DNA from: Escherichia phage ECO319P1
DNA: 64,000 bases
Sequence record: OP172790
Direction: 5' to 3' (one strand)
Shown here: one piece after another, positions 1 to 64,000 of the stretch
How the letters are laid out: every line of letters begins with the position of its first letter
How positions within the stretch are numbered: the stretch's first letter is position 1
The notes under the pieces: generated by a model
What the model saw: the letters and a program-made list of their open reading frames with translations, nothing else
Database searches by the model: none
Told to the model about the DNA's origin: nothing
Position numbers and translations under genes: made by a program

Positions 1-301
1 AAAATCCCGCCTCTGTTACAAGGCATCCGCCACGTTGCATAAGTATTCACTTCTCCGCATAGTTGAGTATGAAATATTCCGTATGATTTAACATTCTTTT
101 GACCTTTTCTTTTCAGTGTAAGCAATTGATTTGTATGGGATAACATCTCACACGTTAATCATAGTGTTAATTCTATGTTAAATTCGTGTGGTTTATGTGG
201 GTTGATATGTTATTGAATTGTATAGAATCCTTATGAATCAATAGGTTAGCGATAGGGCAATCAAGCTCGCATCAATTAAAGTGAACGGGTATCATTATTC
301 C

Positions 302-490
302 TGTGGATAAGTTAAGGATTAATGAGAAGTTATCCACAATCTGAAGAAATCCACCTTCCCGAAATCCCTGTGGATAACTCACTAACTATCTGTTTTATAT
401 AATCTTTTATCACTGAAATAAGTTATACATTTAACGAAAAAGTTAAGCTAGACGTAGACCTGTGGATAACTAACGTTTCAATGTGGATAA
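302..490. promoter_or_regulatory. cluster of five perfect DnaA boxes with adjacent AT-rich tract; candidate origin or DnaA-binding control region
   Basis: TGTGGATAA at 302-310, 369-377, 461-469, 482-490 and TTATCCACA at 330-338; AT-rich stretch about 380-440; no ORF. Confidence 0.6.
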
Positions 491-683
491 GATGAAAGTT
501 ATACATGAGATAATGATTGACAAGTGATAGGAATGTATGTTAATCAAAGACTTATTCATATTATCAAGATAAGACAAGGTGATAAAAGTCTATATAAATC
601 AATAAGTTATAGAATGAATACACTTTATGACTAACTAAAATCCTTTATAAATCAGTGAGTTAGTAAATAGTTTAAAATACTTG

Positions 684-712
684 TTGCAATCCCTAAACGT
701 TATCCCTAATAT
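684..712 (+). promoter_or_regulatory. sigma70-like early promoter candidate
   Basis: TTGCAA (684-689), 17 bp spacer, TAATAT (707-712). Confidence 0.4.
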
Positions 713-928
713 AGCCAGCGTTGACACGGCAACGGGTTAACAAGAAAGATTAATCAGATAATGATTGACTTTCTCTGATAGGTTAGTAATACTATCAACG
801 CTCTTTAATAATCTGGCTTGTTACTGTTAAATCATTATGATTCTTTCAGTTACCTATAATGTGAGCTTAACTGTTTAAATGTACAGTGTACGGGTGAACT
901 AGGAATTGAAAAAGAATTTAAAAAGTGG

Positions 929-958
929 TTGACAGTGTGAAACAAGCTAGGTTAGAAT
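929..958 (+). promoter_or_regulatory. sigma70-like early promoter candidate
   Basis: TTGACA (929-934), 18 bp spacer, TAGAAT (953-958); upstream of the first plus-strand genes. Confidence 0.5.
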
Positions 959-1011
959 GAGCATCAAGTTAACAGAACAACGTTAACGAGTGAGAGACAA
1001 GAAATTATCTC

Positions 1012-1034
1012 TTATTATAATGTGCAATAATTAC
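1012..1034 (-). promoter_or_regulatory. phage promoter element TAATTATTGCACATTATAATAAG, inverted copy firing leftward
   Basis: reverse complement of 1012-1034 is identical to the element at 40331-40353. Confidence 0.5.
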
Positions 1035-1045
1035 GGGGTAACAGT

Positions 1046-1153
1046 ATGGTTACTTACAGCAATGAATTAACGTCTAAACAGATGTTAAAATCAGCCAACA
1101 AATTTTGGTTGATTGTAGGGTTGACAGTCGCCGCATTGATTGTTATCCTGTAA
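1046..1153 (+). CDS. small hydrophobic peptide (35 aa), hypothetical
   Basis: ATG 1046, stop 1151-1153, predicted TM segment FWLIVGLTVAALIVIL; not in ORF track (under 60 aa). Confidence 0.25.
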   Translation: MVTYSNELTSKQMLKSANKFWLIVGLTVAALIVIL

Positions 1154-1775
1154 GCACAAATTGAGGCGTAGTCACTGCCTCGCTGGTTACTAAGCTGCCA
1201 GTATAATTCGCGGGTCTTTAAACACTTGATTGTGTACCTGTGTATCTGGATTGGTGGAGTATAAAGGCAAATAGTACGCCGCAAATCATCGCGGTAAAGT
1301 CTGCTCAATAGTGTTAGCATGGCGGCTAGTATTGCGTCACTGGTGAAACTCCAGCTAGTGTTAACATATGACTATAAACAAAACAGTGCTGAGGCTGGCT
1401 GTGAGCAAATAGGGCAAAACATCGCCTAACATCCGAGCGTTTCCATTCTCACTTTGAGTTGTGAGACTGACAAGGCGTAGACCTGTCGGGGCGTTCCCAG
1501 CAATACGGGAAAATATGGGGCAAGAGTTTTACGCTTGCAGTTTAAGCGGTTCTCTTGTGTCAATGGTGAGAGGTTTTTGACTCACTAACGACAAACTAAA
1601 AACATGGCGATAAGTTAACAGGTTGATTGAGACTCCGTATACAATAAAGCTCCGCCATTGCCCTACTTGCTAGGGGTCAGAAATAACGGCAAGGATGTTT
1701 GAGTTATGCAATTAGTTAGGCGGCTGTTACATACTAACGATTGCATAGCCCGTCAAACATTAACGAGGAATAGTT

Positions 1776-2120
1776 ATGAGTAAGAAACGTGCAATCGGTC
1801 GCATGATTCATAACGGTGTACAAATTAACAAGATTGTTACGCCGAACATGGTTAAGGCAATCAAACGCCGTGAAAACCTTGTTAAAGAATTGAATACGGT
1901 TATTGACAATGTTGATAAACGTTTCACCTTTGAGCAAGTGATGCGAGCTAAAACGGCTCTGCGTAAATTGTATGCTCAAAGTCATGCGCTTGATGAAAAG
2001 CCACTGACTAACAATAAAGATAGTTGGTGTGCGAAAGGCAAGCGTTACGCAACTGGTAAACAAAAAGCTAAACGTTTACCGTCACAACCACGCGTTGAAT
2101 TTTCACGCAAATCTAAATAA
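1776..2120 (+). CDS. hypothetical basic early protein
   Basis: ORF with AGGAA RBS upstream; Lys/Arg-rich. Confidence 0.5.
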   Translation: MSKKRAIGRMIHNGVQINKIVTPNMVKAIKRRENLVKELNTVIDNVDKRFTFEQVMRAKTALRKLYAQSHALDEKPLTNNKDSWCAKGKRYATGKQKAKRLPSQPRVEFSRKSK

Positions 2121-2147
2121 CTTTTTCATACAATCGAGGATTATCAA

Positions 2148-2735
2148 ATGACTACTATCTCTACTTCTGCTCTGGTTCGCGGTCAGTCTAACATCAACAA
2201 CGCTTTTGCTGCACTGACTGGCAAACGCTCTGAAATCATCGCAGAAACTAACCTGCTGCTGGTATCTTCCATCGTTCACGCTCACGAACATGGTGATGTT
2301 ACTGTCCTGAATGCGTGGGCTACTGCTTTCCCTGCTAAATCCACAAGCAACGCGCAAGTAATGGCATTCATCAAGAAATTTGCGCCTGCAAAATGGGTGA
2401 AAGCTGATGGTGCGTTCAAGCTGGATAAAAACAACCGCGTAGCTGAGGGCTTCACTGAGTCCGAGTTAGGCCAACTGCTGCTGTCCTCCTCTTATCATGA
2501 CTTCATGAAAGAGAAGAAAGAGAAAACCGAAAAGGTTTACAACGCCGACCTGATGGCGTGGAATGCTGTTAAATCTCTGGAAGCGTCATTCGAAAAACAG
2601 GGCGTAGCTCTGAGTGCTGAGGCACTGGCACACCTGAACGCTTTCAAAGAAGCGGTTAAACGTGGTGCGGTTGACTTTACTCTGGCTGAGTCTGAGAAGG
2701 CTAACCGTGAGAAAGCTCTGAAGAAATTCGCTTAA
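2148..2735 (+). CDS. hypothetical early protein
   Basis: 195 aa ORF, GAGGA RBS, codon usage typical of expressed genes. Confidence 0.6.
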   Translation: MTTISTSALVRGQSNINNAFAALTGKRSEIIAETNLLLVSSIVHAHEHGDVTVLNAWATAFPAKSTSNAQVMAFIKKFAPAKWVKADGAFKLDKNNRVAEGFTESELGQLLLSSSYHDFMKEKKEKTEKVYNADLMAWNAVKSLEASFEKQGVALSAEALAHLNAFKEAVKRGAVDFTLAESEKANREKALKKFA

Positions 2736-2762
2736 TCTTACAGTGTAATCATCAAGCTCGTG

Positions 2763-2774
2763 ACTACGGTGACG
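2763..2774 (+). repeat. copy 1 of over-represented 12-mer ACTACGGTGACG (intergenic)
   Basis: exact match. Confidence 0.9.
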
Positions 2775-2802
2775 GGCTTTATTGGTAGCATTGGAGGATT
2801 CG

Positions 2803-3180
2803 ATGGCACGACTGACTAAGGCGCAACGTTCTGAACTGCGTCACGTTCGCAATGAAGCATTCAAACGTAACAATATCAAAGGCGCTCAATCTCGCCACCC
2901 TGATAAACCTGTCACTGAGTATAAGCGACGGGCTAATTGTGTACGTCTGGAAAGCGACAAGGCACGACGTCCAGATAAAAGTAACGTTGTCTTTGGTGAT
3001 GTTGAGCCGCCGTCTGAAAAGCCAGACACTAACATTGAATCATTCCGCAACGCTTTCAGTGATAAGCTGGCAGCATTGGGTTGGACTCGTGACGATTGGG
3101 CTTTGTGGAAGCAAGCACGTAACGATAATCCGTCTTTAACTTTGCACGACTATAGAGAATCATTAAAGGTATCAAAATGA
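2803..3180 (+). CDS. hypothetical protein
   Basis: start moved to ATG 2803 preceded by GGAGGA; track ORF began at an upstream TTG. Confidence 0.5.
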   Translation: MARLTKAQRSELRHVRNEAFKRNNIKGAQSRHPDKPVTEYKRRANCVRLESDKARRPDKSNVVFGDVEPPSEKPDTNIESFRNAFSDKLAALGWTRDDWALWKQARNDNPSLTLHDYRESLKVSK

Positions 3181-3359
3181 GTAAGGCCGCACACATTGGC
3201 ATGACTGAGAGCGCACTAGACCGCCGTGAACGTCTGCTTAACGCTTACACCAAACCTAAGCGCCCTGTGAGTGAGAACGTTCGCATCAACAACGAAAACC
3301 AATACACGACTCGTAAAGAGTACGCCACCAAAAATCAAGCGTTCGGTGCTGTATGGTAA
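3177..3359 (+). CDS. hypothetical small protein
   Basis: ATGA overlap with upstream gene. Confidence 0.4.
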   Translation: MSKAAHIGMTESALDRRERLLNAYTKPKRPVSENVRINNENQYTTRKEYATKNQAFGAVW

Positions 3360-3502
3360 ACTATAACGTTGGTCATTTTGATACAGAGAAAATGTCTCTG
3401 AAAGAATTTGTCGCCTATTGCAAGGCGCAAGACTCAATCCACACCTGCCCGACTCGTGAAGTTGCTGAGTTAGGCGCAATCATTGAGGCGTTAGGTTACT
3501 AA
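3353..3502 (+). CDS. hypothetical small protein (49 aa)
   Basis: ATG overlapping upstream stop; under 60 aa. Confidence 0.3.
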   Translation: MVNYNVGHFDTEKMSLKEFVAYCKAQDSIHTCPTREVAELGAIIEALGY

Positions 3503-3621
3503 TGGCTACTCGTAATTCAGAAGTTACTACGGTGACGGCTCGCGTGGTGTCTGGTGTGCTGTCGTTGTCTGCATTCGGTGCGTTCTTTGGTCTGCTGATT
3601 GGTGGATTCATTGGACTTTGA
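3502..3621 (+). CDS. small single-TM membrane peptide (39 aa)
   Basis: hydrophobic C-terminal half; contains 12-mer copy 2. Confidence 0.3.
   Translation: MATRNSEVTTVTARVVSGVLSLSAFGAFFGLLIGGFIGL
3526..3537 (+). repeat. copy 2 of 12-mer ACTACGGTGACG
   Basis: exact match, read as T-T-V-T. Confidence 0.9.
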
Positions 3622-3801
3622 CAAGCATATAAAGCTCGCTGATTTGATGCACGAATCGACGGGCTTTGCTCATTGTGTCGTGCAGCGTGGTGGCGAGTTG
3701 AAAGTGATTGAACATCGTCGTCATAAAAATAAACCTGTACACGGTGTTGTGTACTCGTCTAAACTTGGCAAGGAGAAGCGGGAATTTTTGAGAGGTAAAT
3801 A

Positions 3802-4062
3802 ATGGCGGCTGGTTATCTTGGTGGTGACTGTGTACAAGCGCAGATTGACGCGACTATTGACAGCGCGATTGATTTTGCACGTTCGCAGATTAGCAAAGGT
3901 GAGTCGTTAGAATTTTGTGCGGATTGTGATGAAGAAATTCCAGAGGCTAGACGTAAGATTATTACTGGCTGCCGTTACTGCGTTCTTTGTCAATCCAAAC
4001 ACGACCAAAAGGTTAGCTCTGGCTATAATCGTCGGGGTTCAAAGGATAGTCAAATAAGGTGA
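3802..4062 (+). CDS. TraR/DksA-type C4 zinc-finger protein (probable RNAP-binding regulator)
   Basis: CADC...(x17)...CRYC spacing typical of the DksA/TraR zinc finger. Confidence 0.55.
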   Translation: MAAGYLGGDCVQAQIDATIDSAIDFARSQISKGESLEFCADCDEEIPEARRKIITGCRYCVLCQSKHDQKVSSGYNRRGSKDSQIR

Positions 4063-4283
4063 ACGAAATGCGTATTCCATTACCGTATTATCTCGAAGAG
4101 AAAGAAATTACAGACATTGAGGACTTGAAAGGTACTCGTGTTCTGTACCGTTACCACCGTCAAAGCCGTAAAGTATACGGTAAAATTGACCAATTTTCTT
4201 TCAAAACGGGTAAGGCTTATGTGCTGTGGGAAGATGGTAAACAGCAATGGGTTTGTGCTGTATCTCTTGAGGTAATCGTATGA
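4059..4283 (+). CDS. hypothetical protein
   Basis: ORF overlapping upstream stop. Confidence 0.4.
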   Translation: MNEMRIPLPYYLEEKEITDIEDLKGTRVLYRYHRQSRKVYGKIDQFSFKTGKAYVLWEDGKQQWVCAVSLEVIV

Positions 4284-4687
4284 AGAAGCAATTTGTTAAG
4301 TCAATGTTAATCGCATTGACTATCGCCGGTTGTCACCCTGTACCAGCCAGTGCGTCCCCATTAAAGGGAGAGATGCGCGAGATGGCTCTTGAGTTGTGCG
4401 CTAAGTCTGTCGCTGCTAATGACCTGATGCTTGAGTGCATCGAAATGGTGAGCAGTGACTACTATGACGCCGCCATGCAGGGTGGTCAACGTGTGCTTGA
4501 CAAGCGCATTCCCTCTGACAACGAGATTGTGGCTATCACTCGCCAACATCTTGACTGTGATGTTGCTAGTCCAATCTGTCAGCAAACGCAATACAACTAC
4601 ATGACGTGGTTCAAGTATGGAGCCATGTCTATTATGGACAACGACAAAGAGTTTAAGAGCGAAGTTAAAGCTTATTACTCTGAATGA
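4280..4687 (+). CDS. putative lipoprotein (early)
   Basis: N-terminal signal with lipobox LTIAGC; Cys-rich mature part. Confidence 0.5.
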   Translation: MKKQFVKSMLIALTIAGCHPVPASASPLKGEMREMALELCAKSVAANDLMLECIEMVSSDYYDAAMQGGQRVLDKRIPSDNEIVAITRQHLDCDVASPICQQTQYNYMTWFKYGAMSIMDNDKEFKSEVKAYYSE

Positions 4688-4703
4688 TAGAAGGTAATAC
4701 AAG

Positions 4704-5138
4704 ATGAAGTTCTCGCCTGAAATGTATGAGGCTTACCAAACTATCAAACCAATGATGATGGATTTGTATCCGCTTGCTATGAAGCCGAACGACCCATTGC
4801 CATTGACGATTGAAGCTCAACAGAAAATGCAGACCGACCCATACATTCGTTTCAGTGATAACGAGTTGGCTTGGTTCTTTACTATCTGGCTGGCTCGCCG
4901 TGAGTACACTATGAACATCTGCCGCTTGCAAAAGCTGTATGATGAAAATGGTGTTGAAGTTTGTGATGTTCCTCATGAAGTTCTTGCTGACCGTGCGTAC
5001 CATCTAGCCAGATTCACCCGTACATTGGATATGTCCAATCGTACATGGAAAAGGTTAAAAGCAAAGGCACATGGCTACAGTAAACAGACAACAGGTAAAG
5101 ATGATTTCAACCCTTGGGGCAGACGAAGCGACGTGTGA
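4704..5138 (+). CDS. hypothetical protein
   Basis: 144 aa ORF. Confidence 0.45.
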   Translation: MKFSPEMYEAYQTIKPMMMDLYPLAMKPNDPLPLTIEAQQKMQTDPYIRFSDNELAWFFTIWLARREYTMNICRLQKLYDENGVEVCDVPHEVLADRAYHLARFTRTLDMSNRTWKRLKAKAHGYSKQTTGKDDFNPWGRRSDV

Positions 5139-5362
5139 CCGTTACGAACGTCTAAGCCAACGCCGCTATGAGCGTCGAATCTCTGAGAATTTGGAGAAGC
5201 GATTGCTTGAAGCGGCTAAAGATAGTGTTGATAAGTCGAAAGCCAATGTTATTAATGGGAGTCGTTGGTAATGATTGACCGTAAAGGTTTTGGTATTCGT
5301 ATGCCTGATGGTTCTATCTTCTGGTTCCACAATTCTAATCCACGAGCTAAAAAGGTGTAGTC

Positions 5363-5659
5363 ATGGATATCGTAATGCAAGAGTACGAGGACGCTCTAGT
5401 TACCATGCAGTTAGCGGTAACGGCTGAACAGATAAATGCACGTATGGACAAGCGTATGTCCAAACCTAATCGCGCATTAACAGCCTGCATTAATGAAGTG
5501 TTGAAGCGCATCACCTCTGACCAAGTTCGTCGTGTGATGATTGGTATATCTTTTCAGGGGCAGCCAGTAGCAGGTCTTACAAAGACTGTGCGTGAGTATC
5601 TGGAAGTCAAGGCTAAGATTGAACGCGATGGATATGTGATTTTAAAAATGAAGGATTAA
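5363..5659 (+). CDS. hypothetical protein
   Basis: 98 aa ORF. Confidence 0.45.
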   Translation: MDIVMQEYEDALVTMQLAVTAEQINARMDKRMSKPNRALTACINEVLKRITSDQVRRVMIGISFQGQPVAGLTKTVREYLEVKAKIERDGYVILKMKD

Positions 5660-5662
5660 CTT

Positions 5663-6163
5663 ATGTTAGCTTCTGATGTGCCATTCAACACTGTAATAAT
5701 TAAAATGGGTGAGAAGATTAAGAATGCGAACAATCGCCACCTTGTCTTTGATTTTACTGTCGCCCAATTTCAGCGTCTCTTTGTCCGTGGCACCTGTGCT
5801 TACAGTGATAAAGAGTTTCAGAGTACGTCTGATATGACTATTGAACGTCTCGACCCACTAATCGGTTACGTGCATGGTAACTGTGTACTCGTGTGTAACA
5901 GGCTGAATCAGTTACGCAAGCCAATTGATGAATTCCTCAAAGACGTTCGCGTTGACGACGAGGATAAGATTCGCATGTTAGAGCTTGCACTGAAGACTGT
6001 TAAACGTCGAGTCGTTGAAGCTGGTCGTGCTGAACAAGAAGCTATCATGGCTAAACAAATCCGAGCGTCTAACCTCGCTGCGATGGCGAATGATATGAAG
6101 CGTAAGCGCTTTACTACGGTGACGCCCGCCAATGGAGAGTCCCCAAATGAATCATCATGCTGA
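5663..6163 (+). CDS. hypothetical protein with degenerate HNH-like motif
   Basis: segment YVHGNCVLVCNRLNQLRK resembles the distal half of an HNH motif; first His not evident. Confidence 0.4.
   Translation: MLASDVPFNTVIIKMGEKIKNANNRHLVFDFTVAQFQRLFVRGTCAYSDKEFQSTSDMTIERLDPLIGYVHGNCVLVCNRLNQLRKPIDEFLKDVRVDDEDKIRMLELALKTVKRRVVEAGRAEQEAIMAKQIRASNLAAMANDMKRKRFTTVTPANGESPNESSC
6113..6124 (+). repeat. copy 3 of 12-mer ACTACGGTGACG
   Basis: exact match, read as T-T-V-T. Confidence 0.9.
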
Positions 6164-6383
6164 ACTGCATAACGCAACGCTGTATAAACATGACGGTGGT
6201 GCATGGCTTGAAGGTCGTATTTATAACGACACCCATACCCACGGCAATCATCCGTTCCGTGATGGTACTCCAGTCACCACAACTAATGTGAGTGATGAAG
6301 TTCTGGATGGTGGCAACACCTATATGATTACCCGCAACACGACTTATAAAATGGTCGGTGTGGTTCGTGAGGTGGAGTTATGA
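6132..6383 (+). CDS. hypothetical protein
   Basis: 83 aa ORF, start uncertain. Confidence 0.35.
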   Translation: MESPQMNHHAELHNATLYKHDGGAWLEGRIYNDTHTHGNHPFRDGTPVTTTNVSDEVLDGGNTYMITRNTTYKMVGVVREVEL

Positions 6384-7267
6384 TTAAGCTGCTGCTTAAC
6401 AATGTGGAAATGCACTTGAATCGTAAGCGTTTCCCTGATATGGCCACCGGTATTGAAATCGTTGGTCAAGTTCCTGCCCGTGTTGAAGTGGCAACTATTG
6501 ACGCCCGCTTTGATGGAGTTGCAAGCCCAAATGACATGCTCTTTGACATTGCGCAAGCGGTTGATGTGGTGCGCTCTATTAACAGTACTGCGGTTATTCG
6601 TCTGTTTATTCCGTATCTCCCATACGCAAGACAAGACCGCCGCATGACCAAGCATGACGCTTTCAGTTTGAAAGTGTTCGGTAACCTGTTGAATTCATTG
6701 AAGATTAACACAATCATGTGCTTCGATGCTCATTCAGATGTTGCCGCAGGTATCATTGATAACCTGACTGTGATTGGTCAAGACCGAATCATGGGCATCA
6801 GTGAAGTCAGTCACGCATTGACTGTCAACGACCCGCTGATTGTTGCGCCTGATATGGGTGCTGTGAAGAAGATTCACAAAGTCTGTGCGAGCCTTAACCG
6901 TGCTGATTCACCGATTGTCATGGACAAAGAGCGTGAGCCGTCAACTGGTAAGATTGGTAATCATAAGATTATCTTTGGTACTGAGCGTGTTGATGGTCGT
7001 AACTGCTTGATTGTAGACGACATTTGTGATGGTGGTCGTACATTCATTAGCGCAGCGACTGAGTTAAAAGCTGCTGGGGCTGCAACAGTTAGTCTGTATG
7101 TAACTCACGGCATCTTCTCTCAGGGCATTGACGCTCTGTTAGGTGGTGGTATTGATAAAGTATTCACCACTGACTCTTTAATCGACACTGGAACTCTGGC
7201 ATCTGAAAAGGTGCGTGTGTTTAAGTGTAACGATATTCTTTCTGCCTTTTCGATGGGACGTATCTAA
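6380..7267 (+). CDS. adps: PRPP-synthetase-family kinase; candidate ADP-ribose pyrophosphokinase (Adps-like)
   Basis: Prs motifs PYARQDRR, DAHS and PRPP-binding loop LIVDDICDGGRTF; GAGGTGGAG RBS. Confidence 0.75.
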   Translation: MIKLLLNNVEMHLNRKRFPDMATGIEIVGQVPARVEVATIDARFDGVASPNDMLFDIAQAVDVVRSINSTAVIRLFIPYLPYARQDRRMTKHDAFSLKVFGNLLNSLKINTIMCFDAHSDVAAGIIDNLTVIGQDRIMGISEVSHALTVNDPLIVAPDMGAVKKIHKVCASLNRADSPIVMDKEREPSTGKIGNHKIIFGTERVDGRNCLIVDDICDGGRTFISAATELKAAGAATVSLYVTHGIFSQGIDALLGGGIDKVFTTDSLIDTGTLASEKVRVFKCNDILSAFSMGRI

Positions 7268-8932
7268 ATGAAACTGAATCCTCTGTTTGCTGTTGATGGT
7301 TATAAGTTCTCTCATGGCCCGGCCTATCCGAAAGGCACTAACAAGCTGTATGATGTGTTCACACCTCGCAGCGATAAGTATTTCAACAGTCCGTTCTTTA
7401 AGAACTTGGACATTCGTAGCCCGCTGATTTGGGTTGGTATGCAAACCTTCATTCAGCATTGGTTAGTGGACGAGTTCAATGAGAGCTTCTTCAAAGCTGA
7501 TAAAGGTGCTGCTGTTGCCGAATTCAAGGAATTCCTTGATGCTTACTTCGGCGCAGATGCTGTATCTACAGATAACATCGCTGGTCTTCATGACCTTGGT
7601 TATCTGCCACTTGTAATCAAGACGATTCCTGAAGGTTGCAATGTGGATATGAAGGTTGCGACCTGCACCTTCGTCAACACCCATGACGACTTCGCATGGC
7701 TGGTTGGCTATCTCGAAACTTTGGTCAGTGCTGAACTGTGGCCTGCTGCAACTGCTGCCACTATCGCAATGAACTACAAGGCAATCGGCACCTATTGGGC
7801 TGAACTGACTTGTGAAACCAAAGACCACCTGCTGTGGCAATTCCACGACTTCAGTGCTCGTGGTGACATGGGCATGTGGGCTTGTAGCTTAGTTGGCCTC
7901 GGTCACTTAGCATCTTTCCGTGGTACTGACTCGGTGTTCGCACTGAAACGTACAATGACGCACTATGCTGTGCCTAATGTTCCTGCGACTGGCTACCTGT
8001 ACGGTGGTTCTGTTCCGGCAACTGAGCACTCAGTAATGTGCATGGGAGAAAAAGTAAGTGAACTCGAAACGTTCTCGCGGCTCATTCAAGAAGTATATCC
8101 AACGGGAATCGTCAGTATTGTCTCGGACACATGGGATTACTGGAAGGTTATCACCGAATTCCTCCCGACCCTTGCTGACACGATTAATGAACGTGACGGC
8201 AAAGTGGTCATTCGTCCAGATTCTGGTGACCCTATTGATATCATTTGTGGACGCCTATTTACTGACCTGAATGGTTGTGAACATCTGGGTCATGTACAGA
8301 CTGTGCTCATGTCAAAACCGGGTGCTGTTGGTCTGTACAAAGGAACCTATTATGAGTTCAAACGTGCAAGCGAAGAACTTGTAGTTGTGCCTGAGCATGT
8401 AGTTGCTGGCTCAATCGAAATGATGTGGCGTACCTTTGGTGGCACCATCAATAAGAAAGGCTTCAAGGTTCTGAATCCGAAGATTGGCCTGATTTATGGT
8501 GATTCAATCACTATGGAACGTGCCGAAGAAATCTTTGCTCGCCTCGCCGCGAAGGATTTCGCATCTTCAAACGTTGTGCTGGGCATCGGTTCATACACTT
8601 ATCAGTATGTGACCCGTGACACCTTCGGCTTCGCCATGAAAGCAACTTATGGTGAAGTAGACGGCGTTGGTCGTGAAATCTTTAAAGACCCTGCGACTGA
8701 CGATGGCACTAAGAAGTCCGCCAAAGGTCTGCTGAAACACGCATTCATTGATGGCGTATGGACTCAGACAGACATGGCATCTGCTCGTGAAGAACAAGAC
8801 ACTGAGCTGTTGACAGTGTTCCGCGACGGTGTTGCATATCCACATTGCGACATTGAAGTTGTTCGTCAGCGTGTAGACGCTCTGGTCGATGGTCTGGTTT
8901 ACTATCGCATGAAGAAGGAAGGACTGATTTAA
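7268..8932 (+). CDS. namat: Nampt-family phosphoribosyltransferase; candidate nicotinamide ADP-ribose transferase (Namat-like)
   Basis: N-terminus LFAVDGYKFSHG typical of nicotinamide phosphoribosyltransferases; 554 aa; immediately follows the Prs-like gene. Confidence 0.75.
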   Translation: MKLNPLFAVDGYKFSHGPAYPKGTNKLYDVFTPRSDKYFNSPFFKNLDIRSPLIWVGMQTFIQHWLVDEFNESFFKADKGAAVAEFKEFLDAYFGADAVSTDNIAGLHDLGYLPLVIKTIPEGCNVDMKVATCTFVNTHDDFAWLVGYLETLVSAELWPAATAATIAMNYKAIGTYWAELTCETKDHLLWQFHDFSARGDMGMWACSLVGLGHLASFRGTDSVFALKRTMTHYAVPNVPATGYLYGGSVPATEHSVMCMGEKVSELETFSRLIQEVYPTGIVSIVSDTWDYWKVITEFLPTLADTINERDGKVVIRPDSGDPIDIICGRLFTDLNGCEHLGHVQTVLMSKPGAVGLYKGTYYEFKRASEELVVVPEHVVAGSIEMMWRTFGGTINKKGFKVLNPKIGLIYGDSITMERAEEIFARLAAKDFASSNVVLGIGSYTYQYVTRDTFGFAMKATYGEVDGVGREIFKDPATDDGTKKSAKGLLKHAFIDGVWTQTDMASAREEQDTELLTVFRDGVAYPHCDIEVVRQRVDALVDGLVYYRMKKEGLI

Positions 8933-9126
8933 TGTTCGAAGCCTTAAAGAAATTCTTTAACTGGCTTGACACAAAGACAGCAGACCGTGTGTTTGCTGTT
9001 CTCTTTGCTGTCTTCGCTGTCCTTGACTTGAGCAAAGGTCATTATTGGTCTGCATTGTTCGATGTAGTCCTGATGTTACTGAGCATCTGGTCACTCAAAC
9101 GCAAACTCGCTAAAGGTAAAAACTAA
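8932..9126 (+). CDS. small two-TM membrane protein (holin-like topology)
   Basis: two hydrophobic segments and charged C-terminus KRKLAKGKN. Confidence 0.4.
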   Translation: MFEALKKFFNWLDTKTADRVFAVLFAVFAVLDLSKGHYWSALFDVVLMLLSIWSLKRKLAKGKN

Positions 9127-10053
9127 ATGGAACATATCGCACTGTTCGGTGTGCTCGCTGTTGTACTCGTTCTGAGTATCGGCATTGACTTCTTTGGTCA
9201 CAAAGATGGTCACGAAATGTCGTTCAAAGAGAGTGCCATGTGGTCTCTGTTCTGGATTGCAATGGGCATTGGTGTTGGCGGCTTCATCTGGTTTGACTAC
9301 GGTGACGTTGCCGCTAGTGAGTACTTCGCTGGCTACGCAATGGAAAAGGCTCTGTCAATCGACAACCTGATGGTGTTCATGGCAATCTTTACGTTCTTCG
9401 GAATTAAAGATAGCGCTCGTGAGCATAAGATTCTGTTGTGGGGTATCGCTGGTGCATTGGTATTCCGTGGCATCTTTGTTGCTGCTGGTTCTGCCTTGTT
9501 CCATCTGTGGTGGCCTATTCAGGTATTCTTCGGTCTGGTCGTAATCTGGTCGGCTCGTGGCATCCTTGGTGGTGGAGATGATGATGAAGAAGTGGACTTT
9601 AGCCAGAAATGGTTTGTACGTGCAATCAAGAAGTTCTATCCTGTTAGCACTGACAATACAACTTCTAAGTTTTTCACTCGCATCGGCGGTCGTCGCGCTG
9701 TTACTGTTATGTTCCTGTGCTTGGTCACTATTGAACTGTGTGACGTCATGTTCTCGTTCGATAGCGTACCGGCTGTTATCGGCGTAACCAAAGAGCCTGC
9801 ACTTATCTACGCAGCCATGATTATGGCAGTGCTGGGTTTACGTGCTCTGTTCTTCGTGTTAGGTTCACTGATGAAGCACCTGACCCGTCTCGACTTCTTT
9901 GTTGCGATTGTTCTGGTGTTTGTTGGTGTCAAACTTATCGCGGCTCCGTTCGGCTATGAGATGGACGCTATTAGTAGTCTGTGTGTAGTCCTCGGATTGC
10001 TGGGCGCTGGTGTGGTAACATCTCTGGCTTTCCCAAAGCGTGAAAGTTACTAA
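9127..10053 (+). CDS. terC: TerC-family integral membrane protein
   Basis: multi-TM with EKALSIDNLMVFMAIF signature; contains 12-mer copy 4. Confidence 0.7.
   Translation: MEHIALFGVLAVVLVLSIGIDFFGHKDGHEMSFKESAMWSLFWIAMGIGVGGFIWFDYGDVAASEYFAGYAMEKALSIDNLMVFMAIFTFFGIKDSAREHKILLWGIAGALVFRGIFVAAGSALFHLWWPIQVFFGLVVIWSARGILGGGDDDEEVDFSQKWFVRAIKKFYPVSTDNTTSKFFTRIGGRRAVTVMFLCLVTIELCDVMFSFDSVPAVIGVTKEPALIYAAMIMAVLGLRALFFVLGSLMKHLTRLDFFVAIVLVFVGVKLIAAPFGYEMDAISSLCVVLGLLGAGVVTSLAFPKRESY
9296..9307 (+). repeat. copy 4 of 12-mer ACTACGGTGACG
   Basis: exact match, read as D-Y-G-D. Confidence 0.9.
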
Positions 10054-10110
10054 GTAATATCTTCGGAGTCGCTCAATGAGCGGCTTCTATAGGTGTTTCT
10101 TGGAGGTCAT

Positions 10111-10317
10111 ATGAAATATATGTTATTGATTCTTATAGCTTTTAATTGTTATGGGTATCAAACTGACGAAACTGATATGCTGTTCAGTGCTGAGGATTAT
10201 GCACAAGAGCGTCATGTTCAGCGAGTTAAGCCTCACAAAGAAGACAAGAAAGTTATTGTTGTAACTCAAGAGGAACTCGACCGAGTCCTCAAATCAACCA
10301 AAGAAGGAAGTAAATAA
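10111..10317 (+). CDS. small secreted or membrane protein
   Basis: start at ATG 10111 after GGAGGT RBS; N-terminal hydrophobic segment. Confidence 0.45.
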   Translation: MKYMLLILIAFNCYGYQTDETDMLFSAEDYAQERHVQRVKPHKEDKKVIVVTQEELDRVLKSTKEGSK

Positions 10318-10892
10318 TGGCTGTTGTTCTCCGTAAAAACGCATCCCTGAACCTGTCCAAATCTGTAGCGGCTCTGACCACTTACCGTTTCGGCCTGTCT
10401 TGGGACGAAAGCGCTGACCTCGATGCTGTTGCAATGGTTGTTGATGAAAACGGTAAGCTGTTCCCGCCTGTTGAAAACAACATGGCATACTACGGCAACT
10501 GCACCGCTAACAAATTCGGCAATGCTGAAAACCCTGTTCCAGGTCTGACTCACTCCGGTGATGCTCGTGACGGCTCTGCTGCTGGCGACGACGAAACCAT
10601 CGTTATCGACACCACTAAGCTTCAGAAAGACCGCATCATCATTGCTGTAACCTCTTACAGTGAAAATGGCCCGGTTCCGTTCGCTGCTTCCGTTAATCCG
10701 GTTGCTAAACTGTACGACGACAAAGGCAATGTACTGGTCGAAGTTAAGCTGGACGAAAACGTTGCATTCAGCACCGCTGTTGAGTTCGTAGAGATTGCGA
10801 AAGTTAATGGCGACTGGACTGTAACCAACCTGACCAACCCGGCTGGTAACTCCGAAAACGGCCTGACCGACCTGCTGGCTGCACGTAGCTAA
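10317..10892 (+). CDS. terD: TerD-family protein
   Basis: GLSWDESADLDA and HSGDARDG...GDDE motifs align with E. coli TerD as recalled; length 191 aa. Confidence 0.75.
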   Translation: MAVVLRKNASLNLSKSVAALTTYRFGLSWDESADLDAVAMVVDENGKLFPPVENNMAYYGNCTANKFGNAENPVPGLTHSGDARDGSAAGDDETIVIDTTKLQKDRIIIAVTSYSENGPVPFAASVNPVAKLYDDKGNVLVEVKLDENVAFSTAVEFVEIAKVNGDWTVTNLTNPAGNSENGLTDLLAARS

Positions 10893-11154
10893 TGTGGGGC
10901 AGCGGTCGCAGGGCTAACAGCATGTCCAAAGGGCGTGTTGGGCATACTTCGATTCGCAGACCCTCAACTGGTACTGAAACCCCGTTCGGACAACTCCGGG
11001 CGGGTGACTTCTTTACCCACAACGGGCGTCTGTTCTTAAAGACCAACCTGATTGATGCTGTTGAAGTCCCTGACGGGTCTGACGCAATGATAGGGACTAA
11101 TCAGTTCTCTGAAGAGTTCTTAGTTCAGGTTGAAAATGTGGTAATCCACATCCA

Positions 11155-11180
11155 ATAATTATTGCACATTATTATAAGGA
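11155..11180 (+). promoter_or_regulatory. phage promoter element (TAATTATTGCACATTATTATAAGGAG)
   Basis: one of five copies of the conserved element; directly upstream of a gene. Confidence 0.5.
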
Positions 11181-11187
11181 GTATCTC

Positions 11188-11283
11188 ATGCAACTTCCTA
11201 CTGGATTCATAGTGCTCCTTGTTATCTTGTATACACTGAATGCACTGCAACAAGAAGGATATCTTTCATGGCTCTCATTCTGA
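11188..11283 (+). CDS. small hydrophobic leader peptide (31 aa)
   Basis: strong AAGGAG RBS straight after the promoter element; overlaps the start of the following TerD-family gene. Confidence 0.3.
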   Translation: MQLPTGFIVLLVILYTLNALQQEGYLSWLSF

Positions 11284-11927
11284 AGAAGAACCAATCCACT
11301 GACCTCGTATCTGATAAAGGTACTCCGGTTCTGAACCTCACTGTTGGTGCTAATTGGGGTATGATTAGCAAAACTGGTGATAGCAAAGCGGCTGGCTTCT
11401 TCAACCGTATGGCATCTGCTCTGGGTGCTGGAGATACAGTGAAAACCGCTGTTGACCTTGACCTGTCAATGGTCTTCGCTAACGCCAAAGGCGAACTGGT
11501 AGACATGTGCTACTACGGCAATAAGCGTCTGTTCAGTGGTGCAGTTCTGCACTCTGGTGACGACCTCGTTGGTGACGACGAGCAGAACGAAGATGATAAC
11601 GAACTGATTAAGTTCGAAGGCATGAAGGTTCCGTTCGATGTTACCACTGTGTACGTTGTACTGAACTCCTTCCGCCATCAGATGTTCGATGAAATCCCAT
11701 ACATCGGCATCTCTTTCTACGAAGGTCTGGTGAACAAGGGCTCCAAAGGTCTGCGATTCGCTGAGGCTCGTGTTGAGAAAGAGAAAGAAGCTGCTGGCAA
11801 AGAGTGCTGCATCCTCGCTAAGATTGTCCGTACTGGCAAAGGCTGGAACGTGACTCCGCTGTTCGACTACACCTCGGACACCAATCTGCGCGACCTTGCT
11901 CGCACTGCAATTCGTAAGCACGGCTAA
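11268..11927 (+). CDS. TerD-family paralog
   Basis: VDLDLS and HSGDDLVGDDE motifs. Confidence 0.65.
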   Translation: MALILKKNQSTDLVSDKGTPVLNLTVGANWGMISKTGDSKAAGFFNRMASALGAGDTVKTAVDLDLSMVFANAKGELVDMCYYGNKRLFSGAVLHSGDDLVGDDEQNEDDNELIKFEGMKVPFDVTTVYVVLNSFRHQMFDEIPYIGISFYEGLVNKGSKGLRFAEARVEKEKEAAGKECCILAKIVRTGKGWNVTPLFDYTSDTNLRDLARTAIRKHG

Positions 11928-11986
11928 TCGTGCCAAGCCCACTTTAGGATAGAGGTGGGCAACAACTATAAGGAGAGTAATCCCCG

Positions 11987-12412
11987 ATGAGTTGGTTTAT
12001 GTGCTGGTTAGCACTAACTCTTAACATTTACACGGAGGCAGGTGGAGAGGGTGAGCAAGGTATGAGGATGATTGCTGATGTAGCGGTCACTCGTACTACG
12101 CACAAAGATTACCCAGATAACATTAGCAAAGTTATTCTTCAACCGGGTCAATTTTCTTGGACTTATAACTTAAAGTCGAGGTCTGAGAAAGGATTAGTTG
12201 CTTATAATAAGCGTCTCTTAAAGTCTAAGAGAATGACTAATCCAAAAGAAAGAGAAGCATATGCCATAGCGATGAAAGTCGCGTACAGAGCTTTACAGCC
12301 GGGGTATAAACCCAAGTACAGGTATACTCACTTCTACAGTGGGACAGACAAGCCCAAGTGGGCTAAAAACAAACGTGCCGTCAAACACGGCAACCATTAC
12401 TTTATCAAATAA
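11987..12412 (+). CDS. SleB-like cell wall hydrolase
   Basis: NIYTEAGGEGEQG...VAVTRTTH...QPGQFSW pattern of the Hydrolase_2 family; no signal peptide. Confidence 0.55.
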   Translation: MSWFMCWLALTLNIYTEAGGEGEQGMRMIADVAVTRTTHKDYPDNISKVILQPGQFSWTYNLKSRSEKGLVAYNKRLLKSKRMTNPKEREAYAIAMKVAYRALQPGYKPKYRYTHFYSGTDKPKWAKNKRAVKHGNHYFIK

Positions 12413-12421
12413 GGATTCACA

Positions 12422-12634
12422 ATGTTCTCCTCCAACAAACCAACCTTCTCCTCGGCAATGAAGATGTTCACCAAAGCTCAGGAAGAACTGAAAGCTGCTG
12501 GTGAAGTGAATGCTGCCGAACTGGCAGAAGCCGAAGCCGCTGTAGCTGCTGCGAAAGAAGAACGTGATAACATCAATCGCGTTACCTCTTTCTTCGACAA
12601 CCTGCTGGGTAAAGGCCCGGAGTTGACTAAGTAA
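12422..12634 (+). CDS. hypothetical Ala-rich small protein
   Basis: 70 aa ORF. Confidence 0.4.
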   Translation: MFSSNKPTFSSAMKMFTKAQEELKAAGEVNAAELAEAEAAVAAAKEERDNINRVTSFFDNLLGKGPELTK

Positions 12635-13182
12635 TGCGTAAAGTTGCAATCATTGGAGCCTGTATCGGCTCCTTGTTCCTTCTGAGTGGTTGTGATGATA
12701 ACACTTCCAAGCTGACCGCTGACCAACAGTTCCAACTGAAACAGATGGAAATGCAGCAAGCTGAGAAGATGCGCAACCAACGTCATGAGTTGGAAATGGC
12801 TCGTGCCATGAATCCTGCTCCTGTTATTCAATCTGAGACTCGCTATGTTGAGTCAGAGCCACAGGTGATTTACCGCGATGTTCCAGCACAACCTGCACCT
12901 CAACCCCATTCTGTCAGCCCTGATAGCTATGGGTACAGTAGCAGCAATAGTGATTCTGGGAGCGGTATTGGCTCACACGTCGCAACGGCAGCCGTAGGTG
13001 CTGCTGCTGGCTATTATGCTGGCAAGTACACCTCAACGCCGAAAGGCCAGCAACAAGTACAGACGATGAAGTCTAAGACTAAATCAATGTACGACACTGG
13101 TAAGAAGAAAGCCTACACAGGCTATCGCTTTACCAAAAGCAAAACAACCTCAGCGTATCGCTCATTCAAGAAACGAAAGTAA
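12634..13182 (+). CDS. lipoprotein with Gly/Ala-zipper segment
   Basis: lipobox LLSGC; Pro-rich linker; basic C-terminus. Confidence 0.5.
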   Translation: MRKVAIIGACIGSLFLLSGCDDNTSKLTADQQFQLKQMEMQQAEKMRNQRHELEMARAMNPAPVIQSETRYVESEPQVIYRDVPAQPAPQPHSVSPDSYGYSSSNSDSGSGIGSHVATAAVGAAAGYYAGKYTSTPKGQQQVQTMKSKTKSMYDTGKKKAYTGYRFTKSKTTSAYRSFKKRK

Positions 13183-13194
13183 CGGAGATTCAAC

Positions 13195-13563
13195 ATGAAC
13201 CTGATTGAAGTACTGAAAGACCAACTGGATAAAGAAGGCGCGATTCTGGACAACGCAAAGCGTGACGATAAAAACGTTCGTGCTGCGATTCAAGTCTCGA
13301 AAGAGATTCGTAAAGTGCTGGCTGAAAACATTCGCGGCATCAAAGCGCAGATTAAAGAGTCTGACCGTGCATCGAATGGTGCTAAGTCAAGCCTGCTGCG
13401 TCGCTCTCTGGCGTTCTTCCGTGAACAGTACAACGACCTGTTCGAAGAAATCTACATGCTTCGTGCTCAGAAGGGCATGATTACTTCCTATCTGAAAACT
13501 CAGACGGAACTGGTTGTGTCGCTGGATGCCGAATGGGAGAAAGCGAAACGTGAAGCTCAGTAA
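13195..13563 (+). CDS. hypothetical coiled-coil protein
   Basis: 122 aa charged helical ORF. Confidence 0.45.
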   Translation: MNLIEVLKDQLDKEGAILDNAKRDDKNVRAAIQVSKEIRKVLAENIRGIKAQIKESDRASNGAKSSLLRRSLAFFREQYNDLFEEIYMLRAQKGMITSYLKTQTELVVSLDAEWEKAKREAQ

Positions 13564-13798
13564 GTTCAACATCTTTAAGTTGTGCTTTGTAGCTGTGTTG
13601 GCGGCCTTAATGGCTGCCTTCTTCTACTTCCGTGGCATCGACTTCAAAGACTGTCTCATGGCGAAGTATGACCTTCAGCGTGAAACAACCTTCCGCATCC
13701 TGACTGGTGCTTGCACTACGAAGGGCAAAGACGGAAGTCTGATTTATGTTAAGCAACTTCGTGGCTTCGGCGATGATGTTGTTGACGACCATCAATAA
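13526..13798 (+). CDS. small membrane protein
   Basis: TM segment LCFVAVLAALMAAFFYF; start uncertain (TTG 13514, ATG 13526 or GTG 13550). Confidence 0.3.
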   Translation: MPNGRKRNVKLSKFNIFKLCFVAVLAALMAAFFYFRGIDFKDCLMAKYDLQRETTFRILTGACTTKGKDGSLIYVKQLRGFGDDVVDDHQ

Positions 13799-13808
13799 GA
13801 GGTGACAA

Positions 13809-14681
13809 ATGGTTTGGGCAGTTATTGAAAACCACAAAGGCCAACGGGAAGATTTCCGTAAGCCGTGCTTTGGTTTCATGTCCTACATTCATCAGTGGTA
13901 CGAAACTGACGAGTGGGACGACGAAGAGGACGATTGGGAATACGAATACCTTGAAGGTTTCGAACCCGCCGAACTCAACCTCATGCACTACTTCCCTGAT
14001 TTCCGCAACCATATGCCGAGTCAGGATTTGCCTGAGTTCCGTGAGAAGTATCTGCCTGTGCTGTTGGAAGCTGTGAAGCTTCTGCCTCAGTATTACTCGA
14101 ACGTTGAGTACACTGCTCCAACTGATAGCACTCAGGAGACGTTTACGTTCGCCCTGCAAGATGCGAACATGCAAACGACAATCATCGGTGCTATGATGCT
14201 GCGTAACATTGCTCAGTATTCTGGTATGCGTCGCGTGTTCCGTCTTTGCGTTGACGCTGGCCTTGACCCTGTAACCTGCTTCGTTATGGGTAACATGTAC
14301 AGCAGCAACTACTGCTCGTTTGGTGCTGATGCTGGTAAGTATCTGGCAAACCCTGTTCACTACGGTGACGAGTCAATCTTCCCAGATGAAACTCGCGCTT
14401 GTGATATCCAGGCGTTCATTGACGGTAAGCTCGGTCACATCTACCAAGGTGTGTGGGGCGATACTGAAAATGGTTATGGTCGTTATGGTGAGTATGACGG
14501 TGATACCGCACCTCGCTTTGAACGTACCGGTAATCGTTCAACCATCACTGACACTCTGCTGTTGGCTGATGATTACGTTGACTCACCATTGCTGATGGAT
14601 ATCGAAATCGGTGTTTGTTCATCGGCTCGCTTCAGTGATGAAGAGTTGATTGTTCTTGCTGGTAAAATTACTGGTAAATAA
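13809..14681 (+). CDS. hypothetical protein with acidic N-terminal tract (part of ligase cluster)
   Basis: 290 aa ORF; contains 12-mer copy 5. Confidence 0.5.
   Translation: MVWAVIENHKGQREDFRKPCFGFMSYIHQWYETDEWDDEEDDWEYEYLEGFEPAELNLMHYFPDFRNHMPSQDLPEFREKYLPVLLEAVKLLPQYYSNVEYTAPTDSTQETFTFALQDANMQTTIIGAMMLRNIAQYSGMRRVFRLCVDAGLDPVTCFVMGNMYSSNYCSFGADAGKYLANPVHYGDESIFPDETRACDIQAFIDGKLGHIYQGVWGDTENGYGRYGEYDGDTAPRFERTGNRSTITDTLLLADDYVDSPLLMDIEIGVCSSARFSDEELIVLAGKITGK
14359..14370 (+). repeat. copy 5 of 12-mer ACTACGGTGACG
   Basis: exact match, read as H-Y-G-D. Confidence 0.9.
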
Positions 14682-14692
14682 AGGATAAAACA

Positions 14693-15637
14693 ATGTCAGT
14701 AAAATTCGACGTAGTTTACAAGGATGGATTCAAATTGAAAATGACCTCAATTTGTTTCGGTGTAATGGAGAAGGGGCGCTGGAATGAAATCAACGGGTAT
14801 CGCAATATGCCCGCTGAGAATCATCAGGATGCAGACCAGCGCTTCATTCAGTTCTACACCAACGCTTACATTCACCCGATGTGGGCGTATGAAGAAGGTA
14901 TTAAGCGCGATTGGCCTCGTGGTGAAGATAACCAAGAAGGTCGAAACAAAGCTTCGAAGAACTTCATCAATGAGATGAAAGAACTTCAGAAAGACATGCC
15001 GTTCCTGCAAGGGCTTGTCACCTTCCATCCATTGTTACACGTTGCCCGTGTGCATATCAAAAATCACACGGTTGACCAGATTATGCTGGCATTGTTTTTG
15101 GTACGTAACATGTGCCATTACAGCAACAACTGTTTCACTTACCGCTGGTTACGTGAGACATACAACATGCGTCCAATGCTGGCGGCAGTAATGTGCCATC
15201 AGTTCTCAATGGACTTAGGCTCGTTCGGGCGTCATTCGTTCTCTCCAGCATGTCTGGGTGAGTACAACTGGATTAACCCCCAGACGTTCGGTAAAGAGTC
15301 GTTGCTTCGTTTCATGACCCATACGAAAGAAACAGAATTCGAATATCGTCAGGGCATGTGGAAGGACAGTAAAGGTTATCGTCGTGACGACCACTTTGCT
15401 CGTAACGATGTTATCTTCGACAGCGAAATCGGCGGCTCGAACAAATACTGGAAGATGGTAGCACCATTCAGTATTCCGGGCGACGAAGCGATTAATGCCA
15501 ATCAATGTAAAGACCGTTATAGCGGTATGGTGATTGGTCGCAGTTGGAACCACGAACTGAGCCAAGGTGAAGTAGAGAACTACATCAGTGGTGTTCTCGA
15601 ACTTCTGGCAGAAAACAATATCCCAGCAACTCTCTAA
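14693..15637 (+). CDS. hypothetical protein (part of ligase cluster)
   Basis: 314 aa ORF with RBS; no recognisable motif. Confidence 0.5.
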   Translation: MSVKFDVVYKDGFKLKMTSICFGVMEKGRWNEINGYRNMPAENHQDADQRFIQFYTNAYIHPMWAYEEGIKRDWPRGEDNQEGRNKASKNFINEMKELQKDMPFLQGLVTFHPLLHVARVHIKNHTVDQIMLALFLVRNMCHYSNNCFTYRWLRETYNMRPMLAAVMCHQFSMDLGSFGRHSFSPACLGEYNWINPQTFGKESLLRFMTHTKETEFEYRQGMWKDSKGYRRDDHFARNDVIFDSEIGGSNKYWKMVAPFSIPGDEAINANQCKDRYSGMVIGRSWNHELSQGEVENYISGVLELLAENNIPATL

Positions 15638-15649
15638 GGTAATAAAGAC

Positions 15650-16447
15650 ATGCGTAAGATTTACTTAGGTTCAGACCCAGAGCTGTTTACTCGTGATGCA
15701 AACGGCCTCGTATCATCTGTAGCTGGTAAGCTCGGTGCTGATAAGTATCACAAACGCCATGTCACGGACGACATTCGCATTCAGGAAGATAACGTGCTGG
15801 TTGAATTTGATATCAACCCGCATGGCACATTTGCAGGGTTCAACGATAACATGATGCGTGGTATCGCTGCCTGTAATGACGCTGCGAAATCTGTCGGTCA
15901 CGAAGTTGACCTGACTATCTGCTCTCACGTTTTCAGCGATGCAGAGCTTCGTACTTTCCACAAAGACGCATTCGTGTTTGGCTGTGAGCCAGACTTCAAT
16001 GCCCTGACTGGTTCTCGTAATGCGAAACCGGCTGCTGCGGATGTAGGTCTGCGTACTGCCGGTGGTCATATTCATATCGGTTATAACGAAGACCGCAACG
16101 TTGACTCTGAATCTCAGAAGATTCTGGGTGTAATGTGTGATTACTTCCTCGGTATGCCAGCTATCCTTCTGGATGGTGACGACCGTCGTAAAGAACTGTA
16201 TGGTAAAGCTGGAGCTTGCCGCTTCAAAACCTACGGTATCGAGTATCGTGTTCTGTCCAACTTCTGGACTCTGGACGATAAGATGCGTCTGTGGGCTTGG
16301 GAACAGGCTCATAAAGCATACGACTTCACTGTTGGTGATGCAATGGTGTTGGCGTCAATTGTTGACCCGGAAGAAATTCAGCGTGTCATTAATAACAATG
16401 ACAAGGCAATGGCTGAACATTACATCAAGCTGCTGGAGATTATGTAA
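15650..16447 (+). CDS. predicted COOH-NH2 ligase (GCS2-like, phage type)
   Basis: N-terminal GSDPELF and central GGHIHIGY resemble the phage COOH-NH2 ligase type 2 family as I recall it; not verified by search. Confidence 0.5.
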   Translation: MRKIYLGSDPELFTRDANGLVSSVAGKLGADKYHKRHVTDDIRIQEDNVLVEFDINPHGTFAGFNDNMMRGIAACNDAAKSVGHEVDLTICSHVFSDAELRTFHKDAFVFGCEPDFNALTGSRNAKPAAADVGLRTAGGHIHIGYNEDRNVDSESQKILGVMCDYFLGMPAILLDGDDRRKELYGKAGACRFKTYGIEYRVLSNFWTLDDKMRLWAWEQAHKAYDFTVGDAMVLASIVDPEEIQRVINNNDKAMAEHYIKLLEIM

Positions 16448-17025
16448 TGGCTTTACACGATGATTTTGCAATGTACTATAATGGTACATATGTTGGTTAT
16501 CGTAAAGATGGGGATGTAGTCCCCTTCTACATCGAAGCGGTTGATACTGACCGCTCAATCTTTGATTACTCAGAAGCGTCTGAGTCAGAGATGTTCGGTG
16601 ACCAAGCGCTGAGTGCGTTGACCTTCTACGGAAGTATCGACGGCAACCGTGCAACGATTAACCACGACGACCCGAATCTGGTTCTTGAAATGCCAGATAG
16701 TAAGTACATCCAGTTCCGTGGACGTTACTATTGGGTTCAATGGCGAGCGAACCGTTCCACTAAGAAGGGAATGGGTCAGCGTCGTCTCTCAGGCATTCCG
16801 CAATTCAACCATGAAGTCGCTCGTGCGATGTTCTCGGAGCGGTCTGCACCAAACGTAATCGCAGGATGCTTGTTACGTCAGAATAATGAACTTCACTACA
16901 AGGGTGTGGTGGTCGGTTCAATCAATGGCAACGAAGTTGTGTTGGTTTCCGAAGCTGCTCACCTGTTACGTTTTGTATCACGGGAGATGCAGGAATGCCA
17001 AGTTTCGGTAGCACAAGCGGGCTAA
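16447..17025 (+). CDS. hypothetical protein (part of ligase cluster)
   Basis: 192 aa ORF; overlaps the next gene by 31 nt. Confidence 0.4.
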   Translation: MALHDDFAMYYNGTYVGYRKDGDVVPFYIEAVDTDRSIFDYSEASESEMFGDQALSALTFYGSIDGNRATINHDDPNLVLEMPDSKYIQFRGRYYWVQWRANRSTKKGMGQRRLSGIPQFNHEVARAMFSERSAPNVIAGCLLRQNNELHYKGVVVGSINGNEVVLVSEAAHLLRFVSREMQECQVSVAQAG

Positions 17026-18506
17026 GTGAGTCGTCATTAGCAACCCTCCGCGAAGCGGGGGTGATTGACTCAGAAGGTAACTGGTTAACTGGTAACATGC
17101 CTTCACCTTTTGGTGGAGGTTTGGTTGGTTATAACACTGCTGATGTTATTCCTGACACACCACCACCAAGACCAGCACGGACAAGACACGATGGGCGACC
17201 ATTGCGTTCAAGTTCGTATGCCGACATGTTCGGTGGTCTTCGTGCTCAGCCGGTTGCTATGGATGAAATGCCTGAGACTTCAGGTGATTATTATATTTCT
17301 GGTAATGTAGAGGCCGATTCAGAAATGCAAACTATTGCGCAAATTGTTGGGCACCGTGCAACTTATCCAACTCTTGAGAAGCATCCGCTGATTGTAGGTA
17401 CAAATTTGGCAGGTGTTGAGATTGAGTTGGAGGGCATCACTGCTCGTGCTCCACGTTTCAACTACTGGACAGCAAAAGGTGATGGCTCTCTCCGTAACCG
17501 TGGGATGGAATTTGTTTGTTCATCTCCGTGGGGTGGTCGTGACCTGTACAATGCAGCCATTGAAATTGATGGTTGGTTGTTCACTGCTCAGCCAGAAGAT
17601 ACTTGGCGTTGTTCTACTCACGTACACATTGATGTTCGTGATATGACTGTGCCGCAGTTGAAGCGAATGATTCTGGCATATGCAGTTTACGAACGTATTC
17701 TGTTCAAATGCTCAGGCTTCCATCGTTACAAGAATAACTTCTGTGTAGCGTTGGGCTTCGCTCAGGAGTTGGTAACAACTCTGTCTAATGCGTGGGCACT
17801 TCCTGATAACCAGTTCATCAGTCGTTTGACTGGAAATTGGGATAAGTATTCCAGCATCAACATGCTTCCGATTCAGCAGTTCGGCTCTGTCGAATTCCGT
17901 ATCAGTGAAGCGAAGTGGCGCAAAGGTCGTCTGATTCGTTTGGTTAACCGCTTCCTGTCTCTGAAAGAGATTGCGATGCAGCCATTCGAGGGTTCAGAGT
18001 CTGAATTCATTCAGATGCTGGTCAATACCCCGATTAGCAAAATCATTCGTAAAGGTCTGCCGAAGGTTCTTCCAGATGCAGAGATGGATATCGAGATTGG
18101 TTATAAACTGGCTCACGATATCATTAGCATGGCGGCCTTGCGTCGCCTGTCTATCCGCCCTCTGGTTCCGAATCTGTCAGATGATTCACGACAGTTTAAC
18201 GTTGAAATCTTCGAGCCGGGTTATGAGCATATTATGACTCGTATCAACCGCTCAGATAATAACGTTGAGTTGCCTCGTGAAGCCCCTGCAACTATCAACT
18301 TTAGTTGGTGGTATGAAGTTGAGAATCTGATGCTTCAGATGGGTCATACCTACGAGCGCAGTTGGTTCACAGCATCAAGCAACAACCGTCAGATTCACTC
18401 ACTGTTCGAAGAGTATTGTCGTGAACGTCGTGCTGAGCGTCGTCGTCAGGATGAAATCGTTGAACGTGAAGATGATGAAGACGATACCTCTCCAGAGTTC
18501 TGGTAA
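16995..18506 (+). CDS. predicted amidoligase (glutamine-synthetase-like)
   Basis: GVEIELEG...RNRGMEFV...STHVHIDV pattern; 503 aa. Confidence 0.6.
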   Translation: MPSFGSTSGLSESSLATLREAGVIDSEGNWLTGNMPSPFGGGLVGYNTADVIPDTPPPRPARTRHDGRPLRSSSYADMFGGLRAQPVAMDEMPETSGDYYISGNVEADSEMQTIAQIVGHRATYPTLEKHPLIVGTNLAGVEIELEGITARAPRFNYWTAKGDGSLRNRGMEFVCSSPWGGRDLYNAAIEIDGWLFTAQPEDTWRCSTHVHIDVRDMTVPQLKRMILAYAVYERILFKCSGFHRYKNNFCVALGFAQELVTTLSNAWALPDNQFISRLTGNWDKYSSINMLPIQQFGSVEFRISEAKWRKGRLIRLVNRFLSLKEIAMQPFEGSESEFIQMLVNTPISKIIRKGLPKVLPDAEMDIEIGYKLAHDIISMAALRRLSIRPLVPNLSDDSRQFNVEIFEPGYEHIMTRINRSDNNVELPREAPATINFSWWYEVENLMLQMGHTYERSWFTASSNNRQIHSLFEEYCRERRAERRRQDEIVEREDDEDDTSPEFW

Positions 18507-18565
18507 GAATAAATGTGGGGTGTAAAAGCCCCAACTTCAATGTAAATAGATGAAAGGATTTTTGT

Positions 18566-20536
18566 ATGTGTGGGATTGTTCTCGCTGGTGGTAACTTAAT
18601 CGCTCGTGATGTTGAACTGTTCGGTCGTCTACTGTATGCAGATATCGTTCGTGGTGAGCATTCAACGGGTGTGTTCGCAGGGTTTCGTCCTTTTGGTCAT
18701 GACCCAATCCTGAAACTTCGTAAAGCCGCTGTTCCGGCAGATATCTTCTTACGCCGCAAAGAGTTATGGGGTGAAGTGCGTGAACACGCAGTTCCTTCAA
18801 AGACTGTTGCAAATTCTTTCACAACTGCCTATCCGAAATTTATGGTAGGCCACAACCGTTATGCAACTCAGGGTGCAATTAACGATACGAACGCTCACCC
18901 GTTCAACCACGGTAAAATCACTCTGGTTCACAATGGTACATTGACTGACCAGTCTCTGCTCCCAGACCATAAGAACTTCGCTGTTGACAGTGAAAACGTC
19001 GCATGGTCAATCAACAAAATCGGTATTGATGAAACTATTCAGAAATTGAATGGTGCATTCACTCTGGTTTGGCATAACGCCGAAGACAGCACGGTGAACA
19101 TCATCCGTAACGAAGAACGTCCATTCCATCTGGTTGAAACAACTGGTGGTGATTGGTTCGGTGCTTCGGAAGAAGACATGCTTCTGTGGTTAATTAACCG
19201 CAAGAAGTTTGCTCCAACAATCAAACGTCACTTTGAATGTGAAGTAGGTGTTCAGTACGTCTTTGACGTATCCGAAGGCTTCAAGTTCAAGGAGGAACGG
19301 AAGCATACGCTTCCAACCTTTCGCTCATATTCCTACACTGGAAGAACTGGTGGTTATTGGTATGACCAGTGGGATGATGACTATGGGTACGGAAACGGAC
19401 GAGGAACTTCAACAACTTCTCGCAACCAATCCAATAGCCAGAGCTTTAGCTCAAGCTCTTCTAGCGTAACACCGGACAGCCGTTACAAGCAGTTCAATGA
19501 TATGCTGGAAAGCCACGGCATCAACGTCAAAATGGGTGAGCAACTCCGCTTCGAGAGCTTCCAGTTTGACCAGTATCCTAAGTCTCTGGGCAAGGGTAAA
19601 ATGACCGGGTATACTGGCACTGGCGAGTATATTGAGGTTCAGGCTCACGGCACTGATATGGGCATCTTTGTTGAAGGTGCTGAGTACGATGGTAAGATTA
19701 TCTCGTGCTATGAGCAGAATTACATTCTGACAATTATCGTTCAAGACCCAAAACCTGCTCATGTTAATCAGACACTGACCCTCGGTGATTTGGTTAACTC
19801 GGCGGCAAAGGAAACTCCAATTCCTGATACAGGGATTAGTCAGGAAGAGTTGAACGAAGAGTACTACGGTGACGAGGAAGAAGACGACGGCAACGAAGTC
19901 GAAGTAACCTTGAACGGTGAGGTGTACTCAAAAAAGGAATGGGAGGGAAACGACTCATTAAATACTTGCGCAAACTGTTCCTCTCCAATCCCCTTCGACG
20001 ACGTGATTGATACGGTTGTCGATAATGGCGCTGCATTCTGCCATGATTGCGCAAAGCATTACAACCTGTTACCCCCTGAGACGGAGGAGCCAATTGCTCC
20101 TAACCGTTTCGTCTGCCAAAGCTGTGCCAACGAATTGCCGGAAGATTTAGAATCGGCAAAGCCGGGTGTCTGCATTCCTTGTCTTTGCGCTGTAACTAAA
20201 GACAACAATACGGAAATGGCACGTCAACAGTTAATCGAAAAGTACGACCGTTGGGAATCCAATTTGATGCCAGAGGAAGTGGTCACTCCACTGCTTCCGA
20301 AACCAACTGAAGTCTCTCTCGGTGAAATTTCACTGATTCGCAAGAAGTTGAAAAACAACTTGCTGGTTACTGTTAAGCAGTGGATGAAGATGAACAACTG
20401 TGGTTGGTGTCAAAAGCCAATCCAGTGGGTTGATGCTGAAGCCACTGAATTTGTTGGTCAGCAGCCATGCTGTCCGGGATGCTCCAAGAAATTAGAGATG
20501 GGCATCCTTCCAAAACCTATCAATAAGGATAAATGA
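18566..20536 (+). CDS. class II glutamine amidotransferase (Ntn) domain fused to Ser-rich linker and three C-terminal zinc ribbons
   Basis: MCGI N-terminal nucleophile, GHNRYATQG, VHNGTL; CxxC pairs in the C-terminal 200 aa; contains 12-mer copy 6. Confidence 0.7.
   Translation: MCGIVLAGGNLIARDVELFGRLLYADIVRGEHSTGVFAGFRPFGHDPILKLRKAAVPADIFLRRKELWGEVREHAVPSKTVANSFTTAYPKFMVGHNRYATQGAINDTNAHPFNHGKITLVHNGTLTDQSLLPDHKNFAVDSENVAWSINKIGIDETIQKLNGAFTLVWHNAEDSTVNIIRNEERPFHLVETTGGDWFGASEEDMLLWLINRKKFAPTIKRHFECEVGVQYVFDVSEGFKFKEERKHTLPTFRSYSYTGRTGGYWYDQWDDDYGYGNGRGTSTTSRNQSNSQSFSSSSSSVTPDSRYKQFNDMLESHGINVKMGEQLRFESFQFDQYPKSLGKGKMTGYTGTGEYIEVQAHGTDMGIFVEGAEYDGKIISCYEQNYILTIIVQDPKPAHVNQTLTLGDLVNSAAKETPIPDTGISQEELNEEYYGDEEEDDGNEVEVTLNGEVYSKKEWEGNDSLNTCANCSSPIPFDDVIDTVVDNGAAFCHDCAKHYNLLPPETEEPIAPNRFVCQSCANELPEDLESAKPGVCIPCLCAVTKDNNTEMARQQLIEKYDRWESNLMPEEVVTPLLPKPTEVSLGEISLIRKKLKNNLLVTVKQWMKMNNCGWCQKPIQWVDAEATEFVGQQPCCPGCSKKLEMGILPKPINKDK
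19863..19874 (+). repeat. copy 6 of 12-mer ACTACGGTGACG
   Basis: exact match, read as Y-Y-G-D. Confidence 0.9.
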
Positions 20537-20537
20537 T

Positions 20538-20771
20538 ATGGATAATTCAATGAGTGAAGTGAAGGTTTTGCGTCTGGATTCACCTGTGGTGGTTCGAAAA
20601 GTTCCAATGACTGACTTCGGTAGTGATATGCTCCGAGCCATTCGTCGCTTCCAAACTGAGGCGTATGAACGTGCAAAAGGTCAGAAGGTGGAAATCCCTT
20701 ATCCTGTGTGTATTCACATGATGATGTCGGATTACTGCAAGCTGAAAGGCATCCAAGTAACCAATGGCTGA
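20538..20771 (+). CDS. hypothetical protein
   Basis: 77 aa ORF. Confidence 0.4.
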   Translation: MDNSMSEVKVLRLDSPVVVRKVPMTDFGSDMLRAIRRFQTEAYERAKGQKVEIPYPVCIHMMMSDYCKLKGIQVTNG

Positions 20772-20976
20772 TAAAGATGTCGAAAAGGCTCGCAAGGAAA
20801 GCGAGTCTTGGCACAACCGTCAGATTGGAAACTTGTTAGAAGAAGAGTGGGAGTACGCAAAACAAATGGGTACTCAGGAGGGCCAAGAGGCCATCTGGTA
20901 TCTCACTCTTTCTTATGAAACACTGGAAGCAGAAATCATGGAACACAAACGTGATATCCGTGAACTTCATCTTTGA
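20764..20976 (+). CDS. hypothetical protein
   Basis: 70 aa ORF. Confidence 0.4.
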   Translation: MADKDVEKARKESESWHNRQIGNLLEEEWEYAKQMGTQEGQEAIWYLTLSYETLEAEIMEHKRDIRELHL

Positions 20977-21046
20977 GTGAGTTATTTATAGGGTGTCGGT
21001 GAAGCGCCCTATGTGAAATTCATTCTCAACTAAAAGGTACTTATCA

Positions 21047-22246
21047 ATGGCACGTTTAGCAATCTACTCCCACGCTCCTTCTGATTCTGTTAATGCACTT
21101 AAAGCGCACTTATCAGTGGAAGGCGTTGACCTGATTAAAATCAAGCGTCAGAACAGCCGCTTCGCTGGTCGTGAAGGCGATGTAATCATTAACTATGGTT
21201 CATCCTCTTTCCCAATGGAACGTGTTGGTCGTGGTCGTCTGCTGAACAATCCGGGAGCAATCTCTCTGGCTTCTAACAAACTTCGTGCATTCGAGGTGTT
21301 CCAGAACGCTGGGGTTAAGACTGTAGAGTGGACTAATCAACACTCAATCGCTCAAGGTTGGGTAGAACAAGGTGGTATGGTTTATGCAAGAACAACGCTT
21401 CAAGGACATTCTGGTGCCGGTATCGTTATTGGCTACGGAAATCCTGCCGGAGTGGGAGATGCGGGCGACGTACAGGTTACTAGCACCCTTCCTCGCGCAC
21501 AACTGTACACCAAAGCAATCCTGCAAGAACGTCGAGAGTTCCGAATCCATGTAATGGATGGTAAGATTACTTACGTTCAGCAGAAACGTCGTCGTGATGG
21601 TTTCCGTGAGAATGAAACCTACAGCAATCTGGTTCGTAACCACCACACTGGTTGGATTTATGCAACTCAGAACGCTGATGTGTGTGACGAAGCGAAGCGC
21701 GAAGCAATCAAAGCAATCGAAGCTTTAGGTCTGGACTTCGGTGCAGTAGATGTAATCACACGCCGTGGTGAAGCATGGGTTCTCGAAGTCAACACTGCTC
21801 CGGGCATGTCTGGCACTAACCTCGAAACTTATGCAAACAACTTCACTCGCCTGATGAACGGTGAACCCGTTGAAGGTGTAGTGGTTGATATGTCTATCCC
21901 TGTGGAGACGAACAATGATAACCGCAACACCCGTAATGAACGCCAGTCTGGCAATCGCAATACACAACCTCAACCAGAACAACCTCAACCAGAACAACCG
22001 ACGCCAACCCCTGTCGCTACCCCAGCGCCAACAGCACCAGCCGAAGCGCCGGTTTCCTCAGCGACAACCCGCAACACCAATGGTACTGCATTAATTGATA
22101 ACGGTGTTTACAAACTGTTGGTTGATGGTAATGCCACTGTTGGTAAATTCGTTCAAGATTGTGCCCACTTCGAAATTCTTGGCTGGGAGGTTCCGGTCGA
22201 GCATGAAGATGCAACTATTGGGGAACTCCTGTGCACTTTGAACTAA
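21047..22246 (+). CDS. ATP-grasp ligase (RimK/glutathione-synthetase-like) with Pro/Glu-rich linker and extra C-terminal domain
   Basis: GAVDVITRRGEAWVLEVNTAPGMSG ATP-grasp core; QPQPEQPQPEQPTPTP linker. Confidence 0.65.
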   Translation: MARLAIYSHAPSDSVNALKAHLSVEGVDLIKIKRQNSRFAGREGDVIINYGSSSFPMERVGRGRLLNNPGAISLASNKLRAFEVFQNAGVKTVEWTNQHSIAQGWVEQGGMVYARTTLQGHSGAGIVIGYGNPAGVGDAGDVQVTSTLPRAQLYTKAILQERREFRIHVMDGKITYVQQKRRRDGFRENETYSNLVRNHHTGWIYATQNADVCDEAKREAIKAIEALGLDFGAVDVITRRGEAWVLEVNTAPGMSGTNLETYANNFTRLMNGEPVEGVVVDMSIPVETNNDNRNTRNERQSGNRNTQPQPEQPQPEQPTPTPVATPAPTAPAEAPVSSATTRNTNGTALIDNGVYKLLVDGNATVGKFVQDCAHFEILGWEVPVEHEDATIGELLCTLN

Positions 22247-22476
22247 GTAATGGTGACAGTGTAGAACTGCGGGGAAACTCACAGGCTGCACGTTTCATCT
22301 ACTTGGCTATGCCCTTCCAAGGACTCCAGTTTGCGGAGGGGCAAGAGAAGCCAAGAATTACAATGACCCCAGAGGTCAAGGCAATCATCCGGTTGTCTGA
22401 AAAGTTTCGTGCTCGCTTAATTGAGCGGGCTTTGAAAGTCGAGGACTTGTTCCAAGACGAAGACATTCCCTTTTAA
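22231..22476 (+). CDS. hypothetical protein
   Basis: 81 aa ORF. Confidence 0.35.
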   Translation: MHFELSNGDSVELRGNSQAARFIYLAMPFQGLQFAEGQEKPRITMTPEVKAIIRLSEKFRARLIERALKVEDLFQDEDIPF

Positions 22477-22484
22477 GGTGTGAA

Positions 22485-23018
22485 ATGGAAACTGCACATA
22501 GTTTAATTCATAATGGATTCTTAAAAGTACATTCAACAACTGTTGATGGTAAAACTTATGAGTATCTGGAAAGCAAGCCGACTGTCTCTACGCTTCTTGT
22601 GGAACAACAAGGGAACCCTCTGGATGATATCCTCACCATTGGTGTTCAACATCGTATTGGTGCATCTGCTGGGGAGTTGAAAGAAAATGCTATCTACACA
22701 CTCGCCTCTGGTTACGTTGATGGTAATGAGACCACAACTGATGCTGCGCATCGTGAAGCCGAGGAAGAATTTGGGGCACGGGGTCATGTTTTTAAATTGG
22801 GAGCAGGATATAACTCGCCTGGAATCTCAACTCAAATTACGGAAATGTTCTGGATGAATGTCCAAGAATGGCATGAGCCGATTGACCCCGGCGAAGGTGT
22901 GAAGCCTATCAAGTTAACTCTTGGTCAGGTTCTGCACATGGTTAAATCCCCGTTCACAGTGCTCAGTATGCCACTGACGAACACAATCCTGCTTTATGCT
23001 GCAATGCGTGGTGTCTAA
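22485..23018 (+). CDS. Nudix hydrolase (ADP-ribose pyrophosphatase-like)
   Basis: Nudix box GYVDGNETTTDAAHREAEEEFGA. Confidence 0.7.
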   Translation: METAHSLIHNGFLKVHSTTVDGKTYEYLESKPTVSTLLVEQQGNPLDDILTIGVQHRIGASAGELKENAIYTLASGYVDGNETTTDAAHREAEEEFGARGHVFKLGAGYNSPGISTQITEMFWMNVQEWHEPIDPGEGVKPIKLTLGQVLHMVKSPFTVLSMPLTNTILLYAAMRGV

Positions 23019-23245
23019 TGTCTGAACAATACCGCCCGAAACTGATGGTAATGGGTGTTCCACACCGTGTTACCTATACCAACTACAAAGGTGAAACTCG
23101 GGAACGAACCATAATCCCGATTAACATGTGGTTTGGTCACACTGACTTCCATAAAGAAGACCAGTGGTTACTCCGCGCACTTGACAAAGAGAAAGGTCAA
23201 GTACGTGATTTCGCCCTTAACGATATGACTCCCAACTGGAAATAA
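23018..23245 (+). CDS. hypothetical protein
   Basis: 75 aa ORF. Confidence 0.35.
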   Translation: MSEQYRPKLMVMGVPHRVTYTNYKGETRERTIIPINMWFGHTDFHKEDQWLLRALDKEKGQVRDFALNDMTPNWK

Positions 23246-23249
23246 TCAA

Positions 23250-23435
23250 ATGAAAATTCAAGTTACGCTGTGCTCTGGTATTAAACATGAAGCTGATGCT
23301 GATAATATTACTACTGACCCTTCTTGGGTTGTTCTTTCCAAGAAGATTGAAAAGCGTGATACGATTGTTGCCGTATTCCCGGCACACACTGTTGTTGAAG
23401 TTGTTAATAAAACTCATGTTAAGGAAGTGAAATAA
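23250..23435 (+). CDS. hypothetical protein
   Basis: 61 aa ORF. Confidence 0.3.
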   Translation: MKIQVTLCSGIKHEADADNITTDPSWVVLSKKIEKRDTIVAVFPAHTVVEVVNKTHVKEVK

Positions 23436-23947
23436 TGTTGAAACTGATTCCTGCTCGTGGTGGTGTTCGTCATACTTTTGCAAACGGTAGCATCATTAAA
23501 ATTAAACGTGGTGCTGCTCTGACTGGTGAAATCCGAATCGAGTCAGCGCCTCGTGGTAATCGTGCTGTCCTGTACAGCCCAACTGGCGATATCATTCGCT
23601 CTCGTGAGAACACCTTCGCTCTGACCTCTCACAACATCCGTAGCCAGTTCTGGAGCGAGACTTATGGTTGTGCTCTGCATCTGGTTGTACCGGAGCCAAC
23701 TGTTGCTCCTGCTGTCTCTCAGGAACCTGTTGATGATAAGACCAAAGTCATTGACGAGTTCGATGTTGATGGTAAATACATCGTCTGGTGTCCGGGTTCT
23801 GAACTGCCACCTCGCGTAGTTCTGGAAGGTCGTAAACAAGCGAAAGCTGTTGCGATTAGCATGGCTCAACGCCACGGAAAAGAATTCCATTGGTGTCGCC
23901 TGATGGGTTCCGCTAAACCAGTGACCACTATTACTGTAACGGAGTAA
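23435..23947 (+). CDS. hypothetical protein
   Basis: 170 aa ORF. Confidence 0.45.
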   Translation: MLKLIPARGGVRHTFANGSIIKIKRGAALTGEIRIESAPRGNRAVLYSPTGDIIRSRENTFALTSHNIRSQFWSETYGCALHLVVPEPTVAPAVSQEPVDDKTKVIDEFDVDGKYIVWCPGSELPPRVVLEGRKQAKAVAISMAQRHGKEFHWCRLMGSAKPVTTITVTE

Positions 23948-23952
23948 CAGAC

Positions 23953-24918
23953 TTGAAATTCGAGAAATTCCAATCTCTCGTAAATGAGTCTATGAAGAAC
24001 GTTGGAGGTTTCCTTCGGGATTCCTCCTTCGGGAAACGTAAGGCCATTGTTACCGAGAAAATCCACGGTGCTAACTTCTCTGTCTACTTCGGTTGTAAAG
24101 ACAATGTGGTTGGTATCAACTTCGCTTCTCGTTCTCAGATGCTGTGCCCTGAAACTAACTTCATGAATTGCCAACGCTACTTCACTGAAGAAAAGATTCA
24201 GGAATTGCTGGAACATGCTTCCACAATCATGGCTCTGGACAAATGTGAACTTCGTATCATCGGTGAAATTTACGGTGGCATGGATATCGCTGGAATCAAA
24301 CCCGTTCAGCGAGAAGTCCACTACTCCGGTGATATTGGCTTCCGTGTGTTCCATGCACAAATTGCCAACAACGAAACTGGTGAAGTCTTTGACTACAACT
24401 GGAAGAATGTGAAAGCTCTTGCCAAAGATTTTGGCTTTGAGGTCGCACCAATTGTGGCTGAAGGTCTGACCTTTGAACAGGCTTATGCACTTGACCAGAA
24501 GGTTAAGTCTGCTCTGTCTGACAAAGACCAGATTTGTGAAGGTTACTGTATCCGCGTTGATGCAGATGAAGAAGGTCAAGCACCTTTAATCTTCAAGAAG
24601 CGTAATACTGAGTTCCTTGAAACCAAGGGCACTGTGAAGGCTCCTCAGAATACTGTAGAGCAGACGCAACTCGGTATGGAAGCAATGGCACGTATTGGTG
24701 CATTCATCACACCACAGCGTGTTTCTAACGTCAATAGCCACCACGGTTTCGATAGTCCAAAAGACTTCCAGAAACTGATGGAAGCTGTACTTGATGATGT
24801 GCTCAATGAGTACAAAGCCGAGTATGACGTAGACCTTCGCAATGAGTTGGTCTGGAAAGAAATTAAGCGTTCAGTTGGAGCACAGGTAGTGCCGCTGGTA
24901 CGTGAAGTTCTGCTGTAA
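23953..24918 (+). CDS. RNA ligase-like nucleotidyltransferase (Rnl2-type)
   Basis: motif I lysine in TEKIHGANF; TTG start after GGAG RBS. Confidence 0.6.
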   Translation: MKFEKFQSLVNESMKNVGGFLRDSSFGKRKAIVTEKIHGANFSVYFGCKDNVVGINFASRSQMLCPETNFMNCQRYFTEEKIQELLEHASTIMALDKCELRIIGEIYGGMDIAGIKPVQREVHYSGDIGFRVFHAQIANNETGEVFDYNWKNVKALAKDFGFEVAPIVAEGLTFEQAYALDQKVKSALSDKDQICEGYCIRVDADEEGQAPLIFKKRNTEFLETKGTVKAPQNTVEQTQLGMEAMARIGAFITPQRVSNVNSHHGFDSPKDFQKLMEAVLDDVLNEYKAEYDVDLRNELVWKEIKRSVGAQVVPLVREVLL

Positions 24919-24944
24919 TTATTGCACATTAATATAGGTTAAGG
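24916..24944 (+). promoter_or_regulatory. phage promoter element (TAATTATTGCACATTAATATAGG)
   Basis: conserved element copy. Confidence 0.5.
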
Positions 24945-24952
24945 ATAATCTT

Positions 24953-25561
24953 ATGTTTTTACTTCTGAATGGCTCCAACATCACTGGTATTTCTTCAAAC
25001 GTTGCTGACTTGGTTGCTCATATTAAGAACCTTCATGATTCGGAAAAGTTGAAGTTTGAAACTCCGAATGCTATTCCAGCTTATACAGTGAATAGCTACA
25101 ACAACGCTACGAATTATGCAGCACAGATGATTCGTAACTTGAAGATTATGAAAGTTGTGGGTGACAACCTGTTGCCAATCAACAACAATCCATATCTCCA
25201 ACTGATGAACTGGCAAGGTCATATTCTGGTTGATGGTGTTACTGATATTACAAGTCAGTACTTCACTGTTGAGCAGACAACTTATGACGGCCCACAGAAA
25301 GTGTTTGCAACGGTTGCTAAGAAGGGCTTGAAGTCTTCAGGTATGGATGTTATTGTTGACCCTAATCAGGTCGGTCGTGGCGTTCGTACACCAGAGCAGT
25401 ATGAAGAGTTGTGTGGAACCTTTGCGAAAGTTAAGGTGTCACTGAATATCAATGCAAATGGTTGGTATGGTGCTACACTGTTCATGAGTGCTGACTCTCT
25501 GACAAACTATCGAGTTGAAACTCAGCAGGTCACTGGCTTCAAAGCAGTGTTCGCAGAGTAA
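24953..25561 (+). CDS. hypothetical protein
   Basis: 202 aa ORF bracketed by promoter element and hairpin. Confidence 0.5.
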   Translation: MFLLLNGSNITGISSNVADLVAHIKNLHDSEKLKFETPNAIPAYTVNSYNNATNYAAQMIRNLKIMKVVGDNLLPINNNPYLQLMNWQGHILVDGVTDITSQYFTVEQTTYDGPQKVFATVAKKGLKSSGMDVIVDPNQVGRGVRTPEQYEELCGTFAKVKVSLNINANGWYGATLFMSADSLTNYRVETQQVTGFKAVFAE

Positions 25562-25569
25562 TTTGCAAG

Positions 25570-25600
25570 AAGGCTTCTACGGGAGCCTTGTTTCGAATTT
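25570..25600 (+). terminator. candidate intrinsic terminator
   Basis: stem AAGGCT/AGCCTT with 8-nt loop followed by GTTTCGAATTT. Confidence 0.4.
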
Positions 25601-25616
25601 GTAAAAGGAAAACAGA

Positions 25617-25973
25617 ATGTTAGTAAAAGATGAAAGAGGTAGTATCAATTTTATCGACGAAGAAGATAACTTCGTTGGTTTCAGAAGCTACCAGTGCTGC
25701 TGTGAAAACTTCGGTTGGCATATTACTGACTCGAACGACGAGCACATAAACATTGTGGAAAATGACCCAGAGTTTCTCCGTGGATTCCTCTTCAACACTG
25801 ACAAAGAGCCGACTGAATCTGCTGACTCTGATTATGGTGATGGTGGTAGCGTTAGCTTCCAACTGATAAACAGTATGACAGGTGAAACACTTTGCCTGAC
25901 CCTGTATAACCACCACAACGGTTATTATAGTCACGGATGGCAATCATCCTTTGGTGGAAGTGGCTCCCTCTAA
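25617..25973 (+). CDS. hypothetical protein
   Basis: 118 aa ORF. Confidence 0.4.
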   Translation: MLVKDERGSINFIDEEDNFVGFRSYQCCCENFGWHITDSNDEHINIVENDPEFLRGFLFNTDKEPTESADSDYGDGGSVSFQLINSMTGETLCLTLYNHHNGYYSHGWQSSFGGSGSL

Positions 25974-25982
25974 AAATTTACT

Positions 25983-26015
25983 AAAGGGTTCTTTTTAAGA
26001 ATCCTTTGTTGAATT
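25983..26015 (+). terminator. candidate hairpin terminator
   Basis: 9-bp stem AAAGGGTTC/GAATCCTTT then TTGTTGAATT. Confidence 0.35.
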
Positions 26016-26039
26016 AACCCAAACTGAATAGGATTTAAA

Positions 26040-26474
26040 ATGAAAGAGTTTATGAACCCAAAAGCTGACCACGTATTCATTGCAACTTATGGCTCACTGC
26101 GTCGTAACATGCAGAACTTCCGAGTCAATGCAAGTGGTGGCGGTGAGTTCATCGGTATGGGTAAGACTGATGATAAATACAATCTGTATCGTTATTCAGG
26201 TTGTTATTTCCCAAGCGTCTCACTGAAACACAGCAGCAATGATAAGCAAGTTGTTGTGGATGTATTTGAAGCTCCGGTGGATGGCATGGAAGGGGCATAT
26301 GATATGCTCGAAGGTTATCCGAGCTTCTACAATCGCACTCAGATTCCGGTGACTCTGGAAGATGGTCGTAGCGTTATGGCGTGGATTTATCACATCGACA
26401 CAGAACAATCTGAACTGATTGAATCTGGTGACTGGTGTGAACATAATGTCGAAGACTACTACAAATCACTGTAA
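26040..26474 (+). CDS. gamma-glutamyl cyclotransferase-like (AIG2/GGCT fold) protein
   Basis: N-terminal YGSL motif and YDMLEGYPSFYNR segment. Confidence 0.55.
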   Translation: MKEFMNPKADHVFIATYGSLRRNMQNFRVNASGGGEFIGMGKTDDKYNLYRYSGCYFPSVSLKHSSNDKQVVVDVFEAPVDGMEGAYDMLEGYPSFYNRTQIPVTLEDGRSVMAWIYHIDTEQSELIESGDWCEHNVEDYYKSL

Positions 26475-26495
26475 GTTTTGATATAGAGGTATCCG

Positions 26496-27005
26496 ATGAA
26501 GAAGATTATTGCTGTTGATATCGAACAGGCTGAAGGTGTAGGCTTTGTTGTCTACAACGAAGGAAGTGAGGTTCCCGTGAAAGCGGGAGTCTTTAAGATT
26601 GGTGATGGTGTTAAGATTAAGAATAATGATATTCTTTCTAATACCACAGCAGGCACCCTACAGGGTTTTAGCTACAGTTCAGCGAAAAACTTACTGGCTC
26701 ATATTCATTGGCTGGCTGGTGCTCCTCCGATTAAAACCCTTTTGTCAAACATTGTCCTCGACCGACCTCAGAAGTTTTGGTTAGTTGCGGGTGATATGGA
26801 GAGTACAGGGCAGCCAGCCCATGCTCACTATACAACTGGCGGTCTTCGTGACGTCCGAGCGGGGACTCATGCTCCTCGTGTTCGCTACTGGTCTGAGCAA
26901 GAAGCCATCCAGCAAGCGACTCAAATGACTAATACCTACGGAATCAGGCACTTAGTCTTTGAGGCCACATTTGGTTGTAATTCTGACAACCACTTTGCAC
27001 TATAA
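26496..27005 (+). CDS. hypothetical protein
   Basis: 169 aa ORF. Confidence 0.45.
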   Translation: MKKIIAVDIEQAEGVGFVVYNEGSEVPVKAGVFKIGDGVKIKNNDILSNTTAGTLQGFSYSSAKNLLAHIHWLAGAPPIKTLLSNIVLDRPQKFWLVAGDMESTGQPAHAHYTTGGLRDVRAGTHAPRVRYWSEQEAIQQATQMTNTYGIRHLVFEATFGCNSDNHFAL

Positions 27006-27054
27006 TCGGATACGGTGCAACTAGGAATAATTTTCTGACACGGAATAATGGAAT

Positions 27055-28854
27055 ATGTCAAAAGTATACGGAGCTAAACGGATTATCGGTGACTCACCTT
27101 GCCCAACTTGTACAGCGGCAGGTCGTGACAGAACCGGTAATCACTTGCAACACTGGATTAACGATGATACAGGCGAAGAGTGGGTTTATTGCGGACGTGA
27201 TGGTTACTATGAAAAGGTAACTGATGCAAACCGTGCTGACCTTGAATCTGTTCGTCATGTTCATCGTGAATTAACTGATGAAGAACGTGCAGCGGTTCTC
27301 GCTGAGGTTGACGAGTTGCCAATTCAGGAACTCACATCTCGTGGTATCCGAAAGGAAATCGCTGAACGTTATGGTGTTCGTGTTGGCCTGTCCAGCACTA
27401 ACCGTGAACAAATCTCTCACTTCTATCCGAAAGAGAAAGATGGTGAGGTGGTCGCTTATAAAGTTCGTAGTCTTGAGCCGAAGTATTTCTATGCGGTTGG
27501 TTCAGGTAGCGGATGTGATTTCTTTGGCATGTCTCAGGCTCGTCTGGGTGATGTGTACAGTGGCAAACTGTTCGTATTCGAAGATGAACTGAGTGCAATG
27601 TCAGGTTTCCAAGCTCTCATTGACGCATCCAAGTCAACTTACAAACCAGCATGTGTGGCTTTGCCAGATGGTGCAGGTTCGGCAGCAAGTGCATTTGCAC
27701 GTTGTCGTCAGTTTGTTGAGTCATTCCAAGATATCGTGGTCTGTATGGATAACGATGAAGCGGGTGATGATGCAGTTAACAAGCTGAGAGCGATGTATCC
27801 AAACATCAAGATTGCTCGTATTCCGAAGGGTATCTACGGTGACGGTAAGCATATCAAAGACGCCAATGACATGATTATGGCTAAGCGTTCTTTGGAGTTA
27901 AACAACTGCTTACGCTTCAATGCTGCAAAAGAATCTCCAGCAGGTTCAACAACTGTAGCGGAATGTATTGAAGATGCGCTGAAGAAACCTGAATGGGGTC
28001 TGAGTTATCCGTGGAAAGGTCTTACTGACTTAACCTTTGGTTTACGTTATGGTGAGGTGATTGCAATTGGTGGTGGTGTAGGTGGTGGTAAAACATTACT
28101 GGCACACGAACTGAGTGCTCACTTAATCAACGTTCACAAAGAGAAAGTTGGTGCATTCATGTTGGAAGAAACTGTAGGTAATACCATCAAGAACATTGCT
28201 GGTAAATCTGCAAATATTCCATTCCATCGTCCAGATGCTGAGTTCGACCCAGAACTGCTGAAAAGCGAAGCACTGAAATACGATGGTCACTTGTTCCTGT
28301 ATCGTAACTTCGGTCAAAACGATTGGGAAGATATCAAACGTTGTATGCGTTTCTGGGTTGTTGAACATGGTGTCAAGTTCATCTTCCTCGATAACATCAC
28401 AGCATTGGTATCACACTTGACAGCAACTGAGATTAACACTGAAGTTGCGAAGATTGCTGTTGAGTTGGCAGGTATGTGTAACGAGTTGGACTTCACTTGT
28501 TTTGTATTTAGCCACTTGAACCCACCGAAAGGTGGTGCTCCTCACGAGGAAGGTGGTCAAGTACAAGAGGTGCAGTTCACGGGTTCCCGTGCTCTGATGC
28601 GTTTCTCTCAGTTAATTCTGGGCTTTGAACGCAACAAGCAGGCAGATGGTGATGCTCGTAACCTTTCTCAGATTCGTCTGTTGAAAGACCGTAACTTCGG
28701 GCAGACAGGTCTTGTACCAACATCTTATAATCCAGTGACAGGCCGCTTAACACAGCGTCGTGATGAAGATTATGACCCGAAAAATCCGTTCCGCTTACCG
28801 GGTGAGCATGAGGACGACATGCAGGAAGATAATGGAAAGGATAAACCATTTTGA
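27055..28854 (+). CDS. bifunctional primase-helicase (T7 gp4-like)
   Basis: N-terminal Zn-binding Cys cluster, Toprim acidic motifs (FEDE, MDNDEAGDD), Walker A GGGVGGGKT. Confidence 0.85.
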   Translation: MSKVYGAKRIIGDSPCPTCTAAGRDRTGNHLQHWINDDTGEEWVYCGRDGYYEKVTDANRADLESVRHVHRELTDEERAAVLAEVDELPIQELTSRGIRKEIAERYGVRVGLSSTNREQISHFYPKEKDGEVVAYKVRSLEPKYFYAVGSGSGCDFFGMSQARLGDVYSGKLFVFEDELSAMSGFQALIDASKSTYKPACVALPDGAGSAASAFARCRQFVESFQDIVVCMDNDEAGDDAVNKLRAMYPNIKIARIPKGIYGDGKHIKDANDMIMAKRSLELNNCLRFNAAKESPAGSTTVAECIEDALKKPEWGLSYPWKGLTDLTFGLRYGEVIAIGGGVGGGKTLLAHELSAHLINVHKEKVGAFMLEETVGNTIKNIAGKSANIPFHRPDAEFDPELLKSEALKYDGHLFLYRNFGQNDWEDIKRCMRFWVVEHGVKFIFLDNITALVSHLTATEINTEVAKIAVELAGMCNELDFTCFVFSHLNPPKGGAPHEEGGQVQEVQFTGSRALMRFSQLILGFERNKQADGDARNLSQIRLLKDRNFGQTGLVPTSYNPVTGRLTQRRDEDYDPKNPFRLPGEHEDDMQEDNGKDKPF

Positions 28855-29345
28855 TTAAACTTGCAGCCACGGATATTGAAACGAATGGATTGTACTTTGA
28901 TGTAAATCTATTTCACTGTGCATGGATTGTGGAGCCATTAACCGGAAAACGGTTTGGCTTCCGTCCAGACCAACTTAAAGAATACGTTGAGAAGTTAATG
29001 ACTTATGACATTCTCATTGGTCACAACGTAATCGACTATGACTTCCCAACTATTAAGAAACTTTGTCCGGGATTTGAATGTCCGGCTGTTTTTGATACGT
29101 TGGTTCTTAGTCGTATGTTGGAACCAGACAGACCACAAGGTCACTCGTTGAAATCTTGGGGTGTAGCTCTTGGTTTGCTGAAAGGTGATTATGGTGAACA
29201 GGAAGATGCGTGGGACGTATTCACAGAGGACATGTATGTTTACTGTGAACGAGACGTTGACGTAACGGTTCTGCTCTATAAACACCTGTGTGAAAAGGCC
29301 GGTTTTGACTGGCAAAATCCACCATCAAATACTTTCAAATTCTGA
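28851..29345 (+). CDS. 3'-5' exonuclease domain of T7-type DNA polymerase, encoded as a separate gene
   Basis: Exo I DIETNGL, Exo II HNVIDYDF, Exo III YCERDVD; close to my recollection of T7 gp5 N-terminus; TTG start overlapping upstream stop. Confidence 0.75.
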   Translation: MIKLAATDIETNGLYFDVNLFHCAWIVEPLTGKRFGFRPDQLKEYVEKLMTYDILIGHNVIDYDFPTIKKLCPGFECPAVFDTLVLSRMLEPDRPQGHSLKSWGVALGLLKGDYGEQEDAWDVFTEDMYVYCERDVDVTVLLYKHLCEKAGFDWQNPPSNTFKF

Positions 29346-29361
29346 GTAAGGATACTCTGCG

Positions 29362-29383
29362 TTGGGTACTATAATATGTACCC
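29362..29383 (+). promoter_or_regulatory. variant promoter-like element inside a short palindrome
   Basis: TTGGGTACTATAATAT resembles the TTGCACATTATAATA core; GGGTAC/GTACCC inverted repeat around TATAAT. Confidence 0.3.
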
Positions 29384-29488
29384 TCGCTATTTTATTATGG
29401 ATAGCCTAATGGAAATCGCTGGAATCATGTTCCAGTATGATAGCGACCTTGATATTATTTTCGTAACTGATGAAATGGAGATTCTATA

Positions 29489-30043
29489 ATGTTACTTTCT
29501 GCACCCCAACTGCATAACTTAATCGACGATGGTGTTATTGATGCGTTACATGAAAACGTTAACTCAGCAAGTATCGACGTTCGTATTGGCTCTGAAATTC
29601 TGGTGGAAGCTAAGGTCAGCGAACTCACCGCTCCCGTGGACATCGCAGCTAAGGAATCTCCTCAGTTCGACAAAGTGACAATCCCCGAAGAAGGCGTTGT
29701 TATTAAGCCGGGTCAGTGCTTCTTGGCTCACACCGTTGAGACATTTAACCTGCCCGACACTATCAGTGGTCAATTCATTGAACGTTCCACTGTTGCTCGT
29801 TGTTTCCTTGAACACATGCAGGCTGGTTGGGCTGATGCTGGTTGGCATGGCGCTCAGCTCACTCTTGAGTTCAAGAACATGAACGAACACCACTCCCTGT
29901 TAATCAAGCCGGGTATGCGTATCGGTCAGATGGTATTCTTCCAGCACGAAACTGTTGGTGAGGATTCCTATGCTGTAAAAGGCAACTACAACAACCAACG
30001 TGGTGCAACTCAAGCTTACTCAGGAGAAGGTCATAATGTATAA
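29489..30043 (+). CDS. dcd: dCTP deaminase
   Basis: dUTPase-fold Dcd-like N-terminus; 184 aa. Confidence 0.7.
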   Translation: MLLSAPQLHNLIDDGVIDALHENVNSASIDVRIGSEILVEAKVSELTAPVDIAAKESPQFDKVTIPEEGVVIKPGQCFLAHTVETFNLPDTISGQFIERSTVARCFLEHMQAGWADAGWHGAQLTLEFKNMNEHHSLLIKPGMRIGQMVFFQHETVGEDSYAVKGNYNNQRGATQAYSGEGHNV

Positions 30044-30320
30044 GATTATTAAGTTCTACAGCGACACTTGTGCGCCTTGTAAAGCAATGGCTCCAATCTT
30101 TGACGACATTGCAGAAGAACTGTCCACAGATACTGTGGTATTCGGTTCAACCAACATCGGTGAAAGTGACAACCGCGCTGTTGCTCAGTCATTCGGTGTT
30201 CGTGGTCTTCCGACTGTTGTGATTCTGAAAGATGATGAAGCAGTTGGCATCAAAACTGGTGCTCAGACTAAAGATTCACTGAAGAAATTCATTACCGACA
30301 CAATTGGGGAGGCCAGCTAA
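30036..30320 (+). CDS. thioredoxin
   Basis: CAPC active site; start at ATG 30036 after GGAGAAGG RBS. Confidence 0.7.
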   Translation: MYKIIKFYSDTCAPCKAMAPIFDDIAEELSTDTVVFGSTNIGESDNRAVAQSFGVRGLPTVVILKDDEAVGIKTGAQTKDSLKKFITDTIGEAS

Positions 30321-30589
30321 TGGCCTTACTTAATCACATCCACCGCGACATGCTTAATCGTGTTATCAAACATGAAGATATTGTCGTCTGGTCAAATGGT
30401 AAGTACAACCAAAAGATGCGCTTAGCGCGTGTGGTTGATACTACACCTCAGAAGGTTCGCATCCAGTTGATTGACTCCCAGACAACCACACTGGCTCGCC
30501 CTCGGAATTTAATCGTTATCAGTGCTCAGATTGCTGCTAATCTGGAAGGTAACGTTGGTGCTAACATGGATATGGAGGCCACCCGATGA
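30320..30589 (+). CDS. hypothetical protein
   Basis: 89 aa ORF. Confidence 0.4.
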   Translation: MALLNHIHRDMLNRVIKHEDIVVWSNGKYNQKMRLARVVDTTPQKVRIQLIDSQTTTLARPRNLIVISAQIAANLEGNVGANMDMEATR

Positions 30590-31038
30590 TTCCTACGAAA
30601 CCTAAATCTTCAAGCAAGTCAAGTACAGACACTCTGCAAAGTTTGACTGGCAACCTGACTCTGCTTTACATCAAAGCAAAGAACTATCACTGGAATACAA
30701 CCGGCCCGAACTTCTACGGAGACCATCACACCTTTGATGGGATTCAGGATGGAGCATTGGACTGGATTGATACAGTTGGTGAACGTATTCGTGCACTGCA
30801 ACAGGGCATCTGTGCTTGTGCTGCTGCGTATCTTGAAGATGCGTGGTTCCCAGAAGGTGACTTTGAGTTAGACGCCGAGGGAATGAAAGCGGATATGGTT
30901 AAAACTCTTGACTGTATCAGTGCTCATATCATGGACATGATTAAGAGCGGCGAATTCGATGAAGTAACCTCTAACATCCTTCAGGATTTATGTGCATTCA
31001 TTGATAAGCAGAATTACTTTGTACGTAGTTCTCTGTAA
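30586..31038 (+). CDS. Dps-like ferritin-fold protein
   Basis: LYIKAKNYHWNTTGPNFYGDHHTFDGIQDG...VGERIRAL pattern of Dps. Confidence 0.55.
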   Translation: MIPTKPKSSSKSSTDTLQSLTGNLTLLYIKAKNYHWNTTGPNFYGDHHTFDGIQDGALDWIDTVGERIRALQQGICACAAAYLEDAWFPEGDFELDAEGMKADMVKTLDCISAHIMDMIKSGEFDEVTSNILQDLCAFIDKQNYFVRSSL

Positions 31039-31044
31039 GTAATA

Positions 31045-31070
31045 GGCTGGCGGATGCTGGCCTTTTCTGT
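31045..31070 (+). terminator. intrinsic terminator
   Basis: 7-bp stem (two G-U pairs), GGAT loop, TTTT tail. Confidence 0.5.
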
Positions 31071-31088
31071 CTATACAAGGAGTGTATA

Positions 31089-33212
31089 ATGGTTCGTGTA
31101 ACTAAACGTGATGGTAAGAACGTCGAGTTTGATATTAACCGTGTGATTAATGCCATTATGGCTGCTCAAAGCAATTTGGGTAAATCAAACTTTGATGAAG
31201 CACTGTCGATTGCAATGGCTGTGCAAGACCGATACATCAACGAAGAAAGTGTAACGATTGCTGATATTCAGAGTATGGTTGAAGACCTGCTGATGGTGAA
31301 AGACCCAGAGGTGGCTCGTAAGTATATCGAATATCGTGCAAAGCGTGACCGTGCTCGTGAGGAACAGTCCCCATTGGCGGTTGCCATTCGTGGATTAGTG
31401 GAGCAGACGGATGAATCAATCCTCAAAGAAAACGCTAACAAGGACGCAAAAGTCTTCCCTGTACAGCGAGATTTACTGGCAGGCGTGGTGTCTAAGCACT
31501 TCGCTCGCAATTACCTTCTTCCTCGTGATATTGTTGATGCTCACGAGAGAGGCGAAATTCATTACCACGATTTGGACTACTCTCCATTCCTACCTATGAC
31601 CAACTGTTGTTTGGTTGACCTCAAGGGTATGTTGAAGAATGGTTTCAAGTTAGGTAACGCTCAGATTGAGTCACCGAAATCTATTGGTGTGGCATGTGCA
31701 GTAATGGCTCAGATTACCGCTCAAGTTGCTTCTCACCAGTACGGTGGGACGACGTTCGCTAATATTGACCAAGTACTCGCACCGTATGCAGAGACAACCT
31801 TTAATAAGCACATGCAACGTGGTTATGATTGGGGGGTTTCAGATACGGAAGCCTATGCCAAAGAACTCACTGTTAAAGAAATTTATGATGGGATTCAAGC
31901 ATATGAATACGAAATTAATACCCTCTTCACCACAAATGGACAGCAACCATTCGTTACTGTTACATTCGGTATGGGAACTAGCTGGTTCGAACGAGAAATC
32001 CAGAAAGCAATCCTCAAGGTTCGTATTAAGGGTCTCGGCGCGGAAGGTCTCACTGCGGTTTTCCCGAAACTCGTAATGTTCATGGACGAGGGTATCAACC
32101 TTAAACCGGAAGACCCGAATTATGATATTAAGCAGCTTGCACTTGAATGCTCCTCCAAGCGTCTGTATCCAGATATTATCAGCGCGAAAGCTAACAGAGC
32201 TATCACTGGCTCAAACGTACCTGTTAGTCCTATGGGGTGTCGTTCTTTCCTCAGTGTGTGGAAGGACGGAGATGGAAATGAGGTGCTCGACGGACGCAAC
32301 AACCTCGGCGTTGTTAGTCTCAACCTTCCTCGTATTGCCATCGAATCAGGGAAGGATTTCAACAAATTCCTCACTATCCTTGACGAACGCCTTACACTTG
32401 CTAAAAGAGCACTTGATACCCGCATTGAACGCTTACGTGGTGTTAAAGCTGCTGTTGCCCCAATTCTCTACACCGAGGGAGCGTTTGGAGTTCGTCTCCA
32501 ACCCGATGATGATATCATCAATATCTTCAAGCACGGTCGAAGCTCTATTAGCTTGGGATACATCGGACTCCATGAAGTCGGACTTCTGATGTGGGATAAG
32601 TCCCCTTCGGATGATGAAGAAGTTGCACGTTCTTGTCGAGCAATTATTCGTCATTTAGCTAATGCTACTGAGAGGTGGAAGGAAGAGTCTGAAGAGGGCT
32701 GGGGTTATAGCTTATACGCTACACCTTCAGAGTCTCTGTGTGACCGATTCTGTCGTTTGGATAAAGAACAATTTGGGGAGATTGCTGGTGTCACTGACAA
32801 AGATTATTACACTAATAGTTTCCATCAGGATGTTTATAAGCATTCTAACCCTTTCGACAAGATTGACCATGAAGCGCCTTATCACTTTATTTCAAGTGCG
32901 GGTCATATTAGCTATGCTGAGTTTCCGAATGTTCGTAACAACCTCCAAGGTTTGGAAACAGTTTGGGACTACGCAATGAGCCATCTGGACTACTTCGGGA
33001 CAAACACTCCGAGCGATAAATGCTTGAAGTGCCACTTCGAAGGTGAGTTCAAGATTAACAGTGAAGGTTTCCACTGTCCGAATTGCGGCAATCATGACAG
33101 CAAATCAATGTCAGTGATTCGTCGTGTATGTGGGTATTTGGGTTCTCCAAATGCTCGTGGATTTAACCACGGAAAGAACGAGGAGGTCATTCGTCGTGTC
33201 AAACATGTCTGA
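31089..33212 (+). CDS. nrdD: anaerobic ribonucleoside-triphosphate reductase
   Basis: ATP-cone N-terminus, C-terminal glycyl-radical motif RRVCGYLGS and Zn ribbon CLKC...CPNC. Confidence 0.9.
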   Translation: MVRVTKRDGKNVEFDINRVINAIMAAQSNLGKSNFDEALSIAMAVQDRYINEESVTIADIQSMVEDLLMVKDPEVARKYIEYRAKRDRAREEQSPLAVAIRGLVEQTDESILKENANKDAKVFPVQRDLLAGVVSKHFARNYLLPRDIVDAHERGEIHYHDLDYSPFLPMTNCCLVDLKGMLKNGFKLGNAQIESPKSIGVACAVMAQITAQVASHQYGGTTFANIDQVLAPYAETTFNKHMQRGYDWGVSDTEAYAKELTVKEIYDGIQAYEYEINTLFTTNGQQPFVTVTFGMGTSWFEREIQKAILKVRIKGLGAEGLTAVFPKLVMFMDEGINLKPEDPNYDIKQLALECSSKRLYPDIISAKANRAITGSNVPVSPMGCRSFLSVWKDGDGNEVLDGRNNLGVVSLNLPRIAIESGKDFNKFLTILDERLTLAKRALDTRIERLRGVKAAVAPILYTEGAFGVRLQPDDDIINIFKHGRSSISLGYIGLHEVGLLMWDKSPSDDEEVARSCRAIIRHLANATERWKEESEEGWGYSLYATPSESLCDRFCRLDKEQFGEIAGVTDKDYYTNSFHQDVYKHSNPFDKIDHEAPYHFISSAGHISYAEFPNVRNNLQGLETVWDYAMSHLDYFGTNTPSDKCLKCHFEGEFKINSEGFHCPNCGNHDSKSMSVIRRVCGYLGSPNARGFNHGKNEEVIRRVKHV

Positions 33213-33237
33213 TGAACATCCGGATTTTTAGTATCGA

Positions 33238-33266
33238 GGGGCTCCTGCGGGAGCCTTTTCTTTTTG
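33238..33266 (+). terminator. intrinsic terminator after nrdD
   Basis: GGCTCC-TGCG-GGAGCC hairpin followed by TTTTCTTTTT. Confidence 0.7.
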
Positions 33267-33276
33267 GAGGTTTAAA

Positions 33277-33429
33277 TGATTGTTCGTAACCGATTGACTG
33301 GTCAATTCGAAAATGCCACTTTCAAAGATGGCTGTTGGGGTTTCCATGAAACTGACGTACAAGAAGGGCTGCCTGATTGCAGCACTGAAGAACAAAGAAG
33401 TGGAAGCGATAGCTCACCAAGCTAATTGC
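33277..33429 (+). CDS. small upstream ORF (50 aa) overlapping the macro gene start
   Basis: strong GGAGG RBS 5 nt upstream of ATG 33277; different frame from macro gene. Confidence 0.3.
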
Positions 33430-33816
33430 TTTTGCACCATGAAGTCTGGCATAGCACCACAGATTGCTAATGCTTGGCCTCAAGTCCGTGAAGTCGATAA
33501 GTTGACTAACTACGGTGACAAGGATAAGATGGGTTCATACTCACTTGCCACTGTTCCCGAAGGTTTTGTGTTCAACATCTATGGTCAATACCATTGGAAT
33601 CGGAGAAACGCTGGTTATGGCACTTCTTATGAGCATCTTGGGATGGGGCTGTCTAGCGTCGCTGACTTTATGGTTAATCATAAGGTTCAAACTTTGGGTC
33701 TGCCTCGAATTGGTTGTGGACTTGCTGGAGGCGATTGGGGGATTGTAGAACACCTAATCAAACACCACTTTGCACACACCGACATTGAAGTAATTGTCTA
33801 CGAACTGGAGAAGTAA
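33346..33816 (+). CDS. macro domain protein
   Basis: KLTYKKGCLIAALKNKEVEAIAHQAN aligns with the macro N-terminal G...AN motif; start placed at ATG 33346. Confidence 0.65.
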   Translation: MKLTYKKGCLIAALKNKEVEAIAHQANCFCTMKSGIAPQIANAWPQVREVDKLTNYGDKDKMGSYSLATVPEGFVFNIYGQYHWNRRNAGYGTSYEHLGMGLSSVADFMVNHKVQTLGLPRIGCGLAGGDWGIVEHLIKHHFAHTDIEVIVYELEK

Positions 33817-34943
33817 TGTTAAAGTTAAAAGTACTGGAAGAACTCGGTAAGCCATACAAAATCTTCACAGACCATGTGGAGAGCAGTGCTATTGAGCAGT
33901 TTGTTGCAGTGATGCAGCAGCCTGATGTGAAACAAGGTGCATTAATGCCTGATGTTCATGCAGGTTATGTTCTGCCAATTGGTGGTGTAGTTGCTACTGA
34001 GTGGACAATCTACCCATCGTTTGTCGGTTACGACATTGGTTGTGGTGTCTGCACCATGCCAACGGATATCAGTGCTCTCGACTTACTGGAAAACCCAGCT
34101 AAGTATAAAGCAGCAGTTGAAAAGGTTGTACCTGTGGGCTTCACTGTCCATCAGCAACCATTCGACTTAGCTGAACTGGAACGCCACATTGGTCGTGCTC
34201 CAGAAAGTATTCGTGACATTGCTGAGAGCCATCTGACTCAGGTTGGTACTCTTGGTGGTGGTAATCACTTTGTTGAAATCGGTATCGCTGAGAAAGATGG
34301 TCGTGTTCACATCAGCATTCACTCAGGCTCTCGTGGCATGGGTGCTCGTGTTGCTGAGAAATACATGCAGCTTTCAGGTGGTGAAGGTATCAACCCAATT
34401 GACACTCGTGAACCACTTGGTCGTGAGTATCTGGCTGCTATGAATTACTGCTTACGTTGGGCATTGTTCAACCGTAAGATGATGGTTAAGAATATTATGG
34501 AAGAGTTAGGTCTGGAGTTTAACACCTATCGTACACCTGATATCTTCATCAACCGTAATCATAACCACGCAGAATTCAAGGATGGTTTGTGGATTCATCG
34601 TAAGGGAGCTACACATGCTGAAGATGGAATGTTCGGCGTTATCCCAGCTAACATGCGTGATGGAGTTTACATTGTACGTGGGCGCGGTAACCCTGACTCT
34701 CTTTGCTCTTCTTCTCACGGCGCTGGTCGTGTCATGTCTCGGTCAAAAGCCAAAAAGACTTTCTCTCTGGAAGACTTCCAGTATCAGATGGGTAATGTCG
34801 ATGCTGATGGGTTTACTATTGATGAAAAGCGTATTGACGAAGCACCGGGTGCATATAAAGACATTCACGAAGTGATGAAAAATCAGACTGACTTGATTGA
34901 CATCATTGACCATGTTAAACCAGTTGTAAACGTTAAGGGTTAA
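33816..34943 (+). CDS. rtcB: RtcB-type RNA ligase
   Basis: GGNHF, HNHAEF and SSSHGAGR motifs. Confidence 0.8.
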   Translation: MLKLKVLEELGKPYKIFTDHVESSAIEQFVAVMQQPDVKQGALMPDVHAGYVLPIGGVVATEWTIYPSFVGYDIGCGVCTMPTDISALDLLENPAKYKAAVEKVVPVGFTVHQQPFDLAELERHIGRAPESIRDIAESHLTQVGTLGGGNHFVEIGIAEKDGRVHISIHSGSRGMGARVAEKYMQLSGGEGINPIDTREPLGREYLAAMNYCLRWALFNRKMMVKNIMEELGLEFNTYRTPDIFINRNHNHAEFKDGLWIHRKGATHAEDGMFGVIPANMRDGVYIVRGRGNPDSLCSSSHGAGRVMSRSKAKKTFSLEDFQYQMGNVDADGFTIDEKRIDEAPGAYKDIHEVMKNQTDLIDIIDHVKPVVNVKG

Positions 34944-34945
34944 TT

Positions 34946-35194
34946 ATGAGCTTCACAACAATGCCAACTTGTCCACGCTGTAGCTTCAAGATGCACATCA
35001 GTGCTCGCGGTCAGTATAGTTGTTCCAATTGTGGACACCGTAAGGATATTCCGGGAAGTTCTTCTAACAGTGGAACTCCGGCATATGACCCTTGGGTTAT
35101 GAGTCAGTACGACTCTACTCCGAGCTATGACCCAACACCATCTTACTCAAGTGACTGCTCAAGCTCTGACTTTGGCAGTTGCTCTTTCGACTAA
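34946..35194 (+). CDS. small zinc-ribbon protein with Ser/Pro-rich tail
   Basis: CPRC...CSNC. Confidence 0.4.
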   Translation: MSFTTMPTCPRCSFKMHISARGQYSCSNCGHRKDIPGSSSNSGTPAYDPWVMSQYDSTPSYDPTPSYSSDCSSSDFGSCSFD

Positions 35195-35203
35195 GGCGGA
35201 ATA

Positions 35204-35704
35204 ATGAATTACCATCAATATTACCCAACGGATATGCTAAATGGGCCGGGAATCAGGAACGTACTCTTCGTCAGTGGTTGCACACACGGATGCAAAGGTT
35301 GTTACAATGAGTCTACTTGGAATCCAAAATCGGGTATGGCCTTCACAAAAGAGTTGGAAGACCAGATTATCCGAGACCTCCAAGATACGCGAATCAAGCG
35401 TGATGGACTCACCCTCTCCGGAGGTGACCCGCTTCATGAAAGAAATATTCTACCCCTCATTCAGTTAGTACAGCGAGTGAGAAAAGAGTGCCCCGATAAG
35501 ACAATCTGGATGTGGACTGGATATACGCTTCCTGAACTGGAGGCTATGCGTGACCACACTCAGGTTCACAGTGACCGGTATTATCTGGCAACACTTGTTG
35601 ATGTTCTTGTTGATGGTAAGTTTGTTCAAGAGTTGCATGACCCTACGCTGAAGTTTGTTGGGTCGTCCAATCAAAACATTATCGAAATTAAAAATGTATC
35701 GTAA
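35204..35704 (+). CDS. nrdG: anaerobic RNR activating enzyme (radical SAM)
   Basis: C-x3-C-x2-C cluster in GCTHGCKGC near N-terminus; 166 aa. Confidence 0.75.
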   Translation: MNYHQYYPTDMLNGPGIRNVLFVSGCTHGCKGCYNESTWNPKSGMAFTKELEDQIIRDLQDTRIKRDGLTLSGGDPLHERNILPLIQLVQRVRKECPDKTIWMWTGYTLPELEAMRDHTQVHSDRYYLATLVDVLVDGKFVQELHDPTLKFVGSSNQNIIEIKNVS

Positions 35705-35867
35705 CCTGCAACGTCGAAATCCAGAATGTGACTGGTGTTTTTGTCTCTTACAAGTTGTAAGGGGTGAAGATTATAATGACTATTATAAATGTCCGCAATG
35801 TGGTGAGACTACTCCAATGCCTCAACCCAACTTCGACGATTACGACGATTTAGATTACTTAAATTAA
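35694..35867 (+). CDS. small zinc-ribbon protein
   Basis: CDWCFC...CPQC; start uncertain. Confidence 0.3.
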   Translation: MYRNLQRRNPECDWCFCLLQVVRGEDYNDYYKCPQCGETTPMPQPNFDDYDDLDYLN

Positions 35868-35881
35868 GGGAGAAGAGATTC

Positions 35882-36027
35882 ATGGAAGATAAACAATCAA
35901 TTGCGGAATGGTGCTATACTCAGCGTGACTTGGCTTTTGCAGAAGGTCGTGTTGATGATGGCAATAATTATCAACGCCTCGGCGCAATGTGGCAAGAGCG
36001 CGAGGAGAAGAAAGCTAAGGAGGCATA
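35882..36027 (+). CDS. hypothetical small protein (48 aa)
   Basis: GGGAGAAGAG RBS; under 60 aa. Confidence 0.3.
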
Positions 36028-36369
36028 ATGCCTAGCTCTCCGGGATACGTCCGCAATTATAAACAAGAACGCTTGACAGCCATTAAACGCGGTGAAACAA
36101 GCGTAGGTGCCAAGTCTAAGGATGCAATGCGACACAAAGCTCGTCGTCTTGTTGAGAAACGACTTGGTAAGAAGTTGCCAACATCAGTTCAGGTTGACCA
36201 TAAGAAAACACTGAAATCTGGTGGTGGTAATACGAGTTCAAACTTACGAGTCCGTGATGCACATAGCAATATGTCGGCGGGTGGTAAGTCAGGTTCTCGT
36301 GCTGGTAAGGCTGCTGGTGGTCGCAAAGGTGCTAGCAAACGTTTACCGGTAAAGAAACCTAGCAAATAA
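36028..36369 (+). CDS. basic protein with HNH-like segment
   Basis: VDHKKTLKSGGGNTSSNLRVRDAHSN; Lys/Arg-rich. Confidence 0.4.
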   Translation: MPSSPGYVRNYKQERLTAIKRGETSVGAKSKDAMRHKARRLVEKRLGKKLPTSVQVDHKKTLKSGGGNTSSNLRVRDAHSNMSAGGKSGSRAGKAAGGRKGASKRLPVKKPSK

Positions 36370-36372
36370 GGA

Positions 36373-36397
36373 AGCTGCCTTCGGGCGGCTTTTGTTG
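36373..36397 (+). terminator. intrinsic terminator (UUCG tetraloop)
   Basis: AGCTGCC-TTCG-GGCGGCT then TTTTGTTG. Confidence 0.65.
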
Positions 36398-36539
36398 TCT
36401 ATGAGATTCAAGTTCTGTAAATGTTGTAACAAGTGGCTTATGCCATTTGATTTTAAACTCTCTGAGAATTCGGATGATGGACGCTTTCCGATTTGCAAAG
36501 AGTGTGTTGAAGATTTATACTTAACTCAGGTAGAAAACT

Positions 36540-36815
36540 ATGAAAGATATTATGCGTGATATGGAAATCCGTACTTACTCCACTAAAGGTCATTTTGTTG
36601 AAGCGGAAGCTCTGACAATTCTGTACCCGAGTGAAGTTGACCTGTTCGTTGAGGCATTTGTTGATGCCACTGAAAGTGAGTTAAGCTTTGCAGCTAAGCT
36701 GTATCGCTCGCAAGGTAAGCTGGACACCAACGACCATGTAGCACGTACACTCCGCACTAACATCGCAATCCGTGACCCTAAGACTGGTCGCTTTCTGCCG
36801 TGGAGCAAGAAATAA
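36540..36815 (+). CDS. hypothetical protein
   Basis: 91 aa ORF. Confidence 0.35.
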   Translation: MKDIMRDMEIRTYSTKGHFVEAEALTILYPSEVDLFVEAFVDATESELSFAAKLYRSQGKLDTNDHVARTLRTNIAIRDPKTGRFLPWSKK

Positions 36816-37123
36816 TGATTGGCGAAATCATCACTACAGCACGAGTAATGAATCAGAGCCGCGACACAAGAAGTGTTGCGCTCAAAGTTGCTGAAGAAAC
36901 TGGTGAGTTGGCTCAAGCAGTCAACAAGAATCAGGGATATGATGAAATCGTTAGTGAAGTTGCTGACGTTATCATCGCAGTGACAGATGTGGGCTGGCAA
37001 GCTTTCCTCGATAAGTGGGGTAAATATGCACTTGACAATGATGTTAAAGAAAAATACGAAGCCGACTTAATGACCGCTATTGGTGAGAAACTGAACAAAT
37101 GGGTTCAGGTGTACGGCGAGTAA
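36815..37123 (+). CDS. MazG-like nucleotide pyrophosphohydrolase
   Basis: EETGELAQAV...VSEVADVIIAV helix pair; ATG overlaps upstream stop. Confidence 0.55.
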   Translation: MIGEIITTARVMNQSRDTRSVALKVAEETGELAQAVNKNQGYDEIVSEVADVIIAVTDVGWQAFLDKWGKYALDNDVKEKYEADLMTAIGEKLNKWVQVYGE

Positions 37124-37137
37124 ACTAAGGAGAAGAT

Positions 37138-38973
37138 ATGGAAATCACATCAAGCTGGGACAAACCGTTCCAACTCGAACAGAAAGTGGCTCACATTATT
37201 AGCCAACAAGCAAAGCATGGATGCGACTTCAATAGTCGTAATGCTCATTGGTATGTTCATCTGTTAACTGAACGTATCATCAACATTGATTTGCAGTTGG
37301 TTCCAACTCTGCCACCTATGATGCACAAAGGCACTGAATACAAGGCTCCGTTCAAGATGAATGGTAAGCCGAAGGTGTTTGTCCAGAAGTATATGGACGC
37401 TCAAGGTCTGACAGAGGATATGGTAGGTGGCCCGTTTACAGCGGTGTGGTTTACCCCGTTCGACCCAAGTAAAACTTCACGTCTAAAAGATGTGATGTTG
37501 GACATGGGGTGGATGCCTACTGAATGGAACCAGAAGAAGATGCCGTTTCAACTTTGGACGTATAAAAAGCGTCTGGAGAAGACGACCTTCCGCAAGTTCA
37601 TGGAAGAGCAGACAAGTACCGACGAACGTGAACTATTTCTTCCCTTAGTTAATGGTTTTGTTGCTCAACATTTTGTTGGGAAATCAAAAGGTTACATGAA
37701 AGCAATCCTCAGTGCTCTGGGGTTTGATTTAAAGCGTGTACCGAATTTTGACCAGATTAAGAAGCGTCTTTTGTTGAGTCAGTTCTGGCCGACTTCTCCA
37801 AAAATCACTGAAGATTCATTTGAGTCAGTAAGTGAGGAAGAAGGTCATTCACTGAAACTCCTGAAAGAGCGTATGGTGTGGTCGCACCGTCGTTCACTGA
37901 TTCAGGGTTTGATTGAACTGACTCGTCAGGATGGTAAAATCTCTGGTGAAGCTAACCCATGTGCAACTCCGACAGCACGTATGAGACACAAGGGTATTGT
38001 AAACATTCCAGCCGCAGGTGCTCCTTTCGGTGAAGAGTGTCGCTCATTGTTCCGTGGTAATAAACGTACTGGAACAAAAGCAAAGATTATTCATAAACTT
38101 ACTGCACAGATGGTTGAATCTGGTAAGTTTCGTCGTAAACCGTTCACTAATATCATGCAGGTTTCAAATGGTAAAGGTGGATGGGAAGACGAAGGTCATG
38201 TATCATTCCTGATTCCAGCGGGGCAAGATGCTTTCGTTGGTGGTGATGGTGCAGGTCTTGAACTTCGAATGTTGACTCACTACCTGATTGCAGTATCCAA
38301 AATGCTTCTGAAAGACGCTGAGGAAGCGGGTAATGATAAGTTAATCCGTTACTACGGTGCCGCTTTACAGTCAGCATATGAGTATCGTGAGGTTCTTCTG
38401 AATGGTGATATTCACAGTCACAACCAGAAGCTCGCAGGTCTGCCAACTCGTAAGTCAGCTAAGACGTTTATCTACGCATTCTTATATGGTGCTGGTGATG
38501 CGAACTTGGGTGGTCAACTTGGTGCAGGCCGTGAAGAGGGTGCAGCTTTACGTGCTCGATTCTTGAAAGAATGTCCTTGTATTCCAGTTCTGATTGAGTG
38601 GGTTCAGGATTTTGCCAAGAAGAATGGTTGGGTTCCGGCAATTGATGGTCGTAAACTTATCATGCGTCGTGACCCTTTCAGTGGCGAAGTTATGGCTCAC
38701 AAAGCACTGAATACAATGTTACAAGCAGCAGGTTCAATCGTGATGAAATATGCAGGTTGTTATCTGACTTCTTGGAATGCTCGTGATTGCTTAGATGCAC
38801 ATCAGGTTATCATGATGCACGATGAATATCAGTTCACTTGCAAATGGGAAGATGTTGAAGCTTTACGTCGTAACATTGACTCGTGTGTTAAGAAAGCTGG
38901 TGAATATTTGAAAATGGAATGTCCATTAGCGTCTGACTCAATGTTAGGTGCAAACTGGCTTCATACCCACTAA
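37138..38973 (+). CDS. family A DNA polymerase, polymerase domain only (T7 gp5-like)
   Basis: motif A DGAGLELRM, motif B KTFIYAFLYGAG, motif C HDEYQF. Confidence 0.85.
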   Translation: MEITSSWDKPFQLEQKVAHIISQQAKHGCDFNSRNAHWYVHLLTERIINIDLQLVPTLPPMMHKGTEYKAPFKMNGKPKVFVQKYMDAQGLTEDMVGGPFTAVWFTPFDPSKTSRLKDVMLDMGWMPTEWNQKKMPFQLWTYKKRLEKTTFRKFMEEQTSTDERELFLPLVNGFVAQHFVGKSKGYMKAILSALGFDLKRVPNFDQIKKRLLLSQFWPTSPKITEDSFESVSEEEGHSLKLLKERMVWSHRRSLIQGLIELTRQDGKISGEANPCATPTARMRHKGIVNIPAAGAPFGEECRSLFRGNKRTGTKAKIIHKLTAQMVESGKFRRKPFTNIMQVSNGKGGWEDEGHVSFLIPAGQDAFVGGDGAGLELRMLTHYLIAVSKMLLKDAEEAGNDKLIRYYGAALQSAYEYREVLLNGDIHSHNQKLAGLPTRKSAKTFIYAFLYGAGDANLGGQLGAGREEGAALRARFLKECPCIPVLIEWVQDFAKKNGWVPAIDGRKLIMRRDPFSGEVMAHKALNTMLQAAGSIVMKYAGCYLTSWNARDCLDAHQVIMMHDEYQFTCKWEDVEALRRNIDSCVKKAGEYLKMECPLASDSMLGANWLHTH

Positions 38974-38982
38974 GGTGATAAC

Positions 38983-39156
38983 ATGCACGGATATGGTGAC
39001 AACAGAAAGGTAGACTGGATGTGGTGCTCTTGTAAGAAGTGCATGAAGTCCAGTAGCTACAAACTTTCAAACGACTACAAGGCTGAGAAGAAGCTCGGTC
39101 GTAGTAAAGCTCGTCAAATTGCTAAACAAGAATGTCAGGAGTTAAGTTATGAGTAA
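38983..39156 (+). CDS. small Cys-rich protein (57 aa)
   Basis: CSCKKC motif; under 60 aa. Confidence 0.3.
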   Translation: MHGYGDNRKVDWMWCSCKKCMKSSSYKLSNDYKAEKKLGRSKARQIAKQECQELSYE

Positions 39157-39391
39157 GACACTCACTAAAACCACTTGGGAAGTCGTCACAACGTTTTCTT
39201 GGGGTAACCAAGTCAAATCCTCATACCCAACAAGAAGTCAAGCCAGAAGTGGTCTGAAGAGCGCTAAAGCTACTTATGTGAATGGTAAACCACCTTCATA
39301 TATTGAATCAGTTGATTTATTCCGAGTTAAGACTCTCACTGATGTTGTTGGTACTGGCGAAGCAGTTGCATTTTATAAGAAGGCGCGTTAA
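39149..39391 (+). CDS. hypothetical protein
   Basis: 80 aa ORF. Confidence 0.35.
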   Translation: MSKTLTKTTWEVVTTFSWGNQVKSSYPTRSQARSGLKSAKATYVNGKPPSYIESVDLFRVKTLTDVVGTGEAVAFYKKAR

Positions 39392-39541
39392 TATGGAAAA
39401 GAAATTTTATTGGTTACACAGTTTCCTCGTTTCCTCTGGCAAAGAGCGTAAGCTGATTCAAAAGATTTACGACGATGAAAAGGTTGCTAATGAAAACCTA
39501 GTGCTGATGGGTGGCGCTTTAAATAAACTTGTGGAGGTATA

Positions 39542-39751
39542 ATGCAGTACATTGATAAATATAGTGGTGAGAAGGGTGAAGAAACCCTGTTTATCTTTAA
39601 AACAGATTGTCTGGAGCAAGGTCAGTTGATTAACTTCACTGAACTGGCTAACCTGAAAGAAGAGATTGACCGCTTGTATGGTGATGAACAGTCTCGTATC
39701 CTGAACGAATCACTTCTTGGTGATTACACTTGTGATGGTTGCACAATATGA
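39542..39751 (+). CDS. hypothetical protein
   Basis: 69 aa ORF. Confidence 0.3.
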   Translation: MQYIDKYSGEKGEETLFIFKTDCLEQGQLINFTELANLKEEIDRLYGDEQSRILNESLLGDYTCDGCTI

Positions 39752-39951
39752 GTCTTGCAAAAGAGTTCATGGACTTTATCGTTGACAATGAAATACCACT
39801 ATCAGACAGGGCTGCTGCCCTGATTGGTAAGCTTGGTGTTGCTGACGAAGAACTTGAGTGGCTTTCCTGTCTCAATGCTGCTGGTGTTGATAATTGGGAA
39901 GGCTGTGACTATGCTGCTGACTTGCTGAGGGAGAGAACAGATGAATGTTAA
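39739..39951 (+). CDS. hypothetical protein
   Basis: 70 aa ORF. Confidence 0.3.
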   Translation: MHNMSLAKEFMDFIVDNEIPLSDRAAALIGKLGVADEELEWLSCLNAAGVDNWEGCDYAADLLRERTDEC

Positions 39952-40333
39952 ACTAAGTAAGAAAGGTCAGGCTCTTCTGGCTACTCGTAAACAGGCACTT
40001 CAAGATGTGATTAATAAGTCCTTTGAGAAGATGCCGTTCGATATCACAATTCTCGCAAGTACAGTGCGTACTGAAGAGGAGCAACGAGCTAACATAGCCA
40101 AAGGTGTGTCTTGGACAATGAAGTCTAAGCACCTCACTGGAGAGGCCGTGGACATGGCTCCTTATCCGGTTGACTGGAACAACCTTGAACGGTTTGTACA
40201 GATGGCTGAAGTGGTTCTGACTACTGCCAAAGAAATGGGTATTCCCATTGTCTGGGGTGGTACTTGGAAAGAAACCACTGAAGGTTGGAAACAGAATAAA
40301 CGGTTCGATGGGCCTCATTTCGAACTGAAATAA
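39941..40333 (+). CDS. peptidase M15 (VanY-like) endolysin
   Basis: SKHLTGEAVD and DGPHFE zinc-binding motifs. Confidence 0.7.
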   Translation: MNVKLSKKGQALLATRKQALQDVINKSFEKMPFDITILASTVRTEEEQRANIAKGVSWTMKSKHLTGEAVDMAPYPVDWNNLERFVQMAEVVLTTAKEMGIPIVWGGTWKETTEGWKQNKRFDGPHFELK

Positions 40334-40355
40334 TTATTGCACATTATAATAAGAG
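40331..40355 (+). promoter_or_regulatory. phage promoter element (TAATTATTGCACATTATAATAAGAG)
   Basis: conserved element copy. Confidence 0.55.
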
Positions 40356-40360
40356 TCACT

Positions 40361-40816
40361 ATGGCAAGAAAACCCACTGTAATTGATAACTCATTCCTTG
40401 TTGATATGTTCAATTCTATTGACGGTATCGGAGATTTGGGAAGTTGGATGCAAGATGTAATTTATGGAAGTGCTCGTCTTGGTCATTCTAACCCATCAGC
40501 AGCAGTGGCAATTTTCAAGGCTTTAGCGACTCTTCCAGTTATTAGCTTTGACACTGTAAAGCACTTCGTAAACAACAGGTCAGAGGTAATTGACCAACGT
40601 ACATTCAGTGACAGACATGTTTATGCCTTCATGAACAGAGTCTTATCAGCACGGAAAGGTATTGAGTTTTACTATGAACGTAAGACTGGTCAGAAATTTC
40701 ATAGCATTGAACCAGTGGAAGATGTTGATTCTACTGATTTTGTCTATGCTGATGGTGTAAAAGCCAGTGAATTAGTTTACGAAAATGTTGTAAGAAATCA
40801 TGGAACCGAACACTAA
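40361..40816 (+). CDS. hypothetical protein
   Basis: start at ATG 40361 downstream of promoter element. Confidence 0.5.
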   Translation: MARKPTVIDNSFLVDMFNSIDGIGDLGSWMQDVIYGSARLGHSNPSAAVAIFKALATLPVISFDTVKHFVNNRSEVIDQRTFSDRHVYAFMNRVLSARKGIEFYYERKTGQKFHSIEPVEDVDSTDFVYADGVKASELVYENVVRNHGTEH

Positions 40817-40891
40817 TGTATAGTGTCTAATGAGCGAAGGACGTTTTAACTGAGCCTTCACAATTGAGTTTTATATAAGGAAATATATCAT

Positions 40892-41659
40892 ATGTCTACT
40901 GCAATCCCTTCTACCTCCTCTTCTAAAAAATCTCGCACTGTTTATGATGCAATTGAAAACGATGTTTACGACGCACGTATCGTCCGCTTCATTGGTCTGG
41001 GTGTTCAGGAACAACCTGAATGGCAGGGTGAGAAGAAATCTCCAGCCTTTAAATGCTCCATCTCTTTTGAACTGATTGATATCGACGCAACTGGTCGCAC
41101 TTTCGAAGGTGATGAAGATAAAGTCGGTAAGCCGATTGACCCTCGTCCTTCTTGCATGTTCAAAGATTACTACCTGTTCCCAGGCGCTAAACGTGGCGGT
41201 GTGTTCGACCTGTGTAAAGCAATCGACCCATCAATCACTGAAGTTCCTCGTAATCTGGAATGGTTCATGGATAAGCTGGGTGAAGTTGTGAGTGTTGGTG
41301 TTGGTTCTTATACTACCAAAGCTGGTGTAACTCGTAACAAAGTTACTTCTGTTGGTGCTGTAAGTTCTCGTAACAAGCCTAAAGTTGGTGAAGCACGTTC
41401 TGAACTGGTTGGTTTCAACCCGTATGTAGATTCTCCGGAAATGGTTCAGGCCTACGGTAAAGTTTACAAATTCCAGCGTGACATGCTGACTGAAGCACAC
41501 GATAAAGCGAATATCCCGTTTGCTGGTAAAGAGCCAGTTAACGACAGCGGTGATGGTGAGCGTCCAAGCAACACTGAAACTCGTGAAGAGCAGAAGTACT
41601 CCAAGACTTCTAATCAAACTCCTAACGATGTTCCTTTCGACGACGATATCCCGTTCTAA
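40892..41659 (+). CDS. ssb: single-stranded DNA-binding protein with host-type acidic tail
   Basis: C-terminus ends DDDIPF as in E. coli SSB; followed by terminator. Confidence 0.6.
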   Translation: MSTAIPSTSSSKKSRTVYDAIENDVYDARIVRFIGLGVQEQPEWQGEKKSPAFKCSISFELIDIDATGRTFEGDEDKVGKPIDPRPSCMFKDYYLFPGAKRGGVFDLCKAIDPSITEVPRNLEWFMDKLGEVVSVGVGSYTTKAGVTRNKVTSVGAVSSRNKPKVGEARSELVGFNPYVDSPEMVQAYGKVYKFQRDMLTEAHDKANIPFAGKEPVNDSGDGERPSNTETREEQKYSKTSNQTPNDVPFDDDIPF

Positions 41660-41684
41660 TTTAACGCGTTGCACCGTTAAGACT

Positions 41685-41707
41685 GAGGCCTTCGGGCCTC
41701 TTTATTT
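41685..41707 (+). terminator. intrinsic terminator (UUCG tetraloop)
   Basis: GAGGCC-TTCG-GGCCTC then TTTATTT. Confidence 0.7.
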
Positions 41708-41731
41708 GGATTGTAATAACAAGGATGTGTT

Positions 41732-42289
41732 ATGGCAAAGCGACTAAGTGCTCCAGTTCCAAAGAAGGAACATTATAAAGACTTCGATGAATTATATCGT
41801 GAGTATTGGGCACCACTTCAGAAACAATTCTTCTACATGGAAAAGGATTATCAGCTTGCTGAGGATTTAGCTCAGGAAACGATGCTCCGAGTGTGGCAGT
41901 ATTGGGACAGAATCCAGTGGGATAAACTTGGTGGTGTGATTGGTACAATTGCCAACAACGTCCGGTACGGTTATGTTCGAAAAGAATTTGACCGAGTTGA
42001 TACAGAGATGTACGACAACATTCTGGATTTTGAATGTCATGATGATGGCTTAACTGACCCAATTCGTGATGTATTAAATAATGAGGCAAGCACTTTTGTT
42101 CAGTATGCTTTTGAGAAGCTTAAACCACAGGAACGTGAGTTGTTCTCGGATGTTTATCTGAAGAACCTGAAAACAAAAGATGTTGCAAAGAAACATGGTA
42201 TGACTACTGGCCATATCTATGTTCAATTGTTCCGTATTCGAACTCAACTGGTTACTAACCTTGAGCGTCACGATATTGGAACAAACTAA
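41732..42289 (+). CDS. phage sigma factor (sigma70 family, ECF-like size)
   Basis: region 2-like AEDLAQETMLRVWQYW and region 4 HTH-like LKTKDVAKKHGMTTGHIYVQLFRIR. Confidence 0.6.
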   Translation: MAKRLSAPVPKKEHYKDFDELYREYWAPLQKQFFYMEKDYQLAEDLAQETMLRVWQYWDRIQWDKLGGVIGTIANNVRYGYVRKEFDRVDTEMYDNILDFECHDDGLTDPIRDVLNNEASTFVQYAFEKLKPQERELFSDVYLKNLKTKDVAKKHGMTTGHIYVQLFRIRTQLVTNLERHDIGTN

Positions 42290-42301
42290 GGAGAATATAA
42301 C

Positions 42302-42502
42302 ATGGAAGTTGTATACCAGAACGGCATGTATGAAGTAAAAGTTAATCGGTACGATAATGAGTACCTAGTTGTTAACGTGAAGACTGATGTGGTTGAGGCT
42401 CGTGAATCGGCATTGCCCACAGCAGAATACAAAGCTGATGCTCTTCGTGAAGTTACGCTGAAACGTAATGAAGTTAAGGGTAAAGCGGAGGCAGCACAAT
42501 AA
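42302..42502 (+). CDS. hypothetical protein
   Basis: 66 aa ORF. Confidence 0.35.
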   Translation: MEVVYQNGMYEVKVNRYDNEYLVVNVKTDVVEARESALPTAEYKADALREVTLKRNEVKGKAEAAQ

Positions 42503-43398
42503 TGCGAGTCCTCCTTGATTGCGACATTCTAAGATATCAAATCGGTTCAGTGAAAGCTGCTCACCCATTCTTAAAGGGAGAGTTTGTTCCTGCTCCTGAG
42601 TCGGAGATTTGTCGGTTGGTCGAGGATTTGATTCAGCATGTGATTAAGATTAATAAGGCAGACAGTTATGTCTGTCCTTTATCCGGTAAAGGTAATTTCC
42701 GATTGGACATTGCCAAACAGGAACCCTATAAGGGTAATCGAGACCCAAACGTAACACGACCTTTTCACTATGACACTGTTGGTGACTACATCATTAAGAA
42801 CCACCCTCACGTAATTGTTGATGGGATGGAAGCAGATGATTGGCTAGGCATCGAGCAGCGTAAAGACCCAGAGAATACTTGTATTGCGTCAAGGGATAAA
42901 GACCTTGGAACCGTATTTGGTTATCACTACCGTTGGGCTTGTGGCGAATATCAGCCAGAAAGAACAATTCACTGGATAACTCCATACGAAGCAACTGAGT
43001 TCTTCTTCCACCAAATGCTCACAGGCGACAACACAGATAATATTCTTGGGTGTGGTAAGCGTGAGATGGTTAAGTGGGGAGGCAAAATGATGCTTCGCCG
43101 CAAGGGTGTTGGTAAGGGTGCTGCTGATAAGATTTTAGCAACTTGCTCAACCGTACAAGAAATGTATGATGCTGTTAAGGCTGAATACGAAAAAATTTTT
43201 AGTGACGAGCACGAGGATGTGATGCTCGAAAATGCCAGATTGCTCTACATTGGGCAAACACCAGACAAACTGTTTGAGTGGGACTGGCTTGACTACCAAC
43301 TAAGTAAGGATACTAACGATGAACTTTTACCAACTGAACAGCCTGAATGCACCGGACACCCTACTGATGGTGAATCTGAGCCTTATCACGAAGATTGA
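42502..43398 (+). CDS. 5'-3' exonuclease / flap endonuclease
   Basis: N-terminal VLLDCDILRY and SRDKDLGTV motifs. Confidence 0.65.
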   Translation: MRVLLDCDILRYQIGSVKAAHPFLKGEFVPAPESEICRLVEDLIQHVIKINKADSYVCPLSGKGNFRLDIAKQEPYKGNRDPNVTRPFHYDTVGDYIIKNHPHVIVDGMEADDWLGIEQRKDPENTCIASRDKDLGTVFGYHYRWACGEYQPERTIHWITPYEATEFFFHQMLTGDNTDNILGCGKREMVKWGGKMMLRRKGVGKGAADKILATCSTVQEMYDAVKAEYEKIFSDEHEDVMLENARLLYIGQTPDKLFEWDWLDYQLSKDTNDELLPTEQPECTGHPTDGESEPYHED

Positions 43399-43738
43399 AG
43401 AGTTTGATGAATTCTTCCGAATCTATCTGGTAAGCGGTGATGTGGAAGAGATTGAGCATGATTCATTTATGAGTGCATTGAATGCTTCCGAGACTGGCTA
43501 CTTCAAGTATCAGGTTCAAGCAAAAGAAGTAAACACAGCGATGATGGGCGTCTCCGATGATGATATTGAAGACATGACCAATCTGAGTACTGTAGAAGTT
43601 GTTCCAGAGAGTGCTCTTTCTGATGGTAACACAGGTAATGCATATGCAGAAGGTAGTAGCGCAGTAGATGTTCGTGATGTGATTAATAACATGTCCAAAG
43701 ATGAACTTATTGCACTTCTGTCCAAATTGCAGAAGTAA
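43319..43738 (+). CDS. hypothetical acidic protein
   Basis: 139 aa ORF, overlaps upstream gene by 80 nt. Confidence 0.4.
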   Translation: MNFYQLNSLNAPDTLLMVNLSLITKIEEFDEFFRIYLVSGDVEEIEHDSFMSALNASETGYFKYQVQAKEVNTAMMGVSDDDIEDMTNLSTVEVVPESALSDGNTGNAYAEGSSAVDVRDVINNMSKDELIALLSKLQK

Positions 43739-43746
43739 TCAAATAA

Positions 43747-43772
43747 GGCTGTCTTCGGACGGCCTTTCTTTT
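43747..43772 (+). terminator. intrinsic terminator (UUCG tetraloop)
   Basis: GGCTGTC-TTCG-GACGGCC then TTTCTTTT. Confidence 0.7.
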
Positions 43773-43792
43773 ACCCAAAATTTGAGTGTATT

Positions 43793-44881
43793 ATGAAAAA
43801 AGAGCTATTTGCTGTTGATAAGAACGACAACATTAAACATTGGACTGTCGAAACTAATGGTGCTGAGATTATTGTCTGTCATGGACGATACCAAGGCAAG
43901 ATGCAGAAGAAAGTGACAGTCTGTAAAGCTAAGAATATTGGGAGGGCGAATGAAACAACACCCGAAGACCAAGCGATTCTGGAAGCAGAAGCTAAGTACA
44001 CCAAGCAAATCGACAAGTGCTATCGGGCGACTATTGAAGAGGCAAGACGAGTCGGTCAAGTCCTTCCTATGCTCGCTCATAATTTCCTTGACCACGGGCA
44101 TCGTATTAGCTTTCCTTGCTATGTCAGTGCTAAGCTGGATGGTGTACGATGCGTTGCAACTGTGGAAGATGGTGCTGTCACACTAACAAGTCGTGGTGGT
44201 AAGGAATATCCTTGCCCAGAGGCAATTCATGATGAACTGGTTCACCTTAGTTATCTCACTGGAATTACTAAGTTTGATGGCGAGCTTTATATTCATGGTA
44301 CGAAGCTTCAACACATTGTGTCGGCTGTTAAAAAACCTAACGACTTGACTCCGAAGTTGAAGTATTGTATCTTTGACTTACCGAACACTGATAAGTGGGA
44401 AGACCGTTGGTTAAAGCTCAAAGACATTAAGAATAAATATCGTCTTGACCACATGGAAATCGTTGATTGTATCAAAGTTGAGAACAAACTCTCAGCGGAA
44501 ATGATGCTTCACAAATACATGGGTCAAGGTTACGAGGGTCTGATGCTTCGTAATCTGGATGGGAAGTATGAATACAACCATCGTTCAGCAGATTTACAGA
44601 AGTGGAAAATCATGCAAGACCTCGAAGCCAAGGTAATTAGTGTTGCAGAAGATAAGAATGGTGAGGGTGTCCTGACTTGCCATATAGCGGGTGAACCCGA
44701 TAAAATCTTCGATGTTAAAATGCGTGGGACACATGAGGAACGTCTGGTTGACAATCAGAAGAAGTTGATTGGCAAGTGGATTGTTGTTATTTATCAGGCA
44801 TTTACAGAAGCAGGGTTGCCTCAGTTCCCGGTAGGCAGCCATGTCCGTGAATGTGATGAAGAGGGGAACCCAATTGAATAA
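43793..44881 (+). CDS. ATP-dependent DNA ligase
   Basis: motif I KLDGVR; 362 aa. Confidence 0.8.
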   Translation: MKKELFAVDKNDNIKHWTVETNGAEIIVCHGRYQGKMQKKVTVCKAKNIGRANETTPEDQAILEAEAKYTKQIDKCYRATIEEARRVGQVLPMLAHNFLDHGHRISFPCYVSAKLDGVRCVATVEDGAVTLTSRGGKEYPCPEAIHDELVHLSYLTGITKFDGELYIHGTKLQHIVSAVKKPNDLTPKLKYCIFDLPNTDKWEDRWLKLKDIKNKYRLDHMEIVDCIKVENKLSAEMMLHKYMGQGYEGLMLRNLDGKYEYNHRSADLQKWKIMQDLEAKVISVAEDKNGEGVLTCHIAGEPDKIFDVKMRGTHEERLVDNQKKLIGKWIVVIYQAFTEAGLPQFPVGSHVRECDEEGNPIE

Positions 44882-45197
44882 TGTAGCCGAAGGTGTTCTG
44901 AGAGAATTAGAACGTGCTGTAGCAATCGCAGAAGTTGATGGTGTTCATGAGAAAGTTGCTCTGATTACACTGTTAACTTCAGTGAAACGTGTTGTTCGTG
45001 AAATGCGGACTCACTCTACAACGTGTCCTTCCTGTGGTCAACCTAATATGGGTGCTCACTATTGTGTCGGTTCAATGCAAACTGCAAAGACTGGACTGAG
45101 GGATTTGCTCGGTAAAGAAGGTTATTATCGAGACAGTTCTGAGATACTCAAGGACGTTTGGCCCGGTTGTGATACGAGTAAGATTGGAGCTTGGTAA
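44841..45197 (+). CDS. hypothetical Cys-containing protein
   Basis: 118 aa ORF; start uncertain. Confidence 0.35.
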   Translation: MSVNVMKRGTQLNNVAEGVLRELERAVAIAEVDGVHEKVALITLLTSVKRVVREMRTHSTTCPSCGQPNMGAHYCVGSMQTAKTGLRDLLGKEGYYRDSSEILKDVWPGCDTSKIGAW

Positions 45198-45409
45198 TGG
45201 CTCGAAAACCACGTAAACCAAAAGTTAAACCGATTATCAATGTTTGGGACATGGATGAAGAAACGATTCAGAAGGTTATTACGCATCTGGAGAAGGATTT
45301 CCCGCTCTCAGGAATGTTAATCCGTTACAAAGCAGAGATTGGTCGTCGTAATGACGGCCTTTCCGTTGAAGATTTCTATAAAGTTAAGGAAGACGATGAA
45401 GATTTATAA
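45191..45409 (+). CDS. hypothetical protein
   Basis: 72 aa ORF. Confidence 0.35.
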   Translation: MVMARKPRKPKVKPIINVWDMDEETIQKVITHLEKDFPLSGMLIRYKAEIGRRNDGLSVEDFYKVKEDDEDL

Positions 45410-45953
45410 TGCCGGTCATATGCTTACCCGTGGTGCTCAGTTCCAACGTCAAGTTGAAAAAGATGAACTGAATAGTGTTGCTGATGATTTACAGTGGTAC
45501 GACCCGAAGGAAAATAAAGAAATCAACGATAAGGCTAATCTGGATAATAACGATGGACTCGCTGAGAAGATTGTTCGCCAAGACACAAATGCTCTGTTTT
45601 GGGCTGATACTGTGGTCATTGAGCCCCTACCTGAAGCTCTTGGAACTCATGTCGAACTCGGACAGCTCAAAGGCATGCGGGATATGGCGATTGCGATTGT
45701 TAATCTTATCAATAACGCTACCTCCGTCGATGATGCTTTTATGCAAATCGGTGCTCTCTGTGACAAACAAATAACTCGTTCTGTATACCCACACTATGAG
45801 GATATCCGCAGATTCAAAGGGGCGAATGAGTCCGAAGACCGTCGTTCTTGGGGTATCAATCAATATGTGTATGGTGTATGCCTTGACTTAACAGACGGTA
45901 AGGGTTTATACGACTGGAGCGAGGTTCTGAGGGAACTTAGCAATGAAGATTGA
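45396..45953 (+). CDS. nucleoside 2-deoxyribosyltransferase-like protein
   Basis: N-terminus MKIYNAGHM resembles the NDT-family start; AAGGA RBS 6 nt upstream of ATG 45396. Confidence 0.45.
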   Translation: MKIYNAGHMLTRGAQFQRQVEKDELNSVADDLQWYDPKENKEINDKANLDNNDGLAEKIVRQDTNALFWADTVVIEPLPEALGTHVELGQLKGMRDMAIAIVNLINNATSVDDAFMQIGALCDKQITRSVYPHYEDIRRFKGANESEDRRSWGINQYVYGVCLDLTDGKGLYDWSEVLRELSNED

Positions 45954-46347
45954 TATCTACCGCAAGAGAGAGGGGGAAAACGTCGTAGGCTTTCCTATGG
46001 CGTTTGCCAGAAAGGTTTATGAGGGTTGCCCCATTTTCCAACACCGGGATTTCTCCGAGTTTTTCTTTTCAACATCAATGACAATTCGTAATACCCTTCG
46101 TTGGGAGTACGTTGTTACAGATGATGATGGCAATGTGACGGCCTCTATGGCTGTCTACAAAGACTTTGATATGCATGTAGGCGAATGCCTTAGTGTATTG
46201 GTAGCGTTCAGCACAGACGACCACAGCTTGTTTAAAGCGTACCGTTGGTTGATGAAGCTGGCAAAAGAAGAGATGTGCCCTTTCGTAGCTTATACACGGA
46301 AGACTGGTGATTTTACAATGGATTTAGTTTACAGGAAGGTTTCATGA
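45943..46347 (+). CDS. hypothetical protein
   Basis: 134 aa ORF. Confidence 0.4.
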   Translation: MKIDIYRKREGENVVGFPMAFARKVYEGCPIFQHRDFSEFFFSTSMTIRNTLRWEYVVTDDDGNVTASMAVYKDFDMHVGECLSVLVAFSTDDHSLFKAYRWLMKLAKEEMCPFVAYTRKTGDFTMDLVYRKVS

Positions 46348-46613
46348 GCGCATTAGATACTATGGTAGGTGGTTCACATTATCAAGCTGAAGGTGGTATT
46401 CAGCCAATTCAGTTCTATCATGCAAATCCACAGCTTGACTTTCAACAGTGTAATATGATTAAATACGCATATCGACACAAAGATAAGAACGGTTTGCAGG
46501 ACTTACTGAAGGTTATTCACTATGCGCTGCTCGAAGCTGAGTTTGACTACGGTGACGACAAAGATAAGTTCGAAGCGTTTAAGGAGCAAGTACGTGGCCT
46601 CGTCAAAATCTAA
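46344..46613 (+). CDS. hypothetical phage protein
   Basis: 89 aa ORF; contains 12-mer copy 7. Confidence 0.4.
   Translation: MSALDTMVGGSHYQAEGGIQPIQFYHANPQLDFQQCNMIKYAYRHKDKNGLQDLLKVIHYALLEAEFDYGDDKDKFEAFKEQVRGLVKI
46546..46557 (+). repeat. copy 7 of 12-mer ACTACGGTGACG
   Basis: exact match, read as D-Y-G-D. Confidence 0.9.
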
Positions 46614-46706
46614 AAAGAAAGAAAAGAAAGAGGAGGCTCCGAAGGAGTTCTCCCCTGAAGTGATAGAAGCTGTACGAAAAGAACTCGAATCGCTTCCATT
46701 TTAATC

Positions 46707-46732
46707 AAATAATTATTGCACATTATAATAGA
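46707..46732 (+). promoter_or_regulatory. phage promoter element (AATAATTATTGCACATTATAATAGAG)
   Basis: conserved element copy. Confidence 0.55.
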
Positions 46733-46772
46733 GTTCTTTCTTAACACAATTCAAAAGGATTTGTCAATACTT

Positions 46773-47393
46773 ATGTTAAAATTTATTTGGTCTATTATAG
46801 CCACTGTAGGTGTACTTGCTTCCTGTTACATATCTGATGCTTCTCCTATCATCACAACAGCTTCTGTCATTGGTGTCTTATTTGTTCTTGGTGTAGCTTT
46901 CAAGAATGCTTGGACAAACCTGTTAGGTGCTGCATTAACGCTGATATATGGATACCTTTCTTACAGTGCAGGTTATTATGCTAACGCACTGATAAATGTG
47001 ACAGTGCTATTCCCACTACAGTTAATAGCTTTCTGGTTCTGGAAGAAGACAGAAGGTAAGACGTTTACATTAACTGAAGATTGGAAGAAAGCAATCATAG
47101 TGTTATCTGGTATAGGTATCCTCATTTCCTGCACACTGACTAAATCCTATGGTTCACATCTTTGGCTTCATGATGGAATCTCAGCGGTATTAGTTATTGT
47201 TGCTACTTTCCTCCTGATGTTAAAAGTGAAAGAACAGTGGTATGCTTGGATTCCTTATAATGCACTTGAAGTGTTTATGTGGTTCATGGCTGCTTCTTTA
47301 AATCCTGATATGTTGGCTATCTTTGTGATGCGTAGCATCTTCTTTGCTAACTCTCTGATTGGTGCTTACGAGTGGTTCGGTAAGAAATCTTAA
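46773..47393 (+). CDS. pnuC: PnuC-like nicotinamide riboside transporter candidate
   Basis: multi-TM protein of about 206 aa with W...N..G and LINVT segments; start at ATG 46773, not the TTG inside the promoter element. Confidence 0.5.
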   Translation: MLKFIWSIIATVGVLASCYISDASPIITTASVIGVLFVLGVAFKNAWTNLLGAALTLIYGYLSYSAGYYANALINVTVLFPLQLIAFWFWKKTEGKTFTLTEDWKKAIIVLSGIGILISCTLTKSYGSHLWLHDGISAVLVIVATFLLMLKVKEQWYAWIPYNALEVFMWFMAASLNPDMLAIFVMRSIFFANSLIGAYEWFGKKS

Positions 47394-47450
47394 TAACATT
47401 CACTATTATATAATGTCATGGTTTTAATCCTCATATGTAATGGTGAATTT

Positions 47451-47579
47451 ATGAAAGTCAAAGATTATAATGAAGAACGTTGGGAACGCAACTCTGAATC
47501 AAACAAAGAGCGTAAGATTGCTAAGAAACGTTTTAAAGAGAAACATAATCCTTGGGCTAGTTTGAGTAATAAAAAATAA
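47451..47579 (+). CDS. small basic protein (42 aa)
   Basis: ORF followed directly by a terminator. Confidence 0.3.
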   Translation: MKVKDYNEERWERNSESNKERKIAKKRFKEKHNPWASLSNKK

Positions 47580-47583
47580 GTTA

Positions 47584-47609
47584 GGGCTGCCTTCGGGCGG
47601 CCTTTTTTC
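47584..47609 (+). terminator. intrinsic terminator (UUCG tetraloop)
   Basis: GGCTGCC-TTCG-GGCGGCC then TTTTTT. Confidence 0.75.
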
Positions 47610-47626
47610 GTTTATGGAGGCCAAGG

Positions 47627-48064
47627 ATGGCAAGAAAGTTTAAGAAGCGCTATGCACCAAAGAAGCAGAATCTAATCAAGGGAACACCTTATGATTCACT
47701 GTTCGAGAAGGAAATTCACGAGAGGCTCCTTCAAGACGCACGTTTTCACGATAAATCGGATAGAGTTGACTATAAAGTTCCCCATTATTACGAACCCGAC
47801 TTCGTGCTTGAAAAGGACGGTAAGACCTTTTATATTGAGACGAAAGGGAGATTTCGTGATTCGAGCGAGGCTAGGAAATATCTATTTGTTCGGGAGAATT
47901 TGCCGGAAGATGCAGAGCTAGTCTTCATTTGGGAGAAAGCCAACACTGTATTCCCGTTCGCTAAGAAGCGCAAAGACGGAACTAAGGCGACTCACGGAGA
48001 GTGGGCAGACAAGAATGGTTTTCGTAATTGGGTACAGACGGAGTTTACAGTGGAGAAATTATGA
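47627..48064 (+). CDS. endonuclease I-like Holliday junction resolvase (T7 gp3-like)
   Basis: YYEPDFVLEKDGKTFYIETKG PD-(D/E)xK core. Confidence 0.65.
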   Translation: MARKFKKRYAPKKQNLIKGTPYDSLFEKEIHERLLQDARFHDKSDRVDYKVPHYYEPDFVLEKDGKTFYIETKGRFRDSSEARKYLFVRENLPEDAELVFIWEKANTVFPFAKKRKDGTKATHGEWADKNGFRNWVQTEFTVEKL

Positions 48065-48504
48065 TTAAATATATTGTCGCTGTTCTTGCAATAGTGGCAT
48101 CATACACAGGGACATTCTATCTGGGAGTAAGTCACGGTGTGATTGAAACTCAGAATGGGATGTTAAAGAAGAATACTGAACAGTTAGAAGATTTGATTTC
48201 TAATGTTCAAACAGTTGACACGAAACTGAATAACAATGCTATGGTTCAAGAAGAAATCAAAGCGAAGCTCAGTTTGAGACAGAATGAAGTAACGAAGGAG
48301 GTTATTAAATATGCTCAAAGGCCTGATGCTAACGATGTTGTGCTTGATGATGATTGGGTGCGGGTCTACAACGATTCCAACGCCTCAGCAGGAACCGGAG
48401 ATACCAGTTCCAGCCAAGTACAAGGTCAAACCGGAAGAGCCAGTAGCGATGCCTCTAAGCCCCTCAAAATTGAAGTCTCTGGAAGTAGTAAAGGACAACA
48501 ATGA
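48061..48504 (+). CDS. i-spanin (Rz-like)
   Basis: N-terminal TM anchor, coiled-coil periplasmic region; embedded o-spanin ORF. Confidence 0.55.
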   Translation: MIKYIVAVLAIVASYTGTFYLGVSHGVIETQNGMLKKNTEQLEDLISNVQTVDTKLNNNAMVQEEIKAKLSLRQNEVTKEVIKYAQRPDANDVVLDDDWVRVYNDSNASAGTGDTSSSQVQGQTGRASSDASKPLKIEVSGSSKGQQ

Positions 48505-48580
48505 TGCTTGGGCACGGCTGAGACAGCGATATCTTGATTTGCTCGAATGGACTGAATCTGTTAAGCATACCAGAAAATAA
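48311..48580 (+). CDS. o-spanin (Rz1-like lipoprotein), overlapping the i-spanin
   Basis: signal with MMIGC lipobox-like site, Pro-rich mature region. Confidence 0.5.
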   Translation: MLKGLMLTMLCLMMIGCGSTTIPTPQQEPEIPVPAKYKVKPEEPVAMPLSPSKLKSLEVVKDNNDAWARLRQRYLDLLEWTESVKHTRK

Positions 48581-48583
48581 GAA

Positions 48584-48608
48584 AGGGGCGCAATGCCCCT
48601 ATTCTTTT
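48584..48608. terminator. bidirectional intrinsic terminator between convergent gene blocks
   Basis: AGGGGC-GCAAT-GCCCCT hairpin with U-rich tract on both strands. Confidence 0.7.
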
Positions 48609-51600
48609 ATTTAATGTCTGGTGCATCAATACCAAACTCACCAATTGCCCCTTCCCCAATCGTAGCGGCTTTCTGACGTTTACGCTCCTCAGCCATCAAT
48701 TCTTTCAACTTCTTAGTTGTGTGAACAACCATATCAGAAGTATTACTCGAACCAAACACTGCAAGACGAGCACGAACACCCAAATCACCCATATACGTTG
48801 AAGTCTGGTCAGGACGACGTTTCAATGCATCATTAACTGCTCGCATATCAGACTGAGACAACCACAGGTCTGGATTGTTAGGGAACTCTTCTTTACGTTT
48901 TAGTGCATCACGAATCGCATCACGGGTCAGGCGAATTGCTTTCGCATCATCACGAAGACCTACACGGTTCAGACTACCTGCCAACGTATTAACAGAGGTA
49001 TCAAACATCTGATAACCAATGTCAGAAGTAGAACTCAGGTTTTCAGGAATATTGTTAACCAGAGCCTCAGAGATAGCACCCACTTCATCTGGATTCTTAC
49101 CCTTCATCTCAGCTTCAATAGCTTTCTTCATACTCTCTTCCACATTCCCACCTTTCACCTCAGCCTTGTCGATAGCTTCATTGAGTTTAGCTTCATCAGC
49201 TTTCTTCTTCGCAGCTTCCATACGTTCAGCTTTGGCTTTAGCTTTTTCCTGAGCAAGTTCAACACGACGAGTCTGAGCATCATTTGCTTTCTTAACATTA
49301 TCACGGAACAACTCAAGGTTATTCACCTGACGACGCCAGTTAGCAACTTCAGTAGGCTGTGCCGTATTTGGCTTAGCAAGAGCAGCTTGTAAGGCTTCCA
49401 GTTCATTATCAATGTAGCTGTGCATTTTATTCATGACACTCTTCATGCCAGAATCACTCAGGCCTACACCTTTGTTACCACGATTACGAGTACGTGTAGC
49501 TTTCTCGATTTCCTGACGGATTTCACGAGGAATTGAAACATTACCTTCACCATCTACAAACAGGTCACGAGCATATTCATTCAACTCATTGTAACTGTCT
49601 TGAGCAGTTGGTTTTGGTTTAGCCTCTGGCTTAGCAGCTTTTGACTTAGTTTCAGTCTTAGCTGGAGCTTCCTCAGCGAGCAAACGCTTAACAAAGTTAC
49701 CAACCTGACGAGCAGTATACATCTGACCTTCTGGTGCATTATCCTCAGCCATACGTACAGCACGGGAGAACAATTCATCAGTAACCATGTCAGAAGCAGA
49801 ACGCATATCAGTTTTAAGCTGTGCTACAGCCTCATCACGCTGTTTAATTGTCTTGGCCTGAGTAGACTCTTCAACATTATCAACAACACGTTGAGCGGCT
49901 GCTTTCGCATCTTCTGCCAGCTTAACCTTATACTCAGCAACAACAGAAGGCAGAGCCTCTTTAACACTGGAGTAACCACGCTCTTCCATTGTACGAGTCA
50001 GAGCATCCATACCACCGTGATAGTCGATAGCAGCATAAATACCTTGTTCAGAGATACCTGAGTTTGGCTGTGCAGCATAACGTTTGATGTTCTGCTCAGT
50101 GCTTTCACGGAACTCTTTAGCTTTACGCCATTCTGGAGTACGTGGCATTGCAGAAGAAACATCTTTGTTACGAACTTTTGAGAACTCAGCTTCACGTTGT
50201 TTCAGTGGTAGCATTACCTTCTCTTTATAGTCCACAGGTTCGCTAGGAGCCTCTGTACGGGCTTCTGGAGCTTCGGTAGTAGAAGTGCCTTCTGTAGCGG
50301 CTGGAGCTTCTTGTGGAGCCTCTGGTGCAGTCTCAACAGGTTCTTCTGCTGGAGCACGACGCTGAGAATCAACACGAGCATCCTGAGCCATCTGTTCTTG
50401 ACGAGCAGCACGTTCAGCAGCTACCACTTCTGGGTCAACTACAGGCTCATTCACAGGCGCTTCACGGCTTGGAGTACGTGCCATAGTATCATCCATAGGT
50501 GCACGAGGTGTTGGCTCTACAGGAGCTTCTACAGGCGTTTCTACAGGTGCTACAGGTTCTACTGGAGCAGTTTCCATTGGAGCAGTCGTATCTGCTGGGT
50601 TGATACCCATATCACGCAGGTTATTAGCTGCTTCATCAGCGGCTGCTGCTGTGTTACCTTGTTCCAAATGTTCCTGCATACGTGCTTGAGAAGTATTCTG
50701 TGCATTTTCGATGAATTCATCAGCCTCAGAACGTGCTTGGTCAAACGCCTTACGATTACGCATAGGGCGGAGTGCACCACGAGCCAGACGGGTTACTGTA
50801 CGTACTGGAGGAAGGCCAAACTTCATCAGGAGAGCATCAGAAGCTAAATCACCAGCAACAGCACCTTTACTATTCTCTTTACCTTCCTGTTTCAGAGTAT
50901 TTGGATTATACTCATGAATACTTGGATTCTGCGCATGGAATACATCAGAGTAAGTATAAGCTGCTTTTGCAGTCTTAACAGGGTTGAATGCAGTACCATC
51001 AAAGTTTTTCAGGTCTTTCAGCATACCAACTTCATTCAAAGCTCGCATTAGGGTGATAGAGTTGTTACGAAGTGAACCATCATCTAGTTTATGCAAAGAT
51101 TTACCAGAAGAGTATTTACTAATACCATCATCCAAGGCTTTAGCAGCATTCAGTGCAACGTTATAGTTAGGGTCAATACGACCATCAGAATATAGAGAAC
51201 TGTTTTTATCCTGAATTAAGTTAGTCAGGTTGTTACGAAGAGAACGAATAGGAGACAGAATCTCAGCATAACCTTCATCGAAAGAGTTACGGAGGTTTTT
51301 CATCTGAATTTCAGAGTTATAACCTTGTTCTTTAGCTTTCTCTTTACCGAACATCAATGGAGACATATCAGCGTACAGAGTACCACCTGCCTGTTCCAAT
51401 TCACGCTCTGATTTACCCATAATATCACGGGCTAAGTTACGACCACCAACTTCCACATCCATTGCTTTAGCAGTTAATGGAGCACCTTTACGCTGAGCAA
51501 GAGCCAAAGCTGAGAGGGCTGCATCATCTGCACCTGCCGCACTCATAGACACATCAACCATATCATTGATTTTTGCACTAGAGTCTGCTGTGATTGGCAT

Positions 51601-52521
51601 ATCCATCAATTCATTGAACTGGTTACCATATTCGTTAGCATGCTCTGCTGCGTTGTTACCAAAGTCTGAATGAACACCACCAGTTTCCTGATTGATTACA
51701 TTCACATCACTCTGAACACGACGACCATCATCATTGATTGGTCGCTGGAAACGCTGAGCAAAACCACCCATATTACGGGCTGCCATATTAGCACCATGTA
51801 AACCAGCACCTGCAACAGCACCAATACCAAATGCTTCACCTACGTTTTCGTCCCAAGGACGACCCATAGCGATGTTCTGATAAGCTGTCATAGCTGCGTT
51901 ACTTGAACCAGCCTGTGCTGCCTGAGCACCTAATTCACCTGCCACACGAGCAGTAGGACGGGTCAGACCACGAGCAATATTAACACCTTTACTTGCCAGA
52001 CCTGCTGTAGCATAGTCTGTAACACCAGATGCAATACCAGTCGTTAATGCGTTACCCATGTCGTAATTCTGACCAGCTTCCTGCTGTTGAGCAAGAGTAT
52101 CTGCTGTTGCCAGACCACCAAGAGCCACAGCACCTGCTTCTGGAGCCGCAATACCCGCTGCAACTACTGGAGCATAAGTACCAACATCAGCCGCAAAACC
52201 TGAAATAGTACCTAATTTACTACGCTCTTGCTGGTACTCTTTACTTGCAATTTTAGCTTTAGCCAGTTCATAGTCAGACGCATCTTGGTCTGTTACAGTG
52301 GCTGCTAGTACGTTACGACCCATACGTGACCAACCAGACGTCATAGTGTCCCAGATGGAACCATCATCTGCTGGCTGTGCTTGAGGAGCTTCTTGAGGGG
52401 CTTGCTGAGGGGCTGGAGTATCACTATAACCGTTTTGGTTGTTAATGTACTCAATCATCTGGTCTTGAGACGTTCCTTCCGGGAAGTTGTAAGTCTGACC
52501 ATTAAAAGTAGCACTAGGCAT
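48607..52521 (-). CDS. large virion protein (1304 aa), internal/ejection-protein-like
   Basis: GGAG RBS; long Gly/Ala-rich and coiled-coil regions; last gene of minus-strand block. Confidence 0.55.
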   Translation of the reverse strand: MPSATFNGQTYNFPEGTSQDQMIEYINNQNGYSDTPAPQQAPQEAPQAQPADDGSIWDTMTSGWSRMGRNVLAATVTDQDASDYELAKAKIASKEYQQERSKLGTISGFAADVGTYAPVVAAGIAAPEAGAVALGGLATADTLAQQQEAGQNYDMGNALTTGIASGVTDYATAGLASKGVNIARGLTRPTARVAGELGAQAAQAGSSNAAMTAYQNIAMGRPWDENVGEAFGIGAVAGAGLHGANMAARNMGGFAQRFQRPINDDGRRVQSDVNVINQETGGVHSDFGNNAAEHANEYGNQFNELMDMPITADSSAKINDMVDVSMSAAGADDAALSALALAQRKGAPLTAKAMDVEVGGRNLARDIMGKSERELEQAGGTLYADMSPLMFGKEKAKEQGYNSEIQMKNLRNSFDEGYAEILSPIRSLRNNLTNLIQDKNSSLYSDGRIDPNYNVALNAAKALDDGISKYSSGKSLHKLDDGSLRNNSITLMRALNEVGMLKDLKNFDGTAFNPVKTAKAAYTYSDVFHAQNPSIHEYNPNTLKQEGKENSKGAVAGDLASDALLMKFGLPPVRTVTRLARGALRPMRNRKAFDQARSEADEFIENAQNTSQARMQEHLEQGNTAAAADEAANNLRDMGINPADTTAPMETAPVEPVAPVETPVEAPVEPTPRAPMDDTMARTPSREAPVNEPVVDPEVVAAERAARQEQMAQDARVDSQRRAPAEEPVETAPEAPQEAPAATEGTSTTEAPEARTEAPSEPVDYKEKVMLPLKQREAEFSKVRNKDVSSAMPRTPEWRKAKEFRESTEQNIKRYAAQPNSGISEQGIYAAIDYHGGMDALTRTMEERGYSSVKEALPSVVAEYKVKLAEDAKAAAQRVVDNVEESTQAKTIKQRDEAVAQLKTDMRSASDMVTDELFSRAVRMAEDNAPEGQMYTARQVGNFVKRLLAEEAPAKTETKSKAAKPEAKPKPTAQDSYNELNEYARDLFVDGEGNVSIPREIRQEIEKATRTRNRGNKGVGLSDSGMKSVMNKMHSYIDNELEALQAALAKPNTAQPTEVANWRRQVNNLELFRDNVKKANDAQTRRVELAQEKAKAKAERMEAAKKKADEAKLNEAIDKAEVKGGNVEESMKKAIEAEMKGKNPDEVGAISEALVNNIPENLSSTSDIGYQMFDTSVNTLAGSLNRVGLRDDAKAIRLTRDAIRDALKRKEEFPNNPDLWLSQSDMRAVNDALKRRPDQTSTYMGDLGVRARLAVFGSSNTSDMVVHTTKKLKELMAEERKRQKAATIGEGAIGEFGIDAPDIK

Positions 52522-52567
52522 GTTAATCTCCTTTGGAAGGGGCTGTTACACCCCTTTAGATTTTAGA

Positions 52568-54217
52568 TTAATGAAACGTCACGTTGTTACGAGACGCTTT
52601 TGGTTCCCAATTCCCGATACCAGAGCCATTAGCTTGGAACTTAACTGCTGCACGAGCACGGTCGGCACCAATCTTAGGAATAAGGTTTTCGTACATTGAC
52701 TGAAGGTTGTCAACAACAACTTGGTGTTCAGTGTTGATACCACGGTTAGAAGATGCAATAGCACGTTCAATCTCACCAGAGGTAGGAGCACCACGTACAC
52801 CACGAACAACTGCGTTAGAAGCCTGACCCCACCAAGTACGTGGGCCTGCAATATCAGACGCATCATGACGGTCGATTTTACCCAAACCACCCTGCATTGC
52901 TTTACCATATGATTCCTCATACTGGTCATAAGCTGCTGCTGCACCTGCGGTATCACCTGCTTCAAGTAACTGTTTCGCTTTCTGGGCTGCTTCTTGAGCA
53001 ACTGCCATACGAGAACGTTTAAGGTTACTATCATCGGTAAATTTCTTACCTTGCTGGAGAACCATACGTGCTTCTGGGTTTGTAATACCCCACTCTGGGT
53101 CTTCACCTGCTGCTGCCTGTTTAGCTGCATACTTCGATTTCTCAAAGTTGAGACGCTCACGAGACAGACCAAGCTGAGCATTAGAGTTCGCAATTGAGTT
53201 ACGAATCTGCGCTTCAGTGAGAGCATCTTTACGCTGTTCACGACCAAGCTGATACTGACGCATTTCAGGAGAACCTTCGTACAGTGCATTATCAAGCTGC
53301 TGCATCTGGAGTCTCTGCTGAATCATCTTCATCTGTTTCTCTTGTGGAGAAGTCAGAACTTTAGAATCACCAGTACGTTTCCACTCTTCGATTTCAACAG
53401 GGTCATAGCCTTGCTTAGCCAAATCTTCAGCCCAATAGCTTCGACGTTCTTCACCATACATCTGGTTGAACGCTTCACCTGCTGCACCAAAAGATGTTGC
53501 CAAATCATTACCGCTTAACAGGTTCAGACCAAAAGAGATAAGACCCATGTTAAAAGAGTTAGATTTGTACCAAGCAGGAATCTTGTTCTGGTCAAAAGCA
53601 GCCTGTTTACCTTGAGCATTCAAATTCATATCCTGAACTTGAGTCTGAGTAGGAGGAGTTGGTAATGGTGTATTTACATTACCTGAGAAGCCACCAACAC
53701 CTTTTGATTTATTTTCATTCAGTGCTGAGATGTGACCAACGGGGTCTTGACCTGCATCTGGGACTTGTTTATATCCCTGAGCCTGTAAATCAGCCTGTTT
53801 CTGCTGACTCTCTTGGATACCCGCTTGAATCTCATTCTGCTTATCCTGTGCCTGAGTTGCTGGAGTACTTAAAGCACCTTGCATATCCTTTGCTTTATAG
53901 CTTTTATAAGCTGCAAGCTCCTCTGGAGAGGCTGGATACTGACCACCATGTTCTGCTGCATAATCACGTTCAGCCATAGAATCTGATACATAGTTTGCTG
54001 TTGGGCCGACTACATAATCAGACAATGGTTGAGCAACATACCTGTTTGTCAAATCATTTGCATATAAATACGCATCTTTAGGTACATTAAGAACAGCCTT
54101 ACCAGCATCAATCAAGCTGTTAAGTGTAGACTTACTATTAGAAGTCTGAGGGTTATAGTTACCAGAAATGGTATCAATCATACCACTTGCGGAAACACCA
54201 TCATACATGCCAGCCAT
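52568..54217 (-). CDS. virion protein (549 aa)
   Basis: AAGGAGG RBS; Gln-rich coiled-coil. Confidence 0.5.
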   Translation of the reverse strand: MAGMYDGVSASGMIDTISGNYNPQTSNSKSTLNSLIDAGKAVLNVPKDAYLYANDLTNRYVAQPLSDYVVGPTANYVSDSMAERDYAAEHGGQYPASPEELAAYKSYKAKDMQGALSTPATQAQDKQNEIQAGIQESQQKQADLQAQGYKQVPDAGQDPVGHISALNENKSKGVGGFSGNVNTPLPTPPTQTQVQDMNLNAQGKQAAFDQNKIPAWYKSNSFNMGLISFGLNLLSGNDLATSFGAAGEAFNQMYGEERRSYWAEDLAKQGYDPVEIEEWKRTGDSKVLTSPQEKQMKMIQQRLQMQQLDNALYEGSPEMRQYQLGREQRKDALTEAQIRNSIANSNAQLGLSRERLNFEKSKYAAKQAAAGEDPEWGITNPEARMVLQQGKKFTDDSNLKRSRMAVAQEAAQKAKQLLEAGDTAGAAAAYDQYEESYGKAMQGGLGKIDRHDASDIAGPRTWWGQASNAVVRGVRGAPTSGEIERAIASSNRGINTEHQVVVDNLQSMYENLIPKIGADRARAAVKFQANGSGIGNWEPKASRNNVTFH

Positions 54218-54750
54218 TACTGACCTCCTTGCATCTGAGCAGCCTGTTCAGGGGTAACACCCTCTGGAGGAACACCTTGAGGCTCCTGCTGCTGAGGTTG
54301 CTGACCTGAGAATTGGTTGATAATACCCATAATCTGCTGCTGTTCTTGTTCTGCTTTTGCTTTTTCCATGAGAGGTTTCTCATTACGCTGGAAATGGGCA
54401 GCAGAGTCTTGTACAAACTGACGAAGACGTTGTTCAGCGATTGGCTGTGGCATATAACCCTGTTTAACCTGTTCACGAAGACCAGTGGCAAGCTGTGTTA
54501 ATTCATCCATGACACCACCAAAATACGGGTCATTCTGTTTGAAGTGGTCAAAGTTTTGATAGAAAGTAGATTCTTTATAGGAATTATCTTCTTCTGGCTT
54601 TGGTGACTGTCCCGTAGGAACACCACTTGGGGGTTGATTGGTTTGGGGACGATTGATAGGAAGGCCAGAAGCCTGAGCAATTTCGTCAGCACGTTGACGA
54701 CGCTGAGCCTCTAGTTCTCCCATTCGTTCCAAATAAGCATTAGTGGCCAT
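54217..54750 (-). CDS. Gln-rich structural or assembly protein
   Basis: 177 aa ORF. Confidence 0.45.
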   Translation of the reverse strand: MATNAYLERMGELEAQRRQRADEIAQASGLPINRPQTNQPPSGVPTGQSPKPEEDNSYKESTFYQNFDHFKQNDPYFGGVMDELTQLATGLREQVKQGYMPQPIAEQRLRQFVQDSAAHFQRNEKPLMEKAKAEQEQQQIMGIINQFSGQQPQQQEPQGVPPEGVTPEQAAQMQGGQ

Positions 54751-54760
54751 CTAATTCTCC

Positions 54761-55609
54761 TTATTTGATTCTTAACGGGGAATACATTGGTTGACTATAA
54801 ATATCATTCATAGTTCTAGTTAGTAGCTGATTTTCCATTTTATTACCACGGAAGTTGGCCCTGTACGCTGGAGCAAGTTGTGGGGCACTAACACGCTGCT
54901 GTTCTTGCTCATTTGGTTTCACACTATTAATAACACGAGAAACCTGACTCCAAGTATTTGGGTCACTTAGTGCAGAACCACTAGAAGCACCAGTTGATGT
55001 AGGAACAGTGCCAAGAGCGCTTGCGGATGCTGGAGCACTTGCTGCACCATAAGTACCACCTGATGCTGCTGCACCTTGAGTTGTTAACATAGCAGGCGTG
55101 AAAGAAGATGCACCAGCAGTAGAACCAGCAGCACCGACACCAGCATGACCCATGCTAAGCAAAGACGAGGTTGCTGGCGCTGAGCTTGCCAATGCACCAC
55201 CTGTGGTAGAAACACCACCGGCTGCTGTAGGAGCCATATAAGCACCTGCACCCACACCGCCAACTGCACTAGCACCTGTACCTGCTGCTCCAGCACCACC
55301 CGCCCCTGCTGCACCTGCCGTACCAGCAGCACCCGCACCATAAGCACCAGCCGCAGCCCAACCACCAAAGATTGTACCAACAACTGCTGCTGCTGTTTCT
55401 TGTGGGTGTTTACCTACCCAACCACCAATCCCACCCTTACCAAGCATCTGACTATCATTTCGCTCGTTCTGACCCGGAATCTTCTTCAGCGTATCAAAAC
55501 CATGCTTTGGGTCTTTGATAATATCACGAGTTACTTGAAAAGGTTGTTCAATAAGTTCACCTGCACGATGAATACCACCTTTAAACAGACCACCTAAATC
55601 GAATCCCAT
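54761..55609 (-). CDS. Gly/Ala-rich virion protein
   Basis: start at ATG 55609 after GGAGG; track start was a TTG inside the RBS. Confidence 0.5.
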   Translation of the reverse strand: MGFDLGGLFKGGIHRAGELIEQPFQVTRDIIKDPKHGFDTLKKIPGQNERNDSQMLGKGGIGGWVGKHPQETAAAVVGTIFGGWAAAGAYGAGAAGTAGAAGAGGAGAAGTGASAVGGVGAGAYMAPTAAGGVSTTGGALASSAPATSSLLSMGHAGVGAAGSTAGASSFTPAMLTTQGAAASGGTYGAASAPASASALGTVPTSTGASSGSALSDPNTWSQVSRVINSVKPNEQEQQRVSAPQLAPAYRANFRGNKMENQLLTRTMNDIYSQPMYSPLRIK

Positions 55610-55621
55610 TATAACCTCCAA

Positions 55622-55645
55622 AAGAGGGCCGAAGCCCCCTTATTA
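55622..55645 (-). terminator. intergenic hairpin (UUCG loop), partial terminator or processing site
   Basis: GGGGGC-TTCG-GCCCTC then TTTTGG on the minus strand. Confidence 0.45.
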
Positions 55646-56881
55646 TTTGCGTTTACGTTTACTGTTCTTAGGTTTGACACCGACTTTATCGTAGTCAACT
55701 GCGAGAGCACCAGTTTTCTTGTCTTTAACAACAGCTTCAGGTTTGTCCTTCATGACCTGCTGAGCAAGTACGCCAGAACCCTTACCTTTCATGCCTTGTT
55801 TCTTACCAGATTCGTTCCACTCCCAATCATACGTTGAAGTACCATCAGCAGTTTCACCAGTTTTCTTCACATTCTTCTTCATAGAAGCATCTGACCACCA
55901 ACCAGCTTGAGCACCAGCACCGATAACACCAGCACCAGTAGAAGCAGCGCCAAGAATGTTACCAAACATACCACCACCGCCACCAGAAGCTGTAGTCTTA
56001 CCAGTGGAGTTGGAAGTACCACCCATCCCACCAATAGAACCAACCATATTCAGGTAGTTCTGTAGGTTCTGCCAACCAGCCTGAGATTGACCGTACTGGT
56101 TGAAGTAATCATTCAGTGCCTTGTTCTGCTCTTGAGTCTGACCAATGTTAGCTGCACCAAACTGGTTTTCAAGCATCTGTTGATAGATACTCTGGCTCCC
56201 CGCTGCAAGTTGGCCCTGATTCATACCTAACTGACCAAGAGAGTTGGCAGCATTCAAATTAGTCTGCTGATTACCCTGCAAAGTGCCAAGAGCTTGGTTA
56301 TAAGCATTAGTACGAGCAGTATTCTGAATATCAGCAGTACCTTTCGCTAATGCCTCGTTAGCTTTACCAGACATTACACCCTGAGCAACACCGGCACGAG
56401 AAGAACCCATATTACCAGATGCTGTAGCCTGCTGGTTGAGCTGATTAACCTGACCCTCGTATGCCTGATTTACATCTTGAGCAAGTTGTGCAGTCTGTGA
56501 TTTTACAGTGTCACTGTCATACAACTGACCTGCAAGTTCATTAACCTGCTGACCTGTAATACCACCTGAAGTCATACCACCAAGTGCATTTGATGCATTA
56601 TTGACGTTAGAAGCACCACTAGAAGTGATATTATTAATCTGGTTTGCAACATTCTGCAAGTTACCAGAGCTAGCCATATTCTGTAGGGCACTTTTCATAT
56701 CGTCTGTCAAATCTGGATAGTTTTTATCAATCCAGTTACCATCAAGACCACCAGTTTTCTCATACTCTTTTTGAGCTTCTGAAAGAATATCTTTTAGCTG
56801 GTCTTGGGCAGGTGCCCACGGATTATTCTCGGTCTTGGACTCGGTTTTCTGAGTCTGGGATTTTTTCTTACCCATTTTCAA
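55643..56881 (-). CDS. Gly/Asn/Gln-rich virion protein
   Basis: 412 aa ORF. Confidence 0.5.
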   Translation of the reverse strand: MKMGKKKSQTQKTESKTENNPWAPAQDQLKDILSEAQKEYEKTGGLDGNWIDKNYPDLTDDMKSALQNMASSGNLQNVANQINNITSSGASNVNNASNALGGMTSGGITGQQVNELAGQLYDSDTVKSQTAQLAQDVNQAYEGQVNQLNQQATASGNMGSSRAGVAQGVMSGKANEALAKGTADIQNTARTNAYNQALGTLQGNQQTNLNAANSLGQLGMNQGQLAAGSQSIYQQMLENQFGAANIGQTQEQNKALNDYFNQYGQSQAGWQNLQNYLNMVGSIGGMGGTSNSTGKTTASGGGGGMFGNILGAASTGAGVIGAGAQAGWWSDASMKKNVKKTGETADGTSTYDWEWNESGKKQGMKGKGSGVLAQQVMKDKPEAVVKDKKTGALAVDYDKVGVKPKNSKRKRK

Positions 56882-56887
56882 TTCTCC

Positions 56888-57154
56888 TTATTTCTGGTCT
56901 GGATATGGAAGTACAATCGGTGGCTTACCAGATGCAACCAGAAGTACGTTAACGTTATCCACGATGATATTAATCGAGTTAGTAACCCAAATGAGAGCCT
57001 GAGAAATACTCTCAAACTCCCTGTCAAGGTCACGTTTAAAATGATTTTCATCAAGGAACAGTGGTTTATAGATACGATAGGGTTGCTTTGTACGGTCAAC
57101 CGCTGTAGTATCTGCATAGGCATATAAAGCTGCCCTTGAGTTTGTAGGTGTCAT
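56888..57154 (-). CDS. hypothetical structural protein
   Basis: 88 aa ORF. Confidence 0.35.
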   Translation of the reverse strand: MTPTNSRAALYAYADTTAVDRTKQPYRIYKPLFLDENHFKRDLDREFESISQALIWVTNSINIIVDNVNVLLVASGKPPIVLPYPDQK

Positions 57155-58890
57155 TAACGATTCCCCTCTCTGAAGTAATCCACATCATAACCAATCATAT
57201 TCCACTCACCTTCCGCTGTATCAAGAATACGGATTGCAGGGTAACGATAGTTGCTGAAGCAGTCTACCTTGTGGTCAGTTTCAATGTCGAAGTCCTGCCA
57301 AGAATCCCATACAGGTGAACCATTCGGGCTATTAGAACCACCAATGAAGAATCGTACAGTACCTTTACCACCCATCTGGGGGTAAATCGTTCTCCACCAT
57401 TTGTGGTACGAGATATCTGGCTCTTGTTCATCGAAATCCAGTGCATCACGTCGTACTTCACAATAAACAGGTCGAGAAGTTACTGTAGTCTTAGCAGGGT
57501 CTAATGGGTTCCAACCCGGCCCACCAATCTTGGTGTAATCATAATAATCTTGCTTATAACCTGTATCAAGCATGTAGAAACATCTGTCCATCGAAGCACC
57601 AAACATCTGGTGTCGGGTAAATGTTTGTGCATACTGGTTCCAAACATCCTCTTTGATATCTTCTGAGTTCCATGCATAGTCATTAACACCGGAAGGGTCA
57701 TAATGCTCCCATGTACGGGAATCAGTCTCTGGACTAATACCAAGTGCGATATCATAGATGTTAGGTAGGTCTGCAAAAGTCCAAGTGTTATACTCCCAAG
57801 ACCAGATGGCTGCTTTGTCACAAGCATATTTATCTTCTGGAGCACTACCTGCTACTGCTGCTGGAGCATTCGTGGATACATAGGTAATCCAAATCTCTTT
57901 TCGAGTAGGGTAGGAATAAACACGAGTTGCATTAAAGTTCGTACTTGAAATCTGATTCATGAGGTAGTCTTTAATACGACCGGTTGCAACAGATTGACGA
58001 GTAGAACCGTTGTGTACGAAAATATCCTCTTCACTGATAACGAAGTGTTGACCTTCAAATTCTACACAACAGTTAGCTGCCAGAATACCAGAGTCAGAGA
58101 AGATTTTACGGAAGTTGAATACCATTGTACCACCTACATAGTCCATGATAAATGTATCACGGTTAGTGTAGATAACGAAGGAGTCACGAAGTGGACGTCC
58201 ATCAATGATGTGAGATTGTGAGTCAGTCAGGTCGTTAAAGCCGCCATCCTTGGTTTCATCATCTTCAATCCAGTCTGGTGGTAAAGTACCAACATATGCT
58301 GTATTCGACCAACGAACACGCTGAGGATAATTAACACCAGCTTCAGTGATGCCCATGCAAAGCAAGTAGGTTTTATAAGCACGAATACGATTTGTCTTCC
58401 AGTCAATTTTTGCCCCACCAGCTTTCTTAGGTTGTCCCCAACCCGGTAGGTCATGAAAGTTCTTTTCGCTTGGTGCAATACCCTGTGGGTCACTTTTGTT
58501 AGTGTTGAAGATAACTGTGTTGGACAGAGTTGTATACTCCCAAGGCTCACCCGGTTCAACTTCATAACGAACTGGATTATTATCTGAACCTAATTTGGAG
58601 ATATTCTTATGTGATACACCCTCTGCACGGTAAATAGAACCTTTGTTATCCGCAGGATTCCAAGTACCGTAAACAAGAGACTCCGTAATTGGCTGTTGTA
58701 CAACCCCTAGAGGAATCTCTTGTGGCATATCACGAAGAAGAGCAGCTTTAGCGCCTCCGATTTTCTGAACTCGATTAGCTTCAAACCGGACGTTATTAGC
58801 CCAAGACCAATCTGAAGGTGTCAAGTCATATGGTGGGATATCAGTTGTTACACCAGTTTTCCCAACATTACGTAAGCGCATAATTGTCAT
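57154..58890 (-). CDS. tail or baseplate protein
   Basis: 578 aa ORF in structural block. Confidence 0.5.
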   Translation of the reverse strand: MTIMRLRNVGKTGVTTDIPPYDLTPSDWSWANNVRFEANRVQKIGGAKAALLRDMPQEIPLGVVQQPITESLVYGTWNPADNKGSIYRAEGVSHKNISKLGSDNNPVRYEVEPGEPWEYTTLSNTVIFNTNKSDPQGIAPSEKNFHDLPGWGQPKKAGGAKIDWKTNRIRAYKTYLLCMGITEAGVNYPQRVRWSNTAYVGTLPPDWIEDDETKDGGFNDLTDSQSHIIDGRPLRDSFVIYTNRDTFIMDYVGGTMVFNFRKIFSDSGILAANCCVEFEGQHFVISEEDIFVHNGSTRQSVATGRIKDYLMNQISSTNFNATRVYSYPTRKEIWITYVSTNAPAAVAGSAPEDKYACDKAAIWSWEYNTWTFADLPNIYDIALGISPETDSRTWEHYDPSGVNDYAWNSEDIKEDVWNQYAQTFTRHQMFGASMDRCFYMLDTGYKQDYYDYTKIGGPGWNPLDPAKTTVTSRPVYCEVRRDALDFDEQEPDISYHKWWRTIYPQMGGKGTVRFFIGGSNSPNGSPVWDSWQDFDIETDHKVDCFSNYRYPAIRILDTAEGEWNMIGYDVDYFREGNR

Positions 58891-58900
58891 TCTTTACTCC

Positions 58901-59779
58901 TTATGCAGTACGACGGAACATGTAAACCACAATATATGGTTGGATGTTGTTGTGTTTTTGGTTACCACCCGTGGTCTGTACACCACCAGTAATCTGGAGT
59001 GAGTGTTCATGAGCACCATCAGTTGTAGTACGATAAATACCACCATTACCACCGTGAGAACGAGCATCATAGTTAATGTAACGTTCTTTATAGTTAAATG
59101 CTTCCAAACCATCATCACCCATGAACAAGTGATAGTGAGCACCGTTAGAAAGTGCACGACCACCAATATCATGTGGGTGTGAGTGAGCAGGCATTTCACC
59201 AGTAGTTAGTGTGTGATAATATTTACCACCTTGTGCCAGAACAGTGTTGTAGTTAATAGAATCAGTACCATCGTTACCAACACCATAACCAACAAGAACA
59301 CGACCCGGAGCAAACTGCTGCCAAGTACCGAAACCAAACAGGTCGGCTGGGTTTGTTGCAGTCGCTGAAATGTAGATAGAACCTACAGGCCATGATGCCA
59401 CCATACCACCATTACGTTCCAGATAACGACGAGATACCGCATCATCAAGACCAGCATCACCAGCACGAGGCAGTGGGACACCAGTTACAACGTTTTTATT
59501 GGTATTGATACCATCTTTGTTGAAGTTAATGGTCTTAGAAGTACCAGTCATTAAGAAAGTTTTGTTACAGCTAACGGAGTCAGCATCGAACTTCAAGTTT
59601 GCGTCTAACAAGTTCATAGTATCAGAACTGATAGTAAGCTTCTTATTAAAGCTTGAGAAAGTGTTAGTCAGAGTGGTTTTGATAAGACGAATGTGGTCGT
59701 CACCCTCTTTGATTAAGTCACCGCTCAGAGGCCAAGAAGTATTAAGTTCGCTGACAAATCCAGCCTTCTCTACCGTCAT
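58901..59779 (-). CDS. tail fiber protein
   Basis: Gly-rich; HSHPH motif near C-terminus. Confidence 0.5.
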   Translation of the reverse strand: MTVEKAGFVSELNTSWPLSGDLIKEGDDHIRLIKTTLTNTFSSFNKKLTISSDTMNLLDANLKFDADSVSCNKTFLMTGTSKTINFNKDGINTNKNVVTGVPLPRAGDAGLDDAVSRRYLERNGGMVASWPVGSIYISATATNPADLFGFGTWQQFAPGRVLVGYGVGNDGTDSINYNTVLAQGGKYYHTLTTGEMPAHSHPHDIGGRALSNGAHYHLFMGDDGLEAFNYKERYINYDARSHGGNGGIYRTTTDGAHEHSLQITGGVQTTGGNQKHNNIQPYIVVYMFRRTA

Positions 59780-60027
59780 TTATGTTTCTCCCGTTGGTTC
59801 AAATTATTTACTAAATCAGAGAGTGTTTTAATAGTTTCTGATTGAACTGCCTGAGTCTTATCAATCCTATTCAGAATCTCCCTCGTTGTGTTAACGATGC
59901 TCCCCTGTTCAGCCTGTGTGCTTTTGAGAATCTGTACATCCACATATGTGTTTATACCGACACCAATCGAAGCGACAGATAACGAGGTGGCTACACCGAT
60001 AAGAATATTTCTTAGTGCGTCTTCCAT
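59776..60027 (-). CDS. small single-TM protein
   Basis: TM segment ILIGVATSLSVASIGVGI. Confidence 0.4.
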   Translation of the reverse strand: MEDALRNILIGVATSLSVASIGVGINTYVDVQILKSTQAEQGSIVNTTREILNRIDKTQAVQSETIKTLSDLVNNLNQREKHK

Positions 60028-60088
60028 TTCATTTTTTCCTTAATTAACCGCCAATAACATTTCTATTAGTGACGGTTAAGGGAAAAGA

Positions 60089-60565
60089 TTACTTATTACT
60101 CTCTGGGTCAGGGTCTTCTGGGAATTCAGAACGTTTCCACTCTGCATACTTATCAATGAAGTCTTTATACTTAATTAAGAAGTCTGCATACTTAACACCA
60201 AAATCTGTATACTGAGTTGTGAACCCATCAATCATCTTCTGAGTGTTGGTAATCATACCGCTCAATGTGGTAATCTGAGTGTTAGTTTCAGTGACCTGTT
60301 TATCAATCACAGCAACCTGAGCCTGAATGTATTTCAGAGATTCAGCAGCAAAGTCTGCCTGTTCTTGTGCAGATTCAGCAGCCTCCTGAGCCTCTGATAC
60401 CCAAACAGCCAAATCTTTTACACCAGAAAGGTCACGAGAAGTCCAACCAAATTGACCTGCGTTTGGAAGAGAAGCTTCTGTAATCATGACTGCTGAGTTT
60501 GGGTCAGTTGCCATTGGGTTAACACGGAGTACACGACGTACCCCGTTAGAACTATACAAAGCCAT
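60089..60565 (-). CDS. structural protein
   Basis: 158 aa ORF. Confidence 0.45.
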   Translation of the reverse strand: MALYSSNGVRRVLRVNPMATDPNSAVMITEASLPNAGQFGWTSRDLSGVKDLAVWVSEAQEAAESAQEQADFAAESLKYIQAQVAVIDKQVTETNTQITTLSGMITNTQKMIDGFTTQYTDFGVKYADFLIKYKDFIDKYAEWKRSEFPEDPDPESNK

Positions 60566-63483
60566 TATAAGCCTCCTTGTTCGTACATATCATCTCCCGG
60601 TTTGAGATGCTTGTACATCATATATAAGCTAAGTCCGCGGTAAATCTCACCAGACCAGAAACCAAAGAACATGCCATTGTTTTCAGGGCCATTACCAGTG
60701 TTCAAGCGCAAACCCGGACTCCAAGAGCCATTCATTACATGGTTTGGAATACCAGTAATGTGATAGTTTGAAGTCAGTTCATTAACCAACATCTCAATCA
60801 ACCTATCATCGTGTTCAACTTTAGAACCAGCTAAGTGGGCAATACAAGCGCCAGCTAACCACAAACCACACATATGTCCAGTAAAGTCAGTTGGGTCACA
60901 AACAACCTTACCATCTGTAGTGAAATCTGTTGGAGAGACGCCACCATTGGCTTTCATTGTTTTGTACAGGAACTTAGTCCAGTTCTCAACATATGTAACC
61001 AGTTTTGGTGGTACAGGATACTTCTTGATTACCAATTCATACCAAGCACGAGCAGCACTGAAATAAGCACGAGGTTGATAACCAGCCCAAGCATGACCAT
61101 CACCCCAATGGTACATAGTCCAAGTGTTTGGAGTACCATATTTGTAGTTATCCCATCTATCCCAAATATATGCTGATGCACCCGGCCCAAGTTGACCATA
61201 TTTGTTATAGAACCACTGTTGTGATTGATATAAGAACTCAACCATGTTATTCAATTTACGACCATCAACATCACCCGGATTGTCAATCCAAATCATTGGG
61301 TGTTGGTAACCCGGATAAGGCATACCATGCCAACCATCAAACTGACCAGATGCTGATTCATTGTTGTAAATGTTTGAGAATGGAATTGTACCCGGAGTAC
61401 AGAACAGACCACCATCCACAGCGTTAGTAACACGACAATCACCAAGTTTGAAAGTGAAAGCATCACTACCCGCAACAGTTAGGGTGTACATCATGAGAAC
61501 ACGAGTGTTTCCATAGTTGTAAGTGCCCGGTAAGCTGTTTACACAATACCAAGTGGCATAAGCGAGTGGTGCATTATCAAGTTTCTTAGACAAGTTCATC
61601 TGAGTAACTTTCTCCTCACCATTCCACTTTGTAGGTCGAGTAGGCGGAACCCAAGGCTGACCCGGATGTTCAATATCCCAATTAGGTGGCTTCTGCTCAT
61701 TTTCCTGATAATTATTCAAAGTAATCTTTGTCCAATCAAGAGGCGCCTGAGTCCACTGTTCATTAGTGTTTGCAATATCCCAACCCCAAGTCCAATTCTG
61801 AGAATCAGTTACAGAAACTCGCATCGGAGAGTTACACTTGATTGCAATGCTTTCAGGTTTAATCTTCTCCTCTTCAGTCAGCCAGAAGCCAATAACAGTA
61901 CCATCATTGTCAGTTGGCATATTACAGTGGGATACGATAGAGCTACGACCATCCACGACACCAGTTTCATATTGCAGAATTGATTGAGCGTCACCGTAGT
62001 CAACAATGATTCGCTTGTCAGCCATGATGAAGTCTTTACCATTGGCATCAACCAGTTGGTAGAAGTCAGTCATTTTGGTTTCGATTGATACGGGAACAAA
62101 GCCCGGAGAGTACGGAAGTTTTGCCTGCCATGTTTCCCACTGAGATTCTGGGGTTTGGCGAGAGTTTGCAACTTTGATTTTAACAGAAGCTTCAAGGTAA
62201 GTACCAGTTCTGTCTTGACCAGACATTGTGGTTAGTACACTTGATTTATTGTTAACATCAAACCAAACCGATTGCTGTTCAAGGGTGTGTTGTGCAGCCC
62301 TGTCAGCAGCAACATCAATGTAACCTTGAGAATCTCGACCATAAGTAATGTTCACACCATCCGGATAAGTATAATCGTAAGAGATACCGTCAGTGTAAGG
62401 TGAGAGTGCACCAACTTCTTTACGGAAGAAATAGTCATTACTATCAATTCGAGAATACTCGTCAACAGTAACCATTGCACATTTCCAAACCATCTCATAC
62501 TTAGATTTATCTGGGTCACTATCATCAGCAATCTTCCACATCACATACGCAGCATCAAGGAACCACTGTTCTGCATCCGAAGCATTACCAAAGTTCAAAG
62601 TACCTTCAACTGGAACGTTCATTGGGCGGTTATGCCAAGGTTTGTTACGACCCATCAAATAGCCACCATGTTCAACAGGTTGACGGTTACACCAGTTAGC
62701 TTTGTGCTGACCGTTAACAGAAGTGTTCTTCAGTTTGACTGTACCAATCTCCGACAGTGGGTGACCCTCTGAAAGAACATTACCATCCCAATCAATCTTC
62801 TGACCAGTATAAGCAATTACCCAATCAACGTCATATTGAACACCCTTCTTGTTCCAGTCAGTTGTTACACCATCATCTTTCAAACCATAAACAGTAGCAA
62901 CAATTGATTTCCAACCTAAAGCACCATCAAATGCAAAGGTAAACTTATCAAGGTATTCACCCCAAAGAGGAGCACCATGAGGAATCTTAGTCTGTCCATT
63001 TGTCCAGTTAAGCATCTCACCTTGGAAGCCACCATGAGTTGGGTATCCATCTTCAGCCAGAGGCCAGTTAGCCAGAACAGGCTCTTTACCGTTTATAATC
63101 CAGTTACAGATATAACGTTTAGGAGTGTCAGGAATAGGGTTATCACCTGCACTGTTATAGAAATGGTCAATATACGCATCAAAACACTCCTTAGCTGCTG
63201 TACGATACTCCTCTAAGCCTGTGGCCATGTAAGCATACGCAAAACCAAGAATCTGTAGGGATTGACCTTCAGTAGTTGCGTCACCATTAGGTTGAGCTTC
63301 CATCTGAGCACGGGCAATGAAGTGTCGGTTATTGGAGAGGATTTTCTCCGGGTTGAAAACATAATGCTCTTTACTTGCATCATTAGTGAGGCCAGTATTA
63401 ACATCAAGGAATTTTTTGTGCCCACGCATCATCGAGAGCACATCACTCTGCTCAAAATTGCTATTGAAAAAGCTATTAAGCAT
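60565..63483 (-). CDS. tailspike / receptor-binding protein (972 aa)
   Basis: start at ATG 63483 after GGAGG, two nt past upstream stop; Trp/Tyr/Asn-rich. Confidence 0.55.
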   Translation of the reverse strand: MLNSFFNSNFEQSDVLSMMRGHKKFLDVNTGLTNDASKEHYVFNPEKILSNNRHFIARAQMEAQPNGDATTEGQSLQILGFAYAYMATGLEEYRTAAKECFDAYIDHFYNSAGDNPIPDTPKRYICNWIINGKEPVLANWPLAEDGYPTHGGFQGEMLNWTNGQTKIPHGAPLWGEYLDKFTFAFDGALGWKSIVATVYGLKDDGVTTDWNKKGVQYDVDWVIAYTGQKIDWDGNVLSEGHPLSEIGTVKLKNTSVNGQHKANWCNRQPVEHGGYLMGRNKPWHNRPMNVPVEGTLNFGNASDAEQWFLDAAYVMWKIADDSDPDKSKYEMVWKCAMVTVDEYSRIDSNDYFFRKEVGALSPYTDGISYDYTYPDGVNITYGRDSQGYIDVAADRAAQHTLEQQSVWFDVNNKSSVLTTMSGQDRTGTYLEASVKIKVANSRQTPESQWETWQAKLPYSPGFVPVSIETKMTDFYQLVDANGKDFIMADKRIIVDYGDAQSILQYETGVVDGRSSIVSHCNMPTDNDGTVIGFWLTEEEKIKPESIAIKCNSPMRVSVTDSQNWTWGWDIANTNEQWTQAPLDWTKITLNNYQENEQKPPNWDIEHPGQPWVPPTRPTKWNGEEKVTQMNLSKKLDNAPLAYATWYCVNSLPGTYNYGNTRVLMMYTLTVAGSDAFTFKLGDCRVTNAVDGGLFCTPGTIPFSNIYNNESASGQFDGWHGMPYPGYQHPMIWIDNPGDVDGRKLNNMVEFLYQSQQWFYNKYGQLGPGASAYIWDRWDNYKYGTPNTWTMYHWGDGHAWAGYQPRAYFSAARAWYELVIKKYPVPPKLVTYVENWTKFLYKTMKANGGVSPTDFTTDGKVVCDPTDFTGHMCGLWLAGACIAHLAGSKVEHDDRLIEMLVNELTSNYHITGIPNHVMNGSWSPGLRLNTGNGPENNGMFFGFWSGEIYRGLSLYMMYKHLKPGDDMYEQGGL

Positions 63484-64000
63484 CGAACCAACCTCCATTA
63501 TAGAAGCCGAACCACTTAGCACCAGAATCTTTCGTTAACAGTGTGATAACATCAATCTTGCCATTATCATATGACAGGACAGGTTCACGACCATTGTTCC
63601 AGCGAACTGTGGTAGGCCATTTAATTTTGTTAGCACCAGTACCCTGTTGAACCATGAGTGTAATCTGACGACACAGGTCAGGTTCATTGGTTGGTGAGTC
63701 AATTGTCAAAGTCGTAGTTGAAGCTGTCAGTTTCAGAAGTTGTACTGTAGCATCTGTTACGTGAACAGTATGTGATGTACCTTCTGCTTTATCTTCATAA
63801 TACTTATACACTGAAAGCATCTGATATTTCATAATCTCTGCTCGCCAAGCATCAATCTGATTATACTGATTGTTTACTGCAACTTGGATATTTCTTGCTT
63901 CATCAACATACTTATGAATTTCGTTAACATCAACGTTGATTGTGTCAGCGAGTTTCTTCATATCTTCGTACTGTTGGTCAATCTTAACAACAATAGCTTC
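63476..64000 (-). CDS. tail fiber/adaptor protein, 5' end probably beyond window
   Basis: ORF open to the window edge. Confidence 0.4.
   Translation of the reverse strand, partial: EAIVVKIDQQYEDMKKLADTINVDVNEIHKYVDEARNIQVAVNNQYNQIDAWRAEIMKYQMLSVYKYYEDKAEGTSHTVHVTDATVQLLKLTASTTTLTIDSPTNEPDLCRQITLMVQQGTGANKIKWPTTVRWNNGREPVLSYDNGKIDVITLLTKDSGAKWFGFYNGGWFDA

Follow-up and report, generated by a model that had tools for sequence, protein, structure and literature searches.

The oriR origin of P1 has five consensus DnaA boxes, arranged two and three around an AT-rich region, and iteron origins add iterons for Rep. DnaA is largely membrane-associated and numbers on the order of a thousand molecules per Escherichia coli cell, whose chromosome carries about 300 boxes. 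The datA locus is non-coding and consists of five DnaA boxes and an IHF site, and its activity requires that this site lie between boxes 2 and 3 at a fixed spacing (PMC4585315). In T5-like phages, eight DnaA boxes are conserved in the non-coding first-step-transfer (FST) region across 25 phages (Davison, bioRxiv 10.1101/866236). These boxes are paired within the inverted repeats IRC and IRD, the two of each pair being 3 bp apart, about half are variants, and membrane-bound DnaA has been proposed to stop injection; the cluster, the only such one described in a virulent phage, is far from the mapped origins, and the iss region has been argued not to be an origin (bioRxiv 10.1101/866236). DnaA also stimulates the transcriptional activation of lambda ori, an established precedent cited in PMC3985674. 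For the group of phages that includes phiEco32, 7-11 and GAP52, no replication origin is described in the literature that we examined on the group, and the start of replication in virulent phages with a T7-type replisome, and with neither a phage RNA polymerase nor an initiator, is largely unexplained.

Here, we describe a DnaA-box module in Escherichia phage ECO319P1 (sequence record OP172790), analyzed as one stretch of 64,000 nucleotides, referred to below as the window. The phage is a virulent member of Crifsvirus (Grimontviridae), with about 90% identity to the Cronobacter phages A24 and GAP52. Judging from the arrangement and conservation of the sequence, it probably borrows host DnaA for the opening of its own replication origin. 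The features on which this reading draws are collected in Table 1.

Table 1. Features of the DnaA-box module, its surroundings and the replisome genes in the window
Feature	Position	Strand	Basis
Genus-specific DnaA-box module, indel relative to Salmonella phage 7-11	193..496		MAFFT alignment
IHF-consensus site AATCAATAGGTTA, 53 bp left of box 1	236..248	+	exact match to WATCAANNNNTTR; identical in A24 and GAP52
DnaA box 1 (TTATCCACA)	302..310	-	exact match; invariant in three genomes
DnaA box 2 (TTATCCACA), the sole inverted box	330..338	+	exact match; invariant in three genomes
DnaA box 3, with flanks CCCTGTGGATAACTC	369..377	-	exact match; invariant in three genomes
Conserved AT-rich core between boxes 3 and 4, candidate unwinding element	378..460		conservation and duplex stability
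Two tandem T-rich 13-mer-like repeats, TATCTGTTTTATA and AATCTTTTATCAC	387..413	+	ATCTNTTNT at 388 and 402
TTATACATT, possible weak DnaA box within the repeat AAGTTATACAT	423..431	+	two mismatches to consensus
DnaA box 4	461..469	-	exact match; invariant in three genomes
DnaA box 5, two helical turns (21 bp) away from box 4	482..490	-	exact match; invariant in three genomes
TTATACATG, possible weak box, second copy	499..507	+	mismatch scan and repeat search
Early promoter P1, -35 TTGACA at 517-522, extended -10 TGnTAATCA	517..546	+	sequence reading
AT-rich ORF-less leader with IHF-like repeats	524..686	+	downstream of P1; holds least stable 40-mer 581-620
Early promoter P2, TTGACT-17-AATACT	765..793	+	consensus scan
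Early promoter P3, TTGACA-18-TAGAAT, 11/12 matches	929..958	+	consensus scan
T7 gp4-type primase-helicase	27055..28854	+	Pfam Helic-prim_T7_N, Toprim_2, DnaB_C
3'-5' exonuclease of the split family A DNA polymerase, encoded separately	28851..29345	+	Pfam DNA_pol_A_exo1
Family A DNA polymerase	37138..38973	+	Pfam DNA_pol_A

The preliminary description of this DNA had reported five exact 9-mers, four in one orientation and one inverted, within 190 bp, beside an AT-rich stretch in a non-coding region, and all of this stands. An exact scan finds exactly five perfect TTATCCACA boxes at 302-490 (a span of 189 bp; four minus-strand boxes and one plus-strand box). The GC content is 22-31% over 351-700, which also holds the two least stable 40-bp duplexes of the 64 kb. 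No ORF longer than 36 amino acids overlaps 193-496, and 1-2000 has no Rfam match.

The 64-kb window has no further exact copy of the box, and the relaxed consensus TTWTNCACA adds only two scattered sites, at 10197 and 25754. Dinucleotide shuffles of the whole window gave a mean of 0.71 copies of TTATCCACA, with five reached in 0 of 100, and local shuffles of 100-700 gave a mean of 0.008 copies, with five reached in none of 1000; the five boxes are far beyond chance. The flanks of box 3 match E. coli R1 on the left and R4 on the right, with identity over 13 nt, and box 4 is oriented toward the AT core, as R1 is toward the DUE of oriC. An 11-nt repeat, AAGTTATACAT, occurs exactly at 420-430 and 496-506 and is conserved among the relatives. 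Its reverse complement resembles the phiEco32 promoter TAATGTATA; a phage-sigma promoter was considered on this basis and rejected, the motif being unenriched (11 observed versus 17.8 expected).

Conservation was assessed in a MAFFT alignment of the window with A24, GAP52 and 7-11, and variable columns were counted in the first three of these genomes. About 300 bp (193-496) are missing in 7-11, a phage of the sister genus in which both flanks have homologous sequence. All five boxes are exact in A24 and GAP52: none of the 45 box columns varies, compared with 18 of 61 in the inter-box spacers (p = 2.7e-5), and the 83-bp AT core has only two variable columns against the same spacers (Fisher p = 3e-6). 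Even within the 12-bp spacer between boxes 4 and 5, 5 of 12 columns vary. By these counts, purifying selection acts on both the boxes and the AT-rich core in the three genomes.

Outside this genus, the cluster is absent in phiEco32, and the whole 7-11 genome has just three DnaA boxes, all scattered. Both phages have the same replisome as ECO319P1 and lack the module, so the DnaA boxes are not required by the replisome. A gp001 homologue search returned only 7-11-like phages, which are without clusters, and a protein search with the first early protein found no relative in IMG/VR. The module has no homologue in plasmids by BLAST, and an exact 21-mer from the core has no match in IMG/VR or metagenome contigs. 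We also scanned for the box geometry, covering at least 120 loci in metagenome contigs and at least 120 loci in genome contigs, titled bacterial genomes and MAGs. BLAST against 364 fetched loci with DnaA-box arrays matched the boxes themselves and nothing else, revealing neither a donor nor a relative.

The AT-rich core is extreme in its instability. Over the window, 40-bp duplexes have a mean stability of -52.7 kcal/mol (sd 3.4). The least stable, 581-620 (-39.1 kcal/mol), is found 91 bp rightward of box 5, and the second, 395-434 (-39.2 kcal/mol), falls inside the cluster, in the interval between boxes 3 and 4. The two 13-mer-like repeats in this interval have the same strand and side relative to TGTGGATAA as the 13-mers M and R of oriC have relative to R1. 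Compared with a DUE, the core therefore fits in its least stable duplex, in its polarity and in having two 13-mer-like repeats; on the other side are a 47-bp gap to box 4, against 13 bp in oriC, and the motif itself. There are 15 copies of ATCTNTTNT on both strands of the 64 kb versus 12.8 expected, and since it is not enriched window-wide, the 13-mer resemblance is a post hoc observation. A sigma-70 promoter within the core was rejected as well: TATAAT is present at 398-403 with no usable -35, and the promoter scan lists none there.

Other features of bacterial origins are unevenly represented. Four IHF-consensus sites occur in 100-700, where 0.13 are expected, and four were reached in 0 of 1000 shuffles. 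None of the matches to WATCAANNNNTTR falls between 302 and 490, the nearest being 236-248 and 542-554. A scan allowing up to two mismatches gives isolated sites only, with no low-affinity DnaA array at 11-bp phasing. On reading the sequence, no DnaA-trio array was seen beside any box, and with a spacer of 10-14 bp the triplets on the left side of box 4 have at most two of five matches to the trio consensus. A repeat search of 1-1800 found no iteron family within the module, where the only repeats are the boxes and the two copies of AAGTTATACAT, and the only short inverted repeats in the module are the boxes themselves. GATC does not occur in the 64 kb, so an origin of this kind could not be sequestered by SeqA.

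The module ends immediately upstream of the early promoters. From promoter P1, the end of box 5 is 26 bp and the end of the indel about 20 bp, both measured to the -35. The -35 hexamer is invariant in the three genomes and 10 of the 17 spacer columns vary, a typical promoter footprint; the consensus scan does not list P1 because its -10 is atypical. Phage 7-11 has a homologous counterpart, TAGACA-N18-TAGTCA, and P1 is by this comparison ancestral, being present there without boxes. An upstream element, ATGAGATAATGATTGAC, is common to P2 and P1 (repeat family D6), and nothing in the module matches the 7-11 late consensus GTAATG-N16-ACTA. The leader has IHF-consensus sites at 542-554 and 597-609 and a 27-nt repeat family (583-609 and 636-662) that is also found in 7-11. 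Within 1-1100, similarity to 7-11-type phages is detectable in the leader alone. Early genes are all on one strand and late genes all on the other, and because gene orientation confounds it, GC skew is useless as origin evidence.

The phage had also been described as having its own primase-helicase and no obvious initiator, and we reach the same view. The primase-helicase at 27055-28854 is of the T7 type. A phmmer search with E. coli DnaA against all six-frame ORFs found no homologue (best E-value 0.35), and no initiator family is present in 30 scanned ORFs or in the annotation of A24 and 7-11, among which some ORFs have no assigned function. No rep gene adjoins the module.

The preliminary description went on to call a DnaA-dependent origin plausible, and this is upheld in part; its two alternatives, titration of DnaA and regulation of early promoters, both stay candidates. 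The conserved boxes and core, the easily melted core, the 13-mer-like repeats with oriC-like polarity and a T7-type replisome without a recognizable initiator all point this way. Against it stand the absence of the module in 7-11 and phiEco32, the lack of low-affinity arrays, DnaA-trios, an internal IHF site and GATC, and the T5 iss precedent, argued not to be an origin (bioRxiv 10.1101/866236). We give a probability of about 0.4 to the reading that the module is a DnaA-assisted origin-opening module. Since promoter P1 and the leader are common to box-less 7-11, we prefer to see the module as an addition, specific to Crifsvirus, to an ancestral origin made up of a promoter and AT-rich DNA, and not as the whole origin. 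A T7-style arrangement of this kind fits what is found: P1 is followed by the ORF-less stretch 524-686, and the phage has a T7-type primase-helicase and a family A polymerase.

Under this proposal, the module at 193-496 would recruit host DnaA, probably together with IHF, to the main control region of the phage and aid opening in the first round of replication. Occupancy of R1/R4-grade boxes is part of the established specificity of DnaA, and all five boxes are of this grade and would be occupied. Boxes 4 and 5, on the same helical face, are aimed at the core (378-460), with boxes 1-3 on the opposite side, and the two sets together may bracket and destabilize it. Transcription from the adjacent strong sigma-70 promoter P1 would then enter the AT-rich, ORF-less leader with its IHF-like sites and could provide either a primer RNA or negative supercoiling, much as happens at lambda ori and the primary origin of T7. 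Finally, the T7 gp4-type primase-helicase may load itself on the exposed single strand, after which the family A polymerase would take over.

The same boxes could instead form a sink or regulator aimed at the host, either a titration decoy or a datA- or DARS-like element. Accumulating phage copies would shift the amount of free DnaA or its nucleotide state, and this would block or deregulate initiation at host oriC or DnaA-controlled genes, e.g. nrdAB. All five boxes are of top-affinity consensus with no graded low-affinity sites, a pattern closer to a sink than to a classical oriC; the module is an accessory of one genus, as is usual for host-takeover functions, and other phage contigs carry arrays of up to 11 perfect boxes. 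Its place in the early control region is like that of the T5 FST boxes (bioRxiv 10.1101/866236), and datA likewise has five boxes and an IHF site (PMC4585315), an IHF-like site here flanking the cluster. Nevertheless, we consider a host-directed sink unlikely, if by no means far-fetched: with only five sites per infecting genome, titration could have an effect no earlier than late infection; datA is defined by an IHF site flanked by two essential boxes, which is absent here; and a pure sink leaves the strict conservation and extreme instability of the 83-bp core unexplained. Control of promoter P1 is a further candidate that we regard as doubtful. DnaA, perhaps with IHF, would act as an upstream activator or repressor and couple the first early transcript to host DnaA and growth state. 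The spacing of box 5 and the indel end from the -35, with a conserved TTATACATG in between, is in keeping with this, as is the ancestral, box-less P1 of 7-11, beside which the module has the look of a regulatory region added upstream. DnaA is well established as a transcription factor and stimulates lambda pR, as cited in PMC3985674. However, known DnaA-regulated promoters use far fewer than five consensus boxes spread over about 190 bp, out to about -250, and the strong promoters P2 and P3 downstream would transcribe the early genes regardless. The P1 transcript also first crosses about 150 bp of ORF-less AT-rich DNA, so its role may be replication-related, which would fold P1 control into the origin-opening reading.

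A structural role like that proposed for T5 iss, in which DnaA binds the first-entering or terminal DNA and anchors, pauses or protects the genome end at entry or packaging, seems to us distinctly improbable. T5-like phages do have conserved FST boxes, with an injection stop by membrane-bound DnaA proposed for them (bioRxiv 10.1101/866236), and the boxes here are in a long non-coding region beside rightward early promoters, an end that would go in first were entry transcription-dependent, as it is in T7. Yet that injection-stop model is itself a proposal, box-less relatives infect normally, and there are no T5-type pairs 3 bp apart inside inverted repeats, the start-to-start distances between successive boxes being 28, 39, 92 and 21 bp. 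The boxes are duplicated at both ends of the A24 record, but this is a 127-bp assembly overlap, and a terminal repeat is ruled out as its cause; the GAP52 and 7-11 records are without a terminal repeat and are both cut at the same homologous point, at about window position 1006. Among the records compared, a 193-bp repeat is found in phiEco32 only. Lastly, if the module were a functionless relic of a captured bacterial or plasmid origin, this would account for the discrete indel and for the 13-nt identity of box 3 and its flanks to R1 and R4. We find this hardly credible, as boxes and core are invariant against about 30% variation in the neighboring spacers, and nothing similar turned up in plasmids, in viral or metagenome contigs, or in the fetched bacterial-genome loci with this box geometry.

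Dense arrays of perfect DnaA boxes are also found in other, uncultivated phage contigs, and many in IMG/VR have 5-11 per 250 bp. Among 23 other phage contigs with at least five perfect boxes, the locus-wide least stable 40-mer is within 150 bp of the cluster in 6, versus 1.3 expected, and a local stability minimum ranks in the top 1% in 17. Clusters are absent in MW202796 and Acinetobacter phage AM24, the GenBank relatives of cluster-bearing IMG/VR phages. It is conceivable, though on balance we would not expect it, that such arrays, with the module of Crifsvirus, the FST region of T5 and many contigs of IMG/VR as examples, represent a widespread class of cis-element, not yet described as a class, by which virulent and uncultivated phages hijack host DnaA where an initiator is lacking: a portable, initiator-free oriC-mimic cassette that is gained and lost, or a DnaA sponge that cripples host initiation. 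Sharply bounded, conserved and present in Crifsvirus but not in 7-11, the module is a clean test system for the recruitment of a host initiator by a lytic phage, and it has an immediate bearing on the T5 DnaA boxes, which have long gone unexplained. Should it serve as an origin that needs no initiator, or as a DnaA sponge, phage replication or host shut-off would be tied to the DnaA and growth state of the host, and the many dense arrays in uncultivated phage contigs could be accounted for as well.

Compared with known systems, the module departs from E. coli oriC in having no low-affinity ATP-DnaA arrays, DnaA-trios or GATC, in the 47 bp, not 13 bp, between its DUE-like repeats and the nearest box, in boxes on both sides of the AT core with the IHF-like site outside the cluster, and in belonging to a virulent phage with its own T7-type helicase-primase. 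It is like oriC in its perfect R1/R4-type TTATCCACA boxes with R1/R4-like flanks, in an unstable AT-rich element on the side faced by the two nearest boxes, in two tandem T-rich 13-mer-like repeats on the equivalent strand and in an IHF-consensus site nearby. Unlike iteron origins, it has no iterons in three or more copies, adjacent rep gene, recognizable initiator or GATC heptamers; like P1 oriR, it has five boxes in two sets (3 + 2 here) with an AT-rich region between, over about 200-300 bp. It shares with datA, DARS1 and DARS2 the conservation of boxes while spacers drift, but unlike datA it has no IHF consensus between any two boxes. T5 has paired boxes, whereas here five single perfect boxes at spacings of 21-92 bp surround an AT core in one genus. 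In both T5 and this phage, a cluster of consensus boxes is conserved among relatives at a long non-coding early end of a virulent enterobacterial phage with its own replisome, and in both the function of the boxes is a candidate only. T7 and lambda differ in that the promoters here are of the host sigma-70 and not the phage-RNAP type, there is no O/P-type initiator and the DnaA sites are upstream of the promoter. Nevertheless, as at the T7 primary origin, a strong promoter is followed by an ORF-less AT-rich stretch in a phage with a T7-type primase-helicase and a family A polymerase, and the activation of lambda ori by DnaA-stimulated transcription, cited in PMC3985674, offers a further likeness.

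The preliminary description of this region reported five perfect DnaA boxes, four in one orientation and one inverted, in an AT-rich non-coding setting, and both points hold. The five TTATCCACA 9-mers lie within 302-490, with no other exact copy in the 64-kb window, and they exceed chance: shuffles of the whole window gave a mean of 0.71 copies (0 of 100 with five), and shuffles of 100-700 a mean of 0.008 (0 of 1000 with five). The GC content is 22-36% over 200-700 in 100-bp windows, ORFs overlapping the module (193-496) do not exceed 36 aa, and Rfam gave no match in 1-2000. Boxes 4 and 5 are spaced by 21 bp, i.e. two helical turns, and box 3 with its flanks (CCCTGTGGATAACTC) combines the left flank of R1 with the right flank of R4, the high-affinity DnaA boxes of Escherichia coli oriC. 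The initial observation is confirmed and has been sharpened into a defined, conserved, genus-specific module.

From its sequence, the source of the window is assigned to the virulent podoviruses of the Grimontviridae, genus Crifsvirus. Identity is ~92% with Cronobacter phage A24 and ~90% with vB_CsaP_GAP52; Salmonella phage 7-11 is a distant relative, and phiEco32 is more distant still. In Crifsvirus genomes, the boxes are located within a long divergent non-coding region: the leftward late genes (gp001, tRNAs and terminase) lie beyond window position 1, and the first long ORF of the rightward early genes starts at 1776, downstream of three tandem promoters, P1 to P3. Downstream of P3, an ORF at 1046-1153 (+) encodes 35 aa (MVTYSNELTSKQMLKSANKFWLIVGLTVAALIVIL) with a hydrophobic C-terminal half; it is nearly invariant in A24 and GAP52, annotated in neither, and is probably a small early membrane peptide.

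Coordinates of features in the window and of example DnaA-box arrays in IMG/VR loci
Feature	Position	Strand	Details
DnaA box 1	302-310	-	exact TTATCCACA
DnaA box 2	330-338	+	exact TTATCCACA
DnaA box 3	369-377	-	exact TTATCCACA
DnaA box 4	461-469	-	exact TTATCCACA
DnaA box 5	482-490	-	exact TTATCCACA
13-mer-like repeat	387-399	+	TATCTGTTTTATA; T-rich, tandem, in AT core
13-mer-like repeat	401-413	+	AATCTTTTATCAC; T-rich, tandem, in AT core
IHF-consensus matches, first 1.63 kb	119-131, 236-248, 542-554, 597-609, 1219-1231, 1616-1628		
Promoter P1	-35 TTGACA 517-522; extended -10 ~538-546	+	sigma-70-type
Promoter P2	765-793	+	sigma-70-type
Promoter P3	929-958	+	sigma-70-type
Primase-helicase	27055-28854		T7 gp4-type; Pfam Helic-prim_T7_N, Toprim_2, DnaB_C
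3'-5' exonuclease	28851-29345		separate gene
DNA polymerase	37138-38973		family A
Array, L109	1467-1703		
Array, L132	545-719		
Array, L104	434-588		
Array, L096	1714-1906		
Array, L040	61-174		

The GenBank records of GAP52 and 7-11 are cut at the same homologous point (~window 1006, in the region ~1003-1032 and inside a 19-nt palindromic stretch) and neither has a terminal repeat, so that these records appear not to fix the true Grimontviridae termini; the phiEco32 record has a 193-bp repeat. The ends of the A24 record (MW343794; loci L001 and L003) overlap exactly by 127 bp, duplicating boxes 4 and 5, and this overlap was rejected as a terminal repeat, being an assembler k-mer artefact of circular assembly.

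Conservation was compared among the window, A24 and GAP52, the only three close genomes that exist. A24 and GAP52 carry exact copies of all five boxes, in identical order, orientation and spacing. The boxes have 0 variable alignment columns out of 45 and the AT core (378-460, between boxes 3 and 4) has 2 out of 83, compared with 18 out of 61 in the spacers of boxes 1-2, 2-3 and 4-5; the figure for all non-coding DNA in 1-1770 is 31%. The low variability of both boxes (Fisher p = 2.7e-5) and core (p = 3e-6) relative to the spacers shows that both are under purifying selection, and the core is conserved in sequence, beyond mere composition. No further relatives of the module were found in IMG/VR and metagenome contigs. 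To its left, the block 140-192 (GTATGGGATAACATCTCACACGTTAATCATAGTGTTAATTCTATGTTAAATTCGTGTGG) is also nearly invariant (2 of 53 columns variable); it carries three GTTAA(T/A) repeats at intervals of ~11-12 bp, with CACACG and CGTGTG as an inverted pair on either side, and parts of it (GTATGGGATAAC, GTTAATCA) are kept in 7-11. A phage protein might bind this block, or it might serve as a packaging signal.

The module is a cassette. Phage 7-11 has homologues of the left flank (CTTTTCAGTGT and the two kept parts of block 140-192) and of the right flank (a P1 homologue, TAGACA-N18-TAGTCA, then GTCAAAGACTTATTCATA, then TATAAATCAATGAGTTA repeats), and lacks the ~300 bp matching window 193-496, which hold the IHF-like site 236-248, the five boxes and the AT core. 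There is no box cluster in the complete 7-11 genome, which has three scattered exact boxes, nor in five 7-11-like IMG/VR loci or both phiEco32 ends. The most parsimonious account is that the Crifsvirus lineage acquired the module, immediately upstream of a promoter that is ancestral. Within the first 1,100 bp, similarity to 7-11-type phages is detectable only downstream of P1, at ~516-675. Some 470 bp to the left of the homologous segment, 7-11 carries two one-mismatch boxes, CTATCCACA and TTATCCATA (L004 2532-2561; record ~934-963), 21 bp apart like boxes 4 and 5 and in the opposite orientation. Since the pair was not found in other 7-11-like loci, where only TTATCCATA is retained, it is probably due to chance.

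Of all 40-bp duplexes in the 64 kb, the two with the lowest stability are at 581-620, in the AT-rich, ORF-less P1 leader (524-686), and at 395-434, in the core. Both 13-mer-like repeats of the core contain ATCTNTTNT, which has only 15 copies in the window, and they match the E. coli 13-mers M and R at 10/13 and 9/13 positions. Read directly, the E. coli oriC sequence is GATCTGTTCTATT-gt-GATCTCTTATTAG-13 bp-TGTGGATAA. Relative to the TGTGGATAA boxes 4 and 5, the phage repeats keep the strand and side seen in oriC, and these boxes thus 'point' at the core as R1 does at the DNA unwinding element, although the repeat-to-box gap is 47 bp in the phage and 13 bp in oriC. An inverted repeat of 31 nt (383-413/579-609, 81% complementary) pairs the AT core with the stretch of lowest stability downstream of P1, and its arms enclose boxes 4 and 5 as well as P1; the right arm is not conserved in GAP52.

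Six of the 12 matches to the IHF consensus (WATCAANNNNTTR) in the window lie within the first 1.63 kb, and the four in 100-700 compare with 0.13 expected (0 of 1000 shuffles with four). Exact conservation across the three Crifsvirus genomes holds only for that at 236-248. Three matches fall within a 27-nt direct-repeat family (222-248, 583-609 and 636-662) that also has three copies in 7-11 (L004 2941, 3076 and 3129), a pattern suggesting that the P1 leader carries an ancestral array of IHF-type sites.

Other hallmarks of oriC are missing. Phased low-affinity DnaA sites are lacking in the module, which has just two conserved TTATACAT[T/G] sites, each two mismatches away from the consensus; it also has no DnaA-trio array, no IHF-consensus site between the boxes, and no iterons or adjacent rep gene. 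GATC is absent from the window (0 versus ~243 expected), where CTAG (38 versus 243) and CGCG (47 versus 156) are also depleted. It occurs 0 times in 45 kb of A24, 0 times in 6.9 kb from two GAP52 end pieces and once in the rebuilt 89.9-kb 7-11 genome; at the phiEco32 ends its density is normal. This Dam/MboI/DpnI/DpnII/SeqA/MutH site is avoided family-wide.

The statement that the phage has its own primase-helicase and no obvious initiator is borne out. Besides the replication genes in the table, a 5'-3' exonuclease and a DNA ligase are annotated in A24. A phmmer search with E. coli DnaA against all 706 six-frame ORFs returned no homologue (best E-value 0.35), 20 hypothetical early ORFs scanned against PHROG yielded no family resembling an initiator, and the A24 and 7-11 annotations list no initiator. 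As many ORFs have no assigned function, an unrecognised initiator is possible.

Dense arrays also occur in other phages. Two perfect boxes 9-15 bp apart are present in at least 120 IMG/VR contigs (matches listed as L014-L133) and, among the matches listed, 24 contigs have 5-11 perfect boxes within 250 bp, often spaced by 11 or 21-22 bp. The clusters are non-coding, and sampled neighbours are phage genes (terminase large subunit, GP88, M15 peptidase). Among the matches listed, the least stable 40-mer of the locus is ≤150 bp from the cluster in 6 of 23 loci (1.3 expected), and 17 of 23 have a local stability minimum within the top 1%; the arrays tend to adjoin the least stable DNA of their locus. 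In a recurrent group, the cluster separates GP88 from divergently oriented genes for an AT-hook protein and an M15 peptidase. MW202796, a GenBank relative of this group, has its own divergent region, which parts the terminase side from an early side with GP88, DNA polymerase and a DnaB-like helicase; our module occupies the same topological position. Neither MW202796 nor AM24, the relatives checked, has a box cluster, which again suggests a cassette subject to gain and loss. We found no published description of DnaA boxes in phiEco32, 7-11 or GAP52-type phages. For virulent phages in general, we found such arrays treated only in a T5 preprint, which describes a cluster away from the mapped origins (Davison, bioRxiv 10.1101/866236), and in an Ori-Finder figure of one Pseudomonas phage.

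We consider DnaA-assisted opening of a phage replication origin the most coherent reading, with a probability of about 0.4. DnaA binds perfect R1/R4 boxes, and by this established specificity it should bind those of the module. Host DnaA would assemble on both sides of the conserved unstable core and help to open it, with IHF bending nearby DNA; P1 transcription into the leader would add supercoiling or a primer, and the self-loading T7-type helicase-primase would enter the opened DNA, with whatever effect this may have on replication. The DnaA-dependent origin of the preliminary description is thus plausible and has gained anatomical support from the conserved unstable core and its polarity, but it is not established: we hold it at this level because several oriC features are missing, the sister genus (7-11) replicates without the boxes, and the T5 cluster, the one DnaA-box cluster described for a virulent phage, is away from mapped origins and has no established function. 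Crifsvirus with the module and 7-11 without it form a natural pair, making the question directly testable.

That all boxes are consensus, and that the module has an accessory distribution, would suit a DnaA sink or a datA/DARS-like manipulator of host initiation, which the stoichiometry and the conserved AT core make less likely. DnaA might instead control P1, given the position of the module, but this is less likely in view of the number and spread of the boxes and of P2 and P3 downstream. Both alternatives, DnaA titration and control of early promoters, were raised in the preliminary description and are still credible. An anchoring role like that considered for the T5 iss region seems improbable, and a functionless remnant, against which conservation speaks, highly improbable.

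The supercoiling or primer that P1 would supply under origin opening has its precedent in transcription at the T7 primary origin and lambda ori; at the latter, DnaA stimulates the activating transcription, as cited in PMC3985674. The module belongs with known DnaA-box elements such as oriC, datA, the T5 iss region and plasmid origins, and its setting is a virulent phage whose replisome is T7-type and in which no initiator is recognisable.

Follow-up and report, generated by a model that had tools for sequence, protein, structure and literature searches.

Middle promoters of phage T4 that depend on MotA keep the host sigma70 -10 element and replace the -35 by a phage-specific upstream box centred at -30; they are internal, take over from early read-through, and some of them are orphans at the origins oriF and oriG. 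Promoters of the T7/SP6 type are contiguous stretches of ~23-25 nt in which an AT-rich 5' part is followed by a specificity block, a TATA and a purine-rich start, and T7 phiOL and phiOR have no gene behind them. For promoters that converge, interference has been framed as occlusion, "sitting duck" removal and collision (PMC6593788, PMC5001618).

The only transcription study of the family considered here, on phage 7-11, found two gene classes only, with no middle promoters and no early shut-off, and left the organisation of sigma gene expression and the long-range read-through open (PMC8948821). Two early promoters, P151-2 and P151-3, were validated in vivo, and the late promoter read by the phage ECF-sigma (gp47) was defined experimentally as GTAAtg-N16-aCTA (Lavysh 2022, PMC8948821).

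The window analysed here is a 64-kb stretch (64,000 nt) of Escherichia phage ECO319P1 (OP172790), a Crifsvirus of the Grimontviridae whose first 3 kb are ~91-92% identical to Cronobacter phages A24 and GAP52. A sequence-only reading had placed at its left end a rightward sigma70-like promoter faced by an inverted phage promoter, and had proposed interference with early transcription and possible activation of an origin. The proposed device is of a known kind, convergent promoters, and is built from an undescribed element class that is wider than that reading could know. Coliphages 186 (pR-pL) and P2 (Pe-Pc) have facing promoters with starts a few tens of bp apart, as the window would have by prediction; theirs are, however, sigma70/sigma70 pairs in temperate switches under repressors, whereas the window phage is virulent and pairs a sigma70 early promoter with a gene-less orphan of a separate element class, a putative promoter. 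The 25-nt element has a -10-like hexamer and a phage-specific box in common with the T4 MotA promoters, but its box abuts the hexamer. Its copies are nearly invariant, as those of T7/SP6 promoters are, and our own alignment with the SP6 promoter gives 11 identities in 17 positions, a resemblance that could be chance in AT-rich DNA. With the gp47 late promoters of 7-11 it shares low copy number, high conservation, phage specificity, placement before genes and the same phage family, while those promoters are bipartite and the 25-mer is contiguous, lies at other positions and has an inverted orphan (PMC8948821).

The early promoter and the inverted element

Annotation transferred from relatives places the early and middle genes rightward, from 1046 to ~48500, and the late genes leftward, from 64000 down to 48607; the remaining late cluster (gene 1, tRNAs, terminase, portal and capsid) lies left of window position 1 and is leftward too. 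Positions 1-1045 are therefore part of the ~2.3 kb of non-coding control sequence that separates the early cluster from the late cluster diverging from it. The A24 record (MW343794) runs in the opposite orientation, the window being its reverse complement; its first 127 bases equal its last 127, which more probably reflects overlap in the assembly than a terminal repeat. Immediately beyond the left end of the window, A24 777-804 is a perfect consensus sigma70 promoter, TTGACA-16-TATAAT, pointing to the late genes and surrounded by iteron-like repeats (TAGTTATGCA, ATTGAG). The features that matter for the early side are the following.

517-546, + strand: TTGACA with a weak, poorly defined -10; the -35 is kept in three genomes
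765-793, + strand: upstream sigma70-like TTGACT-17-AATACT, which a leftward path from the orphan would cross
929-958, + strand: sigma70-type early promoter TTGACA-18-TAGAAT (TTGACA 929-934, TAGAAT 953-958; 11/12)
967-988, no strand assigned: predicted hairpin GTTAAC-N8-GTTAAC, between the two facing elements
989-1017, both strands: predicted inverted repeat GAGAGAC...ATCTCTT, in which the orphan's AAGAG tail pairs with sequence upstream
1009-1033, - strand: inverted orphan, the 25-nt element TAATTATTGCACATTATAATAAGAG (CACAT 1024-1020, TATAAT-like hexamer 1019-1014, AAGAG 1013-1009)
1046-1153, + strand: 35-aa ORF with a hydrophobic tail, the first early ORF, adjoining the orphan on the right
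1121-1149, + strand: sigma70-like TTGACA-17-TATCCT with a TG; it points away from the orphan, 87 nt behind it

Sigma70 early promoters were recognised by a TTGACA -35 and a TATAAT-like -10 with 16-18 bp between them, the -10 having A as its second and T as its sixth base, and the sequence at 929-958 has all of these. No other sequence on the two strands of the 64-kb window reaches 11/12, a score for which mononucleotide shuffles give ~1.5 matches (0.086 in 1-1200), and the strong sigma70-like promoter of the earlier reading stands. A24 and GAP52 keep both hexamers, with the optimal spacer of 17; PKM.Hi.22.6 carries TTGACA-18-TAGAAT at the matching position. The counterpart in 7-11 is P151-3, an early promoter validated by primer extension (PMC8948821). 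Transcription from 929-958 is predicted to start near 963-966. The -35 hexamer TTGACA occurs four times on the + strand of 1-1200 (517, 721, 929, 1121) and never on the - strand; the element at 517-546 is possibly a third early promoter. At 765-793, the upstream flank and the -35 are similar to the orphan-facing promoter of 3H10_20 and Privateer. Behind the orphan there is a second sigma70-like promoter in Crifsvirus (1121-1149) and in Privateer, where its TTGACA lies 53 nt from the orphan.

The orphan is a perfect inverted copy of TAATTATTGCACATTAtaATAAGAG and matches 40331-40355 at 25 of 25 positions. Its core is the 16-mer TAATTATTGCACATTA, of which the window holds five perfect copies, four on the + strand (11156, 24916, 40331, 46710) and one on the - strand (1018-1033), which the tail ATAAGAG completes to 1009-1033. 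Allowing up to three mismatches there are six 16-mer matches, against a shuffle mean of 0.89, and none of 100 shuffles reached six. The orphan is invariant in A24 and GAP52. The element had been reported as inverted and 55 bp downstream of the promoter; it is present and inverted, but the gap from the -10 end (958) is 50 nt, and a count of 55 ends at 1013. If the hexamer is a -10, leftward transcription would start near 1008-1006, and the two predicted starts are ~42-45 bp apart (~965 on +, ~1007 on -; closer still in Privateer and PKM.Hi.22.6), a distance at which two open complexes would not easily coexist. No credible ORF was found on the - strand downstream of the orphan. A leftward ORF ending before it, 1320-1054 (88 aa), was rejected as spurious: relative to GAP52, 19 of its codon changes are nonsynonymous and 2 synonymous.

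In A24 and GAP52 the hairpin at 967-988 reads GTTAGC...GCTAAC, a compensatory double change that preserves the stem. After their orphans, 3H10_20 and PKM.Hi.22.6 have short AGAG..CTCT repeats as well. The stretch 1009-1166, which includes the 35-aa ORF with the 1121-1149 promoter inside, is almost invariant among three Crifsvirus genomes that are otherwise ~90% identical; the DNA of the ORF is identical in GAP52. It is followed by ~600 nt of non-coding sequence (1154-1775) before the first sizeable early gene, a leader comparable in length to that of Privateer. Within 1166-1320, 15 of 25 substitutions relative to GAP52 fall in one codon phase, yet there is no long ORF. An Rfam search of window 1-2000 gave no match, the 1154-1775 leader included.

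The 25-nt element across the family

The four + strand copies of the window all stand directly before genes and in their sense, one of them towards the end of the early/middle cluster, and several occupy positions that recur in other genera.

11156-11180, + strand: sense copy directly before a small ORF
24916-24940, + strand: sense copy whose TAA is the stop of the upstream gene; precedes 24953-25561; its position matches the 7-11 copy at 58834
40331-40355, + strand: sense copy whose TAA is the endolysin stop and whose AAGAG serves the following gene as ribosome-binding site; its position matches Privateer 37434
46710-46734, + strand: sense copy towards the end of the early/middle cluster; matches A24, 7-11 (30500), Privateer (27234) and PKM.Hi.22.6 (34154)

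Spacers at these four copies are very short: the leading TAA is the upstream stop in at least two (24916, 40331), and two supply the ribosome-binding site of the gene that follows, as AAGAG or AAGGAG. Reading the hexamer as a -10, with a start 7 nt after it, puts the starts within or after the ribosome-binding sites of several downstream genes, which is awkward for a promoter, and the validated phiEco32 promoter P6 has the same layout of start and ribosome-binding site.

The motif of Privateervirus (Proteus phages) was obtained by short-query BLAST, and the elements of 7-11 and of the Salmonella phage PKM.Hi.22.6 by de novo k-mer counting. All share one plan: a lineage-specific block of 8-9 nt, CACAT, a TATAAT/TAATAT-like hexamer and AAGRG. 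For each genome we give the element, the copies and the facing promoter, with the gap from the end of its -10 to the element.

Crifsvirus (window): taATTATTGCACATtataataagag; four sense copies and one inverted orphan; TTGACA-18-TAGAAT, gap 50 nt
A24: four sense copies and one inverted, as in the window; TTGACA-17-TAGAAT, gap 50 nt
PKM.Hi.22.6: agtTAATCCACATatataaagag; three sense copies and one inverted orphan at 4381; TTGACA-18-TAGAAT, gap 29 nt
Privateer: ATTATTGCACATaatata(ta)agg; three sense copies and one inverted orphan at 87960; TTGACT-17-TATCAT, gap 22 nt
7-11 (Moazamivirus): cagtAAATCCACATAtaataagag; four sense copies and one inverted orphan at 89903; TTGACA-17-TATAGT (P151-3), gap 94 nt

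GAP52 has five sense copies and one inverted. Its extra sense 25-mer belongs to a pair of copies, at 30221 and 30564, that flank an inserted endonuclease VII gene, and the element seems to travel with, or recombine at, gene cassettes. Across genera, a copy precedes the homologue of 24953-25561 in GAP52 and 7-11, another precedes the 'MARK...' gene in Crifsvirus and Privateer, and every lineage has one close to the cluster end. The last sense copies of 7-11 (30500) and PKM.Hi.22.6 (34154) have no ORF after them, only the bidirectional cluster-end terminator, and may drive a small RNA of ~60-80 nt.

Conservation of the element is divided. The downstream half (CACAT, TAWWAT, AAGRG) is common to the lineages and looks as expected for a -10 region of the host polymerase. 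The upstream half is ATTATTG, GTAAATC or GTTAATC depending on the lineage, and all copies of one genome agree in it, the orphan too, even where their positions correspond to those of another lineage. This concerted change implies a single trans-acting reader whose specificity has shifted. We regard the 25-nt element as a hitherto undescribed, family-wide class that, judged by its motif and distribution, is distinct from both the sigma70 early and the ECF-sigma promoters. The more distant Aeromonas phage LAh_6 (sigma 56% identical) has no CACAT-class element, and the class therefore stops at the Grimontviridae proper. An exact scan of IMG/VR with the 16-mer returned 31 single unrelated matches and no relatives. 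Our literature search found no mention of the 25-nt element; in 7-11, MEME had given no over-represented motif and the class was not reported (Lavysh 2022, PMC8948821).

The orientation bias of the class is strong. All of the ~14 gene-proximal copies in five genomes are in the sense of their genes; the single complete inverted copy of each genome is found, without exception, in its control region. In each lineage that copy stands a short way downstream of a sigma70-type promoter belonging to the early cluster, and faces it, an arrangement that a second Privateervirus genome, 3H10_20, shares with Privateer. The opposed geometry described for the window is confirmed, far beyond chance: at the level of sequence it is present in five genomes, with the orphan as a putative promoter, and it recurs in four phage lineages.

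These observations bear on two other explanations of the element. The 25-mer could be a binding site for a phage protein, with the orphan, at ~+45 to +70 of the early transcript, blocking elongation from the early promoter and no leftward RNA being made. Sixteen invariant nucleotides are unusual for sigma70-family promoters, and the concerted upstream half implies a specific protein; but a roadblock needs no fixed orientation, while the ~14 gene-proximal copies are sense and the orphan is always reversed, and such a site would have no obvious purpose before 3-5 internal genes. The strict sense bias, the conserved inverted exception and the placement before genes favour a promoter over an orientation-blind protein site, and we consider a roadblock unlikely. 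Alternatively, the element could work at the level of RNA, as an intercistronic processing site or a translational operator over stop codon and ribosome-binding site, with the orphan as an inert relic. The sense copies do span the upstream stop (TAA) and the downstream ribosome-binding site. However, the orphan is never part of a sense transcript and is nevertheless kept and co-evolving in four lineages, the AAGRG tail is conserved in orphans without an ORF, and the element has no stable structure of its own; we hold this explanation to be very improbable.

Promoter classes and the search for a reader

The inverted element had been taken for a phage promoter, and as a member of the known phage-sigma class that identity has to be given up: the 25-mer does not contain GTAAkn-N16-ACTA, which occurs separately seven times. 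Matches to GTAA[GT]N-N16-ACTA number seven in the window against 1.5 in shuffles and are all in sense, at the following positions.

26977, 29346, 35757, 40790, 47380, + strand: ECF-sigma motif matches
54821, 60067, - strand: ECF-sigma motif matches

These seven are likely the true phage-sigma promoters here, driving the late genes. We also considered the orphan as a late-operon promoter, as it is the only late-strand copy in A24, and rejected it: the late genes have their own GTAAkn-N16-ACTA promoters, for example P1, at A24 1234-1259, just before the first late gene (PMC8948821 Table S4). The orphan is therefore not needed to drive late genes.

A weaker form of leftward expression would have the orphan make a non-coding RNA, or provide read-through into gene 1, the tRNAs and terminase ahead of the late phase, possibly only on concatemers. 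The orphan points as the late genes do, and these begin ~2 kb to its left; on the leftward strand from the orphan to the first late gene no intrinsic terminator is predicted; and the copy that in 7-11 and PKM.Hi.22.6 is followed only by a terminator indicates that the class may make small RNAs. On the other side, P1 near gene 1 makes such read-through possible but unnecessary (PMC8948821), the path opposes three or four sigma70 promoters, and the product would be 2 kb of untranslated RNA exposed to Rho. Furthermore, the orphan is always downstream of an early promoter and aimed at it, rather than placed to its left, which favours interplay with that promoter over a role in leftward transcription only. 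We rate leftward expression as decidedly unlikely.

The + strand at the orphan can also be read as a promoter, either the sigma70-like GAGACA-16-TATAAT (994-1021) or a phiEco32-like TAATGTG, that would drive the 35-aa ORF, the match to the other copies being incidental. The first scores 10/12, but its -35 and spacing are lost in GAP52, where the 16-mer is invariant, and it was discarded. For the second, a gp36-type promoter of phiEco32 is defined by tAATGTAtA 6-8 nt upstream of the start and is read by a sigma that lacks region 4; the + strand at the orphan, TAATGTGCA, agrees with this consensus at 6 of 9 positions, and at the four sense copies the motif lies on the strand opposite to the genes. 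This identity was discarded as well: the orientation is wrong, the window sigma resembles gp36 over 49 residues only (37% similarity), so that these phages have no gp36-type sigma, and the motif was published as absent from 7-11 and GAP52 (Lavysh 2022, PMC8948821). A 25/25 match to 40331-40355 is not chance, and a rightward reading would have the four other copies fire antisense. A rightward promoter is the least probable of the explanations considered here, and we set it aside almost entirely.

In phiEco32 itself, we noted one perfect inverted gp36 motif, TAATGTATA, at 36704 (+), between genes 40 and 41 and outside the six published promoters. It stands 63 bp from the P40 motif (36632, -), the two being back to back, and points against the middle-gene transcription that arrives there; the early region of phiEco32 has no perfect inverted gp36 motif.

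Two other repeated sequences were observed in the window. The 12-mer ACTACGGTGACG has nine copies, one of them with a mismatch, against 0.37 expected, always in the local gene sense. This polar 12-mer is more widely spread than the CACAT element, with variants in 7-11 (ACTACTGTGACG, nine copies), PKM.Hi.22.6 (seven) and Aeromonas phage LAh_6 (seven). Hairpins with a CUUCGG loop (GCTGCCTTCGGGCGGC followed by a T-run) occur at four sites; that at 41685, just before the sigma gene (41732), matches the 7-11/GAP52 hairpin discussed by Lavysh et al. (PMC8948821).

2763, 3526, 4458, 6113, 9296, 14359, 19863, 46546, + strand: copies of ACTACGGTGACG
61989, - strand: copy of ACTACGGTGACG
36374, 41685, 43748, 47586, + strand: CUUCGG-loop hairpins

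To look for the reader, Pfam and PHROGs were searched with the early and the conserved small proteins, Pfam and PDB sequences with the 1304-aa virion protein, and presence/absence was profiled across 7-11, PKM.Hi.22.6, Privateer and LAh_6. No candidate resembling a sigma factor or a DNA-binding protein came out of these searches; what they recognised was a TraR/DksA zinc finger, a thioredoxin, a WYL fragment and some domains of unknown function, and the large uncharacterised ORFs had no match in Pfam or PDB. In comparison with the T4 middle promoters, no MotA or AsiA homologue was found in these searches, and the only recognisable early gene products are Srd-like and TraR/DksA-like. For a promoter of T7/SP6 type, a gene for a cognate single-subunit RNA polymerase is not recognisable in the window, and none is annotated in A24, GAP52, Privateer or 7-11.

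Possible roles of the backward copy

Left of the orphan lies the region that had been proposed as an origin activated by the leftward promoter.

302-490, no strand assigned: five perfect DnaA boxes (TTATCCACA) within 190 bp, 520-700 nt left of the orphan

There are no other perfect DnaA boxes in the 64 kb. A24 and GAP52 keep the cluster, but the control regions of 7-11 and Privateer lack it. The cluster may be a Crifsvirus-specific origin dependent on host DnaA, or a DnaA titration site. As a conserved role, origin activation does not hold up: the boxes are confined to Crifsvirus, while the orphan is kept in genera whose control regions have none, so that co-conservation of the two (the feature compared, rather than origin activity) fails in 7-11 and Privateer.

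An orphan whose leftward transcription activates or primes an origin within the AT-rich control region would still have analogues in the T4 oriF/oriG middle promoters and the T7 promoters phi1.1A/B and phiOL/phiOR. It would explain why no gene follows the orphan, and its path would meet the five boxes after 520-700 nt on a strand predicted to be free of intrinsic terminators up to the first late gene. However, besides the missing boxes in two genera with an orphan, an origin promoter needs no position downstream of early promoters and facing them, and the relatives have no mapped unwinding element or origin. A replication role thus appears improbable.

What is constant instead is the placement towards the early promoter. 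The conserved head-on placement, in Crifsvirus, Privateervirus, Moazamivirus and PKM.Hi.22.6, favours a functional interplay with that promoter; this part of the earlier proposal is retained, while its premise of a known phage-sigma promoter is not. The layout is probably a built-in switch acting on early transcription. From orientation, placement and conservation we infer promoter activity of the element, leftward firing of the orphan and a negative effect on the early promoter.

For the form of this switch, our leading, though tentative, proposal is head-on occlusion or interference by the orphan that would turn down the immediate-early unit when the reader appears, with the sense copies maintaining the downstream genes. 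Mechanistically, the orphan would be a functional member of a promoter-like element class to which a phage-made specificity factor directs the host RNA polymerase. The sense copies would then start transcription before internal genes, while the orphan, occupied by polymerase or factor or itself firing, would work against the early promoter through occlusion and collision, and antisense RNA from the orphan could act against the leaders of the upstream early promoters. The immediate-early unit (1046 to ~11150) would be turned down and the sense copies would take over the genes downstream. The fourfold variation of the gap, from 22 to 94 nt, counts against an interference model.

The available transcription data were obtained in 7-11, where the 5' ends from the facing early promoters are constant through infection and no middle class is seen (PMC8948821). 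Since the primer used in the primer extension anneals upstream of the orphan, constant 5' ends neither prove nor exclude interference, and they count only weakly against a strong interference at initiation.

A bolder version, to which we assign a small chance, is a third specificity system in the Grimontviridae, in which a factor or an unrecognised polymerase would read the element as a contiguous, T7/SP6-like 25-nt promoter, and the backward copy would be a head-on collision switch that ends immediate-early expression without general host shut-off.

For the family, the 3-5 sense copies per genome are concrete candidates for the missing internal promoters, and the conserved backward copy facing a validated early promoter offers a simple, testable switch. 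If confirmed, it would point to an additional specificity factor and would extend convergent-promoter interference from the lysis-lysogeny switches of temperate phages to temporal control in a virulent phage.

Follow-up and report, generated by a model that had tools for sequence, protein, structure and literature searches.

Introduction

The genome of the Pseudomonas putida phage tf (Krylovvirus) carries localized single-strand interruptions with the consensus 5'-TACT/RTGMC-3' (Glukhov et al. 2012, PMC3517423). These were mapped by run-off sequencing, primer extension, and ligase-reversible fragmentation and are true, ligatable nicks; sites reading TACTGTGCC are nicked, a change of position 4 to C (TACCGTGAC) gives no nick, and G at this position was outside the variants assayed (PMC3517423). 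In Pseudomonas phage Rembedalsseter, strand-specific drops in nanopore coverage associate nicks with WACTRTGAC, which also occurs in 60 related Pseudomonas phages and, among 250 genomes, is not enriched outside this 61-phage cluster (Dougherty et al. 2025, PMC11780129). Strand-specific, sequence-associated nicks of virion DNA, also unexplained in function, occur in phiKMV-like phages (CGACxxxxxCCTA/CTCCGG) and in T5 and BF23 (R/GCGCRGG), although their sequences and lineages are unrelated to those described here. The nicks of phikF77 undergo repair early in infection and are introduced again late on, and nicking in T5 requires two genes, sciA and sciB, with nick-less T5 mutants being viable. 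Chi (GCTGGTGG) and the RfaH ops element (GGCGGTAGNNTG) belong to the short asymmetric words that are oriented with replication or transcription; Chi is a signal for the host RecBCD, and ops elements lie in operon leaders and are not scattered within genes. Neither has sequence similarity to the motif examined in this study.

We analyzed a 64-kb stretch of Escherichia phage ECO319P1 (OP172790), referred to below as the window. It belongs to Crifsvirus (Grimontviridae), a virus family other than that of tf, and shares ~88% identity with the Cronobacter phages A24 and GAP52; genomes of the ECO319P1 type are ~75 kb, and the host is an enterobacterium. The GAP52 genome is annotated with a RecBCD inhibitor. 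Our searches of the literature found no report of nicks in ECO319P1 or any member of the Grimontviridae and none of the motif outside Pseudomonas phages, and the Rembedalsseter study (PMC11780129) describes neither the motif of the Grimontviridae nor its G variant. On these searches, the Grimontviridae motif and its G form are new, whereas the tf-type class of nicked genomes, itself unexplained, was already known.

Results

A 12-letter word recurs in the ECO319P1 genome

The word ACTACGGTGACG ranks first among the 10-, 11-, and 12-mers of the window and occurs in eight exact copies, seven on the plus strand and one on the minus strand. A sequence-only reading had listed the seven plus-strand copies, all of which we recovered, and a single 11/12 copy at 27833, which is indeed present but is joined by two others at 33509 (..ACA) and 38351 (..GCCG). 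The same reading held that the minus-strand block contains no copy, and this was incorrect, given the exact copy at 61989. A conserved related variant at 4458 completes the set of 12 sites:

2763..2774, plus strand: exact copy ACTACGGTGACG, intergenic, with an ATG 40 nt downstream at 2803; a nick is predicted to fall between 2768 and 2769; unchanged in A24 and GAP52
3526..3537, plus strand: exact copy ACTACGGTGACG, 21 nt inside a small ORF (MATRNSEVTTVTAR...), T-T-V-T frame
4458..4469, plus strand: variant ACTACTATGACG in gene 4280-4687; holds TACTATGAC, the nick consensus in its LUZ24-type form; exactly kept in A24 and GAP52
6113..6124, plus strand: exact copy ACTACGGTGACG, T-T-V-T frame, close to the 3' end of gene 5663-6163; against A24 and GAP52, 0 differences in the motif and 15-17 in the flanks
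9296..9307, plus strand: exact copy in gene 9127-10053, a TerC-like membrane protein by the annotation of relatives, Y-G-D frame
14359..14370, plus strand: exact copy in gene 13809-14681, Y-G-D frame; also in GAP52
19863..19874, plus strand: exact copy in the glutamine amidotransferase gene 18566-20536, Y-G-D frame
27833..27844, plus strand: variant TCTACGGTGACG in the primase/helicase gene 27055-28854; every letter kept in A24 and GAP52
33509..33520, plus strand: variant ACTACGGTGACA, within gene 33313-33816, whose product weakly matches a Macro domain; GAP52 has the site and A24 has lost it
38351..38362, plus strand: variant ACTACGGTGCCG in the DNA polymerase gene 37138-38973; kept in A24 and GAP52
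46546..46557, plus strand: exact copy in the DUF3310 gene 46344-46613
61989..62000, minus strand: exact copy, sense orientation, in the late gene 60565-63522 for a 985-aa tail protein

Chance is excluded, given that 11 matches with at most one mismatch were found against 0.21 expected and that dinucleotide shuffles (n = 100), the control proposed with the original observation, reach at most 1. Searching with the degenerate core CTACKRTGMC brings the count to 12 sites, where 0.81 would be expected, and no shuffle reaches this count; with a third-order Markov background the motif is the top-scoring word in the window and in phages 7-11, PKM.Hi.22.6, Privateer, LAh_8, and tf. The full extent of the conserved word, Y-N-A-C-TACKRTGMC-G, is longer than the tf consensus.

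Selection acts on the nucleotide sequence

Conservation in relatives, a second check named at the outset, gave a clear result: between the window and A24/GAP52, 4 of 240 aligned motif positions differ (1.7%) versus 210 of 1635 in the 45-nt flanks (12.8%; Fisher P = 3e-9), so that changes across these three Crifsvirus genomes are ~7-fold rarer in the motif. Sites are also gained and lost. A24 lacks the copy equivalent to 14359 but has ACTACGGTGACA at another place in the gene matching 13809-14681, which indicates site turnover.

Nine of the 11 genic copies encode x-Y-G-D in one frame, while those at 3526 and 6113 read T-T-V-T and the copy at 2763 is intergenic, as originally described. This frame and the common use of the codons TAC, GGT, and GAC could be taken to mean that the repeat is a by-product of a recurrent Y-G-D tripeptide and preferred codons, or of chance or duplication. 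However, the bias toward the Y-G-D frame is largely explained by the third frame being impossible, because the motif there gives a TGA stop, and among the 12 Y-G-D tripeptides that the window's genes encode, 7 are spelled exactly TACGGTGAC versus 12% expected from codon usage (P = 1.7e-4). Two copies lie in the other frame and one between genes, the sequences flanking the copies are mutually unrelated, the fixed letters run past the three codons, and the shuffles fall far below the observed count. On these codon, frame, flank, and shuffle results we rejected the by-product explanation, whose probability is negligible. The motif is real and under selection as a nucleotide sequence, in agreement with what the sequence-only reading had proposed.

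Sister genera carry the nick consensus of phage tf

Whole or in part, ACTACTGTGACG is the most over-represented word in 7-11 (9 exact copies, with ACTACTGTGA occurring 14 times), in PKM.Hi.22.6 (7 exact copies), and in Privateer, which has 5 exact copies plus 2 of ACTACGGTGACG, the T and G forms being mixed on one strand. The top word of Aeromonas phage LAh_8, ACTACGGTG (9 against 2), is of the G form. ACTACTGTGACG includes TACTGTGAC, the main nick site of tf, and the sister genera bearing it carry the exact tf consensus; in extended form, the consensus in tf itself reads (C)TACTGTGACG. Of the 12 letters of the window motif, nine align with the tf site with one difference (TACGGTGAC versus TACTGTGAC), and the next letter is G in both. 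Measured against TACTRTGMC, one window site fits exactly (4458, TACTATGAC) and 11 read TACGGTGMC, in which position 4 has G in place of T; just 5' of the predicted cut, the letter at these sites is G, where tf has T. The window motif shares the A/C tolerance near the 3' end, the A-to-C change in the 38351 variant (..GTGCC..) being the one tolerated (M) in the tf consensus. The two forms also meet at corresponding sites: the positional orthologues of 46546 read ACTACTGTGACG in 7-11, where position 4 is T (mapped), and ACTACTGTGACA in PKM.Hi.22.6, and the apparent 7-11 orthologue of the gene start at 3526, a by-eye call (MATRNTTVTAR), likewise reads ACTACTGTGACG, the T/G difference being synonymous.

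The likeness extends to the genomes. Searches with tblastn in both directions between the window or its relatives and tf revealed a homologous backbone of the LUZ24/tf group, comprising amidoligase, GAT, ATP-grasp, primase-helicase, 3'-5' exonuclease, polymerase, 5'-3' exonuclease, endonuclease I, and virion proteins; terminase and portal are encoded beyond the window, and for these two genes the tf matches were taken from the complete A24, 7-11, PKM.Hi.22.6, and Privateer genomes. Gene order is the same in tf, running from the amidoligase/GAT cluster through primase-helicase, exonuclease, polymerase, 5'-3' exonuclease, and endonuclease I to a convergent late unit. On this sequence comparison, the motif is conserved across the virus family and is a one-letter variant of the motif nicked in a syntenic phage group.

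The 7-11 genome raises the question of whether the motif is instead the target of a site-specific base modification, 7-deazaguanine or methyl. Virion DNA of 7-11 contains 50 +/- 2 dADG per million nucleotides (PMC6884629), which amounts to 9.0 per genome and equals the 9 exact 12-mer copies, and its DpdA gene (gp032) adjoins gp033, a motif-holding gene for a deoxynucleoside monophosphate kinase. Yet among the genomes compared DpdA is present in 7-11 and PKM.Hi.22.6 only; the window, A24, GAP52, Privateer, and tf all bear the motif but have no homolog. In addition, across these genomes the motif is not accompanied by any methyltransferase, and the tf sites are true ligatable nicks. We therefore consider modification in place of nicking highly improbable.

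Sites follow the coding strand and cluster in the early/middle unit

All 12 window sites lie on the coding strand, 11 of them on the plus strand and one, in the late block with its opposite transcription, on the minus strand. Given that the minus-strand copy is sense inside its late gene, the rule concerns the coding strand and not the plus strand; the strand specificity first reported thus stands in this form, and the window's copies do not all lie on one DNA strand. A single late-block copy on the other strand is also found in A24, GAP52, 7-11, PKM.Hi.22.6, and LAh_8. When four Grimontviridae genomes are taken together, the coding strand carries 42 of the 42 sites in the early/middle unit. 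The late block makes up 34% of the length yet holds 4 of the 46 sites, a depletion with P = 6e-5.

As in tf, about a dozen copies per genome lie mainly on the coding strand of the early/middle unit (11 of 12 in the window, 12 of 14 in tf), densest near the start of this unit, and in the window density declines away from the early genome end. The sites of the Rembedalsseter group, which belong to the same motif family, are likewise mostly, though not in every case, on the coding strand and uneven along the genome; they are often at or near gene starts, whereas in the window two copies are at or just before gene starts, 10-11 of 12 are intragenic, and most are at relative positions of 0.18-0.90. 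In tf and Rembedalsseter, all sites are on one DNA strand, the convergent late unit included, whereas the late copy of the window is on the opposite strand, so nicks here would fall on both strands. The nicks of phiKMV, in contrast, are in the non-coding strand.

Such co-orientation could also arise if the motif acted in or after transcription, as an ops-like pause or antitermination element, a place where the phage ECF sigma factor pauses, or an RNA cleavage or protein-binding site. All 12 window copies and the 42 early/middle sites of the four family genomes are sense, and the length of 12 nt is that of ops. Nevertheless, the two late-unit sites of tf and a 7-11 copy at 27711 are antisense, and most sites lie deep in genes at arbitrary relative positions. 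Kuravirus phiEco32 has the same ECF sigma factor and transcription layout as the window, but a search for an enriched motif there found none, while tf has the motif and no match to the window's ECF sigma factor gene. We rejected an RfaH-type ops element, as copies are intragenic and, in tf and 7-11, partly antisense, as well as a promoter of the phiEco32 gp36-type ECF sigma factor, given the mostly intragenic copies, the lack of the motif in phiEco32, and the different repeat at promoter-like positions of the window. A role in or after transcription is accordingly very unlikely.

Candidate enzymes of a proposed nicking system

Three genes of the window bear on who might make or seal nicks:

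36028..36369, plus strand: 113-aa HNH-like protein, core VDHKK..GGxN..SNLR..N, candidate nickase
43793..44881, plus strand: ATP-dependent DNA ligase, by A24/GAP52 annotation and Pfam ligase domains on the L144 ortholog
47627..48064, plus strand: phage endonuclease I (T7 gp3 family)

The HNH-like protein is our best candidate for the nickase. Homologs occur in every motif-bearing lineage examined, including an unannotated tf ORF and all five motif-bearing small-genome IMG/VR loci, and were not found in ~35 motif-less ligase loci, 29 motif-less endonuclease-I loci, or Vibrio phage Phriendly. An AlphaFold model of the protein shows a beta-beta-alpha core, and its best Foldseek matches, none of them significant (best E = 0.2), are to HNH nucleases, a small HNH nicking endonuclease among them. 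Against this assignment, phiEco32 has a homolog (62% identity) and no enriched motif. The Privateer record has an in-frame stop within its homolog. Endonuclease I was judged unlikely as the nickase and is more probably a junction resolvase, and the ligase possibly seals nicks after infection.

Discussion

Our comparison suggests that the window motif is probably the recognition and cleavage site of a phage-encoded nicking system, specific for both sequence and strand and homologous to that of tf and Rembedalsseter. Since the motif is one letter off a sequence nicked in Pseudomonas phages, we infer that the ECO319P1 genome is probably nicked likewise. Two observations weigh against this reading: 11 of the 12 sites carry G at position 4, where a change to C removes nicking in tf, and the late copy lies on the other DNA strand, unlike the one-strand sites of tf and Rembedalsseter. 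When the motif is aligned with the mapped nick of tf, the predicted cut falls between letters 6 and 7 of the motif-bearing coding strand, ACTACG^GTGACG, and would leave a ligatable 3'-OH/5'-P nick. Nicking late in infection would yield packaged genomes with about a dozen nicks, which a phage or host ligase could seal after injection, and the placement of sites on the coding strand may keep nicks off the template strand of genes transcribed from the incoming DNA.

We considered that the same conserved phage protein could bind the motif in this lineage and leave it un-nicked, in another DNA-level role such as loading or entry of a recombination or replication protein or a checkpoint in packaging or ejection, nicking in tf being one outcome of binding. 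The changed letter directly adjoins the tf cut position, the function of nicks is unexplained even where they are proven, with T5 able to do without them, and the fall in site density away from the early genome end would fit an end-related process. Still, for a near-identical and similarly placed motif in a syntenic relative, the same biochemistry is the simplest reading, and among the proteins compared just nucleases track the motif, with no other candidate for a binding protein. We regard binding without nicking as unlikely and favor the nicking system.

More tentatively, and with some doubt, we propose that the nick system of tf may be an ancient trait of a larger group that includes the Grimontviridae of enterobacterial, Proteus, and Aeromonas hosts, in which the recognition word would have drifted genome-wide in concert between T and G forms, both present in Privateer. 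The nickase would be the small HNH-like protein, limited to this supergroup, and the coding-strand rule would exist since nicks in the template would stop newly injected DNA from being transcribed. Members that have DpdA, such as 7-11, might in addition place one 7-deazaguanine at each of these sites.

Occurrence of the 12-mer in the window

The seven exact plus-strand copies of ACTACGGTGACG reported by the sequence-only reading were all found where it had placed them. Its statement that the minus-strand block contains no copy was wrong, given that an eighth exact copy lies on the minus strand at 61989-62000, inside a minus-strand gene; the remainder of the observation holds. A scan of the window also located three one-letter variants and one related word:

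27833, plus strand: one-letter variant TCTACGGTGACG
33509, plus strand: one-letter variant ending ..ACA
38351, plus strand: one-letter variant ending ..GCCG
4458, plus strand: related word ACTACTATGACG, LUZ24-type form TACTATGAC

The window contains 11 matches with at most one mismatch, compared to 0.21 expected and a maximum of 1 in dinucleotide-preserving shuffles, and 12 matches to the degenerate core CTACKRTGMC, compared to 0.81 expected. ACTACGGTGACG is the commonest 10-, 11- and 12-mer of the window and also ranks first against a third-order Markov background. No relatedness was seen among the sequences flanking the copies; a pyrimidine, mostly T, is favored two letters 5' of the 12-mer (11 of 12 sites in the window and 34 of 46 in four genomes). 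Genes occupy the plus strand to ~48.5 kb and the minus strand beyond, and the plus-strand sites fall at 2.8, 3.5, 4.5, 6.1, 9.3, 14.4, 19.9, 27.8, 33.5, 38.4 and 46.5 kb. As the gene around the minus-strand copy is itself on the minus strand, none of the 12 copies departs from the coding strand.

Conservation and selection on the nucleotide sequence

The window is ~88% identical over nearly its full length to Cronobacter phages A24 and vB_CsaP_GAP52 (genus Crifsvirus, family Grimontviridae), whose records run in reverse orientation. Its plus-strand block carries early and middle genes, including NAD-salvage and Ter-like genes, an amidoligase/glutamine-amidotransferase/ATP-grasp cluster, a primase-helicase, a split DNA polymerase, an ECF sigma factor, a ligase and endonuclease I; the late structural operon is represented by its end, in the minus-strand block. 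Two open reading frames, at 25617-25973 (118 amino acids, with a DUF7448 match slightly under the Pfam cut-off) and 38983-39156 (57 amino acids), are without counterpart in A24, GAP52 and the other compared relatives and are lineage-specific insertions. Positions 1-1700 have a G+C content of 0.37, compared to ~0.46 elsewhere, and contain no long plus-strand open reading frames. This left end is probably an early-promoter or terminal region, given that the A24 match begins at window position 404, where the A24 record ends.

A24 and GAP52 each have seven exact copies of the 12-mer plus variants, and each copy is co-oriented with the surrounding genes. Across aligned positions of the 11 plus-strand sites, 4 of 240 motif positions in A24 and GAP52 differ from the window, compared to 210 of 1635 positions in the 45-nt flanks (Fisher P = 3e-9), and all four differences trace to one lost site. 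The one-letter variants are kept letter for letter in the relatives where aligned. Some turnover of sites was seen: A24 is without the sites at 14359 and 33509, with another copy present in its version of the 14359 gene, GAP52 is without 46546, and the late-block copy of both phages lies in a different gene than in the window. The genic copies are read in two frames, as had been proposed, with 9 of 11 encoding Y-G-D (xAC-TAC-GGT-GAC-G) and 2 of 11 T-T-V-T; the third frame contains a TGA stop. Y-G-D tripeptides in window genes are spelt TACGGTGAC in 7 of 12 cases, compared to 12% expected from codon usage (P = 1.7e-4), which excludes a Y-G-D peptide or other coding artefact as the source of the repeat. 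The substitution and codon tests both support the original claim that selection acts on the nucleotide sequence.

Relationship to the tf nick consensus

Related words are prominent in other members of the family. The top over-represented word of Salmonella phage 7-11 (Moazamivirus, Grimontviridae) is ACTACTGTGACG, with 9 exact copies, and ACTACTGTGA occurs 14 times there, 13 on the early/middle coding strand and 1 on the late coding strand. ACTACTGTGACG is also the top word of Salmonella phage PKM.Hi.22.6, where the 7 exact copies all lie on the early/middle strand, and of Proteus phage Privateer, where 5 exact copies share their strand with two of ACTACGGTGACG and one of ACTACGGTGACA. The top word of Aeromonas phage LAh_8 is ACTACGGTG (9 against 2). 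From these top words, the family-level word is ACTACKRTGMCG. The T form, ACTACTGTGACG, has no copies in the window by exact scan, and the window's G form is common to Lahexavirus. At one mapped common position, window 46546, the window has G and 7-11 has T; PKM.Hi.22.6 has T there, but its final letter is A. A site at the gene start at window 3526, judged by eye, is an apparent ortholog of a 7-11 site, and the T/G change is synonymous there.

The T form includes TACTGTGAC, the chief form of the sequence nicked in Pseudomonas putida phage tf. Virion DNA of tf carries 14 localized single-strand interruptions at 5'-TACT/RTGMC-3', mapped by run-off sequencing and primer extension, which are present in >90% of molecules and are reversed by T4 DNA ligase (PMC3517423). 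The tf record annotates them as sci1-sci14, and their extended consensus is (C)TACTGTGACG. In Pseudomonas phage Rembedalsseter, WACTRTGAC coincides with 13 strand-specific nanopore coverage drops; this word is enriched in 60 related Pseudomonas phages, and the 2025 survey did not see enrichment outside its 61 Pseudomonas phages (PMC11780129). Comparison with 7-11 shows that the window motif aligns to that of tf without gaps and differs in one letter (T/G), in place of an alignment as ACT, a 3-letter insert and GTGAC. The window variant ..GTGCC.. agrees with the A/C tolerance documented in tf. Taken from sequence comparison, the 12-mer is most likely the recognition site of a predicted strand-specific nicking system homologous to that of tf, and alignment with tf places the predicted cut at ACTACG^GTGACG, in the motif-bearing strand. 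Compared with the tf nick motif, the word is longer, has a T/G polymorphism beside the predicted cut and follows a coding-strand instead of a single-strand rule.

Genome architecture and strand orientation

On a smaller scale, tf is laid out like the window, with early genes followed by a COOH-NH2 ligase/amidoligase/GAT/ATP-grasp cluster and then primase-helicase, 3'-5' exonuclease, polymerase, 5'-3' exonuclease, endonuclease I and a convergent late unit; reciprocal tblastn confirmed the homology of these genes. In tf, 12 of the 14 nicks are in the early/middle unit on the coding strand, crowded near the unit start, and the window sites are arranged likewise. Crowding toward the early end reached P = 0.005 in 7-11, was borderline in the window (P = 0.06) and was not significant in tf (P = 0.16). 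Across A24, 7-11, PKM.Hi.22.6 and Privateer, the coding strand carries every one of the 42 early/middle sites, and the late block, 34% of the length, holds 4 of 46 sites (P = 6e-5). The late copies differ between the two groups. The two late-unit nicks of tf share the DNA strand of the others and are thus antisense to the late genes, whereas one late-block copy in sense orientation to the late genes was found for each of the window, A24/GAP52, 7-11/PKM.Hi.22.6 and LAh_8, with a different location in each of the four. The 7-11 late block has one extra, antisense copy.

We considered that the perfect coding-strand rule in the window could reflect a signal acting in transcription or at the RNA level. 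This reading is very unlikely given the antisense copies in tf and 7-11, and given that the nick-type word was not found in Kuravirus phiEco32, a phage that shares both the general layout and the ECF sigma factor; conversely, tf has the motif, and tblastn found no tf homolog of the window's sigma factor gene. We also rejected a role as a promoter or as a site for the ECF sigma factor, because phiEco32 has no such word and a different repeat occupies promoter-like positions in the window. That repeat, TAATTATTGCACATTA followed by taATAag, has these exact copies:

11156-11171, plus strand: TAATTATTGCACATTA
24916-24931, plus strand: TAATTATTGCACATTA
40331-40346, plus strand: TAATTATTGCACATTA
46710-46725, plus strand: TAATTATTGCACATTA
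1018-1033, minus strand: TAATTATTGCACATTA, pointing leftward

Its plus-strand copies lie in intergenic gaps, with a ribosome-binding site and start codon following ~15-25 nt downstream, and six matches at up to 3 mismatches were found, compared to 0.88 expected. It looks like a phage-specific, perhaps middle, promoter, and the related words ..ATGTGCAATAA.. and ..ATGTGGATT.. repeat in A24, GAP52, Privateer, 7-11 and PKM.Hi.22.6.

For the predicted nicks, we reason that, on freshly injected DNA that still carries its nicks, RNA polymerase would be hindered by a nick in the template strand but not by one in the non-template strand, and that late genes, expressed from replicated DNA, would leave site orientation in the late block free. 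The 42 of 42 sense sites and the mixed late orientation would follow from such hindrance. Nicks in phikF77 are repaired early and are back late in infection (PMC3517423); by analogy, those predicted here could be closed by the ligase of the phage (43793-44881) or by that of the host. It is unlikely that the same protein-DNA interaction serves a role other than nicking.

A further alternative is that the 12-mer marks sites of base modification by a DpdA-type deazaguanine pathway. Virion DNA of 7-11 contains 50 +/- 2 dADG per million nt (PMC6884629), which equals 9.0 per genome and matches its 9 exact ACTACTGTGACG copies, and the 7-11 DpdA gene (30787-31491) adjoins gp033 (deoxynucleoside monophosphate kinase), which carries one motif copy. 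The numerical match may be a coincidence. We rejected this explanation as highly improbable, given that the window and most motif-bearing genomes lack DpdA.

Distribution outside the family

The motif was not found in Vibrio phage Phriendly, which has a tf-like layout, and four other Kuravirus-like contigs had no enriched nick-type word within 20-kb stretches. Of 49 IMG/VR loci surrounding the COOH-NH2 ligase gene, only the tf/LUZ24-like ones were clearly enriched; large 7-11-like contigs had a few motif copies each in 20 kb. A search for an equivalent word in phiEco32 returned only words from the terminal repeats, a spelling conserved at gene starts and a weak 9-mer, GTAGTCCCT, with 5 copies compared to 0.15 expected, on one DNA strand across both transcription units:

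~65615, single strand: GTAGTCCCT
~64105, single strand: GTAGTCCCT
~43953, single strand: GTAGTCCCT
~17093, single strand: GTAGTCCCT
~15081, single strand: GTAGTCCCT
(phiEco32 record positions)

This word is poorly conserved across other Kuravirus loci and points only weakly to a different site in that group. Other dense repeats were seen in distant relatives among the IMG/VR contigs. The COOH-NH2 ligase contig L031 has 15 single-strand copies of GTCTGCTGC and 13+13 of the near-palindrome TAGTCTAGA in 20 kb, the latter being repeated also in L039 and L040, both COOH-NH2 ligase contigs. Strong enrichment of another word was seen in an unrelated marine phage contig with endonuclease I (L140), where CGTTTAAAC occurs 8 + 2 times by strand in 18 kb (0.11 expected).

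Candidate nicking enzymes

Phyletic profiling of all window open reading frames identified one gene present in tf and all Grimontviridae and not in phiEco32, namely, endonuclease I (47627-48064; Pfam PF05367). It is unlikely to be the nickase, and was rejected as the sole one, because close homologs occur in Phriendly and in 29 environmental loci without the motif and because it belongs to the T7 gp3 junction resolvase family. A better candidate is an HNH-like protein of 113 amino acids (36028-36369, plus strand), whose core VDHKK..GGxN..SNLR..N resembles a cysteine-less HNH motif. One homolog is named 'HNH nuclease domain-containing' in UniRef, and a homolog bears PF13392. An AlphaFold model (41 sequences, pLDDT 72) has a beta-beta-alpha core. 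Almost all of the best Foldseek matches to this model are HNH nucleases, the small Gme HNH nicking endonuclease among them, and none is significant (best E = 0.2). A sequence profile of the protein found nothing in the PDB.

The HNH-like family has only 246 records in the phage collection, from LUZ24/tf-like, Grimontviridae and Kuravirus-like groups. Among small-genome relatives, the gene is present in 5 of 5 motif-bearing loci and 0 of ~35 motif-less loci, and it was not found in any of the 29 endonuclease I loci or in Phriendly. Kuravirus is the exception, with the gene present (62% identity) and the motif absent; the putative catalytic pair is GH in phiEco32 and DH in 37 of 41 homologs. The tf homolog (59% identity) is an unannotated open reading frame at 16126-16416 that overlaps tf_29 (16115-16429) in another frame; tf_29 has been described as a membrane protein, and its annotation may be wrong. 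The Privateer homolog (44961-45338, minus strand) has an in-frame stop after residue 8 (MPSSPGYV), which could be a sequencing error, a pseudogene or a sign of a downstream start; its core GG is replaced (..KTSISESQNK..), and the annotation covers the downstream part only (gp065).

Nicking in T5 requires two genes (PMC3517423), and the motif was seen only together with both the HNH-like protein and endonuclease I, so the data also fit a two-component nicking system of these proteins. Given the few independent lineages, this is only a lead. Residues of the HNH-like protein co-varying with the T or G form gave nothing interpretable among the very few lineages, a reverse phyletic profile from tf proteins yielded no additional gene specific to motif-bearing genomes, and Pfam and PHROG scans of 30 conserved hypothetical proteins found no other nuclease.

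Significance

Knowledge of site-specific nicks in packaged phage DNA goes back ~50 years, to T5. We know of no function established for phage virion nicks and of no enzyme for the tf/LUZ24 group. The exact 12-mer had no match in the searchable literature, and a search for nicks in phiEco32-like phages or Grimontviridae gave only the tf paper and taxonomy or genome notes. With no such report, and survey enrichment confined to Pseudomonas phages, the window represents a predicted new case of an established phenomenon. Our analysis singles out one gene as a concrete candidate for the enzyme and offers a rationale for the strand rule that can be tested, and the natural specificity variants (T, G and A forms) would suit enzyme swaps. 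Phages 7-11, GAP52 and A24 are cultured isolates of well-studied enteric hosts, and some relatives are under study for biocontrol or as plasmid-dependent phages. Nicks at known positions would bear on the long-read sequencing, cloning and engineering of these phages. If the prediction is true, the nick phenomenon would widen from one Pseudomonas phage cluster to a family infecting Salmonella, Cronobacter, Proteus and Aeromonas.
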